From Bacilli bacterium (lineage in GTDB: Bacteria > Bacillota_I > Bacilli_A > RFN20 > CAG-826): a DNA stretch of 57,757 nucleotides. Under the pieces are notes generated by a model. It made no database searches. It was not told where the DNA came from and worked only from the letters and a program-made list of their open reading frames with translations. A program made the translations under genes and the position numbers. Positions 1 through 57,757 of the stretch are shown here, one piece after another; within the stretch, counting starts at the first letter, position 1; each line of letters opens with the position of its first letter. The DNA lies in the NCBI GenBank assembly GCA_017534425.1, contig JAFXWB010000052.1, positions 1 to 57,757 on the forward strand, given 5' to 3'.

Positions 1-1080
1 AATAGAACCTGATTCAGGTCTTGTTGATAATTCGATATGGTAACTTAAGTTAAATATGGAATAAATCTTATCGAATAAGGCAAGCATTTTAATGATTTCA
101 TCTTCAAGTTGATCAAGAGTACAGAAGATGTGAGCATCATCTTGAGTAAATGCTCTAACTCTAAATAAACCTGCTAAAGCACCAGAAGCTTCGTAGCGGT
201 GGACATGTCCGAGTTCACCCATTCTAATTGGTAAATCTCTAAATGAGTGTAAATCATTCTTGTAGACAAGAATTGAACCTGGACAGTTCATTGGTTTGAT
301 AGCATATTCTTCATCATCGATTGTGGAGAAAAACATGTTTTCTTTATAGTGATAATAGTGTCCAGAAGTTTTCCATAAATCAACATCCATCATAATTGGA
401 GTTTTGACAAATACATAGCCATTTTCTTCATGGATTTTGTACCAGAAGTTTTCAAGTTCGTTACGTAAAATCATGCCTTTTGGAAGGAAGAACGGGAAAC
501 CTGGGCCATATTCCGAAATCATGAATAATCCGAGTTCTTTTCCAAGTTTACGATGGTCTCTAAGTTTACGTTCTTCAAGCATCTTTAGATAATTATCTAA
601 TTCTTTCTTGCTTGGCCATGAAGTTCCATAGATTCTCACTAATTGTTTATTTTTAGAATCACCTCTCCAATAAGCACCTGCAACATTTAAAAGTTTGAAG
701 TTTTGGATTTTGCCTGTAGATTCAACATGAGGACCTGCACAAAGGTCAAACCATTCACCTTGTTTATAAACGGTGATTTGTCCTTCAATTCCTTCAATAA
801 GTTCAAGTTTATAAGGATTATCCTTAAATAACTTTTTAGCTTCTTCTTTCGATACTTCAATTCTTTCAAATTTAGCGTTCTTAGCGGCAATTTTTCTCAT
901 TTCTGCTTCAATTGCAGGAAAATCAGCGTCTGTAATTTGCTCGTCACCAAAATCTACATCATAGTAGAATCCTTCTTCAATTGCTGGGCCAAATCCAAAC
1001 TTTGCATTTGGATAAAGGTGTGAGATTGCTTCTGCCATAAGGTGAGAAGTTGAGTGATTAAGTTTTTCAAAGTCGGTCAT
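1..1080 (-). CDS. thrS: Threonine--tRNA ligase, partial (3' end runs off the window start); short form lacking the N-terminal TGS domain
   Basis: Manual translation from ATG at 1080: MTDFEKLNHSTSHLMAEA...DLCAGPH...RDHRKLGKEL...KPMNCPG...FTQDDAHIF. AGGAGGT RBS at 1088-1094. Missing from the ORF track because it is open-ended. Confidence 0.97.
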   Translation of the reverse strand, partial: MTDFEKLNHSTSHLMAEAISHLYPNAKFGFGPAIEEGFYYDVDFGDEQITDADFPAIEAEMRKIAAKNAKFERIEVSKEEAKKLFKDNPYKLELIEGIEGQITVYKQGEWFDLCAGPHVESTGKIQNFKLLNVAGAYWRGDSKNKQLVRIYGTSWPSKKELDNYLKMLEERKLRDHRKLGKELGLFMISEYGPGFPFFLPKGMILRNELENFWYKIHEENGYVFVKTPIMMDVDLWKTSGHYYHYKENMFFSTIDDEEYAIKPMNCPGSILVYKNDLHSFRDLPIRMGELGHVHRYEASGALAGLFRVRAFTQDDAHIFCTLDQLEDEIIKMLALFDKIYSIFNLSYHIELSTRPESGSI

Positions 1081-1099
1081 GTTCTTTACCTCCTAAAGT

Positions 1100-1318
1100 A
1101 AATAAAAAGCGCCCTACTTAAGGACGCTATTAACGCGGTACCACCTTAATTCATAACTATAAATAGTTATACTCTCAAGTACTCTTAACGGGAGTCATTC
1201 GTCTATATTGGTTTATAGAAGCTCAGAAGTGGTACCATTGAATTTCTTGTAGGAACCTTTCACCTTAATGTCCCCTCTCTAAACAAGAAGATTTCAATGA
1301 CGTGTCTTCGTCATCGCC
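1100..1318 (-). promoter_or_regulatory. T-box riboswitch (Thr) upstream of thrS
   Basis: Minus strand has AATTAAGGTGGTACCGCG (1134-1151), followed by a terminator stem and U-run. Specifier ACC at 1231-1233. Promoter TTGATT-17-TATACT (1353-1325). Confidence 0.92.
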
Positions 1319-1401
1319 ACTAATAGTATATTCATACTTTAAATATAAATCAAATTATTTACACATATATGCGCAAAGAAAAATATTTTAAAAATTTTTA
1401 C

Positions 1402-1566
1402 TGTGGATAACTTTGGGGATAACTTTGTTATTTTTTAAAAAGTATCGATTGAATGCAAACTATAACATTATTCACTGTGGTTAACTTTTCCACAGTCAAA
1501 ATTGGGTTTAATTTTCATCGATTTTTTCTATTGAAAAGGGTAATTTCATTTGATAAATTATTCACA
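1402..1566. promoter_or_regulatory. DnaA-box cluster overlapping the dnaB promoter
   Basis: TGTGGATAA 1402-1410 (perfect), TGGGGATAA 1414-1422, TTATTCACT 1468-1476, TGTGGTTAA 1476-1484, TTTTCCACA 1486-1494, TTATTCACA 1558-1566. Promoter TTGAAA(1531)-17-TAAATT(1554). Confidence 0.75.
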
Positions 1567-1570
1567 CAAT

Positions 1571-2812
1571 ATGGTTGACTACGTTTCAAAAAACGACTAC
1601 TACGAGATTAGAGTCGCTTCATTAATTACTAACTTAGACAGGGATTCACTCCTTGAACTTTATCAACCAATTATTGGAGCGAGAGCAGCTTCATTATATT
1701 TAACCTTATCAACCCAAAAGAAGAGTCCAGACGGTGGATCTATTTTCAATACGAATCAATTACTTAGAAATATGCAGCTTACTTCCGCTGAATTTATTGA
1801 AGCGCGTCACTATCTAGAAGCTGTCGGTTTAATTAGAACTTATGAAGCATCTCAAGAAGATGTTAGATGTTACATTTATGTAATTTATTCACCAAAATCT
1901 CCAAAAGCATTCTTTGAGGATGTTTTGTTCTCGGGTTTACTTATTCAATCTGTTGGAGAAAAAGAAGCTAAGAAACTCGCGAATAAATGGAAAGTTAATT
2001 TAACAATTCCTGAAGAATATCACGAAGTAAGTGCATCATTCGTAGATGTTTATAATCTTAACTACGACGATCCTTCATTTAGAAAAGACTTTGGTAGTCA
2101 AATTTTAGGAAGAGATCATGGTCGTGCTCAACTTACATTCAGTTATGATTTGTTCTTTAGTTTTATTAAAGAAAACTCCTCAATTGATATTGCTTCTTTC
2201 AAAAAAAAAGAAATGAAGGAGATTGCTAGACTTGCAACATTATTTGGATTAAACGAAAAATCAATGGCTTACATTATTATTGATGAGTATGATCCAACAA
2301 GTCCAATTCACTTAGATTTTGAGAATATTAGAAATAAATGTGAAAATGAGATTAGATTCTCTCAAGTTAAAAATGTTCAAAAGTCTGATGTTTCAGGAGA
2401 TTCTGAACTCGCCAACAAAATTAGAATGATGGAGGATGTTGCTCCTGCTAAATTCCTTCAATACTTACAACAAGGGACAAAACCTGCTAGAAGTGACTTA
2501 GCAATCGTTAATTCCCTTTCAGAAGATTATGGATTTGGTAACGGAATTATTAACGTTATCGTTGAATATGTTCTTTATAAGAACAAAAACGTATTATCTA
2601 AGAACTATGCTGAAAAAATTGCAGCATCTCTTGCAAGAGAAAACGTCAAAACAACAGTGGACGCTATGAACTACTTAAAGAAGTTATCAGTTAAAGCGCC
2701 AGCAAAGAAAAAGGTAACTGTTGAACAACAAGAAGAAGACAATGCAGAAATTTCACTTGATGAAATGAATGATTTATTAAATGAATTGGAGGTATCGAAG
2801 AATGCAAGATAA
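1571..2812 (+). CDS. dnaB: Replication initiation / helicase-loading protein DnaB (Firmicute type, DnaD-like C-terminal domain)
   Basis: LLELYQPIIGARAASLY, LEAVGLIRTY, GIINVIVEYVL...YAEKIAASL motifs; adjacent to dnaI. ATG at 1571 preferred over TTG at 1550. Confidence 0.9.
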   Translation: MVDYVSKNDYYEIRVASLITNLDRDSLLELYQPIIGARAASLYLTLSTQKKSPDGGSIFNTNQLLRNMQLTSAEFIEARHYLEAVGLIRTYEASQEDVRCYIYVIYSPKSPKAFFEDVLFSGLLIQSVGEKEAKKLANKWKVNLTIPEEYHEVSASFVDVYNLNYDDPSFRKDFGSQILGRDHGRAQLTFSYDLFFSFIKENSSIDIASFKKKEMKEIARLATLFGLNEKSMAYIIIDEYDPTSPIHLDFENIRNKCENEIRFSQVKNVQKSDVSGDSELANKIRMMEDVAPAKFLQYLQQGTKPARSDLAIVNSLSEDYGFGNGIINVIVEYVLYKNKNVLSKNYAEKIAASLARENVKTTVDAMNYLKKLSVKAPAKKKVTVEQQEEDNAEISLDEMNDLLNELEVSKNAR

Positions 2813-3725
2813 TGAGCTTAAAGAATTTAATTCGAAAGACATTCTCAAAAGAGACGTCGATATGAAAAAATATATCGAAGAACTTTTAGCAGAACTCAAA
2901 GCCGACAATGATGTTTATGAATCACTTAAACCATTAAGTTTAACAAACAAAGAAGTAAGAGACAATATTGGTCGTTTACATGACTACCAAGAAGATTTCA
3001 ATATTTGCAAAACTTGTCCAGGTTTTGATAAATGCCCAAAGAAAGAAAAACATATTTCAATGTATGTTTATAAAGATGGTAGTTATATCACAACAAGAAG
3101 TGAACCATGTAAAGAGTTAATTAAAGAGATGGAAATCGATTCAAAATATGTCGCTAAAGATTTCCCTTCTGAATGGAAAACTTCTGTTCTTAAAAACTTA
3201 GATTTAAGTGAAAATAGAAGACCATTGATCAAAGAATTTGTTAATATTGCCAAAGGCAAATCAAATAAATGGTTATTTGTCCAAGGCAATCATAAAGTTG
3301 GAAAATCATTTGTCTTAGTTACATTCGCAAATGAATTTGTCGCATTAGGACTTGGAAAAGTAGCAGTTATTAATGCTGCAAAACAATTTAAGAATATTGC
3401 GGATATGGCCTATTCAGATAAAGAAGGGTTCAAGAATGCAATTGATTTATTAGAAACAGTGCCTCTTCTTGTAATTGATGAATTTGGCCAAGAATATAAA
3501 AATGAATTAATCCGCGATCAAATTGTTATTCCTATCTTAAATGCTAGAGCTCACAGTGAACTTCCAACATTCTTCTCATCAGAGTTTACTATCAAAGAAA
3601 TCCAAACATTATATTCAATTGGAAAAAATAGTGGTGCAATTAGAGGGAAACAACTTGGTAGCCTTCTTACCGATATGTGTGAGAAGGAATATGATTTAAC
3701 TGGTGCTTCTATCTATAGAAAATAG
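2802..3725 (+). CDS. dnaI: Primosomal helicase loader DnaI
   Basis: N-terminal CxxC...C zinc motif, Walker A GNHKVGKS, Walker B LLVIDEFG, PTFFSS. GGAGGT RBS at 2788-2793. Confidence 0.9.
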   Translation: MQDNELKEFNSKDILKRDVDMKKYIEELLAELKADNDVYESLKPLSLTNKEVRDNIGRLHDYQEDFNICKTCPGFDKCPKKEKHISMYVYKDGSYITTRSEPCKELIKEMEIDSKYVAKDFPSEWKTSVLKNLDLSENRRPLIKEFVNIAKGKSNKWLFVQGNHKVGKSFVLVTFANEFVALGLGKVAVINAAKQFKNIADMAYSDKEGFKNAIDLLETVPLLVIDEFGQEYKNELIRDQIVIPILNARAHSELPTFFSSEFTIKEIQTLYSIGKNSGAIRGKQLGSLLTDMCEKEYDLTGASIYRK

Positions 3726-5094
3726 AATTAACTTGTTTTTCTAAATTAGCGATGTCTTTATCATTATTGATAACGTACGTCGCTTTTTTCATATTTGAAT
3801 AATCGAAATTAGAATTTAAAAGCAAAGCTTTTCCGACATCATCATGTCTAGATTCTAAGTTTGCTATTTGTTTTTCTTGATCTATATTTACAAAGATTGT
3901 TTTATCGCATAATAAGTACAAATCAGTTTCGAATAAGAATGCTGCTTCAACAACTATTGGTTGCTTTGAATGTTTAAGTTCATTTTCAACAACTTCAACA
4001 ACTTCTTTATGTACAATCTTTTGGAGTTGTTTTTTCTTGTTTGGGAATTTAATTAAGTATGATTTTAGCCATGCTCTATCAATGTCATTATTAACGATTT
4101 TTAAATCTGGAATTAAGTGTACTAACTTATCTTGCATCTCTTTTGTTTTATATAAGTCGTGAACGATTTTATCGCAGTCTAAAAGCTTAAATCCGTGTTT
4201 TGTTATAAGATTAGAAACTAGGGATTTTCCCGCTCCAATTGGGCCTGTAACACCAAATAATGTAGGAATTCCAGGGTTTTTCTGGCATTTTGGACAATAA
4301 GTAGTACCTCTACCATTTACGAAAATTTTTCTAAATTTAGTGTCACACCTTGGGCAAAAGTCGCCGTTTTTGCCATAAACTTGAAGCTGAACTTGGAAGT
4401 CCCCGGCAATGCCTTCTTCAGAAGTAAAGGAGTGTATGGTGGAGCCACCAGCTTTCATTGCTGCTTCTAATACTTCTTTAGAGGCTTTTAAGATTTCTTC
4501 AAGTTTTGCACGAGACACTAATTTGGCAGGTGTTTCAGGATGTATTTTTGTAATATATAAAACTTCATCAGTGTATATATTTCCTAAACCAGACATAATG
4601 CTTTGATCTAGCAATGCTGTTTTAATTGCGATTGACTTGTTCTTATAAGCATTCTCTAAATGAGAAGCATTTTTCATTTCAAACGGATTAGGACCTACGT
4701 TACAAAGTGGTGGAACATCTCTATAATTTGATTCGCTTTCAACACTCATTCTTCCAAAACGTCGGGTGTCATTGTAGACAAGTTTCGTGTTATCGGTGAA
4801 ATGAAAAACAACCAAATCATGCTTGCCAAGATTAGAATTTTCTTCTTTGAAGAAATATTTTCCTTCCATTCTTAAATGAGAAATGATGACGTGTTTATTT
4901 GATAAATGAAAAACAATGAATTTTCCTACTTGTTCAAAACTAGAAATGGTGGATCCTTCAATGGTTTTTTTGAAATGATTAACATCACCTTCGATTGTTT
5001 GCAATCTTAAAACTTCAACACTTTTTATGGTTTTATTTAGTGTTCTTAATTCAAGCTTTTTGATAACAACGTTTACTTCTGGAAACTCTGGCAT
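3709..5094 (-). CDS. mutM-coaE: Fused formamidopyrimidine-DNA glycosylase (MutM/Fpg) - dephospho-CoA kinase (CoaE)
   Basis: N-terminal PEFPEV, HLRMEG, GLGNIYTDE and CPRC...YCPKCQ zinc finger continue in frame into GVTGPIGAGKS...DCDKIVH...VEAAFLFE (CoaE). Confidence 0.92.
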   Translation of the reverse strand: MPEFPEVNVVIKKLELRTLNKTIKSVEVLRLQTIEGDVNHFKKTIEGSTISSFEQVGKFIVFHLSNKHVIISHLRMEGKYFFKEENSNLGKHDLVVFHFTDNTKLVYNDTRRFGRMSVESESNYRDVPPLCNVGPNPFEMKNASHLENAYKNKSIAIKTALLDQSIMSGLGNIYTDEVLYITKIHPETPAKLVSRAKLEEILKASKEVLEAAMKAGGSTIHSFTSEEGIAGDFQVQLQVYGKNGDFCPRCDTKFRKIFVNGRGTTYCPKCQKNPGIPTLFGVTGPIGAGKSLVSNLITKHGFKLLDCDKIVHDLYKTKEMQDKLVHLIPDLKIVNNDIDRAWLKSYLIKFPNKKKQLQKIVHKEVVEVVENELKHSKQPIVVEAAFLFETDLYLLCDKTIFVNIDQEKQIANLESRHDDVGKALLLNSNFDYSNMKKATYVINNDKDIANLEKQVNSIFYR

Positions 5095-7700
5095 TATTTA
5101 CAATCGTACCAAGTGCGGCCGAATCCTCCATCTACTTCAAGTTTGACATCTAATTTCATGGCGTTTTCCATGATATTTTTGACTAAATCGTATACTTTTT
5201 CTTTTTCTTTTGATGGAACCTTTAGTAAAAGTTCGTCGTGGATTTGACAGATAATCTTACTTTCGAGTTTTTGTTCCTTAAGGGCTTGATTTACACGAAT
5301 CATTGCAATCTTAATTAAGTCTGCTGCAGTTCCCTGAATTGGCGCGTTCATTGCCGCGCGTCTTGCAAATTCACGGACATTATAATTCGCGTCATGAATT
5401 TCACGAAGATAACGTTTTCTACCTAGTAAGGTAGAGACATATTCTTTTTCATTAACTTCTTCATTTATTTTTCTAAAGTAATCACTAATTTCTGGATAAG
5501 CTTCATAAAAGTTTGAGATGATTTCTTTTGCTTCTTTGCGAGAACAACCAATTTGTTCTGCTAAACCAAAGTCAGAGATACCATAGATAATTCCAAAGTT
5601 AACTGCTTTTGCTTTTCTTCTTTCTAGTTGAGTTGGGTTTTCGGTTTTAAAAACTTTAGCAGCGGTAGCGGAGTGAATGTCTTCTCCTGATTCAAAGACT
5701 GCTTGTAGAGCCTTACAACCTGATAGAGACGCCAAAATACGAAGCTCAATTTGACTGTAATCTAATGACAAAATAGAGATATCTTCATCGTCGTAATAGA
5801 AAGCTTTTCTAATCATCTTCCCTTCTTCATCACGAACAGAAATATTTTGTAAATTTGGTTCACTAGAAGACAACCTTCCAGTTTGAGTTAAAGCTTGATT
5901 AAAGATAGCGTGAATTTTGCCGTCTCCACGAATATGACCAATTAATCCATCGACATATGTTGAAATTAATTTTGCATATTTTCTATATAATAGAATTTCA
6001 CTTACAATTGGATGCTTATCAAGCAAATGTTTTAAGGTATCAACAGATGTTGACATTCCTTTAGTAGGATCAGCTAATTGAAGTTTATTAAATAGAATTT
6101 CTCCTACTTGTTTTGGTGAATCAACATTAAATTCTTCGCCTGCCATCTCATAAATTCGAGCACGAATATTATCGAGGTTTACTTTGAAGTTTTCACCCAT
6201 TTTACGAAGCACATCTTCATGTAGTGGGAATCCTTCAATTTCAATTTCCGCTAAAACGGTTGCAAGAGGAATTTCAACTTCTTCGTATAGCTTTTTGCAT
6301 TCAAGTTTTTCTAGTTCAGTAAAACATTTGTTTGCGACTCTTTTAGATGCAAAAGCAATCTTAGCGGTTCTTTCTGGGTTTGAATTATCAAACAATGAAA
6401 GTTCGTTTTGTTTGTTGGAAGAAATGTCTGATCCTAAGTAACTAAATATTTGGTCTGCATTATTGTTGAGAGTTGAATCTAAAAGATATGCAGTGAGTAA
6501 GACATCGAAGTATAATCCTTCAATTTCAAAGCCTAAATGTGATAATGCAACCTTAATTGCCTTATAATCGTAACAATACTTTTTGACGTTTGGATTTTTC
6601 AAAATTTCTGCAAAATCTCGGGTATTTCTGAAATTTTCCTCACGAATATACACTATTTTTGATGGAGTGCAAATGGCCGCACCATAAACAACAGCGTCAT
6701 TATAATTACCTGGTTCGATATCTAAGGCTATGGCAATTTCGCTTCCTGGATCTATACCTTTTAGAGAATCAACTTCTTCATACTTAACTTCAACATCTTC
6801 ATCATAAGTCATCTTTTTAAGATTTGCCGGGAGTCTATTTAGAAGTTGCTTCATATCTAATGAATTACAGAAAGCATTAATTTTGGAGTATTCATAACCA
6901 TGGTAGATTATATCTTCAACAGTAAATGGAAGTTCAACATTTGTTTCAATTCTTGCCATTTCGTAACAGTGTCTTCCTTGTTCTTCATTTTCAACAATCG
7001 ATTGACCAACTTTGGAAGTCATGGTTTTAGCGGCTTCTACAATTGCATCAAATGATCCATAGTCTTGAATTAACTTAACTGCAGTCTTGTCTCCAACACC
7101 TGGAATACCAGGCAAATTATCAGAGGCATCGCCTCTTAAACCTTTATAATCGATAATTTGAAGTGGCGCAAATCCATACTTCTCAGGCATAGTTGTCTCG
7201 TTCATAATGTCTATATTAGACATTCCTGTCTTAATAATATGAATAGAAATATGTTTATCAATTAGTTGAAGGAAGTCTCTATCGGAAGTATAGACAATAA
7301 CTTCTTTTCCTGCTGACCCTGCCATTTTGGCGACTGTTCCACAGATATCATCAGCTTCCCAACCTTCCTTTTCAAACCAGAAAATATTAAGTGAATCAAG
7401 AAACGCTCTTGCTAATGGCATCTGAGTTTTTAAATCTTCTGGACAAGGTTTTCTATTTGCTTTGTACTTTTCGTCTTCTTTGTGTCTAAATGTTGCTTTT
7501 CCAGTATCAAATCCAACAAAAAGTCCATCTCCTTCTTTAAGGTTTTGAAGCATTTTGTTAATCATATTTGAGAATGCAAAAACAGCATTGGTTGGAGTGC
7601 CATCATGTGCTCGCATAATTTCACCATTCGACATAGCAAGTGTGGCGAAATATGCTCTAAAAAGTAATGAGTTACCATCTACAATATAAATTTTATTCAT
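5094..7700 (-). CDS. polA: DNA polymerase I
   Basis: IVDGNSLLFRAYFA 5'-3' exonuclease start, TGRLSSSEPNLQNI, DYSQIELRILA, KAVNFGIIYG, QIHDELL. Confidence 0.98.
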   Translation of the reverse strand: MNKIYIVDGNSLLFRAYFATLAMSNGEIMRAHDGTPTNAVFAFSNMINKMLQNLKEGDGLFVGFDTGKATFRHKEDEKYKANRKPCPEDLKTQMPLARAFLDSLNIFWFEKEGWEADDICGTVAKMAGSAGKEVIVYTSDRDFLQLIDKHISIHIIKTGMSNIDIMNETTMPEKYGFAPLQIIDYKGLRGDASDNLPGIPGVGDKTAVKLIQDYGSFDAIVEAAKTMTSKVGQSIVENEEQGRHCYEMARIETNVELPFTVEDIIYHGYEYSKINAFCNSLDMKQLLNRLPANLKKMTYDEDVEVKYEEVDSLKGIDPGSEIAIALDIEPGNYNDAVVYGAAICTPSKIVYIREENFRNTRDFAEILKNPNVKKYCYDYKAIKVALSHLGFEIEGLYFDVLLTAYLLDSTLNNNADQIFSYLGSDISSNKQNELSLFDNSNPERTAKIAFASKRVANKCFTELEKLECKKLYEEVEIPLATVLAEIEIEGFPLHEDVLRKMGENFKVNLDNIRARIYEMAGEEFNVDSPKQVGEILFNKLQLADPTKGMSTSVDTLKHLLDKHPIVSEILLYRKYAKLISTYVDGLIGHIRGDGKIHAIFNQALTQTGRLSSSEPNLQNISVRDEEGKMIRKAFYYDDEDISILSLDYSQIELRILASLSGCKALQAVFESGEDIHSATAAKVFKTENPTQLERRKAKAVNFGIIYGISDFGLAEQIGCSRKEAKEIISNFYEAYPEISDYFRKINEEVNEKEYVSTLLGRKRYLREIHDANYNVREFARRAAMNAPIQGTAADLIKIAMIRVNQALKEQKLESKIICQIHDELLLKVPSKEKEKVYDLVKNIMENAMKLDVKLEVDGGFGRTWYDCK

Positions 7701-10700
7701 TTACTTTTCCTCCAACGATGTTACTAAAGTAACATTAAACTCGTCTTTGAGTGATCTATAATAGCCCTCAACAACGACAATATTATTTTTCTTAATTGAA
7801 GAAACTGATTTAGCATATGCTTCTGGGAAAACAGTTAATTCAACTTCTAAAGTGTCATCAAAAATAGTGACATATGCCATTTGTTGTTTCTTTTTAGTAG
7901 TGATTTTCTTGATATTTTTAATAATTCCAACGACTTTTATATCTCCTGATGAGGAAGTGATTTGGTCGAGTGGAAGAGCTTTTAGAGATCTGATTTTGCT
8001 TTGATATGCATTTAATGGTGAACCAGAAACCATAAGTCCCAAAGCATTGAATTCACGATTAAGATTATCAAGTAAATCATCCTCTGCTCTTACAACTGTT
8101 GGTTTTGGCAAGAAGTTTGGATCAATGCTTAATAAGCCTTGATCATCTAATAGGGCGCCTGCATACGAAAGCGCGTTAGGTATGGTGTAGCGAAGTGAGG
8201 CGCGGGATGGTTCAATAGAATCAAAAGCGCCAGCATCAATAAGGCTCATTAACTGAGCATCGCTAAAGCGATATTTTTTCATTCTGATGACAAAATCAAA
8301 GAAATCTTTGAATTCGCCATAACTTCTCTCGGTAATGATATTTTGTGATGTAACACTTGAAACGCCTCTAACTGAATTAATTGGGAAAATGATGTTATCA
8401 CCATCTAAAATGAAACCAAATCCCGATTTATTAACATCTGGACATTTAACTTTAATTTTAAGTGCCTTCATTTCGGCAATTGTGTTATTAAACTCAGTAG
8501 TGGAAGCGTTCGATAAAATCGAGGCGTAGAATTCTTTTGGATAATGCGCCTTTAGATACGCCATACGACACGTGAATATAGCATAAACAAGTGAGTGTGA
8601 ACGGTTAAAACCGTAATTAGCAAATTTATCAATAAGATTAAATACGTTTGTTGCTTCTTCTTGTTTATAGCCTTTTTTCATTGCGCCTTTAACAAATGAA
8701 GAACGTAAAGCTTCAAGTTTTTTACTATCTTTTTTAGAAACTGCTCTACGGAAAGAATCAGCTTCTCCAAGAGAAAATCCTGCCATTTTTGCAGCAATTT
8801 GCATAATTTGTTCTTGATAAACAATAGTTCCGTATGTCGATGAAAGTATCTCTTCAAGAACAGGTGAAAGATATTTAGGTTTAAGTCCAGAATTCTTCTT
8901 TCTAGCAAATTCGTTGATAGAATCCATTGGTCCTGGACGATATAAAGCAAGAAGTTGAACAACATCTTCGAAAGATTTAATCTTTAAAGTTTTAATAGCA
9001 TTTCTCATTCCAGCAGATTCAAGTTGGAATAAGCCCATTGTTTTAGCGGATGCAATTATTTTAATTGCGGCTGGATCATCATAAGGAATTTCGTCTCTAT
9101 TAATCTTAATTCCTCTTTGATTTAGCAAAGCTAAACAATCTTCAACAATGGTTAAATTACGAAGCGCTAAGATATCCATCTTAAGGAAACCTTGTTCTTC
9201 GATGTAGTCTTTTTCAAATTGTTCTACATATCCGCCATCAAAAGCCATTGAAAGAGGAATAACTCCTTCAAGTGGTTCAGCATTTAAAACTATACCAACA
9301 GCGTGCAAACTTCCTTGTCTTGGAAGTCCTTCAATCTTGCTGGCAAGAGTAACAATCTCTAAATAATACTTATCGTTATTAACCAATTCTCTAAATTGAG
9401 CATTAGCTTTGTATATTTCTCTAAGTGTTAATTTATCAAATTTCTCATCTTTGATGAGTTTGGTGAATAATTCAATGTCATGTTTCTCATAATTAAAGAT
9501 TCTTCCGACATCGTTTAAAGCAGCTTTCGCACCTAATGTTTGAACGGCTGCTATACGAGCAACGTGGTTTGAACCATACTTTTGGCGAATGTATGCGACA
9601 ACTTCTTCACGGTGAATATCGCTAAAGTCAACGTCGATATCAGGCATAGTTTGACGAGCCGGATTTAAGAAACGTTCGAAGAGCAAGTTATATTGGAGTG
9701 GATCTGGAACGGTAATGCCTAATGCATAGGAAACTAAAGAACCGGATGCGGATCCACGGCCTGGTCCAACAGCAATTCCGTGTGTTTTTGCATAGTTGAT
9801 ATAGTCTTGAACGATTAAGAAATAATCGCTGTAACCCATTTGTTTGATTGTACTAAGTTCAAAATTAAGTCTTTCTATGTACTTTGGAGTGGTTTTACCT
9901 CTCTCTTGTAATCCTTGCATAGCAAGTCTAGCAAGAGCTTCGTCTCCAGATTCTCCAGTTACTTCTAACCAAGAAATCATTTTTCCTCTTGGCTTCATGA
10001 AAGTAAAATCAATTTGAGATATTAAATCTTCAACATTTTTAAGTTCTTCTTCAGTATAAAGATTAGCGATTTCTTCAGGAGTTTTAAGATATTCATTACC
10101 TTCTGGAGATTTTATCTCTAAAACTTCTTTAGAATCGATTGCTTTCATCATTTCAAGGACGATAGCGTCTTCTTTCTTAATATATTTAACAGAAGGGAAC
10201 GCTAAAAGTTCGTATCCATGAGAAAAAGCAAAATCTCTTATTGTTTGAATATATGATTCTTCGCTTGTGACTTCTAAACCTAAGTGGAAGTTTTCAAATC
10301 CACGAGTAAGTTTTGATAATTTTCTTGCAAAATCATTTTCATCAGTAATTAGCGATTGTTTCAAAGCATCATTTTGAGTTGATAAAACAATAGCCAAACC
10401 TTCATTGTATTCAAGAATCACGTCTCTAAGATTTCGACCCTTTTCAACTTCAAGTGATAATTTTAATAAGTTTTTGTAACCAGTTTCGTTTAAAACGAAG
10501 AATGAAAAGAGAAGGTTTTCAATAACTAAGTCTTCACCAAAAATGACTTTAAGTCCTCTTTTTTGAGCTTCAGTATTAATAACTGGTGCCCCAGCAAGAG
10601 TATTTAAATCTGAAATACCAACAGTCGTAAGCCCCATTTTTTTTGCCGCATCTAAATATTCGGTTATTTTTAAACCTGATTTTAAAAGCGAGTATCCGCT

Positions 10701-10727
10701 ATAGACGTGGAGTGGGGTATATGTCAT
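7701..10727 (-). CDS. dnaE: DNA polymerase III alpha subunit DnaE
   Basis: PLHVYSGYSLL PHP domain, GPGRGSASGSLV, MPDIDVDF, KMDIL, YGFNRSH, C-terminal OB fold. Confidence 0.97.
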   Translation of the reverse strand: MTYTPLHVYSGYSLLKSGLKITEYLDAAKKMGLTTVGISDLNTLAGAPVINTEAQKRGLKVIFGEDLVIENLLFSFFVLNETGYKNLLKLSLEVEKGRNLRDVILEYNEGLAIVLSTQNDALKQSLITDENDFARKLSKLTRGFENFHLGLEVTSEESYIQTIRDFAFSHGYELLAFPSVKYIKKEDAIVLEMMKAIDSKEVLEIKSPEGNEYLKTPEEIANLYTEEELKNVEDLISQIDFTFMKPRGKMISWLEVTGESGDEALARLAMQGLQERGKTTPKYIERLNFELSTIKQMGYSDYFLIVQDYINYAKTHGIAVGPGRGSASGSLVSYALGITVPDPLQYNLLFERFLNPARQTMPDIDVDFSDIHREEVVAYIRQKYGSNHVARIAAVQTLGAKAALNDVGRIFNYEKHDIELFTKLIKDEKFDKLTLREIYKANAQFRELVNNDKYYLEIVTLASKIEGLPRQGSLHAVGIVLNAEPLEGVIPLSMAFDGGYVEQFEKDYIEEQGFLKMDILALRNLTIVEDCLALLNQRGIKINRDEIPYDDPAAIKIIASAKTMGLFQLESAGMRNAIKTLKIKSFEDVVQLLALYRPGPMDSINEFARKKNSGLKPKYLSPVLEEILSSTYGTIVYQEQIMQIAAKMAGFSLGEADSFRRAVSKKDSKKLEALRSSFVKGAMKKGYKQEEATNVFNLIDKFANYGFNRSHSLVYAIFTCRMAYLKAHYPKEFYASILSNASTTEFNNTIAEMKALKIKVKCPDVNKSGFGFILDGDNIIFPINSVRGVSSVTSQNIITERSYGEFKDFFDFVIRMKKYRFSDAQLMSLIDAGAFDSIEPSRASLRYTIPNALSYAGALLDDQGLLSIDPNFLPKPTVVRAEDDLLDNLNREFNALGLMVSGSPLNAYQSKIRSLKALPLDQITSSSGDIKVVGIIKNIKKITTKKKQQMAYVTIFDDTLEVELTVFPEAYAKSVSSIKKNNIVVVEGYYRSLKDEFNVTLVTSLEEK

Positions 10728-10730
10728 AAA

Positions 10731-11717
10731 TTATTCAAATAATGAATCTAAAGCGTTAATGAAGTCTTTAACTTCTTTTCTTGTTTTAAATTTAGTAGCA
10801 CTAGCTTGAGCATGGCCGCCTCCGCCATATTGCTCTGCTAATTTGTCAATTGGAGTGCCGGCACTTCTAATTGAAACTCTCCAATTACCTTTCTTTTTAT
10901 CTTCGGTAATAGAAAGCCAAGCATTTATTCCTGTGAAGTGAGCGAAAATGTTTACATTTTCTTTACCTTGGATTGGTTGGAGATGGAATTTCTTTAGAAG
11001 TTTATCTGTTAAAACATAGTAAGCAACGCCATGAGGAGTTACTTTGTAATGTTTAAGAATATAAGTTCTTACTAATAACTCGGTTTTGTCATTATCGTAA
11101 ATTTCATGATAAACCCTACTTAAATCAACACCCGCTTCAAGTAATTTTTGAGCGATTAAAAATGTATGAGCGGTGGTGGATTCAAATAAAAATCTACCAG
11201 AATCTCCAACAATTCCTTTATAAAGATATTCAGCAGTTTCTTTTGATATTTTATATTTATCTTCTTTTAAGAAGAAAATTGATGCGATAAGTTCAGCAGC
11301 TGCCGACATCGTTTCATCAACAATTTCAATATCACCAAAATGTTCAACTAATGGATGATGATCAATTTTAATTGTAAATGTTGCTTTACTAGCTCTTTCA
11401 TCTGAGATTCTATCCATATTAGATAAATCTAAAATGATTGCTAAAAAGTCTTTTTCAAACCAACTATCTTCATAAGTTTGCATAACAGGAAAACACTTTC
11501 CGGTTAACGAAACATGATTATCGCCAACAGAAATAACTTCTTTATTTGGCCAGTTATCTTTAATAAATGTTTCCATTCCAAGTTGAGAGCCGAATGCGTC
11601 ATAGTCAGGTTTTTCATGTCTAAAAACTGCAATACGGTCAAACTTTTCGATGGTAGCGTAAAATTCATCAATTAATTGAAGTTTATCGTTTAATCTTTCA
11701 AGAATAAGTTTTTCCAT
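10731..11717 (-). CDS. nrnA: DHH-family bifunctional oligoribonuclease/PAP phosphatase NrnA
   Basis: RHEKPDYDAFGSQ, KIDHHP, GIVGDSGRF, SIRS...GGGGHAQAS; adjacent to dnaE as in Bacillus. Confidence 0.92.
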   Translation of the reverse strand: MEKLILERLNDKLQLIDEFYATIEKFDRIAVFRHEKPDYDAFGSQLGMETFIKDNWPNKEVISVGDNHVSLTGKCFPVMQTYEDSWFEKDFLAIILDLSNMDRISDERASKATFTIKIDHHPLVEHFGDIEIVDETMSAAAELIASIFFLKEDKYKISKETAEYLYKGIVGDSGRFLFESTTAHTFLIAQKLLEAGVDLSRVYHEIYDNDKTELLVRTYILKHYKVTPHGVAYYVLTDKLLKKFHLQPIQGKENVNIFAHFTGINAWLSITEDKKKGNWRVSIRSAGTPIDKLAEQYGGGGHAQASATKFKTRKEVKDFINALDSLFE

Positions 11718-11718
11718 T

Positions 11719-12912
11719 TTATTTCATATAGAAAGCGTATGTATCTCTTGCGATCATTACTTCTTCATCGGTTGGAATAATAACAACTTTAATCTTAGAA
11801 TCAGGTTTAGAAATTTGTCCTTCTTTGCCTCTTAAAGTTTTGTTGAATTCGTAATCAATACTTAAACCAAGAGCTGGAGCGATTTCTTTACAAATTTCCT
11901 CACGAGCTTCCCAAGAGTTTTCACCAATACCAGCGGAGAAAATAATTAAATCTGCTCCGCCAAGTCTAACAAAGTATTGGCCGATAAAATCGGCAATACG
12001 TCTTGTAAATAATCTAAGAGAAAGTTGGGCATCTTTATTCCCGGCAGCAGCTGCAGCAAGAACGTCTCTCGAGTCATTTGAAACTGCTGAAACGCCTAAG
12101 AAACCAGATTTCTTATTGAAGATTTGATACATTTCTTCAACTGAAATTCCTGTACATTTACATAAATAATTCATTACGGATGGATCCAAATCACCTGTAC
12201 GTGTACCCATCATAATGCCTCCGAGTGGAGTTAAGCCCATTGATGTTGCAACACATTTACCATCTTTAATAGCGGTGATGGATGCGCCTGAACCAATATG
12301 GCAAGAAATAATTCTAGGATGTTCTACACCCGGAAGATATTTTGCACCTTCTTGTGCTAAGAACTTATGGGAAGTTCCGTGTGCGCCATAACGTCTGCAA
12401 TCATATTTCTCTGTGAATTCTTTTGGAATTGGGAAGATATAATCTTCTGGTGCCATTGTTTGATGGAATGCGGTATCAAAAACAGCAACGTGTACAACAT
12501 TTGGAAGGATTTGTTTAAATGCTCTAAAACCAACTAAGTGAGCTTTATTGTGAAGTGGTGCAAGTGGAATAAGTGATTCAATCTTTGCTTCTGTATCTTC
12601 ATCAAAAAGTTCTGATTTTGAGAAGTATTTGCCACCTTGAACGATACGGTGACCAACTGCCACAATTTCGTTCATATCTTGAACTATTCCGTGTTCTAAC
12701 ATTCCTTGGATAACAAGTTCAACACCTTTAGCATGATCTTTAACTGGAAGAATCTTCTTTTCGGATTCATTTCCCCATTTCATACCAAAGATTGCATCTT
12801 CTAGACCAATACGTTCCACGTTACCGGAACAAAGCACTTTTTCTTCTGGCATTTCATAAAGCTTAAATTTTAAACTTGATGAGCCAGCATTAACAGCCAT
12901 TACTTTAGACAT
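11719..12912 (-). CDS. ackA: Acetate kinase
   Basis: NAGSSSLKF, GHRIVQGG, PLAPLHN, FDTAFHQT, TSMGLTPL, PTDEE. Confidence 0.97.
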   Translation of the reverse strand: MSKVMAVNAGSSSLKFKLYEMPEEKVLCSGNVERIGLEDAIFGMKWGNESEKKILPVKDHAKGVELVIQGMLEHGIVQDMNEIVAVGHRIVQGGKYFSKSELFDEDTEAKIESLIPLAPLHNKAHLVGFRAFKQILPNVVHVAVFDTAFHQTMAPEDYIFPIPKEFTEKYDCRRYGAHGTSHKFLAQEGAKYLPGVEHPRIISCHIGSGASITAIKDGKCVATSMGLTPLGGIMMGTRTGDLDPSVMNYLCKCTGISVEEMYQIFNKKSGFLGVSAVSNDSRDVLAAAAAGNKDAQLSLRLFTRRIADFIGQYFVRLGGADLIIFSAGIGENSWEAREEICKEIAPALGLSIDYEFNKTLRGKEGQISKPDSKIKVVIIPTDEEVMIARDTYAFYMK

Positions 12913-13034
12913 AATATTCTCCTCTAATTGTTTAAAATTATAAACAATAGCAAATGTATTCGCAATAAAGTTGAGAAAAATTCTAATTCTTAAAAAGGGA
13001 CTATGATAAAATAAACCACGGAGTTAAGAAAAAT

Positions 13035-13529
13035 ATGAAATCTGTTAATCTAAAAGAATTATATTCTTTACAAAAAGCTTTAGATGCTGAAATCGCAAAG
13101 AATCATGATGTTACTTACGAATCAACAATTGAAAGAAGACTTTTAGCACTTATCGTTGAGATTGGTGAATTCGCCAACGAAACACGTTGTTTTAAGTTCT
13201 GGTCAAACAAAGGACCTTCTCCAAAAGATATAATTATGGATGAATACGCTGATGGCATGCATTTTTTGCTTTCACTCGGCATTCCACTAGGCGCTAAAAA
13301 GTTTGAATATAATTTGAGAAAATCACACAAAGATTTAACCACTCAAATCCTCGAAGTTTACAAGGCTTGCATTGCACTCAAAACTCACTTCGATTTGAAG
13401 CATTACGAGAAGGCATTTCAAGCTTATTTGAACCTCTCACAAGCAGTCAAAATGAAGCCAGAAGATATCATTGATTCTTATAAGAAAAAGTTAGACGTAA
13501 ATTACGTTAGACAACAAACAAATTATTAA
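13035..13529 (+). CDS. Dimeric (all-alpha) dUTP diphosphatase
   Basis: LALIVEIGEFANETRCFKFWS, DEYADGMHFLLS, VNYVRQQTNY match the dUTPase_2 family. Confidence 0.88.
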   Translation: MKSVNLKELYSLQKALDAEIAKNHDVTYESTIERRLLALIVEIGEFANETRCFKFWSNKGPSPKDIIMDEYADGMHFLLSLGIPLGAKKFEYNLRKSHKDLTTQILEVYKACIALKTHFDLKHYEKAFQAYLNLSQAVKMKPEDIIDSYKKKLDVNYVRQQTNY

Positions 13530-13531
13530 AT

Positions 13532-13558
13532 AAAGACTCCGTAAATGGAGTTTTTTTA
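13532..13558 (+). terminator. Intrinsic terminator after the dUTPase gene
   Basis: AAAGACTCC-GTAAAT-GGAGTTTTTTTT. Confidence 0.8.
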
Positions 13559-13569
13559 TACTTTAACAA

Positions 13570-13590
13570 TGTGTTGACAATTGCAACACA
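13570..13590. promoter_or_regulatory. Probable toxin-antitoxin autoregulatory operator overlapping the -35 TTGACA
   Basis: Inverted repeat TGTGTTG-N7-CAACACA containing TTGACA, just upstream of the antitoxin gene. Confidence 0.65.
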
Positions 13591-13628
13591 AAAATGTTTA
13601 AATAATTATAAGAAAAGAGAGCTTCATT

Positions 13629-13898
13629 ATGGCAAATGTAAATGTTAGAATAGACGCAACAACAAAAGCAGACGCGGAAGCGATTTTTTCTGAACTGGGA
13701 CTCACTCCATCTACAGCGATTAACCTTTTTTATAAACAGGTAATAAGAACTGGAAGTATTCCTTTTTCTATAAAGATAGCTAAACCAAATAGAAAAACAG
13801 TTAAAGCTTTAAAGGAAGTTGAGAAGATGGAAAAAGGCTTAAAGAAAGCTAAAGATTTTAAAACTGTCGAAGAATTAATGGAGGATTTAGAAAATTGA
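13629..13898 (+). CDS. RelB/DinJ-family antitoxin
   Basis: VNVRID..K..AEAIFSELGLTPSTAINLFYKQV...IPF...PN..T..A...FKTVEELMEDL. Confidence 0.92.
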   Translation: MANVNVRIDATTKADAEAIFSELGLTPSTAINLFYKQVIRTGSIPFSIKIAKPNRKTVKALKEVEKMEKGLKKAKDFKTVEELMEDLEN

Positions 13899-14176
13899 TC
13901 TATACCGTTAGGAGATCAAGTCAGTTTAAAAAAGATTACAAATTATGTATTAAGCGGGGCCTAAAAAAAGAAGAATTTGAAAAAGTAATTTTCTTTCTTC
14001 AAACCGGTTCAGCAATCCCAGAAAAATACCACGATCACCCATTGAAATCTTCAAAAGATTACAAGAATTGTCGTGAATTACACATCGATCCTGATTGGTT
14101 ACTTATTTATAAATATCATAATGAAAGTGTTATTTTATATTTAGTAAGAACAGGTAGTCATTCTGACTTGTTTTAA
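13895..14176 (+). CDS. YafQ-family mRNA interferase toxin
   Basis: FKKDYK..KRG, YHDHPL, RELHIDPDWLLIY, LVRTGSHSDLF. TTG start overlaps the antitoxin TGA. Confidence 0.93.
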   Translation: MIYTVRRSSQFKKDYKLCIKRGLKKEEFEKVIFFLQTGSAIPEKYHDHPLKSSKDYKNCRELHIDPDWLLIYKYHNESVILYLVRTGSHSDLF

Positions 14177-14181
14177 AAAAT

Positions 14182-14202
14182 AAACCCACATTAGTGGGTT
14201 TT
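14182..14202. terminator. Bidirectional terminator between the convergent toxin and DUF523 genes
   Basis: AAACCCAC-ATTA-GTGGGTTT flanked by A and T runs. Confidence 0.75.
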
Positions 14203-14208
14203 CTTTAA

Positions 14209-14640
14209 TTAAAGTAGTTTATCAATTTCTTCCTCGGAATAAACTTCAATTCCTTTAGATTTTAATAGTCTTGCTGTAATGCCCATTCCGACGATCAATC
14301 TATCCATAAAATAACCGTTATGGATTCGATGTGTTCCGCATGATGGAGAGTTCTCTTTTAACACAGCTTTTGTGATACCCAAATACTTGCAAAGTGCGAG
14401 TGCTTTATTGGCGCCTAATTCGAAGTTTCTAGTGACATCAGTTCCGTCGTTCATAATAACCATATTTCCCTTGATTTCGCTAGGATTTCTAGGACATTTT
14501 AATCCGCCTTCCATCTCTGGACAAAATAAAACAAGGTCATATTTTTCTCTTAGTTTTTCAACTTGAGGACAATAGTTTCCTTGACCTTTGTAGTTTGTCT
14601 TTTCACCAACTAGACAGGCACTGATAAGTATTTTTTGCAT
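14209..14640 (-). CDS. DUF523 / 2-thiouracil desulfurase-family Fe-S protein
   Basis: ISACLVG, FCPEMEGGL..PR, LKENSPSCG, GMGITARLL. Confidence 0.88.
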   Translation of the reverse strand: MQKILISACLVGEKTNYKGQGNYCPQVEKLREKYDLVLFCPEMEGGLKCPRNPSEIKGNMVIMNDGTDVTRNFELGANKALALCKYLGITKAVLKENSPSCGTHRIHNGYFMDRLIVGMGITARLLKSKGIEVYSEEEIDKLL

Positions 14641-14685
14641 GCAATAATTTTAGCAATAAGCATTTTTGTTGTAAAATACTAAACA

Positions 14686-15306
14686 ATGAAAATAAGTGAG
14701 TTCATATATAAATATAAAAATAACGATATACCTGTCCACGTGAGATATTCTCGCCAAAGGAATATTTACTATAGATACCGAAAAGATGGTTTTTATGTGT
14801 CAGCTCCTTATTTAACTGGACAAAAAATGATTGTTAAAGGACTAGAAAAGTTTGCGGATAAACTCGTGGTTCAGTTTGAGAAAATGAACTCAAATTACTC
14901 TTTTGAATATGACTTTGTTTACCTACTTGGTGAGCAAATTTCATTAAAGAGTTTAAATATTGAAAATATGCAGGATTTATATGAATTTTTGCAGAAAAAT
15001 GCGGAAATTTCGATAAAAGAACTTGTTAGAAAAAATGAGGAAATTATGGGAATTTCTGAACCATATAAGGTAAAAATTAAACCAACAGAAAGACAATTTG
15101 GATCCAACTCAAAAAGAACTCATACTCTTTCATTCCAAATCGATTTAATTCATTACTCAAAAGAAATTATTGAGTCGGTGGTCGTTCATGAACTCGCACA
15201 CGATTTTGAACGCAATCACGGTAAAAACTTTTATAATATAGTCTACAAATATTGTCCAAACTACAAAGAACTCCAAAAGAAACTTAAAAAGGGAATTCAT
15301 CAATGA
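14686..15306 (+). CDS. YgjP/DUF45-like zinc-dependent hydrolase (M48-like, UTP pyrophosphatase family)
   Basis: QFGSNS, IIESVVVHELAH...NHGKNFY..V..YCPNY. Confidence 0.8.
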   Translation: MKISEFIYKYKNNDIPVHVRYSRQRNIYYRYRKDGFYVSAPYLTGQKMIVKGLEKFADKLVVQFEKMNSNYSFEYDFVYLLGEQISLKSLNIENMQDLYEFLQKNAEISIKELVRKNEEIMGISEPYKVKIKPTERQFGSNSKRTHTLSFQIDLIHYSKEIIESVVVHELAHDFERNHGKNFYNIVYKYCPNYKELQKKLKKGIHQ

Positions 15307-16013
15307 TTAAAAGAATAGATTCCAAACAAAACCAGAAGATTAAAGACCTTCAAAAACTTTCTATTTCCAAGTTTTCGAAAGAACAAGGTTTATTTAAGAT
15401 TGAAGGTTTTCATGCTTTGGAGATGGCAAAAAAGAGTTGTGCACTTTTAAGTGTTTTCACCACTAAAGAAATTAAGGACTTAGAAGTTCCTCAATATTTG
15501 GTGTCGAAAGAAATAATGGAATCAATTTCAAGCGCAAAAACCCCACAAGGAGTCATTTGTGTTTGCTCATATTTAGAAGAAAAACCAATCAAGTCCCATA
15601 AAGTCTTAATGCTTGATAATGTTCAAGATCCAGGAAATTTAGGCACTTTGTTAAGAACTGCTCTTGCATTTGGCTATTATGACGTCATTTTGAATGGTGG
15701 ATGTTCACCATATAACGAAAAAGTTCTGCAATCTACTCAAGGCGCAATATTCAAATTAAACCTCGTTAATTATGAGGGATTTTTCCCAAAAGGATATGAA
15801 GTAATCGCTACTGAAATTAAAGGTAGTGTTGATTTATCAACAATCATTAAAGTTAATAAACACATTTTAGTTTTAGGAAACGAAGCTCATGGAGTTTCTG
15901 AAGAAATCCTAAAAGTTGCAAATAAACGAGTTAGAATTGATATTAAAAATATAGATTCATTAAATGTTGCTATTGCCGGCGCTATCGTAATGTATACGCT
16001 TTCAAATCTTTAA
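15303..16013 (+). CDS. TrmH/SpoU-family RNA methyltransferase
   Basis: DNVQDPGNLGTLLRTA, LGNEAHGVS, SLNVAIAG. Confidence 0.93.
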   Translation: MIKRIDSKQNQKIKDLQKLSISKFSKEQGLFKIEGFHALEMAKKSCALLSVFTTKEIKDLEVPQYLVSKEIMESISSAKTPQGVICVCSYLEEKPIKSHKVLMLDNVQDPGNLGTLLRTALAFGYYDVILNGGCSPYNEKVLQSTQGAIFKLNLVNYEGFFPKGYEVIATEIKGSVDLSTIIKVNKHILVLGNEAHGVSEEILKVANKRVRIDIKNIDSLNVAIAGAIVMYTLSNL

Positions 16014-16052
16014 TCAAAACTGCCATATCTTGTTTACAAGATATAAAAATAA

Positions 16053-16081
16053 TTGTCATATATTTCATATTAGTGTAAAAT
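16053..16081 (+). promoter_or_regulatory. Sigma-70-type promoter for the lipoprotein gene, preceded by a 20-bp palindrome
   Basis: TTGTCA-17-TAAAAT. ATATCTTGT-TT-ACAAGATAT at 16025-16044. Confidence 0.6.
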
Positions 16082-16203
16082 AATAAAAACGTTTTTCGTG
16101 TTTAACAGTATGCCGGGCTGGTTTTTGTGCATAAAAAAACCGAACCTTTACTATTAGCTTACTGCGGGATGCTTTTGGTAAAGAAAGAAAAGGAGAAAAC
16201 TTT

Positions 16204-18678
16204 ATGAAAAAAGCAAAAGTACTTATTGCAACATTGCTTGCTTCTGGTTTAGTTTTATCCGGTTGTACATTCCAAGAAGGATTAGAAATGGCCAAAGAAT
16301 GGGCGAGCTCAAACGTTGGTCAACCAGTCGTTAATTTCTGGAACGAAAAAATCCTTGGCAAGAAACCTCAAGAAGAACAACCAAAGGATAAAGAAGAAAA
16401 ACAAGACGAAGAAGATAAGCCAACACCTGTTGCACAACTCACATCTATTAGTATTTCAGGTCAATATAAAGCCGAGTACGAAGTTGGTGAAGAATTCGAC
16501 GCTACTGGCATCGTTGTAACCGCAGTTTACGATGATGGAAGTACTCAAGACGTTACTTCACAAGCTACATTCAGTGGATTTAGTTCTGAACAAGCTGGTC
16601 CATGCACAGTCTCAGTTTCATTCGAAGGACAAACTGCTACATTTGATGTAACTATTAATCCTGCCGTTAAGAGAGACTGGACCGCTGAAGAAAAGGCAAT
16701 TTTCGCTGATCACTTACATGGTGAAATCCTTCCATTCTTCCCAGTTGAAGGCGCAACTCCATCGTATGATGCAGCCGAAGGCAATGTTCGCATTTTAGAT
16801 GCAGAAGGAAACCCACTTCAAGTTAGCGGAACTCAAATTCCTGACTATGCTGCAGAATTTAAAGCTGCAGATGGTTGGGTAGATGTTTCTAACCAATACA
16901 CTGCATTCTCAAGTGCTCCAACAGGTTCATTCTGGGTATTTGAAAAATCTGTAGATACTTCTGAAGGCTTGAGAAGACTTTCAATCCAATTCTTTGGTTA
17001 TAGTGGCAACTCATATTCATTAGAAGGTAGCTTTGGTTTCTACGCATCTGATCCATTTAATTATGAATTCCCAGCAGCAGCTATTGCTCAAGCATTTGCT
17101 GATTTAGGATTAGAAGCATTCACATTCCCTGCACCAGATGGTGATGGATTATATTTTGAATATAACCCAGATCCAGAAGAGAATTTATATTGGCTTGATC
17201 TTGGATACACATCATATGTTTATGATCACCTCTATATTTATGGTTTATCTGAAGAAGGATATGCAGCTTATATTGCTAAGTTTGAAGCTCAAGGTTGGGC
17301 ATCTTCAGTCAGTTCTGGAGCATATACATTAACAAAAGAATTCGAAAACGGTGTCGGAAAACTCTTATCTGCAGACGCAGGAGATTACGCTATTGTTCGT
17401 ATTTACTATGTTATGGATCCACTTCCAACAACAGAGTGGCCAACTGAAGGCGCTGCTGCACTTGTTGAAGCAGTTGTTCCAGGTAGCCAAACTGTTATTC
17501 CAGAATTTACATCACAAGATATTACAAATATTGAAGTCGATGATTCCTATAACGAAATCGATGTTTATGGTCCGGAGTCACTTAAAGCTGAATATGCTGC
17601 TTTATTAAAAGAAGAAGGATGGACTGATGGTTCGGCAGCAGATTATTATGTTTCACCAAGTGGCGATGTTCAAATTAGATTAGTTTTTTCAACCACATAT
17701 GGTTTACGTATCATTATTAGTGCTGTTCCAGTTTGGCCAGCAGCCGCTGTTGCAGCAGTTATTGAGAACCTTGTTCCAGGTAGCGAAACTGTAGTTCCTG
17801 CTCTTGATGGTGGCACCAAATATGATTGGTGGACTGCAACTGAACTTGATGTTTATGGTAGTGGCCAAACATTAGGTGCAACATTTGAAGCCGCTTTACT
17901 CGCAGCTGGTTGGACCGATCTTGGAAGTCACTTATTCCTTTCACCAGCACAAGATATCACAATTGAAGTTGCAGCATATTCTTCATATGTTGAAATCTAC
18001 TTTAGTGTTTATGTTGCTCCATCAGCAGAATGGCCAACAGAAGCAATTGCCGCTTTATTAGGCGATGAAGTTGAACAAGATACACTTCCTGAATTCGAAG
18101 GTGAAGCTTCTGGTTATCAAACTTATACCGATTATGGTATGGGACTTACTATTTATGTCGAAGCTGGCACAGAAGAAGCTTGCATGGAATCTTATGCTGC
18201 TACATTATTAACAGCTGGATTTACAGCAGTCGAAGGTGAAGAAAATACTTATCTTTCACCAAATGGTGAATTTACTGCCGAACTCTGGAAAGGCACAAAT
18301 AATTCTTGGAATATTGAATTAACAGTCATTCCAAAACCAGGTTACATTTCAAGAGCTATTACTAAATTCCTCGAACATAGAGGCTTAACAAATTTTGAAA
18401 CTCCTGATTTTGCATCTCTTGAACAATATGTTTATAACTTTAAAGTATTAATGGATGGTGATGATGAATATTATCCAATGGTTCAAATTATGTTTGATGG
18501 TGATCTCCAAACCGAAGTATTTGCAATCTTAACAGCAGCAAATTATGAAGTTCCTGATACCGCTGGATCTTATGGTTATGAATGTTTCAGCGCAGATGGC
18601 GCAGTTGAAATCGACGTCAAATATTATGATAGCTATGGATTTACCGTCGTTACTGTCTATTCATACGCAGATTTCTAA
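16204..18678 (+). CDS. Large acidic surface lipoprotein: Ig-like (Big_3) domain plus several ~100-aa (W/F)P repeats
   Basis: Lipobox LSGC. Big_3 pattern YEVGEEFDATGIVVTAVYDDGS. Repeats begin EFPAAAIA / EWPTEGAA / VWPAAAVA / EWPTEAIA, each followed by Y..(L/F)..xG(W/F). AAGGAG RBS. Confidence 0.8.
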   Translation: MKKAKVLIATLLASGLVLSGCTFQEGLEMAKEWASSNVGQPVVNFWNEKILGKKPQEEQPKDKEEKQDEEDKPTPVAQLTSISISGQYKAEYEVGEEFDATGIVVTAVYDDGSTQDVTSQATFSGFSSEQAGPCTVSVSFEGQTATFDVTINPAVKRDWTAEEKAIFADHLHGEILPFFPVEGATPSYDAAEGNVRILDAEGNPLQVSGTQIPDYAAEFKAADGWVDVSNQYTAFSSAPTGSFWVFEKSVDTSEGLRRLSIQFFGYSGNSYSLEGSFGFYASDPFNYEFPAAAIAQAFADLGLEAFTFPAPDGDGLYFEYNPDPEENLYWLDLGYTSYVYDHLYIYGLSEEGYAAYIAKFEAQGWASSVSSGAYTLTKEFENGVGKLLSADAGDYAIVRIYYVMDPLPTTEWPTEGAAALVEAVVPGSQTVIPEFTSQDITNIEVDDSYNEIDVYGPESLKAEYAALLKEEGWTDGSAADYYVSPSGDVQIRLVFSTTYGLRIIISAVPVWPAAAVAAVIENLVPGSETVVPALDGGTKYDWWTATELDVYGSGQTLGATFEAALLAAGWTDLGSHLFLSPAQDITIEVAAYSSYVEIYFSVYVAPSAEWPTEAIAALLGDEVEQDTLPEFEGEASGYQTYTDYGMGLTIYVEAGTEEACMESYAATLLTAGFTAVEGEENTYLSPNGEFTAELWKGTNNSWNIELTVIPKPGYISRAITKFLEHRGLTNFETPDFASLEQYVYNFKVLMDGDDEYYPMVQIMFDGDLQTEVFAILTAANYEVPDTAGSYGYECFSADGAVEIDVKYYDSYGFTVVTVYSYADF

Positions 18679-18693
18679 AAACAAATAATTAAC

Positions 18694-18727
18694 AAAAGAG
18701 TCTGTACCTTCGGGTATGGACTTTTTT
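18694..18727 (+). terminator. Intrinsic terminator (copy 1 of a duplicated terminator)
   Basis: AGTCTGTACC-TTCG-GGTATGGACT followed by a T-run. Confidence 0.85.
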
Positions 18728-18837
18728 CTTTCAAGGGTACTTACATAAAGTCAGTACCCTTTCTTATAAGTCTAAAAATCTAATAGAATATTTACTCGTT
18801 TTTAATTAAAATTAAGTCGTTATAAAAGGAGAAAACT

Positions 18838-20286
18838 ATGAAGAAGTTTAGATTATTTAGTTTAGTTCTCTTTGGTTCATTATTAGGACTTTCAGCTTGT
18901 AAAGCTCCAGCATTTTTAAAGAAAATTCCTGGTTTAAACAAGTTAATTCCTGATGAACAAGAATCTCAAAAAGAAGAAAAACAAGATGAAGACAATAAAC
19001 CATCTGGTGATCAAGGTGGCAATGGCCAACAAGGCGGTGGCGAAGACCAAGGCGAACAAGGCCAAGGCGAACAAGGCCAAGGCGGAGAAGGCCAAGGTGG
19101 TGGTGAAAACCAACAAGCCGGCGAAGGCGCAACTTTTGATTTTTCTGTTTTAAATAGTACAAGTGGCACACAAAAATCTTATTCATTTACAACTGCTTTA
19201 GGAACAAATGCAAGTAATGCTGCACCAGCATATAACGATAGCAAACAAGAATTAAGACTTTATATTGGCAATACCATTACAATTACCGGTACAGCAAATA
19301 TTACATCAATCGCTTTTACCGCTAATACTTGTGGTGAATCAAAAGCAGATGGAACTTTAGAAGCCGATAAAGGCACGTTGAATGGATTTTCTTGGTCTGG
19401 TTCAGCAACAGAAGTTACATTTAATGTAAACTCTGGAAAACAAGTTCATATTAGCAAGATTGACGTTAATGGTGGCGGAGAAGTCGAAGTTACTTTATTA
19501 GAGGAATTCCCACTTGCAGAAGTTCAAGCCGCTATTGAAGAAGGTACAACTGATGAATTCCCAATTCCAGAAGGCGAAGGTTTCTTATTTGAAATTGATA
19601 CAGAATATGAAAATTCTTGCTATGTCACCGTTTACGGTGGAAGTTACACAGATTATCTTGCAGCCTTAGAAGAAGCAGGATTTGCAGTTACTGATTCATA
19701 TGTTGAAAGTACTGGTCTTTACTATGCTGATTCTGAAGGCGGAACATTAGAAATTTCACTTGAAGTTACTGGTGATGATGAATACGTATTAAATTACTAT
19801 GCAATCGAACCAATGCTAGATGAATTCCCAAAAGATCAAGTCGATGCATATCTTGAAGAAAATGGCATTACTGATACATACCCAATTCCAGAAGGAGATA
19901 GCTTTACAGCATCTTTAGATGAAACATATAATACATTTGATGTAAACGTAGTTGGTGGTTCTTCAACTGCTTATATGTCAGCATTAGAAACCGATGGTTT
20001 TACTAAATCTGATGCATATTACTCAGTCGCAGGTTGTTATGCCTTCACAAAAGGTGGACTTGAGATCGATGTCTACACTTGGGATGTTGATAATGAAGCA
20101 ACTTACTACTTGATCTCATTCATGCCTGTCGAATATAAAATATGTAATCTAAAAAAGAGTCTGTACCATAAGGTATGGACTTTTTTATACCGCACATTTA
20201 TAATATTATTCGCGTTGAAGAGAAGTAGTAACTCTACAAGCTTATGTAATAGGGAATGTGGAATAGTGGAACCCACAAGTGCATAA
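18838..20286 (+). CDS. Acidic surface lipoprotein with a G/Q linker, a beta-sandwich domain and two EFP repeats; natural end probably ~20136 (stop apparently lost)
   Basis: Lipobox LSAC. Repeats EFPLAEV..FPIPEG..Y...LEEAGF and EFPKDQV..YPIPEG..Y...LETDGF. The last ~50 codons cross a terminator and the pheS T-box. Confidence 0.75.
   Translation: MKKFRLFSLVLFGSLLGLSACKAPAFLKKIPGLNKLIPDEQESQKEEKQDEDNKPSGDQGGNGQQGGGEDQGEQGQGEQGQGGEGQGGGENQQAGEGATFDFSVLNSTSGTQKSYSFTTALGTNASNAAPAYNDSKQELRLYIGNTITITGTANITSIAFTANTCGESKADGTLEADKGTLNGFSWSGSATEVTFNVNSGKQVHISKIDVNGGGEVEVTLLEEFPLAEVQAAIEEGTTDEFPIPEGEGFLFEIDTEYENSCYVTVYGGSYTDYLAALEEAGFAVTDSYVESTGLYYADSEGGTLEISLEVTGDDEYVLNYYAIEPMLDEFPKDQVDAYLEENGITDTYPIPEGDSFTASLDETYNTFDVNVVGGSSTAYMSALETDGFTKSDAYYSVAGCYAFTKGGLEIDVYTWDVDNEATYYLISFMPVEYKICNLKKSLYHKVWTFLYRTFIILFALKRSSNSTSLCNRECGIVEPTSA
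19048..19098 (+). repeat. 15-bp in-frame tandem repeat encoding a QGEQG linker
   Basis: CAAGGCGAACAAGGC twice, then CAAGGCGGAGAAGGC and a partial copy. Confidence 0.85.
20153..20186 (+). terminator. Intrinsic terminator (copy 2)
   Basis: AGTCTGTACC-ATAA-GGTATGGACT followed by a T-run; stem identical to 18699-18722. Confidence 0.85.
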
Positions 20287-20420
20287 GACGAGCGAATTCA
20301 CCTCGGAGTATCTTCTTGTAATGAGAAGCGTTAGTCGCGTTAAGATGTTAGAGCAAATATTTAATATTTGAATAAGGATGGCACCACGGAGAAATTCGTT
20401 CCTAGTAGGTGCTTTTTATT
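20211..20420 (+). promoter_or_regulatory. T-box riboswitch (Phe) upstream of pheS
   Basis: GAAGAGAAGTAGTA...AGGGAA...GTGGAA stem I, specifier GAA-TTC-ACCTC, T-box variant AATAAGGATGGCACCACGG, then a U-rich terminator. Confidence 0.88.
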
Positions 20421-20439
20421 TATTTTAGGAGGTCAATGT

Positions 20440-21480
20440 ATGTCCGAAATATTCACAAAAGTTGCTGAGCTTAAAGAAAAGATTTTAAGCGATTTAAAAG
20501 AAGTTAAAGATGAACTTTCATTAAAATCTTTCCAAGAGACACACATGTCTAAGAAAAGCGCTCTATCTCAACTTATGAGTGAGATTAGAAACTTAGTTGG
20601 AGAAGAAAAGACAAAGTTTGGTCAGGCAATGAATGATGCTAGAAGCGCTGTTCAAACAGCATTCCAAGCTAAGCAAAAGGAAATTCAAGAAAAAGCAATT
20701 GCAATGAAACTAGAAAGAGAAAAGATTGATATTACTCTTCCTAGCTATAACTACAAATTAGGAGGAATTAATCCTTTCTATTTAATCCAAGATGAAATTA
20801 TTGATACTTTTGTATCAATTGGGTACGAAGTTAAAGAAGGACCAGATGTAGAAACTGATTACTATAACTTTGAAAGAATGAACATTCCTGCTGATCACCC
20901 AGCTAGAGAAATGCAAGATTCTTTGTATATTAATCCAACCACATTACTTAGAACTCATACATCCCCAGAACAAGCTCATGCTATGGATGAAAAGCAGGGC
21001 AAACCACTTATGATGATTTGCCCAGGTAAAACCTATAGAAGAGATGATGATGACGCAACTCACTCACATCAATTTGGACAAGTTGAAGGTTTAGTCGTTG
21101 GCAAAGGCATTACGATGGCAAATCTTAAAGCTACATTAGAACTCTTTGTAAGAAGAATGTTTGGTGAAAAACGTGAAGTTAGATTCCGCGGTTCATATTT
21201 CCCATTTACTGAACCATCAGTTGAAGTTGATATTTCTTGTATGAACTGTGGTGGTAAAGGCTGTTCCATGTGTAAAGGCACCGGATTTATTGAGATTTTA
21301 GGTGCTGGAATGGTCCATCCAAATGTTTTAAAAATGTCAGGTTATGATCCATCAGTTTATAGTGGATTCGCTTTTGGCGTTGGTATTGAAAGAGTCGCAA
21401 TGCTTAGATATGGCATTGATGATATTCGTAAATTCTATCAAGGTGATGTTCGTTTTATCGAACAATTCATCCGTAAATAG
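20440..21480 (+). CDS. pheS: Phenylalanine--tRNA ligase alpha subunit
   Basis: HPAREMQDS, LLRTHTSP, YFPFTEPS, GFAFGVGIER. AGGAGGT RBS before ATG 20440. Confidence 0.98.
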   Translation: MSEIFTKVAELKEKILSDLKEVKDELSLKSFQETHMSKKSALSQLMSEIRNLVGEEKTKFGQAMNDARSAVQTAFQAKQKEIQEKAIAMKLEREKIDITLPSYNYKLGGINPFYLIQDEIIDTFVSIGYEVKEGPDVETDYYNFERMNIPADHPAREMQDSLYINPTTLLRTHTSPEQAHAMDEKQGKPLMMICPGKTYRRDDDDATHSHQFGQVEGLVVGKGITMANLKATLELFVRRMFGEKREVRFRGSYFPFTEPSVEVDISCMNCGGKGCSMCKGTGFIEILGAGMVHPNVLKMSGYDPSVYSGFAFGVGIERVAMLRYGIDDIRKFYQGDVRFIEQFIRK

Positions 21481-21497
21481 TAAAGGAGGTTAATAAA

Positions 21498-23891
21498 ATG
21501 TTAGTTTCATTAAATGAATTAAGAAAATACGTTAATCTTGAAGGATTAACCCCAGAAGAAATTGCACATAGATTAACCTTCGCAGGTGTTGAAGTTGAAT
21601 CTATTAACAAAGTCGCACAAGCATCAAAACTTGTTATTGGTGAAGTTATTATGTGTGAAAACATGGAAAACTCCGACCATTTACACGTTACTAAAGTAAA
21701 TGCCGGCCCAAAGTACGGAACACTTGATATCGTTTGTGGTGCTCCAAACTGTAGAAAAGGCCTAAAGGTCATCGTTGCATTAGATGGCTGTGTCCTTAAA
21801 GGCGGAACTATTAAAAACGGCCAAATTCGTGGTCACGTTAGTAACGGAATGCTTTGTAGCCTAGTAGAACTAGGAGTTGATACAAAGTTTTTATCAGAAG
21901 CTCAACAATCTGGCATTGAAGAATTGCCAGCAGATGCCGAAGTCGGTAACGAAGATGTTTTAGGATATCTTGGTTTAAATGACACGATTTTAGATTTAAA
22001 ATTGCTCGCTAATAGACCAGATATGTATTCAATTCTTAATGCTGCAAAAGAGATTAAAACTTTGTTTGGCAGAGAAGTAAAACTCCCAACTTACGAAGTT
22101 AAAGAAAACCTTGTTTCTAAATTCCCTGCCTCCATTTTAACCGATAAATGTGCACAATTTTCAGCAAGAGTAGTCAAAAATATTAAGGTTGGAGAATCTC
22201 CAAAATGGATGAAAGACGCCCTTAGATCAAGCGGTATTCGTTCCATCAATAATATCGTTGATATTGGTAACTATGTAATGCTTTTAACAGGCCAACCAAT
22301 TCATATGTATGATATGGACAAGCTTGCTAAGCAAGAACTTGTTGTTAGAGATGATTTAGAGCTTGATTTTGTCGCTCTTGATGAAAAGACTTATAAACTC
22401 CAAAAAGGCGACATTTGCATCACTTCAAATGGCAAAGTTATGTGTCTTGGTGGAGTTATGGGTTCACTTGAATGTGCAGTTGATGAAAATACAAAGAATG
22501 TAGTGGTGGAAGCCGCTAACTTCGATTACGCATCAATTAGAAGAACATCAATTAGACTTAACCTTGTTTCGGATTCATCACAAAGATTTGTCAAAGGTAT
22601 TAATCCAAGTCAATGGAAGTTCGTCCAAGACATGACTGCAGTTTTACTTAAAGAGCTTTGTAACGCTAAAGAAATAGGTGAAGTTGTTAACGTCCAAAAT
22701 AAAGAATTTAAGCCAGTTATCATTGAATCAAGCGTTGATTACATCAATGGTAGATTAGGCACAAACTTCTCAAAAGAAACAGTCATCGCTTCTTTAGAAG
22801 CAGCATGGCTTAAAGTAGAAGAAAAGAATGGTAAACTTATCTGTGAAGTTCCAGCACACAGAATTGATATTTCAGGTGAAGCAGATCTTGCTGAAGAAGT
22901 TATTAGAATTAATGGATTTGAAAACATTGAATCCAAACTTCCTGAAATTGAACTTCAACGTGGTGGACTTGAACCTGATTTAGAACACAAAAGAGAAGTT
23001 CGTTCTTATTTAAGAGGAATTGGCATTGACGAAGTTCTTTGCTATTCACTTGTAAGAGAAAAAGAAGTAAAACAATTTGCTATCTTAAATAAAGGTGAAT
23101 CTTATAAGATTCTTAATCCATTAACAGATGAGCATGAATATTTAAGAACAAACCTTTTACCATCATTACTTGCAACACTTTCATATAACTTAAATCACGG
23201 TAATGAAAACTTTGCTATCTTTGAAGTTAGTGATTTATTCACTACTGATGGCAAAAAACATATCCATTTAGCAATCGCATGTACCGGAAACGATTTAAGA
23301 CGTGGTGCAATGGAAGGTGAAGCATATAGTTATTACCATCTAAAAGGTGTCCTTGATGGATTATTTAAGGCATTTAACATTGATGAAAAACGTGTCAACG
23401 TTGAAAGATGTAAAGAAGCTGAATTCCACCCAGGTAAATCAGCTTTGGTTAAGGTTGATGGAAAACCAGTTGCAGTACTTGGTGAACTTCATCCAGCAAC
23501 TTTAAAAGAATTTGATTTATCAGGTGAAAATATTGTTGTTTTAGAAGCAGATTTAGGCCTTATTTTCGGCACGAAAACATCTGCTATTAAGATGCAACAA
23601 ATTAGCAAATATCAGACTGTTAAACGTGACTTTGCATTTGTCTTAACTGACAAGGTTACTTCTAAAGAAGTAGTTAATGAAATATTCAAGGTAAATCGTG
23701 ACGTAATTAAGTCTGTTGAAGTATTCGACGTTTACCACGGTGAGCACGTTAGAGAAGGTCACTATTCATTAGCAGTTTCAGTGTCATTAAATGATACAAA
23801 CAAGACGCTTGGTGAACAAGATATCGTTGCCCTTGAACAAGCTATTATTAAAGCACTTGAAACCAAGTTCGGTGCAGAGCTTAGAAAATAA
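21498..23891 (+). CDS. pheT: Phenylalanine--tRNA ligase beta subunit
   Basis: IVCGAPN, SNGMLCS, ANRPD, DLAEEVIRING, C-terminal anticodon-binding domain. Confidence 0.97.
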   Translation: MLVSLNELRKYVNLEGLTPEEIAHRLTFAGVEVESINKVAQASKLVIGEVIMCENMENSDHLHVTKVNAGPKYGTLDIVCGAPNCRKGLKVIVALDGCVLKGGTIKNGQIRGHVSNGMLCSLVELGVDTKFLSEAQQSGIEELPADAEVGNEDVLGYLGLNDTILDLKLLANRPDMYSILNAAKEIKTLFGREVKLPTYEVKENLVSKFPASILTDKCAQFSARVVKNIKVGESPKWMKDALRSSGIRSINNIVDIGNYVMLLTGQPIHMYDMDKLAKQELVVRDDLELDFVALDEKTYKLQKGDICITSNGKVMCLGGVMGSLECAVDENTKNVVVEAANFDYASIRRTSIRLNLVSDSSQRFVKGINPSQWKFVQDMTAVLLKELCNAKEIGEVVNVQNKEFKPVIIESSVDYINGRLGTNFSKETVIASLEAAWLKVEEKNGKLICEVPAHRIDISGEADLAEEVIRINGFENIESKLPEIELQRGGLEPDLEHKREVRSYLRGIGIDEVLCYSLVREKEVKQFAILNKGESYKILNPLTDEHEYLRTNLLPSLLATLSYNLNHGNENFAIFEVSDLFTTDGKKHIHLAIACTGNDLRRGAMEGEAYSYYHLKGVLDGLFKAFNIDEKRVNVERCKEAEFHPGKSALVKVDGKPVAVLGELHPATLKEFDLSGENIVVLEADLGLIFGTKTSAIKMQQISKYQTVKRDFAFVLTDKVTSKEVVNEIFKVNRDVIKSVEVFDVYHGEHVREGHYSLAVSVSLNDTNKTLGEQDIVALEQAIIKALETKFGAELRK

Positions 23892-24388
23892 TGAGATTAG
23901 ATGTACTTAAACTTCCATATACAAAGGTCTTTGAACTAAAAGAAGATATAGTTTTTGACCCAGAAGTTTTCGTATGCCATATTCCATTAATTAGTGTTGA
24001 ATCTTGTCATGCTGAGCTTAAAGCTCAAAGATTTGAAGAATTTATTTATGTGAACCTTTCAATTAAAGCTAAAGTAGTACTTCAATGTTCATATACATTA
24101 AAGAACTTTGAAACAACTATTGAAGGAAGCGATGAACTCCATTTTGCTCCTTCAAAAGACGAAGATGAAGATTGTATTGAATATAAGGGCACTTCAATTG
24201 AAATGGATCACTACATTTTTAATCTATTAAGTGCTTCTATTCCACTTTCTCCAAAAGCTCCAAATGCTACTGCTACAAAGTCTGGAAAAGGCTATCGAGT
24301 GCTTTCTGAAGAAGAGTTTTTAAAAGAGAAAGAAGAACAAGGCAATTCTCAATTTGATGCATTAAAGGATTTGGAGTTTGATGACTAA
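23891..24388 (+). CDS. YceD/DUF177-family protein
   Basis: LQCSYTL, ASIPL and C-terminal FDALKDL resemble DUF177; size fits. Confidence 0.75.
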   Translation: MRLDVLKLPYTKVFELKEDIVFDPEVFVCHIPLISVESCHAELKAQRFEEFIYVNLSIKAKVVLQCSYTLKNFETTIEGSDELHFAPSKDEDEDCIEYKGTSIEMDHYIFNLLSASIPLSPKAPNATATKSGKGYRVLSEEEFLKEKEEQGNSQFDALKDLEFDD

Positions 24389-25316
24389 CCATATTCCAGT
24401 TTTATTAAACGAAACAATTGAAGGTTTAAATGTAAAACCAGATGGTATTTATGTTGACCTTACTTTAGGTCGTGGAGGACACTCGAAAGAGGTTTTAAAA
24501 CGTCTTAAAACTGGTCGACTCATTTCGTTTGATAAAGACGAAACAGCCATCTTAGAATCGAAAGCCAATTTAGCGGAATTTTCCGAAAAATTTACAGGAA
24601 TTCACGATGATTTTCGCAATTTTCGCAAAGATTTAGATTCGTTAGGAATTGATAAAATTGATGGAATTATGGCCGATTTAGGCGTTTCTTCGCCACAATT
24701 CGATGATGTTTCTAGAGGTTTTTCATACAAAGACGATGCAAGACTCGATATGAGGATGGATAGACGTCAAAAATTCTCCGCTTATGAACTAATTAATACC
24801 TATTCACTCGCTGAACTAACACGTGTCTTTAGAGAATATGGAGAAGACAAATTTTCATATCAAATTGCTAAGAAAATTGTAGAAATTCGTGCTAATAATC
24901 CTATCGAAACAACAACACAATTGGTGGACATTATTAAGTCAGTTAAACCGCAAAAAGAGTTAATGAAAAAGGGTCATCCAGCAAAGCAAATTTTCCAAGC
25001 AATTCGTATTGAAGTTAATGATGAACTCGGAGCATTAAAAGTTGCTCTCAAGGATGCACTTGCTTCATTAAAAATTGGAGGTAGAGCTTGCTTCATAACC
25101 TTCCATTCTCTTGAAGATCGTTTAGTAAAAAATGCGTTTAATGAAGTTTCAAAAGTTGAAGGGACAAGACACAATGTATTTGCTCTTCCAACAGAAAAAG
25201 ATTTACCAGATTTCAAGTTAATTAATAACAGAGTTATTATCGCAAACGAAAATGAACTTGAAATTAATCCAAGAAGTAAATCAGCAAAACTAAGAATAAT
25301 CGAACGAGTTAAGTAA
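24381..25316 (+). CDS. rsmH: 16S rRNA m4C1402 methyltransferase RsmH
   Basis: HIPVLL, VDLTLGRGGHS, DLGVSSPQ, LDMRMD, FQAIRIEVN, ITFHSLEDR, NPRSKSAKLR. Confidence 0.97.
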   Translation: MTNHIPVLLNETIEGLNVKPDGIYVDLTLGRGGHSKEVLKRLKTGRLISFDKDETAILESKANLAEFSEKFTGIHDDFRNFRKDLDSLGIDKIDGIMADLGVSSPQFDDVSRGFSYKDDARLDMRMDRRQKFSAYELINTYSLAELTRVFREYGEDKFSYQIAKKIVEIRANNPIETTTQLVDIIKSVKPQKELMKKGHPAKQIFQAIRIEVNDELGALKVALKDALASLKIGGRACFITFHSLEDRLVKNAFNEVSKVEGTRHNVFALPTEKDLPDFKLINNRVIIANENELEINPRSKSAKLRIIERVK

Positions 25317-25327
25317 TAAATGAAATG

Positions 25328-25356
25328 AAGGCCACATAAAATTGTGGCTTTCTTTT
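25328..25356 (+). terminator. Terminator between rsmH and ftsA
   Basis: AAGGCCACA-TAAAAT-TGTGGCTTT followed by a T-rich tail. Confidence 0.7.
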
Positions 25357-25407
25357 AATATCCTTGATATATCGCTTTTTAATATATACAATATATTGGG
25401 TGAATAT

Positions 25408-26619
25408 ATGGAAAACTATATAAGTGCAATCGAAATATCTGATACCGAAATTAGACTTGCTGTCGGATATGTTAGAGAAAATAAAATCAATTTAATTCAT
25501 GTCGCTCAACGTCCAATTATTGGACTTGTTTCGCATGGTGATATAAATGATTTCCAAACCCTTTCATCAATCATTGCATCGATGAAGGAATTCAAAGATG
25601 AAACCACTAAAGAAAAGATCACAATTAACGAAGCATCTTTAGTTCTTCCATCTTTAGGCTTAAATGTTTTCCAAAGCTCAAAAACAACTAATGTTGTTTC
25701 TCCATATGCAATAATTGCTCAAATTGATATTGAAAATGTTATTTCACTTGTCCAAAAAGAAGCTATTCCAAATGGAAGTGAAATAGTGGATATTATTCCT
25801 GATTCGTTTGTTCTTGAAAAGGGACGTTCATTTATTAATCCTCCAATTAATGAGAAATCAAACAACATTACAGTTAAAGCTAAAATTCACACTTTACCTG
25901 CACATATCGTAAGCGACTATAAGCGTGTACTTGAGAAGGCAGGTATAAAAGTACGCAGAATGTGCGTAAATTCATACGCGATATGCGAGCTCGCTAAGTA
26001 TTGTGAAGATATTCCACAATCATTTATTCTTGTTGATATCGGTGCCGATGTTACAAATGTAACACTTATTGGCAATTCTGCTCCATTTGAAACAATTACT
26101 TTCCCATCAGGTGCTGCTGCACTTATTAATAAAGTTGGTGAAAAGTTTGGTCTTGAATATGCAGATGCACTTGAATTAATTGCAAAATATGGCTTAGACG
26201 AAAGAAAACTCTCATATAAACCAGTTATTGCGACAACATTTGTAAATGGTATTCAAACTCAACATGACCCAGAAAGTTTAAATATGCTCATCAAAGAATT
26301 CTTTGATACAGAGTATTTTGGTAAATTTGATGTTGCATTCGATACATTAATGAAAGGTTATCCAGAACACGTTAAAAATCTTCCAATCGTGTTTGCTGGC
26401 GGACTTACAAAAATGTATGGATTTGATGGACTTGTTAAGAACAAATTCAGAAATAGCGCATCAATTCACTATCTTGAACCTTCATGTATTGGAGCGCGTG
26501 ACACTACATTTAGCGCAATCGTAGGTGCAATATTTGCATCAAGTAAATACAAAGGATCACTTAGTGATACAAGACTTAAAAGCAATCAACTTGAACGAAA
26601 CAAGAACGATAAAGAATAG
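25408..26619 (+). CDS. ftsA: Divergent cell division protein FtsA
   Basis: Actin-fold remnants (VDIGADVT, FAGG), SHS2-like insert IVDIIP..F, and position directly upstream of ftsZ. Confidence 0.8.
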   Translation: MENYISAIEISDTEIRLAVGYVRENKINLIHVAQRPIIGLVSHGDINDFQTLSSIIASMKEFKDETTKEKITINEASLVLPSLGLNVFQSSKTTNVVSPYAIIAQIDIENVISLVQKEAIPNGSEIVDIIPDSFVLEKGRSFINPPINEKSNNITVKAKIHTLPAHIVSDYKRVLEKAGIKVRRMCVNSYAICELAKYCEDIPQSFILVDIGADVTNVTLIGNSAPFETITFPSGAAALINKVGEKFGLEYADALELIAKYGLDERKLSYKPVIATTFVNGIQTQHDPESLNMLIKEFFDTEYFGKFDVAFDTLMKGYPEHVKNLPIVFAGGLTKMYGFDGLVKNKFRNSASIHYLEPSCIGARDTTFSAIVGAIFASSKYKGSLSDTRLKSNQLERNKNDKE

Positions 26620-26628
26620 TAAAGGAGA

Positions 26629-27747
26629 ATGATTATGTACGATGACGGTTTAGATAATTATGAAGCATTTGCCAGAATCATTGTAATTGGTGTTGGCGGT
26701 GCCGGAAATAACGCAGTCAATAGAATGATTGATGATAATATATCATCTGTCGAATTTTATGTTGCAAATACAGATCAACAAGCTCTCTCAAGAAGTAAAG
26801 CTACAAATAGATTGGTTTTAGGACAACAGTCTACTGGCGGTTTAGGCGCCGGGGGAAATCCTGAAATTGGTAGAAAAGCAGCCGAAGAATCTATTGATCA
26901 AATTCGTGAAATCGTTGCTGGCGCTAATTTAGTCTTTATCGCAGCAGGTATGGGTGGGGGCACTGGTACAGGTGCTGCACCTGTAATTGCACAAGCAGCC
27001 AAGGAAGCAGGCGCACTCACAGTTGCAATTGTTACACGTCCATTCACATTCGAAGGTAAGAAACGTATTGCTAACTCAGTCGAAGGTTTAAATAACCTTA
27101 AGGATGCGGTTGATGCAATCATTATCGTTTCTAACGATAAATTGCTTATGGTCAGCGGTACAGCTCCAATTTCTGAAGCATTCGCCGAAAGTGATGGAGT
27201 TCTCGCACAAAGTGTTAAAACTGTTACAGATTTGATTCTTTGCCCAGCATTCATTAACTTAGACTTTGCTGATGTTAGAAACACCTTAAAAGATTCTGGC
27301 ATTTCACTTATTGGATTTGGAATGGGCTCTGGTCCAAACCGTGCTCAAGAAGCAGCGAATAACGCAATCAATTCTCCACTTCTTGAAGCAAGCATTAATG
27401 GTGCACAACGCGCCATTTGTGCAGTTACATGTGGACGTGAGGTTTCGCTTTACGAAGCACAAGAGACAGTCAATAAAATTATTGAAGCAGCAGGCAACTC
27501 AGTAGATATTAAGTTTGGTGTTTCAATTAATGAAGAACTTACCGATCAGATACTTGTATCTGTTATCGCTTCTGACTTCACTGAAGAATTTGACTTCACA
27601 CATGTTCCAACATATGATCGTCCAGTTCAAGCAAGTCAACAAGCACAACAACAAGTTGAAAATAAAGCAAACGAAGAGAATGAAGAAAACGCTCATGACG
27701 AAAAAGATTCGTTCCTTCCAAATTTCTTAAAAGATAAAAATCTTTAA
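26629..27747 (+). CDS. ftsZ: Cell division protein FtsZ
   Basis: GVGGAGNNAV, GMGGGTGTG, PFTFEG, INLDFADV, C-terminal peptide FLPNFL. Confidence 0.98.
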   Translation: MIMYDDGLDNYEAFARIIVIGVGGAGNNAVNRMIDDNISSVEFYVANTDQQALSRSKATNRLVLGQQSTGGLGAGGNPEIGRKAAEESIDQIREIVAGANLVFIAAGMGGGTGTGAAPVIAQAAKEAGALTVAIVTRPFTFEGKKRIANSVEGLNNLKDAVDAIIIVSNDKLLMVSGTAPISEAFAESDGVLAQSVKTVTDLILCPAFINLDFADVRNTLKDSGISLIGFGMGSGPNRAQEAANNAINSPLLEASINGAQRAICAVTCGREVSLYEAQETVNKIIEAAGNSVDIKFGVSINEELTDQILVSVIASDFTEEFDFTHVPTYDRPVQASQQAQQQVENKANEENEENAHDEKDSFLPNFLKDKNL

Positions 27748-27757
27748 TTGATTAAAT

Positions 27758-27977
27758 ATCCTAGAAGACAAGTTTACTTAAGCTCTGTTAATAGCGAGTT
27801 AGCGATGGTGGAAGGCTAATAAACAACTTAAGATAAATATCACTTCTTTGTAAGGGTTCTGAAAAAAAGTAAGAACTCCGGAGGTCTCCGTTATAGACAT
27901 AATTAAGTGCTCTTACTAATGTAAGGGAATTAAGGTGGTACCACGTTAAAGCGTCCTTAAATGGGATGCTTTTATTT
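27758..27977 (+). promoter_or_regulatory. T-box riboswitch (Ile) upstream of ileS
   Basis: AGCGAG...GGTGGAAG stem I, specifier AAT-ATC-ACTTC, T-box AATTAAGGTGGTACCACG, terminator GCGTCC...GGATGC-TTTT. Confidence 0.9.
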
Positions 27978-27995
27978 GTAAAAAGGAGTAAAACA

Positions 27996-30704
27996 ATGGA
28001 ACTTAAAACAACATTACTCATGCCAAAAACTAACTTTGAAATGAGAGGAAATCTCAACGTCAAAGAACCTGTCTTAGTGAAAAAATGGCAAGATGAAAAC
28101 TTATATGAAGAAATGTTAAAAAATAGAGAGGGATGCAAGCCTTTCGCATTTCACGATGGTCCTCCATACGCTAATGGAGATATTCACTGTGGTCATATGC
28201 TTAACCGTATCCTTAAGGATATGATTGTTAGACAAAAGACAATGCAAGGTTATTATGTTCCATTTATTTTTGGGTTTGATACACATGGTCTTCCAATTGA
28301 AAACCAAGTTATTAAATCAGGTGTAAACCGTAAAACAACTCCAACAAGTGAATTTAGACAAAAATGTAGAGAATATGCCTTAACTCAAGTCAAAAGACAA
28401 CAAGATGAAATTAGACGTCTTGGTGTAATGGGTGACTATGAAAATGCATATAAAACCTTAGAAAAACAATTCGAAGCCAATCAAATTGAAGTATTTTCAA
28501 TTATGGCGTTAAAAGGCTTAATCTACAAAGGACTTAAACCAGTTTATTGGTCATGGTCAAGTGAATCTGCTTTAGCAGAAGCTGAAATTGAATATAAAGA
28601 TGTTAAGAGTTACGCCATTTATGTTGCATTTGATATGATTGATGGAAAAGGTGTTGTGCCAAATGGAAGTAAAGCTGTTATCTGGACAACAACTCCATAT
28701 TCTCTTCCATCAAATTTAGCTATTTCAGTTAATCCAAGATTTAACTATGGTTTATATCACACTGAAAAGGGTGATTTGATTCTTTTAGAAGATACAAGTG
28801 CTCAACTTAAAGAAGAACTTGGTTTTGAAACTTTTGAATGCCTTAAAGTATTTAAAGGAAAAGAACTTGAAGGTTGTAAAGCGAAACATCCTTTCTATGA
28901 AAGAGAATCAGTTTTCCTTCTTGGAGATCACGTCACTAATGACTCTGGTACAGGTTTAGTTCATACCGCTCCTGGACTTGGTGTTGATGACTATAATGTC
29001 TGTGCAAAATATGGAATTAAACCATATTGCCCAATCGATAATTATGGAAGAATGACTATAGAAACTGGAGAAAGATTAAATGGTCTTTTCTATGAAGATG
29101 CTAATAAAGTGATTCTTGATATGTTAAAAGAAAATAACGCCTTATTAAAAGAAGGTGAAATTATTCACGCTTATCCACATGACTGGAGAACAGGCAAACC
29201 TGTTATTTCCCGTAGCACTCCTCAATGGTTTTGCTCAATTGGGAAAATTAAAGATGAACTTATTCGTGAAGTTCAAAATGTTAAATGGATTCCAGAATGG
29301 GGTATGGGAAGAATGGTCAATATGATTAAAGACCGTACTGACTGGTGTATTTCTAGACAAAGAGTATGGGGTGTTCCAATTCCAATTATTTATTGTGAAG
29401 ATGACACACCAATTATTGAAAAAGAAGTCTTTGATAATATCGTAAAAGTATTCAATGAATACGGTAGTGATATTTGGTATGAAAAAGATGCAGATTTCTT
29501 CCTCCCAAAAGGATATAAGAATGAACATTCTCCAAACGGAAAATTTACTAAAGAAAAAGACATTATGGATGTTTGGTTTGACTCTGGTTCATCATTTGAT
29601 GCAGTTTTAAGAAAACGCCAAGGTTATGACCAATCTGAACTATATTTAGAAGGCAGTGACCAATATCGTGGATGGTTTAACTCTTCACTTACAATTTCAA
29701 CCGCTGTTCAAGGTAAAGCCCCATACAAAGCCGTTGTCTCACATGGCTGGGTTTTAGATGAACATGGTGAGCAAATGCATAAATCAAAAGGCAATGGTGT
29801 AGACCCACTTAAGATGTGTAACATCTTTGGTGCTGATATTTTAAGACTTTGGGTTGCCACAGTTAACTATCAACAAGATGTTAGAATTTCTGAAAACTTA
29901 CTTAGACAAGTTGCAGACCAATACCGTAAGATTCGTAATACGTTCAAGTTCCTTTTAGGAAACTTAAGCGATGGTGAAAATGATAAGTTTGATCCTAGTA
30001 AAGATACGGTTAATAAGTTTGAACAAGTTGATGAATTCATTTTAGCGAAACTTGAAGAAGTCACAAATGAAGTTATTGATGCATTTGATAATTACGATTT
30101 TGCAAGTGCGATGACAAAGATTATGGCATTTATGTCTGGTGATCTTTCAAGTTTCTACCTCGATATCGGAAAAGACATCCTTTATTGTGAAGCAGTCGAC
30201 TCTCTTAGACGTAGACAAATGCAGAGCGTAATTTATAAAGTTACAAGCACACTTATGAGACTACTTACGCCTGTTCTTCCATTCACTATGGATGAGGTTC
30301 ACGTTAACATGCCAGACTATAACGGCAAGAGTGCTCAACTCTTAAATTATCCAGGAAAAACGCATGATTTTGACAGAAAAGTCCTAGAAAAATACGAGAA
30401 TTTCAAATCTGCTAGAGATGAAGTTAATAAGAAACTTGAAGAAGCTCGTAACGCTGGAATTATCGGTTCTAGCCAAGAAGCATTGGTGGTTCTTCCTAAC
30501 TCATACAAAGAAGTTTTCGGTGAGAAATCTGTCGAAAAATTACTCATCGTTTCGAAGGTTGAATTTGCTGATGTAAAAGAAATTGAAGCACATCATATTG
30601 AAGCTCAAAAATGTCCAAGATGTTGGAACTATGTTGACAAACTTATCAAGGTTGATGACGAGACTGAAGTTTGTGAAAGATGTGCCCATGTTTTAGGTAA
30701 ATAA
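27996..30704 (+). CDS. ileS: Isoleucine--tRNA ligase (type 1)
   Basis: HDGPPYANG, WTTTP, GTGLVH.APG, DWCISRQR.WG, EGSDQYRGWF, C-terminal CPRCW...CERC. AAGGAG RBS before ATG 27996. Confidence 0.98.
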   Translation: MELKTTLLMPKTNFEMRGNLNVKEPVLVKKWQDENLYEEMLKNREGCKPFAFHDGPPYANGDIHCGHMLNRILKDMIVRQKTMQGYYVPFIFGFDTHGLPIENQVIKSGVNRKTTPTSEFRQKCREYALTQVKRQQDEIRRLGVMGDYENAYKTLEKQFEANQIEVFSIMALKGLIYKGLKPVYWSWSSESALAEAEIEYKDVKSYAIYVAFDMIDGKGVVPNGSKAVIWTTTPYSLPSNLAISVNPRFNYGLYHTEKGDLILLEDTSAQLKEELGFETFECLKVFKGKELEGCKAKHPFYERESVFLLGDHVTNDSGTGLVHTAPGLGVDDYNVCAKYGIKPYCPIDNYGRMTIETGERLNGLFYEDANKVILDMLKENNALLKEGEIIHAYPHDWRTGKPVISRSTPQWFCSIGKIKDELIREVQNVKWIPEWGMGRMVNMIKDRTDWCISRQRVWGVPIPIIYCEDDTPIIEKEVFDNIVKVFNEYGSDIWYEKDADFFLPKGYKNEHSPNGKFTKEKDIMDVWFDSGSSFDAVLRKRQGYDQSELYLEGSDQYRGWFNSSLTISTAVQGKAPYKAVVSHGWVLDEHGEQMHKSKGNGVDPLKMCNIFGADILRLWVATVNYQQDVRISENLLRQVADQYRKIRNTFKFLLGNLSDGENDKFDPSKDTVNKFEQVDEFILAKLEEVTNEVIDAFDNYDFASAMTKIMAFMSGDLSSFYLDIGKDILYCEAVDSLRRRQMQSVIYKVTSTLMRLLTPVLPFTMDEVHVNMPDYNGKSAQLLNYPGKTHDFDRKVLEKYENFKSARDEVNKKLEEARNAGIIGSSQEALVVLPNSYKEVFGEKSVEKLLIVSKVEFADVKEIEAHHIEAQKCPRCWNYVDKLIKVDDETEVCERCAHVLGK

Positions 30705-30706
30705 AA

Positions 30707-31384
30707 ATGAATAAGGTTAGCGAATTTTTTAAGAAGTTATTCTCCAAAGAAAACTTAATGAAGTTCTTTAGAACTTTCATTTGGTTAATGGTGTTAATGT
30801 TTATCATTGATATTGTTACTAAATGGGTTGTTTTCAATCACTTTGGTGTAGATGCAATGATTGATGGTAGAAGAAGTGATTCAGGGGCAATTCCTGTAAT
30901 TAATAACTTCTGTTACATTGGTGGATCAATCAATAACGGTGCAGCCTTCTCGTTCCTTGCCGGAAATAGAGTTTTATTACTTTTGATTTCCCTTGTAATG
31001 ACTGGTCTATTTATTGCTTACTACGTTTCTCAATATAAGAAACTTGATAATACTTACAAAGTTGGTTTAGCACTTATGATTTCTGGTGCTTTTGGCAACT
31101 TAATTGATAGAGCCTTCTATTGGCCAAAAACAACAGGATTTGATGGTGTTATTGACTGGATTATATTTAAATTTGGAAGTTGGGAATTTGCAATGTTTAA
31201 TATCGCAGATTCTTGCTTAGTTATTGGTATTATTGTGGTCATCATTAAGATGGTTGTTGATGAAATCAAAGCCGCTAAAGAAAAGGCAAAAAGAGGCGAA
31301 TTTAAGTATTCACCAGAACAACTCGAAAAGATGAACAAAGAACAAGAAAATAATCACGAAGATGAAGGAAATAAAGGCGAATAA
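30707..31384 (+). CDS. lspA: Lipoprotein signal peptidase II
   Basis: NNGAAFS, GAFGNLIDR, VIDWI, FNIAD. Confidence 0.95.
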   Translation: MNKVSEFFKKLFSKENLMKFFRTFIWLMVLMFIIDIVTKWVVFNHFGVDAMIDGRRSDSGAIPVINNFCYIGGSINNGAAFSFLAGNRVLLLLISLVMTGLFIAYYVSQYKKLDNTYKVGLALMISGAFGNLIDRAFYWPKTTGFDGVIDWIIFKFGSWEFAMFNIADSCLVIGIIVVIIKMVVDEIKAAKEKAKRGEFKYSPEQLEKMNKEQENNHEDEGNKGE

Positions 31385-32264
31385 AGAACTTGCTGGATTA
31401 CGTTTAGACAAAGCATTGTCATTAATACTTGAGGATGTATCTAGAAGTAAGGTGCAAAGTCACTTAGAAAATGGCTTAATTTTAGTGAACCAAAAGAAGG
31501 AAAAACCTTCATATAAATTGTCTGATGGAGATGTCATTACAATTGAAGATTTCCCAAGTGAAGTTTCTGACTTAAATCCTGAAGATATTCCTCTTGATAT
31601 TGTCTATGAAGATGACGATTTAATCGTTGTAAATAAACCTAAAGGTCTAGTTGTTCATCCTGGTGCCGGAAATGAAGAGCATACTTTAGCAAATGCGCTA
31701 AAATTTCATAGCGATAATTTATCCACTTTAAACGGAGAATTTAGACCAGGAATTGTTCATAGAATCGATAAGGATACAGCAGGACTTTTAATAGTTGCAA
31801 AAAACGATGCAGCACATGCATTTTTATCTAATCAACTAGCAGATCATACATTAGGTAGAAAATACTATGCTTTGGTTCTTGGAGTAATACCTGAAAATGA
31901 AGGAAAAATCATCGCTCCAATAGGAAGAGACCAGAAATTCCGTCAAAAGATGGCGGTGGACCTTCTTAGAGGAAAAGAGGCAGAAACTAACTTCAAAGTT
32001 ATCGAAAGATTTAAAGAGTCTACTTTAGTAGAGTGCGCTCTAAAAACAGGTAGAACTCATCAAATTAGAGTTCATATGGCTTACATTGGTTATCCAGTAA
32101 TTGGCGATCCAATTTATGGAAAAGGTAACCGCAAGATGTATGATGAAGGACAATTATTATTTGCTCATGAGATTCATTTCATACATCCTAAAACAAAAAA
32201 GGAGATGACTTTCTCAGTCGATCTCCCAGATTATTTTAAAGAAATATTACAGAAGCTTCGTTAA
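31362..32264 (+). CDS. rluD: RluA/RluD-family pseudouridine synthase
   Basis: S4 domain, VNKPKGLVVHP, GIVHRIDKDT, TGRTHQIRVH. Confidence 0.9.
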   Translation: MKEIKANKELAGLRLDKALSLILEDVSRSKVQSHLENGLILVNQKKEKPSYKLSDGDVITIEDFPSEVSDLNPEDIPLDIVYEDDDLIVVNKPKGLVVHPGAGNEEHTLANALKFHSDNLSTLNGEFRPGIVHRIDKDTAGLLIVAKNDAAHAFLSNQLADHTLGRKYYALVLGVIPENEGKIIAPIGRDQKFRQKMAVDLLRGKEAETNFKVIERFKESTLVECALKTGRTHQIRVHMAYIGYPVIGDPIYGKGNRKMYDEGQLLFAHEIHFIHPKTKKEMTFSVDLPDYFKEILQKLR

Positions 32265-33170
32265 TTCCTTATAATTGGCGAAGTTTTTCTTTACGATTTT
32301 ATCTAATTCATCAAAACCATATTTTTTAACGAATTTCTTCGCGAATTCTGTAACTTTTCCGCTTGCTCCATATGGAATGTCTAAGCCATATTTCTTACCA
32401 ATAAGGTCCATATGTTGAATAAATGAATAACGAGCAATAATGCTTCCAACCGCTACTGATGGGAAATAAGATTCACCTTTAGTTTTAAATGTAACACCAA
32501 AGATAATTTCTTTTTCTCCATTAACATATTTGTAGTATTTGTCTTCTGATACAAATTGATCAATTAGAACATTTTTAACTGAGGTATGTTTTGATTTGAG
32601 ATTGAATAAAACGCGGTTATGCATTTTTGCTTTCATCTCATTCATGTTCATATCTTGATCTACAAGTTCATTATATTTTTCATTATTCAATGAAAGTTGA
32701 GAATATTCGAACTCTTTAATTAAGATTTTTCCAAGTTTTCTAATTTGATCATCATTTAAACGCTTTGAATCATCAATGCCTAATTCTTTTAGTCTCTTGA
32801 TATCACTTTTTTTAACATAAGCAGCGCATACACAGATTGGTCCAAAGAAGTCACCGGTGCCAACTTCGTCTGACCCAATTTGGCTATCTAAGACTTCCCA
32901 ACAGGCTTTAGTAGGTGCTTTGTTTTCTTTTGGTTCTGTTGGTGCTGCATCTTTATCCCAGCGTTTTGCTTCGCTTAGTGCAGTTTCTCCAATAAAGAAG
33001 ACTTTGAATGAATCTTCCTTCTTGGATGAATAAACGGTAATTGTTAAGTCTTTGTTTTGCCCAAAAAAGAGGATGTATTGACCCTTATTTTCTTTTTGGA
33101 TTGAACGATAAAAATTAATGATTTTATCTTTCGTTTCTTGATTAACTTGAATAGTTACTCTTTCAATCAT
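32247..33170 (-). CDS. rnhC: Ribonuclease HIII
   Basis: N-terminal TBP-like domain, IGSDEVGTGDFFGP, DDSKRL, LIDQF, VAVGSIIAR. Confidence 0.93.
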   Translation of the reverse strand: MIERVTIQVNQETKDKIINFYRSIQKENKGQYILFFGQNKDLTITVYSSKKEDSFKVFFIGETALSEAKRWDKDAAPTEPKENKAPTKACWEVLDSQIGSDEVGTGDFFGPICVCAAYVKKSDIKRLKELGIDDSKRLNDDQIRKLGKILIKEFEYSQLSLNNEKYNELVDQDMNMNEMKAKMHNRVLFNLKSKHTSVKNVLIDQFVSEDKYYKYVNGEKEIIFGVTFKTKGESYFPSVAVGSIIARYSFIQHMDLIGKKYGLDIPYGASGKVTEFAKKFVKKYGFDELDKIVKKNFANYKELTKLL

Positions 33171-33241
33171 AGTTTAATTGTAGCATACGTAAAATAAATA
33201 ATAAATTAAAAATGTAAATTTTCTTTTAGAAAATTATTTTC

Positions 33242-34447
33242 TTAATCATCTTTAAAGTTGTTATGCTTTTTAACCTCCTTCTGTACAACATTGTTTTTAA
33301 GATTTTTGATTGAGTTTATTAAAAACGTATCTGTAATTTTTCCGCTTGAAGATAATTTTTCGCCTACTTGTTCTAATGATGAACCAAATTTGTAGCAAAC
33401 ATCATCCACTAAAACGTAGCGATCATGTAACTCATTAGTTTTGATAACGGTGTAATTATCGCATGTTTCAATTTTCTTATTCTTAATGTTTGTAATGATG
33501 GTTTTCTTAACTTTAATACCTAATAAAACATCATCGTATTTATGCCCAATATAATTATCAACGAGTATTATTTCTTCTTTTGCAGTTTCTAAAAAACGTT
33601 TAATTTCAATAAAACCCCGTAATTGATCTCCTGGGAAATAGGTTATTTCATGTCGTGATTCTAACTGTAATTGTTTTACATCCCTCTGAAGTTCAAGAAT
33701 TTCATTTCTGCAAATGATACAGTTTGGTCCTTTTGATTCATATAAATCTTTTAAATATTGTTTGAAAACTTCACTAACCCATCTTCTGAGAAATATTGCT
33801 TTTGTAGTCTTAACTCTATACCCTACAGCAAGTATCATATCGAGGTTATAAAAAGTGACTAAATATTGCTTGCCATCAGGAGCAGTATACAAGGAATCCT
33901 TGTGAACTGAATCATCTAATTCTTTGTCTTCTAAAATGTTATTTATGTGTAAACTCACATTCTGCTGGGTGGTATCAAAAATGTCAGCAATTTGAGCTTG
34001 ATTTGTCCAAATAGTTTCTTCTTTAAGCGAGAGGTTTAATTCATATTTATTGATTCCGTCATCATATATGATGATTTTATCTGATAGATGATTAAAAGGT
34101 GCAGCTTTTGTTTGTTCTTCTACAAGTGCTTTTATTAACATACCACGAGATGATTTAATCCTTTTTCCGACCTCAAGAATTACATCTAAATTGAAGTGTT
34201 TTACAGGCTTATCTGAAAAAGGAATTTGTGAATAACGTGCATTGCAATGTGCATTTTGTGCATATTGCTTTTCTGTATTTTCTTCCTTAAAAATTTGATT
34301 AATTTGTCGCGAAATACTGCTCCGATTTCTTTCAAATAATTCTGCAATTTGGTTTAACGATAACCAGACTGTTTCTTCATCCTCAAAATAAGGAATTTCC
34401 ATTTCAAATTCACCATCTTTAAATTTAAGTATTTTGGGATTTTTCAT
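33242..34447 (-). CDS. Tandem RhuM-family DNA-binding domains plus CxxC/coiled-coil and a C-terminal PLD-like domain
   Basis: ETVWLSLNQIAELF...FNLDVILEVGKRIKS and ETIWTNQAQIADIF...YNLDMILAVGYRVKT..A...RRW. C-terminal AKEEIILVDNY...HDRYVLVD..Y.FGSS. AAGGAGG RBS. Confidence 0.8.
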   Translation of the reverse strand: MKNPKILKFKDGEFEMEIPYFEDEETVWLSLNQIAELFERNRSSISRQINQIFKEENTEKQYAQNAHCNARYSQIPFSDKPVKHFNLDVILEVGKRIKSSRGMLIKALVEEQTKAAPFNHLSDKIIIYDDGINKYELNLSLKEETIWTNQAQIADIFDTTQQNVSLHINNILEDKELDDSVHKDSLYTAPDGKQYLVTFYNLDMILAVGYRVKTTKAIFLRRWVSEVFKQYLKDLYESKGPNCIICRNEILELQRDVKQLQLESRHEITYFPGDQLRGFIEIKRFLETAKEEIILVDNYIGHKYDDVLLGIKVKKTIITNIKNKKIETCDNYTVIKTNELHDRYVLVDDVCYKFGSSLEQVGEKLSSSGKITDTFLINSIKNLKNNVVQKEVKKHNNFKDD

Positions 34448-34506
34448 AATGACCTCCTTACTATATGTATCTAGGTAAAAAGGACATTTTTGCGAAATTA
34501 TTTTTT

Positions 34507-34524
34507 TGATTTACTAGTAAATCA
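34507..34524. promoter_or_regulatory. Perfect 18-bp palindrome in the divergent rhuM-like/mutS2 promoter region
   Basis: TGATTTACTAGTAAATCA; related imperfect site ATCTACTAGTTAGAT at 34570-34584. Confidence 0.5.
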
Positions 34525-34607
34525 CATTTTTATAGTTCGCGAAATCTAGTGTTTTTAAGTATGCATTTCATCTACTAGTTAGATATAAGTGTGTTATCAT
34601 AATTGAT

Positions 34608-36920
34608 ATGCTTGATATATACGGTACATTAGAGATTGAGCGAGTTCTCCAGGAAATCGCTTCATTTTCTAAAACTGAAATTGGTATTGCAAAAATTAAA
34701 GCTTTAAGAATGCTTACTGAAGAAGAAGCAAGCAAAGCTCTTAAAGTTTTATCACAGATGTCTGACTTCACGATGAAGTATGGTGCAGTCCCAATTTTAA
34801 TCTCACATGATTTAACTGAATTTATCGACACGGCCTTGAAGGGTGGTGTACTTACAGCCCTAGATTTAGATCACATTGCTAGTGATGTTTTACTCGCGAA
34901 TAAACTTCATAATTTTTTCAAGAAAGTTGATAAGGTTTCATCTTATGAGCTCTTTGAGCTCGTCAATAGACTTTATGATATCGGAGAGCTTGAAATCAAG
35001 ATTCATAAAATAATCGCTCCAAACTTAAATATTAAAGATGATGCTTCAAGTAAACTTAAAGAAATTAGGCAATCCATTCATAAAAAAGAAATGGATGTCC
35101 GACAAATAGTGTCTCGCCTTATTTCTAGTTATCATGACTATCTTGTTGAAGACACAATGACAATTAGAAATGATCATTATGTTTTACCTGTCGCTACTGT
35201 ACATAAGAGTAAAGTTCCTGGTGTAATTCACGATATTTCAGATTCAGGTCAAACAACATTTATCGAACCACAAGCACTCGTTCAACTAGCAAACCAAATC
35301 TGTGTATTAAGAATTGAAGAAAAAGAAGAAATATATCGTTTACTTAAACTCCTTACTGAAGAAGTAGTAAAATATTCCTCTCAAATTGCATCTAATAACT
35401 ATGTTATTGGAGAAATAGATTTTATAGGTGCTAAAGCTGAATATTTAGCTGTCCACAACTGTAAAGTCCCAGAATTTAGCAAAGAAAGACAAATAGATTT
35501 TAAAGGTGCTCGTCACCCATTAATTCCAGAAGATAAGGTTATCGCAAATGACTTCAAGTTTAATGTTAACCAAAGACTTATTGTTATCTCTGGACCAAAT
35601 GCTGGTGGTAAAACTGTTGCACTTAAAACATTAGGTTTATTAGTGATGATGGCGCAGATGGGTATTGCTATTCCTACAAAAGAACCAGCAATTTTGTCAT
35701 TTTTCCCAAGGATTTATGCTGATATTGGTGACAATCAGTCACTTTCTGATAATTTATCAACATTTGCAGCGCATGTTTCAAATCTTTCAACAATCACACA
35801 CTTTGTGACTTCTAAAGATTTAGTTTTACTTGATGAGCTTGGAACAGGCACTTCTCCAAATGAAGGTGAAGCTTTAGCTTTAGCAGTTTCTGATTTCTTA
35901 CTAAACAAGAAGTGTTTTGCGTTCATCTCATCTCACTTTGAAAGAATGAAAGAATATGCCTATCGTAGAGAAGGTGTTACAAACGCGATGATGGTGTTTG
36001 ATGAAAAACACTTACTTCCAACATACATTTTAAAGATTGGCTTCCCAGGTAGATCGTATGGTTTAGAGATGGCTAATAGATATCATCTCGATAAAGAAGT
36101 TGTGGATCTCGCTAAAAAGAATTTAGATGAAACTGGAAACAAATCAGTTTCAGACGTAATCGATAAACTTAATGAAGTTCTTCATTATAATGAAGAGATG
36201 AATAAGAAACTCAAAGAAAAAGAACGCTTGTTAGACGGAAAAACAAGAGACTTAGAACATCAAAACGAAGTACTTAGAGGTAAGAAAGATAATCTACTTA
36301 GTGATGTTGAACAAACAAGAACCAAGATGATTGAAGATGCTAGAAGACAAATTAATGACATCCTCAAAATTTTGAATAAACCAGACGTCAAACCTCACGA
36401 GTTAATTGAGGCCAAAACTAAACTCAAACAACTTGAAGAATCACAAGACGAATTCATTGGTGATGAAGAAATACATTTAGGGGATTACGCTGAGATTGCT
36501 GGACTAGGTATTGTTGGTAAAGTAACCAAGATAAACAAAGAAAAAGTTGAACTACTTTCTACTGACGGAATGAGTGTTAAATCCACTCTAAAGAAACTAA
36601 AAAAAGTCGCGAAAATCCCGGAAAAACAAAGAAAAAATACAGGAAATCCTGATAATTTTGTATTTTCAAAAACAAGCGTAAAACTTGAATTAAACATCAT
36701 TGGTAAACATGTTGATGAAGCAATGGCGGAAGTCGAAAAATATATTGATGATTGCCGTGTTAAAAACTTCAAACAAGTCCGTATTATTCATGGCATGGGG
36801 ACAGGCGCTTTACGAGATGCAGTTCATGACTATTTAGATAGATGTGACTTCATTGATTCTTATCGATATGGTGATTCACATGAAGGTGCAACTGGAGCAA
36901 CGGTGGTAATTTTCAAATGA
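34608..36920 (+). CDS. mutS2: MutS2 endonuclease / ribosome-collision ATPase with Smr domain
   Basis: ISGPNAGGKT, ADIGDNQS...LSTF, LLDELGTGT, IIHGMGTGAL..., GATVV. Confidence 0.96.
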   Translation: MLDIYGTLEIERVLQEIASFSKTEIGIAKIKALRMLTEEEASKALKVLSQMSDFTMKYGAVPILISHDLTEFIDTALKGGVLTALDLDHIASDVLLANKLHNFFKKVDKVSSYELFELVNRLYDIGELEIKIHKIIAPNLNIKDDASSKLKEIRQSIHKKEMDVRQIVSRLISSYHDYLVEDTMTIRNDHYVLPVATVHKSKVPGVIHDISDSGQTTFIEPQALVQLANQICVLRIEEKEEIYRLLKLLTEEVVKYSSQIASNNYVIGEIDFIGAKAEYLAVHNCKVPEFSKERQIDFKGARHPLIPEDKVIANDFKFNVNQRLIVISGPNAGGKTVALKTLGLLVMMAQMGIAIPTKEPAILSFFPRIYADIGDNQSLSDNLSTFAAHVSNLSTITHFVTSKDLVLLDELGTGTSPNEGEALALAVSDFLLNKKCFAFISSHFERMKEYAYRREGVTNAMMVFDEKHLLPTYILKIGFPGRSYGLEMANRYHLDKEVVDLAKKNLDETGNKSVSDVIDKLNEVLHYNEEMNKKLKEKERLLDGKTRDLEHQNEVLRGKKDNLLSDVEQTRTKMIEDARRQINDILKILNKPDVKPHELIEAKTKLKQLEESQDEFIGDEEIHLGDYAEIAGLGIVGKVTKINKEKVELLSTDGMSVKSTLKKLKKVAKIPEKQRKNTGNPDNFVFSKTSVKLELNIIGKHVDEAMAEVEKYIDDCRVKNFKQVRIIHGMGTGALRDAVHDYLDRCDFIDSYRYGDSHEGATGATVVIFK

Positions 36921-38668
36921 CAGAAAAAGTAAAAGTTGCAATTCCATTATTACCGCGTCGTCCTGGTTGTTATTTAATGAAGGATAAGGATGACAAGGTT
37001 ATTTATATTGGCAAAGCCAAGAATCTATATAACCGTGTCAGCCAATACTTTTTAAGACCACAAGTAGGTAAAGTCGCAGCAATGGTCTCGCACGTTGACC
37101 ATTTTGAAACAATCATAACTAAAACTGATAAAGAATCATTCATTTTAGAGATGAATCTTGTTCATAAATACTATCCTCGTTACAACATTTTGTTGAAGGA
37201 CGGTAAACATTACCCTTATATCGCACTAAAAAAGAAAAATGATCCATATTTAAGGATTGCTCGAAATGATTTTGATAAGAATTTCTACTATTTTGGTCCA
37301 TTTCCTACTTCCAGCTACGCATATTCAGTAATTGATTTACTTAATAAGCTTTTCCCAACAAGAAAATGCGCCAATATCAAAACTGAACCATGTCTTTATT
37401 ATCATATGGGCATGTGTCTCGCACCTTGTATTAATAAGGTTAGTGAAGAAGAAAATGACAAACTCTTCAATAACATCAAAACATTCTTAGAGGGAAATAA
37501 CCCTGAAATTGTTAAAGATTTAAAGGAAAAAATGGTGGAAGCCTCTAATAATCTTGAGTTCGAAAAAGCAAATGATTTAAAAAAGACTCTAGACGCTATT
37601 GATCATGTCTTATCTAAACAAGGCGTTGAAAATAAAGATCATATTGATAGAGATGTATTCGCATATACGACAAGAAACGGATATTTGTCTCTCGCAATAC
37701 TCACTTATCGTAAAGGACTATTGCTCGGAAAAGAATCATATATTGTTGAAGAATTTGGAGATAATGTTGAGCAAATTTCTGACCTTATTTTCCAATATTA
37801 TGAGACCCATTCTTTACCGAAAGAAATACTCATGAATATTGATGGAGTTAGTGAAGTTTTAAGCGAACTTTTACCTACTAAATTCGTATCAGTTACCAAA
37901 GGTAAATTAATCGAATTAATTGAGATGGCAAACCTCAATGCGGTGCAGTCATTAGACTCTCATTTTATGTCTGCTAGACTCACTGATGATAACTCCTCCT
38001 TACTTGAAGATTTAGGTAACAGATTAGGCATCAAAACTCCTTATCGAATTGAACTATTTGATAACTCTCACATTCAAGGTGATGCCCCTGTTGGAGCGAT
38101 GGTTGTTTTCATCAATGGTGAACCACTAAAAAAGATGTATCGAAAGTTCAACATTGAAGGTAAAGAAAAACGTGATGATTACGCCTCAATGAAGGAAGTA
38201 ATGAGAAGAAGATATTCGCGTTTAATTGAAGAAAATGCTGATTTTCCGGACTTAATTTTAACTGATGGTGGTTTAGGACAGATTCACGCTGGTAGTGAAG
38301 TCATTGAAGAACTTGGATTATCAATTCCAGTTTTTGGCTTATTCAAGAACGATAAACACCAGACAAAAGGACTCATGGACAAGGGTGGAAATGTCATTTC
38401 ACTTGATGACAATAAATCGTTATTTTTCTTACTTGTAAGAATGCAAGACGAAGTTCATCGTTTTGCAATTACTTTTCATCATCAAAAAAGAAGCAAAAAT
38501 TTCACCAAATCAATCCTCGATGATATTGAAGGCTTGGGTCCAAAAAGGAAACAACTAATTTTGGACCACTACACTGATATAGATTCACTCAAAAATGCGA
38601 CTGTTGAAGAGTTATCTCAATACCTTCCAAAAGAAGTCGCTATCAAGGTAAAAGAAAAGATAAATTAA
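36917..38668 (+). CDS. uvrC: Excinuclease ABC subunit C
   Basis: PGCYLM..VIYIGKAKNL, YFGPF, RIELFDNSH, DGGLGQ, QDEVHRFAI, HhH. Confidence 0.97.
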   Translation: MTEKVKVAIPLLPRRPGCYLMKDKDDKVIYIGKAKNLYNRVSQYFLRPQVGKVAAMVSHVDHFETIITKTDKESFILEMNLVHKYYPRYNILLKDGKHYPYIALKKKNDPYLRIARNDFDKNFYYFGPFPTSSYAYSVIDLLNKLFPTRKCANIKTEPCLYYHMGMCLAPCINKVSEEENDKLFNNIKTFLEGNNPEIVKDLKEKMVEASNNLEFEKANDLKKTLDAIDHVLSKQGVENKDHIDRDVFAYTTRNGYLSLAILTYRKGLLLGKESYIVEEFGDNVEQISDLIFQYYETHSLPKEILMNIDGVSEVLSELLPTKFVSVTKGKLIELIEMANLNAVQSLDSHFMSARLTDDNSSLLEDLGNRLGIKTPYRIELFDNSHIQGDAPVGAMVVFINGEPLKKMYRKFNIEGKEKRDDYASMKEVMRRRYSRLIEENADFPDLILTDGGLGQIHAGSEVIEELGLSIPVFGLFKNDKHQTKGLMDKGGNVISLDDNKSLFFLLVRMQDEVHRFAITFHHQKRSKNFTKSILDDIEGLGPKRKQLILDHYTDIDSLKNATVEELSQYLPKEVAIKVKEKIN

Positions 38669-38702
38669 ACGAATTTCTATTATGAAATTTGTTTTTTTGT
38701 TA

Positions 38703-38716
38703 TGTAAGCGTTATCT
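38703..38716. promoter_or_regulatory. cre/LacI-family operator-like site
   Basis: TGTAAGCGTTATCT fits the TGWAANCGNTNWCA consensus except for the last base; TATAAT at 38794-38799 downstream. Confidence 0.6.
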
Positions 38717-38836
38717 TTTTTAATATAATATATTAAGATTTACTAAATCAACCTCAAAGAAAAATATATTCTTTGAAATACTTAAAATACTTGTATAATT
38801 AAAATAATTATTTATCCCAATAAGGGGGAAAACAAT

Positions 38837-40033
38837 ATGAGAAAATTAAGATTAATTACTATGCTTTCTGCATTCATTCTTGTTGCGGCAGGTGCTTTAG
38901 GACTTGCGAATTTAAAAGAAGGCAAGAAAGCTCAAGTTGCTGAAGCATCTGAACACGCAATTGCTTTAGGCAACAGCGGAAAGATTTTTTTGCAACTAAA
39001 TACAAGCGATTGGAGATCAACAAGTTCAAAAATTTGCTTATATATGTTTAATAACTCAGTAAGCAAAAGCGCTTGGGGTTCATTTGTAACTCCTTCTTCA
39101 GGATCAAGATTTGTTGAATACTCATATTCACTAGATTTTACTCCAAATCAATGTATTGCCTGGCGTGTTGACCCGGGTGTTGGTACTATGGGCGATTGGT
39201 GTTGGGAAAATGATCGTGGCAATAGTGCTATATGGTCAACAACTAACGACACAACATTTAATCATGTCGTTTATTTAGGAAATTATTATCAAAATAGTAA
39301 ATGGACTGAATCAGGGGCATACGACTTAAATGCAGTTGTTAAGGGCGGATCAAGTGACAATTGGTCTGTTGCTACTGTTAATACACAATTAACACATGCA
39401 AAAGTTAATGGTTCAGATAATTTAGAAGTTTTTGGTGAAGTTTCTTTACCTGCAAACACTTATTTTAAAGTTTTAAAAGGTGATTCAACTTGGTGTGGCT
39501 CTTATAGCGCATATTCATCAATTTCATCAAATTTTAGTGGTGGTGGCGAAAGCAACATCCATAATACTGCTGCTGGAACATATGAGTTTTATTTTGATTA
39601 TGATGGTCAATCAACGTACATAACCGATCCTGTAATTGCTGCGGCTGATGAATGGTCTCAAGATTTCCTTTCAACTGTTGGTTGCGATTCTACTGGTAAA
39701 AATGCACCTACTGGTTGGGCAGCAAATGCATCCACTTATAGTGCATTATCTGGCTCTGTAAAGAATTACATTTATGCTGCTTCTGCTAAAGAAGATGGAA
39801 CATATACAGAACAAGCAGTTGCTCGCTATGATGCTGCATTAAGAAGTCACCCATCATTAACAAAATTTATTGTTAATAGTTCAAGTCAAGCTAGAGGCGC
39901 TAATGTTAACGTTAATCCATTAGCAAGCAACTCAAATAATTCAAATATTGTAATTGCTATTGTTATTGTTTCTTTAGTTTCAGTGACTGCTATTGGTGGA
40001 TACTTCTTCATCAAGAGAAGACAAGAAAACTAA
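38837..40033 (+). CDS. Surface protein: signal peptide, putative starch-binding modules (CBM26-like and SusE/F-like), helical C-terminal domain, TM anchor with basic tail
   Basis: Trp-rich N-terminal domain; VSLPANTYFKV...W...NF..NI...AGTYEFYFD module; C-terminal IVIAIVIVSLVSVTAIGGYFFIKRRQEN. Confidence 0.6.
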   Translation: MRKLRLITMLSAFILVAAGALGLANLKEGKKAQVAEASEHAIALGNSGKIFLQLNTSDWRSTSSKICLYMFNNSVSKSAWGSFVTPSSGSRFVEYSYSLDFTPNQCIAWRVDPGVGTMGDWCWENDRGNSAIWSTTNDTTFNHVVYLGNYYQNSKWTESGAYDLNAVVKGGSSDNWSVATVNTQLTHAKVNGSDNLEVFGEVSLPANTYFKVLKGDSTWCGSYSAYSSISSNFSGGGESNIHNTAAGTYEFYFDYDGQSTYITDPVIAAADEWSQDFLSTVGCDSTGKNAPTGWAANASTYSALSGSVKNYIYAASAKEDGTYTEQAVARYDAALRSHPSLTKFIVNSSSQARGANVNVNPLASNSNNSNIVIAIVIVSLVSVTAIGGYFFIKRRQEN

Positions 40034-40054
40034 TTTAGGTAGTTCTAATTAATT

Positions 40055-40083
40055 AAGCCAATCCATATTGGGTTGGCTTTTTT
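40055..40083 (+). terminator. Intrinsic terminator
   Basis: AAGCCAATCC-ATATT-GGGTTGGCTT-TTT. Confidence 0.85.
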
Positions 40084-40128
40084 AAAACATAAATAATAAC
40101 GATAAATCCTTATTTTAATGTTTTCTCC

Positions 40129-40192
40129 TTGACTGGGTAAATTCCGAAGAATAGTATATTCTTATAAGATGTTTGTAAGCGCTTTTACAAAC
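40129..40192 (+). promoter_or_regulatory. Starch operon promoter with a downstream cre/LacI-type operator
   Basis: TTGACT(40129)-17-TAGTAT(40152). GTTTGTAA-GCGCTT-TTACAAAC at 40171-40192. Confidence 0.7.
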
Positions 40193-40242
40193 GTAAACAT
40201 TTCGTTTAATATCCTAATGATGGTCGCCCGGAGGAAAATAAG

Positions 40243-42405
40243 ATGAAAAAAAGTCTATTTCTCGTGACGGTTAGCTTAGCTGTTCCGTTCCTTTTTTCAT
40301 GTTCAAACGAAGATGCTATAGTTGCTCTCGAATCCATTTCTCTAGACAAAAGTAGTGTAACACTCAAAGTTGGTGAAGAAACAACATTAAAGGTAACCAA
40401 AAATCCTGCAAATGCGACCGCAGGTTTTCTTTGGGAAACTTCGAATCATGATTCTGTTACAGTTACTGCTGGAAAACTTCATGCATATTCCGTTCCTAAG
40501 GATGGACAAGATGTTGTTATTACAGTTATGAATAAAGAGAAAACTATTTCTGCATCTTGTTCTGTTCATGTTGATCCAAAAGACCCGCCAGCTCCAGCCA
40601 CTACTGATGGCGTAACCATTAGTGTTAACAGGCTAGATATGGTTCTCGGAGAAGATGACGCAAATTTAATTGCAACAGTTACTCCTTTAGATGCTGGTAA
40701 TAGAGATATTACATGGACTATTTCTGAGGGTGGTGTTGTTTCAAAAGTTAGTGAAACTCAACCTGATGCTAATGCAAGCACTTTAGTTGCTCAAAAGTCT
40801 TCCGTTTTAACACTTCATGCTCAGTCGGCTGGTTATGCAACCGTAACTGCAACAGATGAAAGTGGTGAATTTTCAGCGCAAGCAATTGTTGTCGTTTCAA
40901 TGCCTGCAGAAATTCACTATGTAGACGCGATTAATTTTGTTAATGATGATGCAACAATTATTGTTGGCGGCACTACTCAAAACCCAATTTCATATCATCC
41001 ATCTAATGCTATTGACAAAGGTGTTACTTATTCTTCAAATAACGAAGCTGTTGCTACTGTAAATCCAACTACCGGTGTTGTTGAAGGTCAATCAATTGGC
41101 GATGCATTAATTACTGCAACATTAGTTGCTAATAATGCTATTACAGATAGTTATGAAGTTCATGTTGTAGCAGATAGTCAAATTTTAAATGTTTATCATG
41201 ATTCAATTCTTAACACTGTTGATTTACAACTTAAAGACGGTGCAGGAACCGAATATGTAATATATAATTACTTACTTTCCAAAAATGATGAATTTATCGG
41301 ATTTATCCATGGAGTAAATTATGGTTTTGATGTTTTAAAAGATGGTGGAGTAAGTTCTAATTTTGAAATCGGCTCACACACTAACTATTTAAAGGCAAAA
41401 GAAACCATTTTATGTGATATTTATATTGAAACAGGTGAACCTGATGGTTCTGGAAATAGAATCTACATTGATACTCACACAATGATGAGTCTAGCTTCCG
41501 GAGCATCTGATTGGGCATATAATCCAATTTCATTAAAGCCAAGTTCAGATTCAGAATATCTTGTAGAAAATATTGCTTTAACAAAAGGTTCAAAATTTGT
41601 ATTCAATATTCGTCAAACATATTTCCACTTTAGTGATTTAAAGAGTGATTCTCCTGTTAAAGATTATTTTGAAGGTGATGTTGACAACAATTTTGTAGTC
41701 AAGTTTAGCGGAACATACACAATATATGTTGAAACTGTTACTGCTGATGGAAACGGTGACTTTATTTATATTGATGGAGCACCATCAGGAAACGCACAAA
41801 TTTTAAGAAACGGTGCTGGTGATCCTGAAACTCCAATTGCTCTTTCCTTAAAACCAGGTTTCCATAATGAATTTTTAATTCATAGTATTACTTTAGCTGT
41901 CGGAGATAAGATTAAATTCTTCATGGATGACACTTATTTTGCCCTTAAATCTGGTGGATATAGTGACAAATTCGCATATGATAATGGAACAAAATATTTA
42001 ACTTGTAATACTGCCGGAACATATGATTTTTATGTCAAATTCTTAGGAGATGACTTAGGAATTTATGTAACTGGTCCAGTTCAAAATGTAACCTATACAG
42101 TTGAAAATATTCCATCTTGGTGGACTGATGCAAGTGCTCATATTTATGCTTGGGCTTTTGAAGACGGCATCGCTAATAGCGGTCATTGGTATGAAGGCGC
42201 AGCAAATGGTTCAAATATGGAATTTTTAATTCCATCAAATTATAACAAAGCCATCTTTGTTCGTGTTAGCGGAGCAATTGCTGATTTATCAGTTTGGAAC
42301 GCAAGCACACTTGATGGAATGGAAAAATGGAATAGAGCAGATGATGTTGCTTTATCAGGCGCTACATCAACTATTTCATTTGATTTAGGTGCATGGCACG
42401 ACTAG
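40243..42405 (+). CDS. Non-catalytic lipoprotein: three Big_2 Ig-like domains, three SusE/F-like modules, C-terminal CBM26-like domain
   Basis: Lipobox LFSC. Big_2 patterns (LKVGE.TTL..T..P.NAT; P.NA.DK.VTYSSNNEAVATV). Three E(Y/F).....L..G..F...G.Y..Y modules. PSWW...IYAWAF...W...IFVR. Confidence 0.65.
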   Translation: MKKSLFLVTVSLAVPFLFSCSNEDAIVALESISLDKSSVTLKVGEETTLKVTKNPANATAGFLWETSNHDSVTVTAGKLHAYSVPKDGQDVVITVMNKEKTISASCSVHVDPKDPPAPATTDGVTISVNRLDMVLGEDDANLIATVTPLDAGNRDITWTISEGGVVSKVSETQPDANASTLVAQKSSVLTLHAQSAGYATVTATDESGEFSAQAIVVVSMPAEIHYVDAINFVNDDATIIVGGTTQNPISYHPSNAIDKGVTYSSNNEAVATVNPTTGVVEGQSIGDALITATLVANNAITDSYEVHVVADSQILNVYHDSILNTVDLQLKDGAGTEYVIYNYLLSKNDEFIGFIHGVNYGFDVLKDGGVSSNFEIGSHTNYLKAKETILCDIYIETGEPDGSGNRIYIDTHTMMSLASGASDWAYNPISLKPSSDSEYLVENIALTKGSKFVFNIRQTYFHFSDLKSDSPVKDYFEGDVDNNFVVKFSGTYTIYVETVTADGNGDFIYIDGAPSGNAQILRNGAGDPETPIALSLKPGFHNEFLIHSITLAVGDKIKFFMDDTYFALKSGGYSDKFAYDNGTKYLTCNTAGTYDFYVKFLGDDLGIYVTGPVQNVTYTVENIPSWWTDASAHIYAWAFEDGIANSGHWYEGAANGSNMEFLIPSNYNKAIFVRVSGAIADLSVWNASTLDGMEKWNRADDVALSGATSTISFDLGAWHD

Positions 42406-42415
42406 GAGGATGCTT

Positions 42416-45091
42416 ATGAAGAAAAAAAGACTTTTACTATTAGCAACACTTCCAATGTTGGCTTTAGCAGGTTGTACAATTGGTCAAAAAGAAAAAGAAG
42501 AGACTACACCTGAAGAGCCAGCAACAAATCCTGATACTGAAAACTTGGATGGCGATGATTACGATACATGGGCCAATTCATGGTCTAAACCTGGCCATGT
42601 TTATTTCCATTACAATCGTGGATCATCTGCAAATGACTACACAAACTATTGTTTGTGGGTTTGGCCATTCTATCCAGATTCATTAGAAGGAACTCTATGG
42701 GGTTATGGAGGAAAAACTCAAGTTTCCGACACATTAACCTTAAAACCGATGTCTACTGCTTTCATGACAAATAAAAATCTTGGATTCAGTGGCGACACAC
42801 CTTATAAGGATAAATTTGGTGTTATTTATGATGTTGATTTAACTAACACCGACTTAGTCGGTGGTAAAACAGGTACTTCAGTATCATTTGAAGGCACTAC
42901 TGAAATTGGTTTCCTCTTCCCAAGAGTTGACTCTATGGACGGAAGTAAGAACTGGATTAGTGATGGTGGTACTGAAAATTATATTGAAGATTACGCTAAA
43001 CCAGAAAACTGGCGTTCTGTTGGAGATGGAAAAGCATTACATATTTTCACTCAAACAGGAAGCTTAGAAGATTATAGATATTTTGCTGGAAGTGGCAGTG
43101 ACTATGTTGAACCAGTTAAAAATCCAATCGATGAAGATACAACAGGTCAATATAGATCTAAATTTGACACTATTACAGCATGTACAGATCCAACACCGAC
43201 AGATGATAAATTCAAATCAATGGGCGTTGGTTATCAAATCTTTGTTGCCTCATTTAGAGACTCAAACGGTGATGGTATCGGTGATATCCGCGGTATTATT
43301 GATTCTTTAGATTATTTAGAAGATTTAGGCGTTCAATGTTTATGGTTAACTCCAATTCAAAAATCAGGTTCATATCATGGATATGACACTATTGATTACA
43401 AGGAAGTTGATAAACGTTTCGGAACCATGGAAGACTATGAAGAATTACTCACAAAAGCTCATAGTCGTGGAATGACAGTCTTAATGGACTTAGTTTTAAA
43501 TCACACTTCAAAATCAAATCAATGGTTCACTAAATCAAAATGGGCAAAAGAAGAAGATGGTTTCAAATGGAGAGACGTCTATACTTGGAAATACGAAACA
43601 GATAAAATCCAAAAAGCTAAGTTAGAAAAACAAGGCAATAAATGGGTTGTTACAGATTACGATAGAATAACCGTTAAAGAGGATGCCGAATCAGATAGTC
43701 CATCATGGTTCAGAGATGGTGAATCTCACTACTATTATTATGGTAAATTCGGTTCTGGCATGCCTGAAATTAACTATGAAAGTAAAGCTACAAGAGATTT
43801 AATTATCGATACTGCTAAATTCTGGATTGATAAAGGTCTTGACGGCTTCAGACTTGACGCTGTTAAACATATTTATATGTTTGATGAATATTGCAAAGAA
43901 AATGGTGATATCGATGGTCAAAATACTGACTTTATTATCACTGACGTTGGCGAAAAGACATCATACGATGAAGAAAAAGGAAAATACGTTCCAAAGAAAT
44001 ATGACTATTCTTCAAATTTAACAAAGAACGTCAACTGGTGGAAAGAATTCTCCTCAAAACTTAAAGCTTATGCTTCAAGCAAATCAAAACCATGTTTCTT
44101 AGTTGGTGAAAACTTTGATGGTTGGGGAACAAGAACTGCTCCATATTATCAAGCTCTTGATTCTCAATTTGATTTCTCCAATTATTATCACGTACCAGCA
44201 TGGATATATAACACAGACGCAGGCGCTTCCTCTTTTGATACTAAAGTAGATCAAGCTGGACAAGCTTTTGAGACTTATGATGCGTTTGCATATGGCGGAG
44301 ATGATTATCCATATGGTGATGGCGGAGACAAGATTCCTGGCGGAAAACGCTCAGACTTCATTAATGGTGCATTTACATCTAACCATGACGTTATGAGACT
44401 TATTAACCAAGCAAATGGTATTGGAAATAAAGACAGCACTACAGCTGCTGATAATGTTAAATACGGTGATGAATATGCTGAAGGAAAAGCTAAATTCCAA
44501 GCCGCTGTTACTATCTTAAATCCTGGACTTTCTTGGATTTATTATGGTGATGAACTTGGTATGACATCAAATACATATGAGCATATTGAAAAGTATGGTT
44601 CAGAGAACAATATGGATATTTGGTATCGTCAACCTTTCCTTTGGAAAGAAAGGAAGGTTCGTGCCAATTATAAATCTGGTCAATATGCCTTTGAACTTGA
44701 TGAACACAATCGTCATTTGGTTAATAATGATGAAGGTATTTCTTACAAAGCAGTCTTAAATGATGAAGGAAATGTTACAGGTCATAAGATTGCAACACTT
44801 TCAACAATGTATCCTTACTTCAAAACTCTTACTAACATTAAGAGAAATTATCCAAAAGGCGCAATGATTAGATTTGAATATTCAAGTGAGAATGTTTTAA
44901 GAATCGTTGTTTCTCAAGGCGCGGAAGATAAGATGGTAATCTTCTTAAATAACGGCAGAAATACAAATGAATACCTCATGAATGTTGATGCTGGATTTAG
45001 TTACTTAGATTCTACAGAAGGCGCAGCAAATGCTGCTGGTGGAGATATTGGTAAATCTTCATATGGCGTTTGTGCCTTTATAAAGGGGTGA
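42416..45091 (+). CDS. Lipoprotein GH13 alpha-amylase (AmyA/SusG-like) with an N-terminal CBM41-like domain
   Basis: Lipobox LAGC. HYNR...Y.LWVW. DSNGDGIGD, YHGYD, DLVLNH; catalytic GFRLDAVKH, VGEN, NHD; YYGDELGM. AGGAGG RBS before ATG 42416. Confidence 0.9.
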   Translation: MKKKRLLLLATLPMLALAGCTIGQKEKEETTPEEPATNPDTENLDGDDYDTWANSWSKPGHVYFHYNRGSSANDYTNYCLWVWPFYPDSLEGTLWGYGGKTQVSDTLTLKPMSTAFMTNKNLGFSGDTPYKDKFGVIYDVDLTNTDLVGGKTGTSVSFEGTTEIGFLFPRVDSMDGSKNWISDGGTENYIEDYAKPENWRSVGDGKALHIFTQTGSLEDYRYFAGSGSDYVEPVKNPIDEDTTGQYRSKFDTITACTDPTPTDDKFKSMGVGYQIFVASFRDSNGDGIGDIRGIIDSLDYLEDLGVQCLWLTPIQKSGSYHGYDTIDYKEVDKRFGTMEDYEELLTKAHSRGMTVLMDLVLNHTSKSNQWFTKSKWAKEEDGFKWRDVYTWKYETDKIQKAKLEKQGNKWVVTDYDRITVKEDAESDSPSWFRDGESHYYYYGKFGSGMPEINYESKATRDLIIDTAKFWIDKGLDGFRLDAVKHIYMFDEYCKENGDIDGQNTDFIITDVGEKTSYDEEKGKYVPKKYDYSSNLTKNVNWWKEFSSKLKAYASSKSKPCFLVGENFDGWGTRTAPYYQALDSQFDFSNYYHVPAWIYNTDAGASSFDTKVDQAGQAFETYDAFAYGGDDYPYGDGGDKIPGGKRSDFINGAFTSNHDVMRLINQANGIGNKDSTTAADNVKYGDEYAEGKAKFQAAVTILNPGLSWIYYGDELGMTSNTYEHIEKYGSENNMDIWYRQPFLWKERKVRANYKSGQYAFELDEHNRHLVNNDEGISYKAVLNDEGNVTGHKIATLSTMYPYFKTLTNIKRNYPKGAMIRFEYSSENVLRIVVSQGAEDKMVIFLNNGRNTNEYLMNVDAGFSYLDSTEGAANAAGGDIGKSSYGVCAFIKG

Positions 45092-45096
45092 TTTGT

Positions 45097-46137
45097 ATGA
45101 AGAAAACTCGCATTTTAACTTTCTTATTAGCGTTTTCTATGATGGGTGTTACATCATGTGTTAAATACAATGGTGTTCCACAAGTCAAAGAAGAAGAATC
45201 ATCCGCTATAACAGTTACTTTATCTGCTTCCTCAATGGATCTAAAAGTTGGTGATGGTGGTAAAACCTTTACCGCTACTTTAGCTTCTGAAGAAGTTCAA
45301 ATTGAAGATAAAAAAGTTGCTATAGCAAGTGATAATGAAGAAATTGCTGTCACTGATGTCAAAGAAGCTGAAGATGGCGCAAATATTAGAGTTAAAGGTC
45401 TAAAAGAAGGATCTGCTAATATTACTGTTACTTCTAAACAAGATCCAACCGGAAAAGCTGTCTTAAAAGTAAAAGTTACTAGTGGAGATGGCACATTTGC
45501 TGTTGAATCAGTTTCAGTAAAGGACGAAAGTGTTACCTTACTTGAAGGTGAAACAAGTCAAATCGAATGGACTGTTTTACCAGAGAACGCGACTGTTAAA
45601 GACGTTGAATTCTCAACCAGCGATGCTAATGTTGCAACAGTTAATTCAACTGGTTTAATTACCGCAGTTAAAAAAGGAACTGCAGAGATTGCTGTTACTA
45701 CTAAGAGCGGTGGTAAAAAAGCTTCAGTTGCAGTCACAGTTAATGAAGATACAACTTTAGTTGAAAATGCATACTACTTAATGGGCGGTGACGAAGCAAG
45801 TGATAGTACTGTTTGGACTACTCCAAAGAAATCACGCGAGTTTACACTTAATGAAGGTGGCGGCTCAGGAAAAGAATATTTTGTCACATTCGAATGCTCT
45901 GCTGGAGAATCCTTTAAAGCCGTTCAATATAAAGGAACAAACCCATTAATTTGGTTAGAAATTTATGACTTCGGTGGTTCAAATCACAGTGGTGCTAAAG
46001 ATGGATGCGCAACAGTTGATGGTGGTAACCTGAAAATTGCAAGTGCTGGTAAATACACTATTTATTTGGATATTGGCATTCATGATGATACAGACACTAA
46101 CTGTGTCAAATATTGGATCCAACAAGCAGTTAATTAA
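45097..46137 (+). CDS. Non-catalytic lipoprotein: two Big_2 domains plus one SusE/F-like module
   Basis: Lipobox TSC. VLPENATVKDVEFSTSDANVATV. YYLMG...W...EY.......GESFK...W...GNLKIASAGKYTIYLD. Confidence 0.7.
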   Translation: MKKTRILTFLLAFSMMGVTSCVKYNGVPQVKEEESSAITVTLSASSMDLKVGDGGKTFTATLASEEVQIEDKKVAIASDNEEIAVTDVKEAEDGANIRVKGLKEGSANITVTSKQDPTGKAVLKVKVTSGDGTFAVESVSVKDESVTLLEGETSQIEWTVLPENATVKDVEFSTSDANVATVNSTGLITAVKKGTAEIAVTTKSGGKKASVAVTVNEDTTLVENAYYLMGGDEASDSTVWTTPKKSREFTLNEGGGSGKEYFVTFECSAGESFKAVQYKGTNPLIWLEIYDFGGSNHSGAKDGCATVDGGNLKIASAGKYTIYLDIGIHDDTDTNCVKYWIQQAVN

Positions 46138-46151
46138 TAGGAGGATTGAAT

Positions 46152-49100
46152 ATGATAAATAAGAAAATTTTATTCGGAATCCTTACATCTTCAGCTTTAA
46201 CGCTTGGTATTTTCGTGCCTTCCTTCTTTAAGAAGGTCAATGTCGAAGATCCAGGTGATGATCCAATTGTTTATAACAAGGATTCTTCAGTAGTTAAATT
46301 TGAAGAACCTCATTTAAGAGGCACATCAAGAGCTGTTGCTGAAGAAGATGAAGAAGATGAATCCATTGGCCCAGTCTCTACAGTCAAACTTCACTATGTG
46401 AATGATGACAATAAGTGTGCTTCAAGAGCATTCTATATTTGGGCAAATGGTATTGATGGTGTTGAGTATAGTGATGAACATAATGGAACAGATATTGTTG
46501 AATATGCTGCTGACGGTTCATCTATGACTTTAACAATTAACATTAACAAATCTAATCCTGATCCAAGATTTAAAGAATTTGTTGGTCTTCCATCAATTTT
46601 CTACATTATTAAATACAAAATGATTAGTGAATCTAATCTTAACTGGGGCGGACAATCTGATGACGTTGAACTCGTCTTTGCAGAATTCCCACCAGTCAAT
46701 GAAGTTGTTGAAGTTTGGTCAACTCCTGCCGCTGGCGGTGGTATGGCTCAATTCGCAACTGAAGAAGAAACTAAAGTTGACGGTATTAAACTTGCAAAAT
46801 TCTCGGACTGGAGAACAATTCGTTGTACCGCAACTGAAGGCACCAAGACTGTTAAGTGGGATTTATATGCCTTTGACGAAAACTATTACAGAATCAAACT
46901 TAAAAAACGTGAAGCTATTAAGAAAAACTTCCTTGTTTTAAGTGGCACAAATAAACTCACTGATACCAATAAGGAATTTAATATTGAATTCCCATATACA
47001 GCCAAAATTAATATGGTATATTCTTTAGTTTCTAAAGAAGTTAGCTCAACAAGCGATTTAGCAAAGACTGTATTCGTTGGTTGTGATGCCTTATATGATA
47101 CTGCCAAGTTCAATAAATATTATTGCTATGATGGCGATGATTTAGGTATGACATATACCAAAGACTTTACTACTTTCAAAGTTTGGTCACCAGTTTCTGC
47201 AAATATGACTCTTCTTATCTATGATAAGGATAATGATACACCTGTTGTTTATGGTGGTAAGTCAGATTCATATAATAGAGGCTGGCATATGTCCTATAAC
47301 GAAGGTGGTATTTGGGAACTTACTGTCCTTGGTGATTTAAAAGGATATTATTACAATTTCCAAGTTGATAATTTAAATGGTACAACCACAACTGTTGACC
47401 CATATGTTACTGCAGTTGGATGTTCTGGTGTTAGAGGTCTTGTTTATGATAAGAAAGACACTAATCCAGAAGGTTGGGACGATTTACCATTAGAATGGGA
47501 CGGAAAACCTGGTTACGATATTAAATCACCACAAGAATTAGCAATTTACGAAGTACATGTTCGTGATTTTACTGGTGATTCTAGTTGGGTCAGCAATAAC
47601 AACATCAAAAATGGGACATATAAAGCAATGGTTGAACCTGGAACAAGACTTCCAGATCATCCAACTGTTACAACTGGATATGATCATTTAAATGAACTTG
47701 GCGTTAACGCAGTTCAATTAATGCCAATCTTTGATGCTGATAATGATGAATCTCCACGTGGTATTAATAAATACAACTGGGGTTACAATCCTCAAAACTA
47801 TAATGCTGTTGAAGGTTCATATAGTTCAGATCCTCATGATGGCTTAGCAAGAATTAGAGAACTTAAAGAATTAGTTCTTGGAATGTCAAAAACTGATGCA
47901 CATACTCGTGTAACAATGGACGTTGTTTATAACCACGTATCATCAGTCTCATCCAATCCATTTAATAAGTTAATGCCACGTTATTACTTTAGATATGATG
48001 AAAACGGCGAACTTTATGATGGCTCTGGTTGTCATAACGAGGTTAAATCTGAAGCTAAGATGTGTTCTAAGTTCATTGTAGACTCAGTTTATATGTGGGC
48101 AAAAGAATATAAGATTAAAGGTTTCCGTTTTGACTTAATGGGACTTCTTGATTATAAAACCATGAATGCTGTTAAAGAGAAGCTATCAACCTTAGACAAA
48201 GACATTTATGTCTATGGTGAAGGTTGGACCTCTGTTGCTGGCTACAACGGTAGCTGGAATGGTACTGGTAGTACTTCAACATATCAGGTTTATAAATACT
48301 GTAATAACTTTGACCCTGAAACTGGTGTTGATGATACAGATAAATGTTATTTAGGCTGTTTCAATGATACCGGAAGAAATGGCGTTAAAGGTGAAAATGG
48401 TGCTTGGGGCACTGAAGAAGTTTATCCACAAACTGGATTTATGCAAAAGAGTGGATCTGAATTTAATGATGAACCAAATCGTGTTGCTGATATGGTTTGG
48501 GGTATCCATAGAAATCAATCTAACTATGCAAAACAAACCGTTAACTATATTTCCTGTCACGATAACTGGACAATAGTTGACCATTTCTATCAAACAATGC
48601 ACGAGCACACTGATAATCATCACGCTGCTGGTATTGTTGATATTATTCATGCATCCTTAGCATCTCACGCATTAGTATTTGCTTCTAATGGTGTTGCATT
48701 CATGTTAGGCGGAGAAGAAATCTTTAGAACAAAAGAAGTCAGTCAATCTATGATTGATAATAAAGATGTTTTACCTGCTACATACACAAAACTTTATGAT
48801 CGTTATGTTTCTCATAACTCATATAACTCTCCAATTGAAGTTAACTCATTTAAGTGGGGTAACAAAGTTTCTGTTACATTAGGTGGACAAACTGCTGTTG
48901 ATAATGACGGAACAGAAAATTCTCTCCACTATAATGATGCTTGGAAGAGCTTAGTGAGAATTCATAAAGATTCAAATATCCACTTTGATGCTCCATCAAG
49001 AAAAGGCGAGATTTGGCCAAGCGGAACAACAAGCGCTGGAAGTAGCTATGTCAATCTTTGTTGGACAAACGGTTCTGCCTTAGGCATTCAATTAGATGAA

Positions 49101-49259
49101 ATGTTCATTTATGTTGCTGGTAGACATGGTGGAAGCTTAGGATATGACTTTAACGTTGAAGATCACAAACTATTTAGTTATGGTGCATCAGCTAATGCTG
49201 GAACCATTAATTTTAGAAGTGAAGGCTTTGGCGTATTTGTCACAAGGAGGACAGCATAA
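46152..49259 (+). CDS. pulA: Type I pullulanase (GH13) with an N-terminal signal/anchor, CBM41-like and CBM48 domains
   Basis: TTFKVWSP, IYEVHVRDF, YNWGYNP, MDVVYNH, GFRFDLMG, YGEGW, NYISCHDN. Confidence 0.92.
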   Translation: MINKKILFGILTSSALTLGIFVPSFFKKVNVEDPGDDPIVYNKDSSVVKFEEPHLRGTSRAVAEEDEEDESIGPVSTVKLHYVNDDNKCASRAFYIWANGIDGVEYSDEHNGTDIVEYAADGSSMTLTININKSNPDPRFKEFVGLPSIFYIIKYKMISESNLNWGGQSDDVELVFAEFPPVNEVVEVWSTPAAGGGMAQFATEEETKVDGIKLAKFSDWRTIRCTATEGTKTVKWDLYAFDENYYRIKLKKREAIKKNFLVLSGTNKLTDTNKEFNIEFPYTAKINMVYSLVSKEVSSTSDLAKTVFVGCDALYDTAKFNKYYCYDGDDLGMTYTKDFTTFKVWSPVSANMTLLIYDKDNDTPVVYGGKSDSYNRGWHMSYNEGGIWELTVLGDLKGYYYNFQVDNLNGTTTTVDPYVTAVGCSGVRGLVYDKKDTNPEGWDDLPLEWDGKPGYDIKSPQELAIYEVHVRDFTGDSSWVSNNNIKNGTYKAMVEPGTRLPDHPTVTTGYDHLNELGVNAVQLMPIFDADNDESPRGINKYNWGYNPQNYNAVEGSYSSDPHDGLARIRELKELVLGMSKTDAHTRVTMDVVYNHVSSVSSNPFNKLMPRYYFRYDENGELYDGSGCHNEVKSEAKMCSKFIVDSVYMWAKEYKIKGFRFDLMGLLDYKTMNAVKEKLSTLDKDIYVYGEGWTSVAGYNGSWNGTGSTSTYQVYKYCNNFDPETGVDDTDKCYLGCFNDTGRNGVKGENGAWGTEEVYPQTGFMQKSGSEFNDEPNRVADMVWGIHRNQSNYAKQTVNYISCHDNWTIVDHFYQTMHEHTDNHHAAGIVDIIHASLASHALVFASNGVAFMLGGEEIFRTKEVSQSMIDNKDVLPATYTKLYDRYVSHNSYNSPIEVNSFKWGNKVSVTLGGQTAVDNDGTENSLHYNDAWKSLVRIHKDSNIHFDAPSRKGEIWPSGTTSAGSSYVNLCWTNGSALGIQLDEMFIYVAGRHGGSLGYDFNVEDHKLFSYGASANAGTINFRSEGFGVFVTRRTA

Positions 49260-49840
49260 TGAAAATTAGAAATTTAGCATTAGCGGTCTTGGCAGTCTCT
49301 TTACTTGGTGGCTGTGCAAAAGAAGAAGTATATACTCCTACAAAAGGTGGTATTGTTGATACTTTGCACAACGAAATTCACGTTCCAAGTTTAGAAGACT
49401 TACAAAAAGGTGGTTTCGATAAAGAAAAAGACGTTTCTAAAATCTACATTACCGATGATGATGGTTTTAAATACATCTATGATGTAGAAACAGAACAATA
49501 TGTTTTAGCACAAGAAACTGATACAACAATTAATTTCTACTTTGATGCAAATCAGACAACAAGAATTGTTGGTGATGAACAAATCGATGCTCCAATCTAC
49601 GTTGCAGAGTGGTTCATGATTAAACCATTAGGTGCTTGCCCAGAAGAAGTAAATACAGAAGCAAAGGTATTAGAAATCGGTAGAATGTTCGGATTTGAGC
49701 CAAAACAAGGTTTTGATCATTTCGTTGGCTTCTCAATGTATTCTTCATGTTTAGGCGATGAAGAACACCTTTGGAATTTCGAAAAAGACTTTAAACAACA
49801 AGCAGTTACCAATTTATATGGTATCTGGGTTGATGAATAA
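49259..49840 (+). CDS. Small lipoprotein with a degenerate InlB B-repeat (Flg_new)-like domain
   Basis: Lipobox LGGC; C-terminal FVGFS...LWNFEKD...TNLYGIW. Confidence 0.6.
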   Translation: MKIRNLALAVLAVSLLGGCAKEEVYTPTKGGIVDTLHNEIHVPSLEDLQKGGFDKEKDVSKIYITDDDGFKYIYDVETEQYVLAQETDTTINFYFDANQTTRIVGDEQIDAPIYVAEWFMIKPLGACPEEVNTEAKVLEIGRMFGFEPKQGFDHFVGFSMYSSCLGDEEHLWNFEKDFKQQAVTNLYGIWVDE

Positions 49841-49857
49841 GGAGGTGATAATTATTT

Positions 49858-51138
49858 ATGAATAAAACTAAATATTTATTACTTGCATCTTCATTATTAG
49901 GTATGGTTGCTATATCTGGATGTAAATTTGAATTTAGATATTCAACAACTCCGTACCCGTTTGATGATGTTCTTCCAGACGATGATGACGATGGTGGAAG
50001 TTACGAAGTAAAAGTTTGGTGCGATACATCAATTCTTACTTTAACTAAAACCCAATTAGCATCATTTGAAGCTGTTAATAATGGTAAATATAAACTCACT
50101 TTCAACGTTGAACCAATGTCCGAAGGTGAAGCAGCTTCAAAAATGATTCAAGACGTTCAACTTGGCGCGGATGTTTTCTGTTTCGCTCAAGACCAATTAG
50201 CATCCTTAAAGATTGCTGGCGCTCTTGGTGATATTACCGGAAACATGGCCTTAGGCGTTAAATCTGATAATCCAAAAGGCGCTGTTAATGCTGCAACTTA
50301 TGGCGATACTCTCTGCGCATTCCCGATGACAAGCGACAATGGTTATTACATGTATTACGATAAACAAATTTTATCTGATACTGATGTAAAAGATATGTCG
50401 ACTGTTATTCAAAAAGTTAAAGCAGTTAATAAACGTATTAATTATCCTGTTTTCTCGAACGCTTTCTATTCAGCAAGTTACTTCATGGCTACAGGTTGTT
50501 ACTCTAAATGGACAGTCAATCCAAAAACAGGAAACTTTGTGTCTTACGAAGATAACTATAAAGAAAAGGGACTTAAAGCATTGAAAGCTTTAAGAGAATT
50601 AAAGGCAGCCGATTTAGTTGCACCAAACGATCAAACAAATAAGCTTGGTGATACTGCTGCGGTTGCTATTTCAGGTATTTGGAATTATAAAGCCGCTGAA
50701 AAGGCATTAGGAAATAACTTAGGTTGTTGTGAAATGCCTTCATTTACAGTAGATGGTGAAACATTCCATATCTCTTCATTCTCAGGTTATAAACTTATAG
50801 GAGTTAAACCTCAAACAGATGGTAAAAAAGCTTCCGTTTGTAGAAAAATTGCTCGTTATCTTACAAATCAAGAGTGCCAACTTCAAAGATTCAACGAAGT
50901 TGGATGGGGTCCAAGTAACTTACTCGCATCTCAAGATGAAAAAGTTTTAGCTCAACCTGGACTTAAAGCTCTTGCGGAACAATTACCATATTCTCAAGAG
51001 CAAGGACTTATGCCTTCATCATGGTGGTCAAACTGTGCAACACTTGCATCTTCAGTTAAAGGAGATTCTAGTGACGCTCAACTTGAAGAAGCGTTAAGCA
51101 TTTATACTTCTAACCTTGATGAACTATTAGGCGATTAG
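49858..51138 (+). CDS. Maltose/maltodextrin ABC transporter solute-binding lipoprotein
   Basis: Lipobox ISGC; ADVFCFAQDQL, AFPMTSDNGYYMYYDK, ISGIWN, FSGYKLIGV; gene context. Confidence 0.88.
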   Translation: MNKTKYLLLASSLLGMVAISGCKFEFRYSTTPYPFDDVLPDDDDDGGSYEVKVWCDTSILTLTKTQLASFEAVNNGKYKLTFNVEPMSEGEAASKMIQDVQLGADVFCFAQDQLASLKIAGALGDITGNMALGVKSDNPKGAVNAATYGDTLCAFPMTSDNGYYMYYDKQILSDTDVKDMSTVIQKVKAVNKRINYPVFSNAFYSASYFMATGCYSKWTVNPKTGNFVSYEDNYKEKGLKALKALRELKAADLVAPNDQTNKLGDTAAVAISGIWNYKAAEKALGNNLGCCEMPSFTVDGETFHISSFSGYKLIGVKPQTDGKKASVCRKIARYLTNQECQLQRFNEVGWGPSNLLASQDEKVLAQPGLKALAEQLPYSQEQGLMPSSWWSNCATLASSVKGDSSDAQLEEALSIYTSNLDELLGD

Positions 51139-51155
51139 GAAAGGAGGGAAATAAA

Positions 51156-52655
51156 ATGACAGAAATTACTGGTTTAGATTATCTAAAGCTAACTAAATGG
51201 CAGCGCTTTGTATATAATCTCAAACACTTCTTATTTAAGATTCCTCTATTCTTTAAGAACTTAGGTATTAAGATTTACAAATTAATTATTAATTTGGGCA
51301 AAGGAATTTATAATTACTTTAAGACCTTAATCTTAACCTTTATTCATGGCGATTGGAAAACAAAAGTCTCATTCTTAATTATGGGCTTTGGCTCCTTCGC
51401 TAGAAAACAAATTTTAAGAGGTATTCTTTTTCTTGGATTTGAAATCGCATTTATCCTTTACATGATTTTCTATGGTGGCTATTACCTTGGAAAATTAAAT
51501 TCACTGGGTTATTACTATGAAGCAACTCAAACCATTGATGGCGTTGTTGTTTATGGTGTTAACTCATTTGATGTCCTCTTGTTTGGTATTATGTCGATTT
51601 TCTTCATCCTTGCCTTCCTTTGGACATGGAATTTGAACATTAAACAAAATCGTATTAATGAACAAATTGAAAAGGATAATAGACATATCGCAACTACTAA
51701 AGATGATTTAAGAGCAATAGTTGATAAAGAATTCCATAAGACACTTCTTTCCTTACCAACACTCGGTATTATTGTCTTTACATTGCTTCCAATCTTCTTC
51801 ATGATTTTGGTTGCATTTACAAGTTACGATAAGAATAATATGCCTCCAAATAATTTATTTGGATGGGTAGGCACAGATAACTTTAAACAGTTATTTATGT
51901 GGTCCGCTGGATCAAATAACTTCTCATCCACATTTGGAGCCATCTTAATTTGGACACTTATTTGGGCATTCTTTGCAACATTCTCCAACTATTTCATTGG
52001 TATGATGATTGCAATGCTTATTAACAAGAAAGGTATTAAGCTTAAAAAGCTTTGGAGAACAGTCTTAGTTTTATCTATTGCTATTCCACAATTCATTAGC
52101 CTTCTTTATGTTGGTCAAATGTTCCAGCCAGATGGAATTATTAACAATTTCATCACTAATTTAGGTGGAAAAGCGATTGACTTCTGGGGCAATCCAACAA
52201 TTGCACGTATTACCGTTATTGTTATTAACATTTGGATTGGCATTCCTTACGTAATGCTTATTACGACAGGTATTTTGATGAATATTCCTGCCGACTTATA
52301 TGAATCCGCTAATATCGACGGTGCAAGTCCATGGCAACAATATTCAAAGATTACTCTTCCATATATGTTATTCGTTACAGGCCCATACTTATTAACTTCG
52401 TTCACCGGAAACATGAATAACTTTAATGTTATTTACTTGTTAACTGGTGGTGGACCAAAGAATAACCAATTAGCAGCATCTGCTAATGGTGATACCGACT
52501 TACTTATTACTTGGTTATTTAACTTGGCAATTTCTAATCAAGATTATAAATTGGCTGCTGTTATAGGTATTATGGTATTTATCGTTGTAGCACTTATTTC
52601 ACTTATTGTTTACAACCTTATTCCATCCACACGTAATGAGGAGGAATTCCAATAA
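51156..52655 (+). CDS. Maltodextrin ABC permease (MalF/MdxF-like)
   Basis: Multiple TM helices; WIGIPY...IPADLYESANIDGA EAA loop; NMNNFNVIYLLT. Confidence 0.92.
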   Translation: MTEITGLDYLKLTKWQRFVYNLKHFLFKIPLFFKNLGIKIYKLIINLGKGIYNYFKTLILTFIHGDWKTKVSFLIMGFGSFARKQILRGILFLGFEIAFILYMIFYGGYYLGKLNSLGYYYEATQTIDGVVVYGVNSFDVLLFGIMSIFFILAFLWTWNLNIKQNRINEQIEKDNRHIATTKDDLRAIVDKEFHKTLLSLPTLGIIVFTLLPIFFMILVAFTSYDKNNMPPNNLFGWVGTDNFKQLFMWSAGSNNFSSTFGAILIWTLIWAFFATFSNYFIGMMIAMLINKKGIKLKKLWRTVLVLSIAIPQFISLLYVGQMFQPDGIINNFITNLGGKAIDFWGNPTIARITVIVINIWIGIPYVMLITTGILMNIPADLYESANIDGASPWQQYSKITLPYMLFVTGPYLLTSFTGNMNNFNVIYLLTGGGPKNNQLAASANGDTDLLITWLFNLAISNQDYKLAAVIGIMVFIVVALISLIVYNLIPSTRNEEEFQ

Positions 52656-52656
52656 T

Positions 52657-53553
52657 ATGAAAAATAAAGAAAAGAAATCGATGGGTATTGCGAAAAGACG
52701 TCGTATTGTAAATACCGCTTCTTACGTTACCTTATCAGTTATTTGTATTGTTTGGGTCCTTCCATTCATCTTCCTACTTCTCCAGTCATTTAGAGTAGAA
52801 AGTTTCGGTCCAACAGGTTATATCTTCCCGAAGAAATGGGGTATTGATAATTATGCATACTTATTTGGCTACGATATGGCCACTAAATCGGCATCAGAGT
52901 CTAACTTCCTACAATGGTACATTAATACGTTTATAATCGCTTTATGTGCCGCTGCAGGACAAACTATTATGCAGATTATGATGGCATATGCCTTATCAAG
53001 ATTCCGTTTCAGACTTCGTAAGCCACTTATGAATGCAATGCTTATCTTAGGTATGTTCCCTGGTTTCTTAACTATGATCGTCTTATATCAAGTTCTTAAA
53101 TCAGTTGGAGTTACCGGTGATAACGCTGTTCCGGGCTTAATCATTGTCTCTATTGCCTCATCAGGTATGGGTTATTACATTGTAAAAGGTTTCTTAGACA
53201 CAATGCCTAAATCACTTGATGAAGCTGCAATGGTTGATGGTGCAACTAGATTCCAAGTCTTCTACAAGGTTATTCTCCCACTTTGTAAGCCAATTGTTAT
53301 TTATACAGTTCTTACATCATTCATGGGACCGTGGGGAGACTTCGTCTTCGCATCTACAATCGCCCTTGGTTCTCAACAAGGTATGAACGTTGCAGCAGGT
53401 CTTTATTCTTGGCTTGACGCAGCGCATATCACAGAATACTTTACAAGGTTCTGTGCTGGTGGTGTTCTTGTCGCCATTCCAGTTATGGTTCTATTCATGT
53501 TCTTACAAAAATACTACGTCGAAGGTGTTACCGGCGGCGCGGTTAAAGGATAA
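52657..53553 (+). CDS. Maltodextrin ABC permease (MalG/MdxG-like)
   Basis: [45 protein letters not shown] before ATG 52657. Confidence 0.92.
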
Positions 53554-53570
53554 AAAAGGAGGCTTATATT

Positions 53571-54863
53571 ATGGCTCGTGTACAATTAGAAAATGTAAAG
53601 AAAATTTATTCAGGAAACGTTACTGCTGTTCATGATTTTAATCTTGATATTGCAGACAAAGAGTTTGTCGTTTTCGTCGGTCCTTCCGGATGTGGTAAAT
53701 CAACTACATTGAGAATGGTCGCTGGACTTGAAGACATTAGTGAAGGTATTTGTAAAATTGATGGTGAAGTCGTTAACGATTTACAATCAAAAGATCGTCA
53801 CATTTCAATGGTCTTCCAGAACTACGCTCTTTACCCACATTTAACAGTCTTTGAAAATATGGCCTTCCCACTCCGTCTTGATAAGAAGGAGCACGTTTAT
53901 CCTTGGAGCGAAGAAGAACTTCAAAAGATTAATAAGAAAATTGAAGCTTTAAAAGCAAAAGGCGGACAAGAAGACAAGATCGCTAAACTTGAAGCTTCAA
54001 AAGAAAAAGGTAAAGTTGTTAAAGGTTATTCCCAAGACGAAATTTTCCAAAAAGTTATTGATGCTGCTAGAGTTTTAGGTATTACCCAATACTTAACAAG
54101 AAAACCAAAAGCATTATCAGGTGGTCAACGTCAACGTGTCGCTATCGGACGTGCAATGGTTAAAGATTGTAAGGTCTTCTTAATGGACGAACCACTTTCT
54201 AACCTTGACGCTAAATTACGTAACCAAATGAGAGCAGAAATTATCTTACTCCGTAAGAGAATTAATACTACATTCATTTACGTTACACACGACCAAACAG
54301 AAGCTATGACTTTAGGTGACAGAATCGTTTGTATGAGAGATGGCTATATTATGCAAGTTGGTAGTCCAACCCAATTATTTGATATGCCAGATAACTTATT
54401 TGTCGCTCAATTTATTGGTGCTCCAATGATGAATACATTCCATACCAACTTGGTAGAAAAAGGTGGCAAATATCACGTTGAATTCTTTGGTGCCGAATTC
54501 CCAATTACAGGGGAGAAAGGTGAAATGTTAAAAGAAAAAGGTGTTCAAACACGCTAGATTCTTCTTGGTGTTAGACCAGAACACATTTCTCTTGCAAGTG
54601 AGAAATCAAAAGCATCTATTCCAGTAACTATTCAAGTTAACGAAATGATGGGTAGTGAATATCACTTACACGTTGTGACTAATGACGGCACAAAGATTAT
54701 TGTTAGAATTCCAACTATTAACTTAACCGATGCTGAAAGAGAAAGCTTGGTTGGTGGTAAAGTAATTAATATTACTTTCGAAGCAAAAGCAATGCACTTC
54801 TTTGATCCAAAGACAGAAGTTAATATTCTTGCTTCAGGTAATCCAGTTCCATCAGCTAAATAG
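53571..54863 (+). pseudogene. msmX: MsmX/MalK-family sugar ABC ATPase interrupted by an in-frame TAG at 54555-54557 (nonsense mutation, readthrough or sequence error)
   Basis: [25 protein letters not shown]. After the TAG the same frame continues ILLGVRPEHI...EMMGSE...MHFFD to the stop at 54863 (430 codons if read through). Confidence 0.8.
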
Positions 54864-54871
54864 GAGGGAAT

Positions 54872-55273
54872 ATGAAGAAAGAATTAACTCCTGAACAAAA
54901 AGTAAAGCAAAATAGAATCTATAAGATTGCTTATATTTCAATTGTTGGATTCTGTGGCGCAGCAGCTTTAACTCTTTTTGGTGTTGCTCAATACACAAAA
55001 GCAAAGCTTAATAGTGCTGACATTCAAGTCATGGCTGCTAAAAATGTTTTATCTACTTTAGGAGATGATGCTTTAGAAGATGAATCAAGTATTTATCACG
55101 ATAAAGCTCTTTACTTTAATGATCAATATGAACATTATAGTAAAATCTCTAACAAGCATTTAAAACAATATAATGCCTTATCAATTACCGCTTATTCTCT
55201 TTCCATTTTAACTCTCGTAAGCTTTGGTTTAGTCCTTAAACATAGTGATGCGAGAAAAGAAAAAGAAGATTAG
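54872..55273 (+). CDS. Hypothetical two-TM membrane protein, last gene of the starch operon
   Basis: AGGAGG RBS, two hydrophobic segments, 8-bp gap after msmX. Confidence 0.75.
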   Translation: MKKELTPEQKVKQNRIYKIAYISIVGFCGAAALTLFGVAQYTKAKLNSADIQVMAAKNVLSTLGDDALEDESSIYHDKALYFNDQYEHYSKISNKHLKQYNALSITAYSLSILTLVSFGLVLKHSDARKEKED

Positions 55274-55283
55274 TAATTAACTA

Positions 55284-55325
55284 AAAAGCACCTAGATTTC
55301 GACCTAAAGTATCTTAGGTGCTTTT
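55284..55325 (+). terminator. Operon terminator
   Basis: AAAAGCACCTA...TAGGTGCTTTT inverted repeat. Confidence 0.75.
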
Positions 55326-55383
55326 AATTTATTTAAAAGAATTACTTTTGTAATAATTTATATTTGCGCTAATATAAAATAGT

Positions 55384-55863
55384 ATGAAAACAAAATCAAA
55401 GTACTTTCTTGGCTTAACAATTCTTACATCAGCATTATTTTTATTTTGTTGTTTCAGTATCATTTTTTATGTTTTAAGAATTGACACTGTTCCAGAATCT
55501 CAAAAGGTCGAAAACGGAATGGCTTTTGTTTTTCTTTTCCTTCATTTAATCATTGTTGCTTTTGCTATTTATATGTCTTTAAAAGCATATATTAAAAAGA
55601 GTCAATTACTAGTTGTTGTGATGACAAATGAACATGGTACGAAAAACCCAAAATCCTATCGAAATACCCTAATTTTCTCGATAATTTTTGGTATTTTTGG
55701 TCTTTGGTTTTTCTTAAATTCCTTTGGTATTTTACACGTTATGAAGTTCTTCTCATTGTGCTTAAATTTAGCATTAACAAATGTTGGACTTTTTATATTT
55801 TCTGTTACTTTGTACATGCATTTTTATGAACCGCCAGCCGTGGAAGAAACACCAAAAGAGTAA
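55384..55863 (+). CDS. Hypothetical four-TM membrane protein
   Basis: 159-aa ORF with four hydrophobic segments, lying between two hairpins. Confidence 0.75.
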   Translation: MKTKSKYFLGLTILTSALFLFCCFSIIFYVLRIDTVPESQKVENGMAFVFLFLHLIIVAFAIYMSLKAYIKKSQLLVVVMTNEHGTKNPKSYRNTLIFSIIFGIFGLWFFLNSFGILHVMKFFSLCLNLALTNVGLFIFSVTLYMHFYEPPAVEETPKE

Positions 55864-55941
55864 GCACTTACATATTAAAAGAGGGGTTTAATTATTAATA
55901 ATTACTCCCATTTTTATTTTATAGTGATAAAATGTTTTTAT

Positions 55942-57757
55942 ATGGCATACGGATTACTTTTAGACTTCTTATACGGTCAAACAATTGACTCGTATAAATT
56001 TTTCGGCGCTCACTTTGAAAAGAAGGGCCGTGTAAAGGGTGTAACGTTTAGACTTTACGCACCTTGTGCAAGCGATGTTTCAGTTATTGGTCAGTGGAAC
56101 AACTGGGATGTAACAAAAGATAAACTTGCGAAGATTGATGATTGTGGTGTTTGGGAGATTTTTATCCCTCATTTAAATAACTACGAATCATACAAATTCC
56201 ATTTTAAAAATGCTTATGGTCAATATGCAGATAAGGCTGACCCATGTGCATTCTATAGCGAACTTAGACCAAATACATGTTCAAGACTTTTCGATTACCA
56301 AGGATTTAAATGGAATGATGAAGCTTGGATGACGACTAGAACTCGTAACTTTGACAAAGCAATGTCAATTTATGAAATGCACCTTGGCTCCTGGATTGGA
56401 CATGGTGAGAATGACAGATATTTCTCATATGAAGAAATTGCTGATAAATTAGTTCCTTACCTTAAAGGTATGGGCTTTACTCATGTCGAGTTTATGCCAT
56501 TAATTCAACACCCATTTGATGGTTCTTGGGGTTATCAAGCAACCGGATTCTACTCTGTAGATTCTAGATACGGAAATCCACATCAATTAATGAGTTTAGT
56601 TAATAAACTTCACCAAGCCGGTATCGGTGTCATATTAGATTTCGCTCCAGTTCATTTTGCAAGTGATTCCTGGGCATTAGCAAACTTTGATGGTGCTTAT
56701 TTATTTGAATCTAGCCCATCTAACGTATCTCCATGGGGTTCAAGTTACTTTGACTTAGGAAAAGATCCAGTTAGATCATTCCTTATGTCAGCGATGAACT
56801 ATTTCATTACTGAATACCATATTGATGGTATTAGAGTTGATGCTGTCTCAAATATGCTTTTCTATGAAGGCAATAAAGATAGAGGCCGTAATGAAGGCGC
56901 AATTGAATTCTTAAAAAGACTTAACTGCAAGATTCACGATAGACATTGCTCAGTTATGATGATTGCAGAAGATTCTTCTGATTTCCCAAGAGTTACTAAA
57001 CCAACAACTGAAGACGGAATTGGTTTTGACTATAAGTGGGACTTAGGTTGGATGAATGATACATTAAAGTATTACTCTAAAGACCCAATTTATAAGAAAT
57101 ACGAACATAATAAGCTAACATTCTCAATGGCTTATTACTTCAATGAAAACTTTATGCTTCCGTTCTCACACGACGAAGTCGTGCATGGTAAAGGAACCTT
57201 AATGAATAAGCTTTGGGGCGATTATGTCCAGAAGTTTATGCAATTTAGAAACTTACTTACCTATCAATATGCTCACCCAGGTAAGAAACTTAACTTTATG
57301 GGTAACGAACTTGGTACATTCGATGAATGGAACGAAATTAAATCATTAGCGTGGAACCTTAAAGCTTATCCAATGCACGATAGTTTAAGCAGAATGTTTA
57401 GAGATTTAAATGAAATTTATAAACATCACTCTGCAATGTATTTAAATGAATATAATCCAAATAACTTTAACTGGTTAATGGTCGATAATTCAGATCAAAG
57501 CGTATTCGCATTTGAAAGATTTAACGAAGATGAAAGATTGCTCTTTGTCTTCAATATGACTTCAAATTATTATGATTTCATAGAAATCCCAGTTACTGAA
57601 CCAGGATGGTATGAAGAAATATTTAATTCCGACAAAGATATTTATAGTGGCGCTAACCAATATAATGGAGCAGCATGTGAAACATCTCCAAATGGTCCAT
57701 ATGGTAGACCACATAAGATAACAATTAAACTTGCTTCATTTGGAGCATGTATATTCA
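55942..57757 (+). CDS. glgB: 1,4-alpha-glucan branching enzyme, partial (runs off the window end)
   Basis: Manual translation: MAYGLLLDFLYG...FGAH...FRLYAP...IYEMHLGSW...SWGYQ...DGIRVDAVS...IAEDSS...LPFSHDEVVHGKG...HPGKKL.FMG. Confidence 0.96.
   Translation, partial: MAYGLLLDFLYGQTIDSYKFFGAHFEKKGRVKGVTFRLYAPCASDVSVIGQWNNWDVTKDKLAKIDDCGVWEIFIPHLNNYESYKFHFKNAYGQYADKADPCAFYSELRPNTCSRLFDYQGFKWNDEAWMTTRTRNFDKAMSIYEMHLGSWIGHGENDRYFSYEEIADKLVPYLKGMGFTHVEFMPLIQHPFDGSWGYQATGFYSVDSRYGNPHQLMSLVNKLHQAGIGVILDFAPVHFASDSWALANFDGAYLFESSPSNVSPWGSSYFDLGKDPVRSFLMSAMNYFITEYHIDGIRVDAVSNMLFYEGNKDRGRNEGAIEFLKRLNCKIHDRHCSVMMIAEDSSDFPRVTKPTTEDGIGFDYKWDLGWMNDTLKYYSKDPIYKKYEHNKLTFSMAYYFNENFMLPFSHDEVVHGKGTLMNKLWGDYVQKFMQFRNLLTYQYAHPGKKLNFMGNELGTFDEWNEIKSLAWNLKAYPMHDSLSRMFRDLNEIYKHHSAMYLNEYNPNNFNWLMVDNSDQSVFAFERFNEDERLLFVFNMTSNYYDFIEIPVTEPGWYEEIFNSDKDIYSGANQYNGAACETSPNGPYGRPHKITIKLASFGACIF

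Follow-up and report, generated by a model that had tools for sequence, protein, structure and literature searches.

The gene and its two palindromes

The question raised by this locus is why a single gene should carry a DNA palindrome in each of two related domains when the peptides encoded there differ (V-HKDSLY-T at palindrome 2, Q-YAQNAH-C at palindrome 1). The gene lies in a window of 57,757 nt, by which we mean the whole stretch of DNA that was analysed, and its features are listed in Table 1. A first reading, made from the sequence alone, had reported both palindromes within this minus-strand ORF, each centred on the third base of a codon, and they are indeed seen there. It had also placed them at the same site in both domains, which stands to within one codon but not in exact register, the centres being 120 codons apart while the flanking motifs INQIF/INNIL and FNLD/YNLD are offset by 119 and 115 codons, respectively.

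Table 1. Features of the gene, in coordinates of the window
Feature	Position	Strand	Details
Gene, 401 aa	33242..34447	minus	ORF listing; two tandem RhuM-N-type winged-helix domains and a C-terminal domain
Domain 1, extra N-terminal winged-helix copy, residues 1-118	34094..34447	minus	Internal repeat
Start of predicted domain 1 recognition helix, RNRSSISRQ, residues 40-48	34304..34330	minus	119-codon offset to domain 2
Palindrome 1, candidate operator of domain 1, GCAATGTGCA-TTTTG-TGCATATTGC	34244-34268		Centre 34256, third base of codon 64; 9/10 arm pairs
Domain 2, residues 121-235, common to all single-domain relatives	33743..34087	minus	Homologue alignment; PADLOC profiles begin at about residue 122
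Start of predicted domain 2 recognition helix, TTQQNVSLH, residues 159-167	33947..33973	minus	Sub-threshold helix-turn-helix matches, residues 149-174; highest mutual information with inner palindrome bases, states 159-166
Palindrome 2, candidate operator of domain 2, CAGTATACAAGGA-A-TCCTTGTGAACTG	33883-33909		Centre 33896, third base of codon 184; 11/13 arm pairs
C-terminal part, residues 236-401: Cys-containing helical linker, then domain	33245..33742	minus	Invariant alignment columns H341, R343, D348, Y352, S357, G362

The protein matches Pfam PF13310 (Virulence_RhuM) in two stretches (62.1 bits against a cut-off of 33.7, E 6.5e-17), the better of which spans only profile positions 2-57 of 252 and leaves the RhuM C-terminal region unmatched. 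By profile comparison, the gene has the RhuM N-terminal domain in common with that family and nothing more. The PADLOC PDC-S05 profile PDLC04879, on the other hand, aligns residues 123-371 to its positions 5-273 of 285 (E 1.1e-64), a full-length match that points to membership of the candidate single-gene defence family PDC-S05, to which domain 1 would be an addition. The internal repeat is marked by the motifs ETVW at residue 25 and ETIW at 144, INQIF at 49 and INNIL at 168, and FNLD at 85 and YNLD at 200; domain 1 gives weak helix-turn-helix matches at residues 27-53, and 24 homologues, this gene counted, have two such domains. ORF6N (PF10543) is absent among the Pfam families found for the protein at E up to 1, and ORF6N genes were used in this analysis as a sister family only. 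No Pfam family matches the C-terminal 165 residues at E up to 1, and a PDB sequence search with the protein returned no relative at E up to 1; the HxR(x)4D..GSS pattern in this region presumably resembles the phospholipase-D/HKD nuclease motif.

Within the window, each palindrome taken alone is ordinary, since a scan scoring +1 per match and -1.5 per mismatch, with a loop of up to 6, finds 75 palindromes that score at least 7.5 (mean 31.8 in twelve dinucleotide shuffles). The pair is rarer. When the gene was shuffled synonymously 1000 times, both variable segments were struck in 0.1% of the shuffles and a pair at the domain offset arose in 0.2%, in a test that was made post hoc. Among the differences listed between the gene and contigs of four sequencing runs, whose strains are about 3.6% diverged, none falls inside either palindrome, about two being expected. 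A search of the window's own genome for further copies found only one-mismatch matches inside unrelated long ORFs and one solitary remnant, and no regulon.

The palindrome is conserved and independent of the reading frame

A first finding is that the palindrome is a near-constant feature of the RhuM-N domain. Among 110 homologous ORFs from many phyla, 107 have a palindrome scoring at least 6 within 4 nt of the aligned codon and 89 have one scoring at least 7.5, against means of 3.1% and 1.2%, respectively, over the other profile positions. In 104 of the 110, its centre falls on one and the same profile position. In domain 1 of the two-domain ORFs, a palindrome of at least 7.5 lies between the helix and the YNLD motif in 18/24 (this gene counted), and it is centred on codon position 3 in 20/24. 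The constrained block consists of the bases 3-7 positions either side of a single centre base, and the spacing between these half-sites is invariant in both RhuM-N and ORF6N. The two mismatches of palindrome 2 fall at 8 and 9 bases from the centre, which are the least constrained positions in the family as a whole (74% and 64% Watson-Crick).

The sequence-only reading had suspected similar symmetric segments in related families, and they are present in ORF6N and in part of Bro-N. In ORF6N genes, the palindrome occupies about the same place in the domain in 104/111 ORFs and in 39/41 viral ones, and its centre is at the identical profile position in 105/106. The centre falls on codon position 3 in RhuM-N (108/110), on position 1 in ORF6N (106/110) and on position 2 in a Bro-N subgroup (11/16). 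The codon phase thus differs from family to family, which makes the palindrome a feature of the DNA and not of the peptide, and the codon registration noted in the sequence-only reading is not fundamental. The carriers include bacteria, archaea and viral contigs, and they make up 94-97% of the genes.

Selection acts on the nucleotides

A second finding is that this symmetry is kept at the level of the nucleic acid. The mean palindrome score at the aligned site is 9.70 in the 110 ORFs and 4.37 in shuffles that preserve the peptide; these shuffles give a score of at least 7.5 in a mean of 13.2/110 ORFs (maximum 25), compared with the 89/110 observed. This comparison of homologues with codon-shuffled controls is the one by which the sequence-only reading had proposed to refute its own claim, and it came out strongly in favour of selection on the nucleic acid, as did the covariation of the paired bases and the pairing of third bases. 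At 3-7 from the centre, 96-100% of the pairs are Watson-Crick, and at 10-12 the figure is 89-100%; every one of these positions shows several pair types (103 distinct 33-mers). Covariation is found at 11/11 pairs. The covariation score is 0.793, compared with 0.249 in column shuffles (0/500 reach 0.793) and 0.07-0.12 when the partner is slid. Pairs that join one third base to another are 96-100% Watson-Crick, again with several pair types. Three wing peptides (HKDFLY, VKESLT and VKEYLT), each identical among its carriers, show synonymous changes on both arms, from C:G to T:A at 6 from the centre. Purely synonymous evidence of this kind is thin in RhuM-N, consisting of these three cases at that one position.

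These data bear directly on the simplest explanation, that the symmetry is a by-product of the protein, as would arise if cross-strand residues of a wing beta-hairpin happened to use complementary codons, or that it is due to chance. The peptide alone does give some symmetry, since a score of 7.5 is attained in 12% of the shuffles that keep the peptide, compared with 1-2% in the background, and the window has many palindromes of similar quality. However, neither by-product nor chance accounts for complementary third bases with several pair types, for synonymous double changes under identical peptides, for the presence of the palindrome in three families and three frames, or for the excess over the shuffles. 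The synonymous-site and frame data already contradict this explanation, which we rejected and regard as the least credible of all those considered.

Covarying pairs in a coding region are also the classic signature of RNA structure, and a hairpin in the mRNA, one per domain copy, could pause ribosomes while the wing folds, stabilise the message or let the protein bind its own message. The pairs lack the wobble tolerance that such a hairpin should show: at the constrained positions of RhuM-N, G:T occupies 2 of 824 cells against 10 for A:C and 11 for other mismatches, and in ORF6N, at positions 2-13, G:T is seen 16 times and A:C 31 times. The centre has a polarity, always A and then T, without strand bias (one base out in RhuM-N, A:T 61 and T:A 0; two bases out in ORF6N, A:T 96/100 and T:A none). 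Moreover, the covariation with helix residues described below is of a major-groove type, which is at odds with A-form RNA. Taken together, the missing G:T tolerance and the A-then-T centre suggest that the palindrome is a DNA rather than an RNA feature, and an mRNA hairpin is improbable. A scan of nine loci against Rfam at E up to 1 found no family at the palindrome; elsewhere, two of these loci gave a tRNA and a sub-threshold microRNA match. A structured RNA element was thus considered and set aside, the locus showing neither G:U tolerance nor a match to a curated family.

Exact complements without wobble would also result if a functionless palindrome were kept perfect by mutation itself, through intrastrand template switching or gene conversion between the arms. 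In one locus (L116), perfect solitary palindromes do remain among decayed copies, although these remnants are recent partial duplicates, 87-95% identical over pieces that derive from gene copies (D1, D4-D6). Such correction would have to outrun mutation everywhere, in bacteria, archaea and viral contigs, in 94-97% of genes and in three frames, and it would leave unexplained both the relaxed positions at 8-9 from the centre and the position-specific coupling to the helix. The related proposal of the sequence-only reading, that hairpin-templated switching diversifies the segment in a concerted manner, found no support. Only one pair of close relatives, L055 and L059, differs on both arms in a concerted way, and this difference is a replaced patch of about 60 nt, which looks like recombination and not like templating by a hairpin. 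Mutational upkeep is therefore an explanation to which we give very little credence, less than to the mRNA hairpin and somewhat more than to chance.

The palindrome core covaries with the recognition helix

The third finding, which is new here, is a specific covariation between the inner bases of the palindrome and at least three positions of the predicted recognition helix. In RhuM-N, the triplet at 3-5 from the centre has its highest mutual information with states 163, 160, 166, 162 and 159. At equal divergence elsewhere in the domain, these helix positions differ in 11-36% of pairs with the same core and in 65-85% of pairs with different cores, and three control column sets are nearly flat. 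The pattern recurs in ORF6N, in which mutual information peaks at state 37 (0.89), state 33 (0.86) and state 30 (0.57), with all others at or below 0.40, and in which the helix positions differ in 13-19% of same-core pairs and 65-78% of different-core pairs. Four ORF6N control sets are flat or nearly so, the only rise being that of the downstream set in the two closest bins (0.57/0.66 and 0.30/0.52); a control set interleaved in the same helix (states 27, 29, 39 and 40) is flat.

In ORF6N, this coupling reads as a code. State 37 is Arg with C:G in 64 sequences and Asn with A:T in 33, with 3 exceptions (n=100). State 33 is Glu with CG (43), Gln with CA (29), Arg with GC or GT (20) and Lys with TC (2), and state 30 is Arg with G (44) and Ala or Val with A (24). 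In a viral hold-out of 36 ORF6N sequences from outside the first set, the code holds in 36/36 at state 37 and 34/36 at state 33. Arg is known to prefer G, Asn and Gln prefer A, and Glu prefers C; the residue-base pairings in ORF6N are chemically sensible and in line with these preferences. The spacing of the covarying positions, 3-4 residues, and sub-threshold helix-turn-helix matches suggest that these positions share one face of a recognition helix. Helix-wing contacts within the protein could yield the same ORF6N pattern, because wing residues 61 and 63 are likewise determined by the core bases.

In the present gene, each domain's helix is predicted to be of the type that matches its own palindrome. 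The helix of domain 2 belongs to the class (T/S)-N-(L/M/F), which is found with the inner triplet AAG in 29/31 sequences. The helix of domain 1 is of the S-(S/V)-I-S-R type, which in relatives of domain 2 (QSVISRH, KSVISRH, RSVVTKH) accompanies xTGCA cores, and a nearest-helix predictor names the core triplet of domain 1 of this gene correctly. Across two-domain genes, 8/17 domain-1 cores are predicted correctly from domain-2 helices, compared with a chance rate of 0.21, a figure that is not independent of common descent. A tree-aware sign test finds the protein trait in the predicted direction in 2.9/3 and 3.9/4 comparisons and never in the opposite one, with median p of 0.25 and 0.125 from only 3-4 independent pairs on supported branches. 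At 3 from the centre in RhuM-N, Tyr166 is present in 5/7 sequences with AAA and 0/31 with AAG. Of the five Tyr166/AAA cases, four also have Ile encoded by the partner codon, and a single clade accounts for the two cases in which the Lys-x-Phe peptide is unchanged.

These results support, on sequence evidence, the idea advanced by the sequence-only reading that the domain may bind an operator encoded in its own gene, the operator and the recognition residues changing together: helix and core covary in two families, controls are flat or near-flat, and the viral hold-out follows the same code. That reading needs correction as to where the covarying residues lie. The coupling involves the predicted helix-turn-helix about 20 codons upstream and not only the peptide encoded by the palindrome.

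A candidate operator within the gene

We consider the palindrome to be a dyad operator that would be read by the protein's own helix-turn-helix as a dimer, with a probability of about 0.6. Each palindrome would be a double-stranded site in the codons of the winged-helix wing segment, recognised by the helix of the same domain, presumably as a symmetric dimer, dimerisation being assumed. Two helices would read the base pairs at 3-7 from the centre on either side, with half-site centres 10 bp apart, which is one helical turn; the AnTn centre would be an uncontacted spacer and positions 10-12(13) an outer contact. Fixed half-sites about one helical turn apart are the geometry of a helix-turn-helix dimer operator, and a dyad-symmetric site that relatives keep in the coding sequence of a putative regulator is what characterises an intragenic operator; both features are seen here. 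Helix and operator would co-evolve, so that each paralogue, and each domain of this gene, may have its own matched pair: the helix TTQQNVSLH with the inner half-site ACAAG in domain 2, and RNRSSISRQ with ATGCA in domain 1. Most likely, the protein binds its own gene; physical binding and dimer stoichiometry are inferred. The role we would assign to such binding is negative autoregulation independent of the promoter, in which the bound protein would act as a roadblock to RNA polymerase within its own gene, at about 190 and about 550 nt from the start. Such control would be apt for a defence module that consists of one gene, inserts into foreign operons and has a harmful effector domain.

The strongest competitor of the duplex operator, although an unlikely one, is a DNA hairpin or cruciform extruded when the DNA is single-stranded during replication, transfer or transcription, whose stem would be read by one copy of the domain or would serve recombination or rearrangement of the gene. 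A stem bound by one copy of the protein would account for the strict Watson-Crick pairing and the helix-core covariation no less well than a duplex bound by a dimer. Rearrangement joints fall at the palindrome: an upstream gene remnant in L064 starts at a palindrome, and the palindromic segment is duplicated in frame 45 nt apart in L016. L116 has eight palindromes among decayed ORF6N copies, and several short PADLOC PDC-S05 profiles (82-93 aa) stop at residues 181-196. However, a loop could tolerate whole-codon changes and has no need of an A-then-T centre, whereas the half-site spacing is invariant and equals one helical turn. Arms of 12-15 bp are, moreover, short for cruciform extrusion in cells. 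In addition, block identity is about equally correlated across the palindrome (Pearson 0.31) and within its sides (0.37-0.38), with no sign of a recombination breakpoint at the palindrome in what is a weak test.

Comparison with known systems

Operators within genes are not unprecedented. They include the auxiliary sites lac O2 in lacZ and gal OI in galE and the PurR sites in purB and in the coding region of purR. The proposed site resembles these in being a dyad repressor site within codons and resembles the purR site in lying in the binder's own gene and acting downstream of the promoter. The lac, gal and pur operators, however, are isolated examples from one lineage and accompany promoter-proximal sites. 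Here, the site lies within the codons of the DNA-binding domain; almost all members of at least two Pfam families have it, in bacteria, in archaea and in viral contigs, and it changes with the reading helix. No promoter-proximal partner was found, a second copy within 1.5 kb of the gene being seen at 2/60 loci, both of them rearrangement products.

The repressors of phages lambda, 434 and P22 bind half-sites one helical turn apart around an uncontacted A/T-rich centre, with one helix face reading the bases. The proposed half-site spacing, A/T centre and reading by a helix face are alike, and paralogues diverge in specificity as phage immunity types do. Those operators are intergenic and multiple, whereas here there would be one site per copy of the domain, in the domain's own codons, so that every change of the operator also alters or constrains the wing peptide. 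Sites in the gene of the protein that uses them are also known from replication initiators, such as the lambda O protein with ori-lambda and the phiX174 gene A origin. As in those cases, a site in the protein's own coding sequence means that gene and site travel together. Those sites, however, are replication origins with iterons or a nick site, while nothing here suggests replication and the site is a single dyad of 25-31 bp that covaries with a helix. RNA hairpins in coding regions of the kind curated in Rfam likewise show covarying pairs over codons; unlike them, the palindrome is without G:U tolerance, strand polarity or an Rfam match and is coupled to helix-turn-helix residues.

Among the candidate anti-phage genes of the PDC-S05, PF13310 and ORF6N (PF10543) families, the present gene matches the first two. 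It differs from Pfam RhuM in having two N-terminal domains and a C-terminal domain that matches PDLC04879 and not the rest of the RhuM profile. A preprint (10.1101/2024.09.26.614923) describes one PDC-S05 representative that, in E. coli B, lowered the plating of T7 and T5 by about 1000-fold and that of T4 by about 10-fold, and RhuM-like genes are reported inside restriction-modification operons (PMC3710099). In the literature we consulted on RhuM, ORF6N, Bro-N and PDC-S05, taken as main texts, we found no description of the palindrome or of a DNA target. The operator reading would explain a DNA feature that is very strongly conserved, and apparently undescribed, in a widespread gene family of phage-defence and phage-antirepressor type.

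If it is correct, a mobile single gene would have a new way of bringing promoter-independent autoregulation with it, and single-gene modules inserted in foreign operons, for instance those of restriction-modification systems, could control their dose without a promoter of their own. The two domains of this gene would be two orthogonal pairs 360 bp apart, which would allow a repression loop within one coding sequence. It seems to us somewhat better than an even bet that throughout a winged-helix superfamily, comprising RhuM-N, ORF6N and part of Bro-N, the DNA encoding the domain contains the domain's own binding site, each gene being a natural matched pair of helix and operator. The family would then be a self-documenting protein-DNA recognition code with thousands of cognate pairs readable from sequence, such as Arg37 with C:G and Asn37 with A:T, and these natural pairs could be used for testing recognition rules and for mining orthogonal repressors and operators. 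Amino acid variation in the wing would in part be set by the DNA constraint, which is relevant whenever selection or specificity is deduced from the wing peptide. Finally, a palindrome is also seen in Phage_pRha, where it is even-centred, at 2 of only 3 usable loci.

Results

Both palindromes lie in one 401-aa open reading frame (ORF), whose protein carries the RhuM N-terminal domain (RhuM-N) twice, at residues about 1–118 (domain 1) and 121–235 (domain 2); a linker containing Cys comes next, and then a C-terminal domain in which H341, R343, D348, Y352, S357 and G362 are invariant. Pfam profile PF13310 (Virulence_RhuM) matches with 62.1 bits against a cut-off of 33.7, in two stretches confined to positions 2–57 of its 252, and weak, sub-threshold helix-turn-helix matches occur at residues 27–53 and 149–174. 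PADLOC matches residues 123–371 to PDLC04879, of the candidate defence family PDC-S05 (E 1.1e-64), and more than 4000 proteins match the 401-aa protein at E 1e-5 or better, many sharing the two-domain build of ~400 aa. The C-terminal domain has no Pfam match; its invariant pattern H-x-R-(x)4-D...G-S-S is presumably similar to the HKD motif found in phospholipase-D-type nucleases, Arg standing where that motif has Lys. The same domain also sits behind ORF6N domains in two homologous loci (L116 and L129). From our reading of the translations, the gene is solitary among apparent housekeeping genes (lspA, rluD, RNase HIII, mutS2 and uvrC), and a restriction-modification operon is not its setting in this neighborhood.

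Coordinates of the features discussed
Feature	Sequence	Positions	Strand	Source or detail
401-aa ORF with both palindromes	window	33242–34447	minus	401 aa
C-terminal domain of the 401-aa protein	window	33245–33610
Palindrome of domain 2	window	33883–33909		centre 33896
Palindrome of domain 1	window	34244–34268		centre 34256
Gene neighborhood	window	30707–38668
Stretch shared with metagenome contigs	window	33881–33916		36 nt
Second family member	C31, contig of the window's genome (L125)	8159–8401		ORF6N type
Solitary palindrome	C59, contig of the window's genome (L173)	6426–6444
ORF6N-only ORF and decayed copies	L116 (genome G496)	240–1700
Duplicated wing segment	L016 (Bacteroidia)	1663–1750
Remnant of a second rhuM-type gene	L064	1360–1420

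The sequence-only reading had described a DNA palindrome in each RhuM-N domain, and both are present, with 11/13 (domain 2) and 9/10 (domain 1) arm pairs, each centered on a third codon base (codons 184 and 64). Its claim that they occupy the same site stands to within one codon and not exactly, because the spacing is 120 codons between the centers and 119 between the flanking helix motifs. Within the window alone, either palindrome is unremarkable: its 57.8 kb contain 75 of comparable quality, where dinucleotide shuffles give about 32. When the gene was shuffled synonymously 1000 times, 0.1% of the shuffles had one palindrome in each variable segment (a post hoc test). The domain-2 palindrome is mismatched solely 8 and 9 bases from its center, the pair of positions with the least constraint across the family. 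It is the comparison of homologues, and not the window alone, that decides that the palindromes are a real feature.

The homologue set comprised 80 loci plus 30 from genomes of the same order, with 121 matching ORFs (118 distinct) aligned to a profile made from an alignment of homologues (A1). A palindrome within 4 nt of the codon-184 profile position scored at least 6 (+1 per arm match, −1.5 per mismatch, loop up to 6) in 107/110 homologous ORFs and at least 7.5 in 89/110, against means of 3.1% and 1.2% at all other profile positions. Of the 110 palindrome-bearing ORFs, own gene included, 108 had the center on a third codon base and 104 had it at the identical profile position. Among 103 distinct 33-mers, Watson-Crick pairing was 0.59, 0.60, 0.96, 0.99, 1.00, 0.97 and 0.97 at distances 1–7 from the center and 0.74, 0.64, 0.89, 0.99, 1.00 and 0.50 at distances 8–13, dropping beyond this to background (about 0.3). 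Several pair types occur at each constrained position, such as A:T 43, G:C 41, T:A 16 and C:G 3 at distance 5, and A:T 89, C:G 10 and G:C 4 at distance 12. An independent tool, counting 101 rows of which one was mis-cut, found 88.4% paired versus 58.5% in column shuffles (0/500 reach the observed value) and 26–41% for slid partners. Arm covariation, a check proposed from the sequence alone, scored 0.793 versus 0.249 in column shuffles and 0.07–0.12 when slid, with 11/11 pairs changing on both sides. The excess over codon-shuffled controls was equally borne out: the mean site score was 9.70 versus 4.37 in peptide-preserving shuffles, in which 13.2/110 genes (maximum 25), rather than the observed 89, reached 7.5. 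In domain 1, a palindrome of at least 7.5 lies between the helix and the YNLD motif in 18/24 two-domain ORFs, and the center is on codon position 3 in 20/24.

The pattern of change points to a feature of the DNA, and neither of the peptide nor of RNA. Positions 3, 6 and 12 from the center, which pair two third-codon bases, are 96–100% complementary, and synonymous changes occur on both arms under three identical wing peptides (the wing being the segment encoded by the palindrome). One nucleotide core, GTGCAAAAAATGCAC, encodes C-A-K-N-A-H in L105 and L109 and V-Q-K-M-H in L009, three of the homologous loci. The 824 constrained cells contain 2 G:T, 10 A:C and 11 other mismatches, G:T being no commoner than others; at the center A precedes T in all cases and the reverse order does not occur, and a scan of 9 loci at E up to 1 gave no Rfam family matching the palindrome. 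Symmetry in related families, which the sequence-only reading had suggested, is present in ORF6N and in part of Bro-N. ORF6N has a palindrome of at least 7.5 in 104/111 ORFs, at roughly the corresponding point of the domain, ahead of the GG/DG turn, and centered on codon position 1 in 106/110; viral ORF6N has it in 39/41 distinct ORFs. Among Bro-N matches it is found in a subgroup, with 14/23 loci scoring at least 8 and 11/16 centered on codon position 2.

New in this analysis is covariation between the palindrome and the recognition helix. For the inner triplet of RhuM-N (3–5 from the center), normalized mutual information is highest with states 163, 160, 166, 162 and 159 of the profile; states 159–166 immediately precede the invariant His167. 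When the remainder of the domain is equally diverged, pairs sharing the inner five bases differ at 11–36% of seven helix positions, whereas with cores at least 2 bases different 65–85% differ; three control column sets, one of them between helix and palindrome, barely respond. ORF6N replicates the coupling in another reading frame, with states 37, 33 and 30 at 0.89, 0.86 and 0.57 and the rest at most 0.40. Same-core pairs differ at 13–19% of these positions and different-core pairs at 65–78%; four control sets stay flat or almost flat, the downstream set alone rising, in the two closest bins only, and the set interleaved in the same helix being flat. The ORF6N residue–base code is clean: Arg with C:G (64) or Asn with A:T (33) at state 37, with 3 exceptions in 100; Glu-CG (43), Gln-CA (29), Arg-GC or GT (20) and Lys-TC (2) at state 33; Arg-G (44) and Ala- or Val-A (24) at state 30. 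It agrees with the textbook base preferences (Arg-G, Asn/Gln-A, Glu-C), and was kept in 36/36 (state 37) and 34/36 (state 33) of a viral hold-out of 36 sequences whose 33-mers were absent from the first ORF6N set. The earlier hypothesis of a site co-varying with recognition residues fits the results in both families, helix positions tracking inner bases while controls are nearly flat. The family rule also fits each domain of the 401-aa gene. Domain 2 has helix TTQQNVSLH with core ACAAG, the AAG class having (T/S)-N-(L/M/F) in 29/31; domain 1 has RNRSSISRQ with ATGCA, the xTGCA classes having S-V-(I/V)-(S/T)-(K/R) helices.

On a tree made without the coupled columns, the DNA trait and the protein trait each undergo at least 12–22 changes, with only 3–4 independent pairs on supported branches. 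On these the protein trait follows in 2.9/3 and 3.9/4 and never opposes (median p 0.25 and 0.125), the controls following in 0.1–0.7. A helix–wing contact within the protein could mimic the ORF6N coupling, because wing residues, too, are set by the core bases. Purely synonymous changes supply little evidence, namely three cases 6 from the center and a Lys AAG/AAA contrast (Tyr at residue 166 in 0/31 versus 5/7) partly confounded by partner residue and common descent. The window's own genome holds a second family member, a 141-aa ORF6N-type ORF with its own palindrome (TTGAAATCACATTTTGTGATGTCAA); the residues in its helix, Q-Q-R, agree with the CAC class in the ORF6N code.

Discussion

Intragenic operators are a known phenomenon. 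The palindrome would be a putative operator that lies in the coding sequence of its own reading domain throughout the superfamily and co-evolves with that domain, and, if true, these properties set it apart from the known cases. Our search of the literature on RhuM/ORF6N genes and PDC-S05 found no description of the palindrome. The spacing of the coupled states (30/33/37 and 160/163/166) would suit one helix face, and the constrained block 3–7 out on each side of a single center base would place half-sites one helical turn apart, from which we infer classical helix-turn-helix dimer geometry. An element kept in bacteria, in archaea and on viral contigs, one for each domain copy, is most economically explained by a self-encoded partner.

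The palindrome may have a regulatory role. A second copy occurs within 1.5 kb in only 2/60 loci, both rearrangement products, and no second good site was found in the window's genome; a single intragenic site would favor a roadblock over looping to a promoter site. In the two-domain gene the sites are 360 bp apart and could in principle be bridged. RhuM-like genes are described, in one account, as often located within restriction-modification operons (PMC3710099), where promoter-independent control would help them. One PDC-S05 gene, according to a preprint (10.1101/2024.09.26.614923), shielded E. coli B from T7, T5 and T4.

A hairpin-prone site at the palindrome would fit the rearrangement joints found there in three loci (L064, L016 and L116) and the short PADLOC profiles that terminate at it; in a weak test, the correlations of block identity were unbroken across the palindrome. 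In L064, the remnant of a second rhuM-type gene starts right at its palindrome (AACTGTCGCAAAATTTGCGACAGTT), with a stop codon before it and the palindrome of the intact gene 298 nt downstream. In L016, the palindromic wing segment (PVVANFAITQKLEENPVVAIFATTAADGK) is duplicated in frame, 45 nt apart, and the first copy ends in the other wing class's tail, resembling a recombination joint. In L116, a 96-aa ORF6N-only ORF and several decayed partial copies lie upstream of an intact ORF6N gene whose C-terminal domain is of the kind present in the 401-aa gene; together they carry eight family-type palindromes, mostly perfect, with differing inner triplets, and a 50-nt piece spanning the main gene's palindrome is repeated 1246 nt upstream at 92% identity.

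Between the genes of two Gemella genomes (L055 and L059), flanks are 83–86% identical and a patch of ~60 nt (states 175–200) is replaced around an identical 15-nt center, switching the wing class (VV..TT.K.GK versus TV..TVQ.EG), which looks like recombination between two wing classes. The solitary family-type palindrome on C59 (GTGCAAAATTTGCAC), in a short 82-aa open frame with peptide SAKFAHC, is probably a gene remnant. Among the differences listed for metagenome contigs of four runs, none is a variant in either palindrome, where only ~2 were expected. Several metagenome contigs (runs X5 and X8), otherwise unlike the gene, match only the short stretch around the domain-2 palindrome, and one carries it twice, 548 nt apart, with one match exact.

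Follow-up and report, generated by a model that had tools for sequence, protein, structure and literature searches.

The closest described counterparts of the locus reported here are the Sus system of Bacteroides thetaiotaomicron, the amylosome of Ruminococcus bromii, the gram-positive PULs (gpPULs), including the starch pathway of Eubacterium rectale, and the modular pullulanase of Bacillus acidopullulyticus. The starch enzyme of E. rectale is anchored to the cell wall. The R. bromii amylosome (Sas20, Sca5, Sca3; Amy4/10/12) belongs to a Firmicute and contains non-catalytic starch-binding proteins built from X25 modules; the X25 modules of the B. acidopullulyticus pullulanase form a common module superfamily with those of SusE/F type, and in R. 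bromii and this Bacillus enzyme 'X25' starch-binding modules of the SusE/F type have already been described in Firmicutes (PMC9112005). A gpPUL has been defined as a locus with one or more enzymes that degrade polysaccharides, a system for carbohydrate transport and a regulator of transcription (Sheridan et al. 2016, PMC5320581).

The locus lies in a window of 57,757 nucleotides (the whole stretch of DNA analysed) and, with good though not complete confidence, we read it as an extracellular alpha-glucan (starch or glycogen) harvesting system of an uncultured, wall-less gut bacterium of the class Bacilli with a small genome, with its parts much as proposed in the original prediction. The strategy, membrane-anchored surface starch capture feeding a sugar importer, is a known one, and to judge from the genes it is the anchoring format that is probably new. 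The features are as follows, all on the + strand:

38703-38716, +: cre/LacI-type operator-like site (TGTAAGCGTTATCT) upstream of A, matching a relaxed cre pattern
38837-40033, +: A, exported protein with an N-terminal signal/TM segment and a C-terminal TM anchor (aa 367-385), from ORF and anchor prediction
38978-39280, +: A module 1, tentatively CBM26-like; the three invariant W/R/W columns are kept, and E 1e-3 is not reached in the Y search
39335-39622, +: A module 2, X25/SusE-F-like; X HMM, E 7e-13
40055-40083, +: intrinsic terminator-like hairpin and T-run after A; fold energy -17.7 kcal/mol
40129-40157, +: promoter-like site TTGACT-17-TAGTAT preceding B, from a consensus scan
40174-40187, +: cre/LacI-type operator-like site (TGTAAGCGCTTTTA) upstream of B, just 3' of the promoter-like site
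40243-42405, +: B, 720-aa lipoprotein (lipobox LFSC) with three Big_2 domains; Pfam Big_2 1.2e-20
41176-41472, 41482-41775 and 41794-42069, +: three X25/SusE-F-like modules of B; X HMM, E 1e-25 to 1e-29
about 42091-42390, +: one CBM26-like 'Y' module of B; Y search 6e-31, closest Atlas clusters CBM26 (0.91)
42389-45091, +: C, GH13 alpha-amylase lipoprotein (lipobox LAGC); Pfam Alpha-amylase 3.8e-69
45097-46137, +: D, 346-aa lipoprotein (lipobox VTSC) with two Big_2 domains; Pfam, and a 346-aa gene call also in the protein collection
45775-46134, +: one X25/SusE-F-like module of D; X HMM 2.5e-16, Pfam SusF_SusE E 0.0029
46146-49259, +: E, type I pullulanase with CBM48 and an N-terminal TM/signal anchor only; TIGR02104 4.8e-135, CBM48 1.7e-8
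49259-49840, +: F, small lipoprotein (lipobox LGGC) whose C-terminal 100 aa or so are strongly conserved; 20 invariant columns in 10 orthologues
49858-51138, +: G, solute-binding lipoprotein of an ABC importer (lipobox ISGC); SBP_bac_8 7.9e-25
51156-52655, +: H, MalF-like permease; NF008232 5.2e-55, 187 bits, under the cut-off of 392
52606-53553, +: I, MalG-like permease, likely start near 52657; NF008231 4.3e-44, 151 bits, under the cut-off of 261
53571-54864, +: J, MsmK/UgpC/MalK-type ATPase, 430 codons; MalK 330 bits, under the cut-off of 568
54872-55273, +: K, closing gene of the operon, product of 133 aa with a pair of hydrophobic segments; ORF and segment prediction
55284-55325, +: terminator-like hairpin after K; fold energy -17.0 kcal/mol

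There are several points of likeness to the B. thetaiotaomicron Sus. First, lipid-anchored non-catalytic proteins carry tandem modules related by profile to SusE/SusF. Second, the GH13 amylase is also lipid-anchored and has SusG among its closest solved relatives. Third, products would be passed to a dedicated importer. There are also differences, in that the present system has no outer membrane and no SusC or SusD was found, import would be by a MalEFG/MsmK-type ABC transporter, a pullulanase belongs to the surface set and Big_2 stalks are present. Neither PF07980 (SusD) nor PF00593 (SusC/TonB-dependent) has a match in the 98%-complete genome, with a positive control in B. thetaiotaomicron, and because SusC and SusD were not found the locus falls outside the Sus family; surface lipoproteins of the SusE/SusF type, by which a Sus-like PUL is recognized, are present at the module level only. 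The resemblance is stronger than analogy because the modules are related by profile to the SusE/SusF starch-binding domains, and the phrase 'SusEFG logic feeding an ABC importer' describes the arrangement well. Amylosome likeness is seen in the X25-type modules of the non-catalytic proteins and in E, which is close to Amy12 (3.1e-88), whereas dockerin, cohesin and sortase are absent here and anchoring is by lipid or TM segment in a wall-less cell; with no dockerin or cohesin in the 12 products, the system is distinct from that of Ruminococcus, as had been proposed. In common with gpPULs and the E. rectale pathway, GH13 enzymes lie beside an ABC sugar importer, and both enzymes (amylase, pullulanase) and transport (solute-binding protein, two permeases, ATPase) are present; the gpPUL definition does not apply because no regulator gene lies inside the locus. 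Finally, no solved structure matches E better than the B. acidopullulyticus pullulanase (2wan); the difference is that X25-like modules are here placed on separate non-catalytic lipoproteins.

The ten genes B-K form a + strand operon (40243-55273) in which no gap exceeds 17 bp and which is closed by a terminator, the run of genes originally noted; the 17-bp limit depends on reading J across an in-frame TAG (54555-54557), which the original prediction left unmentioned. Gene A (38837-40033) is a separate unit upstream, with its own terminator and a similar operator-like site. Within the 57.7-kb contig the relaxed cre pattern has only two matches (38703 and 40174), and both are in the two non-coding leaders of the locus. 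This agrees with the proposal that A is co-regulated with the operon, at least as regards the similar sites before A and B, the regulation itself being what we infer. A single promoter for B-K was also proposed, and a promoter-like site does precede B (40129-40157); it cannot be demonstrated by the consensus scan, which finds fewer promoter-like sites than in shuffled sequence (54 versus 71). The same promoter/terminator scan missed both hairpins, which were folded directly instead. No regulator gene is present among the ORFs from 36917 to 57756, and the two LacI-family genes of the genome sit on other contigs. A glycogen branching enzyme gene lies immediately downstream of the locus (55924 onward). 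The DNA of the locus occurs in animal gut metagenomes; no RNA runs are listed with the stretch 46146-55325, which has no bearing on expression.

The genome (1.3 Mb, 97.98% complete, 6.21% contaminated) sets the context for anchoring. To judge from its gene content the organism is monoderm and wall-less, since matches to PBP/transpeptidase (PF00905), FtsW/RodA (PF01098) and Mur ligase (PF08245) were not found in the 97.98%-complete genome, and the monoderm, probably wall-reduced cell of the original prediction can be put more sharply. The mraW-ftsA-ftsZ block of the window is minimal, without mur or ftsI genes. Lgt and LspA are present, and sortase (PF04203) has no match in the same 97.98%-complete genome. 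Lipobox and TM predictions give N-terminal lipid anchors to B, C, D, F and G, an N-terminal TM anchor to E and a C-terminal TM anchor to A; no C-terminal LPXTG was found in the exported products, and Pfam searches of all 12 products, taken to E 10 where a region was unassigned, gave no dockerin, cohesin or SLH domain. Lipid or TM anchoring of everything exported, with none of these motifs, is what had been expected from the letters, and with no wall to attach to, the exported parts are all placed on the cytoplasmic membrane. Other assignments were likewise borne out: B and D are the two Ig-stalked non-catalytic lipoproteins (three and two Big_2 domains, both with a lipobox), C the SusG-like lipoprotein amylase (Alpha-amylase 3.8e-69, lipobox LAGC, SusG among its closest solved relatives), E the anchored pullulanase (TIGR02104 4.8e-135, CBM48, N-terminal TM) and K the 2-TM protein, with orthologues at the equal position in three related loci (L017, L019 and L020).

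A module of ~100 aa is common to the non-catalytic proteins of the locus. A single X HMM family takes in repeats 1-3 of B, the C-terminus of D, module 2 of A and the amylase-adjoining lipoproteins of relatives, with 198 matches in 77 local sequences (some proteins represented twice). A profile, A2, of 40 modules from this genus only was searched against 177,635 PDB sequences, and its top three matches are SusE 4fch (6.4e-5), SusF 4fe9 (6.9e-5) and SusE 4fem (1.9e-4), the next being at 0.087. Pfam SusF_SusE is matched singly by 13 of 40 X members (best 5.4e-5) and every other family by at most one, and in a bridge protein (P0039) X-family repeats accompany a domain assigned to Pfam SusF_SusE (46 bits, cut-off 27.5). 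Pfam X25_BaPul_like has no match to the modules of the window, and when B or the C-terminus of D was searched singly against the PDB, nothing useful came up. The X modules are thus related to SusE/SusF starch-binding domains by sequence profile, at E-values around 1e-4 and not by structure. The conserved W...FK...W/Y...N columns are complete in the D and A modules, partial in B repeat 2, and mostly missing (W/K/W/N) from B repeats 1 and 3, which may be non-binding. In the HMMER alignment the conserved columns are matched in SusE by W, K, Y and N, which we take to be its ligand residues. Spacing between the two Trp is 44 profile positions in the X module, and 41-46 residues in Sca5 (PMC9112005). 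Of 151 genomes sampled from the order, 40 carry the X family; among the genomes sampled from the rest of the class, only four do.

The Y module has a weak relationship to CBM26, as judged from sequence comparison. Its nearest Atlas clusters are CBM26 (0.91), and Pfam CBM26 is matched by one of 17 Y members (1.9e-7); against the PDB the Y profile has only non-significant matches (R. bromii Amy4 0.046, Amy10 0.17). Nine tandem copies are found on a GH13 amylase encoded elsewhere (P0027). Among carriers of the B C-terminal modules (38 scanned of 49 matches), CBM26 is present in three, CBM_20 in one, the GH13 catalytic domain in two and SusF_SusE in one.

The translation of C, whose likely start is an ATG near 42410-42416, contains DLVLNH, GFRLDAVKH, GENF and SNHD, which we take to be the four GH13 conserved regions with the Asp/Glu/Asp triad, and the enzyme presumably belongs to subfamily GH13_36, as for SusG. 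Solved relatives among the closest in a PDB search include H. orenii AmyA (7.8e-49) and SusG (2e-45). An N-terminal domain of about 230 aa has a weak PUD match, and no insert of carbohydrate-binding type is picked up in C by the X and Y profiles, a further difference from the Sus system. Every one of the best solved relatives of E is a type I pullulanase (2wan at the top, 1.1e-93; R. bromii Amy12, 3.1e-88), and its translation has YNWGYNP, containing YNWGY, presumably the type I pullulanase motif; its TIGR02104 score of 451 bits is under the equivalog cut-off of 504.5. E, H, I and J fall short of the NCBIfam equivalog cut-offs, so their precise specificities are less than certain. These enzymes bear on the most durable of the alternatives, that the substrate is soluble alpha-glucan (glycogen of lysed microbes, host glycogen, or maltodextrins from other degraders) and not dietary starch granules. 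Type I pullulanases and GH13 amylases are equally good on glycogen, the branching enzyme gene lies directly downstream (55924 onward) and a 1.3-Mb genome suggests a dependent lifestyle; against this, stalked tandem modules of the starch-binding type usually mark capture of insoluble or large polymers, as in SusE/F and Sas20/Sca5 (PMC9112005), and the DNA is found in animal gut metagenomes, though both counterpoints are compatible with glycogen. We give the soluble-substrate alternative perhaps one chance in four in plain terms, that is, unlikely but to be kept in view.

The importer was predicted to be a maltodextrin ABC transporter, and the solute-binding protein, two permeases and ATPase are all present; the maltodextrin part is less secure, as the MalF, MalG and MalK equivalogs are the best or near-best named matches for H, I and J, yet score below their cut-offs. 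The in-frame TAG of J in this assembly is probably an assembly error or minor variant, because four public assemblies read GAG (G for T) there; relatives carry K/E/K/P at this column. Recoding of TAG was considered and rejected: long open frames flank 33 TAGs in the genome, and the 32 other than that of J mark normal boundaries between genes, where the next start follows within a few codons. F had been called a B-repeat lipoprotein. The lipobox (LGGC) upholds the second word; the first is a lead only, with no Pfam match, an empty PDB profile search with F orthologues, and Flg_new (0.86) as the nearest named Atlas family. F always lies between E and G and is far better conserved than the binding-type lipoproteins, and the E stop overlaps its start. 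These properties, together with a tight operon of overlapping or near-touching genes and the precedent of Bacteroidota utilisomes (PMC7618045), favor a stable stoichiometric surface complex that physically unites both enzymes with the X25 lipoproteins, F and the ABC importer. Pfam recognizes no interaction domains and no dockerin or cohesin, however, and a complex prediction for residues 45-426 of G with the C-terminal domain of F (residues 85-193) scored 0.00 against a mark of 0.32, which is evidence neither way; we regard such a complex as improbable. Equally doubtful is the fuller proposal of a cytoplasmic-membrane counterpart of the Bacteroides starch 'utilisome', in which X25 and CBM26-like modules on Ig stalks, the SusG-type amylase, pullulanase and F would be arranged around the ABC importer as one machine, the X25 modules being shared with Bacteroidota by way of gut gene exchange and not by ancient descent.

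Conservation in relatives is uneven between parts. Of the 36 other genomes of the genus, 21 have a full-length C orthologue, and among 19 fetched loci an X- or Y-module lipoprotein follows C in 18 despite sequence turnover, E is inside the fetched stretch in 16, the trio of amylase, module lipoprotein and pullulanase stands together in 16, and the E-F-G succession is kept in nine (two further loci are cut at E). A-like genes lie within or adjoin the locus in relatives. Loss of linkage between the non-catalytic lipoproteins and the GH13/ABC genes had been named, together with failure to bind alpha-glucans, as grounds for abandoning the original prediction, and the linkage is conserved, so that this part of the objection does not arise. 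B is less constant, with one true orthologue among 40 relatives and three other clusters in 5.8 billion proteins; because it is so poorly conserved, its role may be dispensable or fast-changing. The least favored alternative, an ordinary maltodextrin/glycogen operon in which A, B and D would be rapidly changing surface proteins of a general kind (adhesins or antigenic variation) with no starch role, would account for this single B orthologue, the mostly Big_2-only matches to B in relatives, the many large Big_2 lipoproteins across the genus, the gene between C and E that varies greatly in length and module content, and the B repeats 1 and 3 without conserved aromatic positions, but is hard to credit beside a module lipoprotein after the amylase in 18 of 19 loci, the profile matches to SusE/SusF, the co-occurrence of the modules with GH13, CBM26 and CBM20 in unrelated proteins, and the operator-like site common to A and B-K.

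As an alpha-glucan harvesting system, the locus would work as follows. A, B and D would hold X25-type and CBM26-like modules off the membrane, with Big_2 stalks in B and D, and bind starch at the surface. C would cut alpha-1,4 bonds and E remove alpha-1,6 branches, after which G would deliver maltodextrins to the MalF/MalG-like permease (H/I), powered by the MsmK-like ATPase J. Inside the cell, a GH77 amylomaltase and glycogen phosphorylase, whose genes are present elsewhere in the genome, would complete the breakdown. Both transcription units are probably under a LacI/CcpA-type regulator whose gene lies outside the locus and which would act at the similar operator sites. Starch binding, the enzyme specificities, the transported substrate, regulation and cooperation between parts are the elements that we infer. 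The apparatus was also suggested to be undescribed, and this is confined to its lipoprotein format and its lineage, because X25 modules of SusE/F type are on record from Firmicutes (PMC9112005); a literature search in which few subscription papers were covered gave no account of a locus of this kind among wall-less Bacilli.

Animal guts commonly harbor uncultured wall-less Bacilli with small genomes, and to our knowledge their feeding is almost entirely uncharted; the locus offers a concrete, testable feeding model for them. With neither wall nor outer membrane to carry enzymes, the module type of SusE/SusF and of the R. bromii amylosome would here be lipid-tethered to the sole membrane. The locus also supplies diverse unclassified modules of the starch-binding type for CAZy-style classification, and it may serve as a natural system in which to ask if surface glycan-binding proteins need a complex to work.

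Eleven genes (A to K) occupy the forward strand between 38.8 and 55.3 kb, with A separate from an operon formed by the other ten. Gene families were assigned with Pfam and NCBIfam, and the features of the locus are as follows.

38703, match to a relaxed cre/LacI operator pattern in the short leader of A
38837-40033, + strand, gene A, no Pfam or NCBIfam family
40055-40083, hairpin and T-run 3′ of A, fold energy -17.7 kcal/mol
40174, match to the relaxed cre/LacI operator pattern in the short leader of B
40243-55273, + strand, genes B to K, overlapping or with gaps of 17 bp or less:
B, three Big_2 domains and a 420-aa C-terminus without family
C, GH13 amylase (Alpha-amylase, 3.8e-69), of which the expected subfamily is GH13_36
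D, two Big_2 domains and a 120-aa C-terminus without family
E, type I pullulanase (TIGR02104, 4.8e-135; 451 bits, slightly below the 504.5 cut-off) with CBM48
F, small lipoprotein, no Pfam or NCBIfam family
G, SBP_bac_8 binding protein of the ABC importer
H and I, MalF- and MalG-like permeases
J, UgpC/MalK-type ATPase
K, 2-TM protein, no Pfam or NCBIfam family
55284-55325, second hairpin at the 3′ end of B to K, -17.0 kcal/mol

The ORF coordinates bear out the close linkage of ten genes that had been claimed for the operon. The two matches to the cre/LacI pattern are the only ones in the 57.7-kb contig, and it is their placement rather than their number that is notable, since the genome-wide density (48 matches) predicts about two per contig. 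Two LacI-family genes are present, both on contigs other than the window.

Lipoboxes are found in the products of B, C, D, F and G. The A product has a hydrophobic segment at the N-terminus and a C-terminal TM segment followed by KRRQEN, E has a hydrophobic segment at the N-terminus only, and K has two hydrophobic segments. No locus product carries a C-terminal LPXTG motif or has a Pfam match to dockerin, cohesin or SLH families, so the motif and Pfam scans agree with the earlier claim that these are missing. Two small membrane proteins without known family follow the ATPase gene, K (54872-55273, 2 TM; a weak, non-significant match to SLATT, E 0.0034) and L (55384-55863, 4 TM); two related loci (L019, L020) have both at the same position, and a third (L017) has K only. 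Directly 3′ of the locus is a glycogen branching enzyme gene (55924-57756; CBM48, GH13, GlgB_N) truncated by the window end, so that the uptake operon borders on genes of intracellular glycogen metabolism.

The assembly comprises 72 contigs totalling 1.34 Mb (97.98% completeness, 6.21% contamination). It has no match to transpeptidase, FtsW/RodA, Mur-ligase or sortase families, all of which are matched in control genomes, and it encodes both Lgt and LspA. Since the wall-synthesis families are absent and Lgt and LspA are present, the organism is, judged by its gene content, wall-less and able to make lipoproteins. The window also contains adjacent mraW, ftsA-like and ftsZ genes (24378-27747) with no mur or ftsI gene between them, a minimal division block with the layout expected of a wall-less lineage. 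DNA of the window is found in animal gut metagenomes. Among uncultured Tenericutes-like Bacilli, most genomes of one gut lineage are described as without mraY and murG and as reading TGA as stop (PMC7301438), a lineage that may or may not be that of this genome. Elsewhere in the window, a Big_3-domain protein of 824 aa and the 482-aa protein without family that comes next (16204-20286) may be further surface proteins, and a RhuM-family gene amid housekeeping genes (33242-34447, - strand) may be a mobile-element remnant.

The C-terminus of B matches only 49 proteins in a phmmer search of 1.84 billion representatives. A domain scan of 38 of these (11 short fragments were omitted) finds Big_2 in 12 and Flg_new in four, together with starch-related domains: CBM26 in three, CBM_20 in one, a GH13 catalytic domain in two and SusF_SusE in one (46 bits). 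Local iterative HMM searches delimit a module of about 100 aa, here called X, that is present in three copies in B, one at the end of D and one in A, and in relatives occurs in the variable lipoproteins after the amylase and in A-like proteins. Two observations relate X to SusE and SusF. First, a profile of 40 X modules drawn only from the window and loci of its genus (A2), searched against all 177,635 PDB sequences, has as its best three matches SusE 4fch (6.4e-5), SusF 4fe9 (6.9e-5) and SusE 4fem (1.9e-4), and the next match is noise (0.087). Second, Pfam SusF_SusE is matched by 13 of the 40 single modules (best 5.4e-5), while every other Pfam family is matched by at most one; the D C-terminus by itself reaches E 0.0029. 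These domains of SusE and SusF are termed X25 modules; others are known from R. bromii (Sas20, Sca5, Sca3) and from the B. acidopullulyticus pullulanase, and Sca5 has a dual-tryptophan platform at a spacing of 41-46 residues (PMC9112005). The A2 columns in which W, K, W/Y and N are commonest have their two aromatics 44 profile positions apart; they are complete in the D and A modules, partial in B repeat 2 and lost from B repeats 1 and 3. In the alignment with SusE these columns fall on a W, K, Y and N that we take to be the ligand residues of the Eb site. X occurs in 40 of 151 genomes and 20 of 47 genera of an order-level sample and in 22 of 399 scored genomes of a class-level sample, only four of the 22 being outside the order.

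The last module of B, called Y, is of a second type. It is also present in several amylase-adjacent lipoproteins of relatives, in a paralogue on another contig of the same genome (L012, 1888-2160, the last part of a 422-aa open frame), and as nine tandem copies (aa 1193-2254) in P0027, a 2255-aa GH13 protein of a public collection. Pfam CBM26 matches one of 17 Y modules (1.9e-7). In the ESM Atlas the B C-terminus lies closest to clusters of CBM26 families (0.91, 176-180 shared features), and after these to Bacteroidota DUF5111/DUF5114 families. Against PDB the Y profile gives non-significant matches only, to R. bromii Amy4 and Amy10, and CBM26-like is the most suitable label for the module. 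In A, the first domain can be aligned to Y and retains its three invariant columns, and falls below significance in the Y HMM search.

The predicted B-repeat lipoprotein F does have a lipobox; its B-repeat (Flg_new) assignment is tentative, an Atlas lead at 0.86, and Pfam and NCBIfam place it in no family. Conservation is strong over the last 100 aa or so of F, where 20 columns are invariant among 10 orthologues.

Of 36 other genomes in the genus, 21 have a full-length orthologue of C (45-65% identity), and ORFs were mapped in 19 loci fetched around them. Gene order across relatives was proposed as a check by the original prediction, and the linkage is conserved: an X- or Y-module lipoprotein follows C in 18 of the 19, as the next gene or (in one locus) the second, the exception having E directly after C, and E lies inside the fetched stretch in 16, with one of the remaining three stopping at a contig end. 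The order E-F-G is seen in nine loci, followed by H-I-J-K as far as the stretch extends; two further loci are truncated at E. Five loci form a second clade with a 1100-aa amylase, in which giant Big_2/X-module lipoproteins follow E instead and a fused J-like ATPase (826-852 aa; L026-L030) lies upstream of the amylase. In most relatives the lipoproteins are separated from E by a GH77 gene; here the genes for GH77 and glycogen phosphorylase are on other contigs. For B, a single true orthologue is present among 40 relatives, and a 5.8-billion collection contains three other clusters. In the closest relative (L011, 11848-15974) three genes separate the B orthologue from the amylase. They encode a GH77-like protein (judged by its N-terminus), a 263-aa product and a 624-aa lipoprotein bearing both X and Y, and gene order 5′ of C is therefore fluid. 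Some relatives have a MalF-like permease with a 180-200-aa N-terminal extension (L013 17034-19076, L015 1-1942, L022 1-1477) or an ATPase of 482-528 aa with a long charged C-terminal tail (L017 17239-18687, L020 17319-18788, L023 91-1677).

In GCA_017534425.1 the J frame is interrupted by an in-frame TAG (54555-54557) and then runs on to 54864, encoding the C-terminal regulatory domain usual for such ATPases. Recoding of TAG is rejected as the cause, since the other 32 of 33 TAGs amid long open frames genome-wide are ordinary gene junctions. The corresponding column in four orthologues is K, E, K and P, and Logan contigs from four public runs (one possibly the source sample, and two with identical figures that are possibly one data set) all have G in place of the T, giving GAG; the run that may be the source has this difference inside a 5348-nt contig that is otherwise an exact match to this stretch. 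Either an assembly error or a minor variant probably accounts for the stop, and the importer is likely to be intact.

The best reading of the locus, from its sequence, is surface capture and degradation of alpha-glucan by a cell whose sole attachment surface is the cytoplasmic membrane. The polymer would be bound by the X25- and CBM26-like modules, which B and D carry on Ig-like stalks, and cut by the amylase and pullulanase, and the maltodextrins would be taken up by the ABC system; the binding of starch, the specificities of the enzymes, regulation and a physical complex, if any, are what we infer. The predicted Sus-like character stands for the functional logic, which is alike, and for the kinship of modules with SusE/F. 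The locus is nonetheless not a Sus system, because SusC and SusD have no match in the 97.98%-complete genome. Nor is it an amylosome, and the lack of dockerin and cohesin matches upholds the distinction drawn earlier from that of Ruminococcus. The gpPUL definition (PMC5320581) requires a regulator gene in the locus, and the present locus falls outside it because it has none. The components, the general strategy and X25 modules in Firmicutes are already known. What appears to be new, with no description in the literature searched, is the format, in which wall-less Bacilli encode separate, predicted lipid-anchored SusE/F-type binding proteins on Ig stalks in a conserved operon, along with X and Y, two module families that fall below the recognition thresholds of Pfam.
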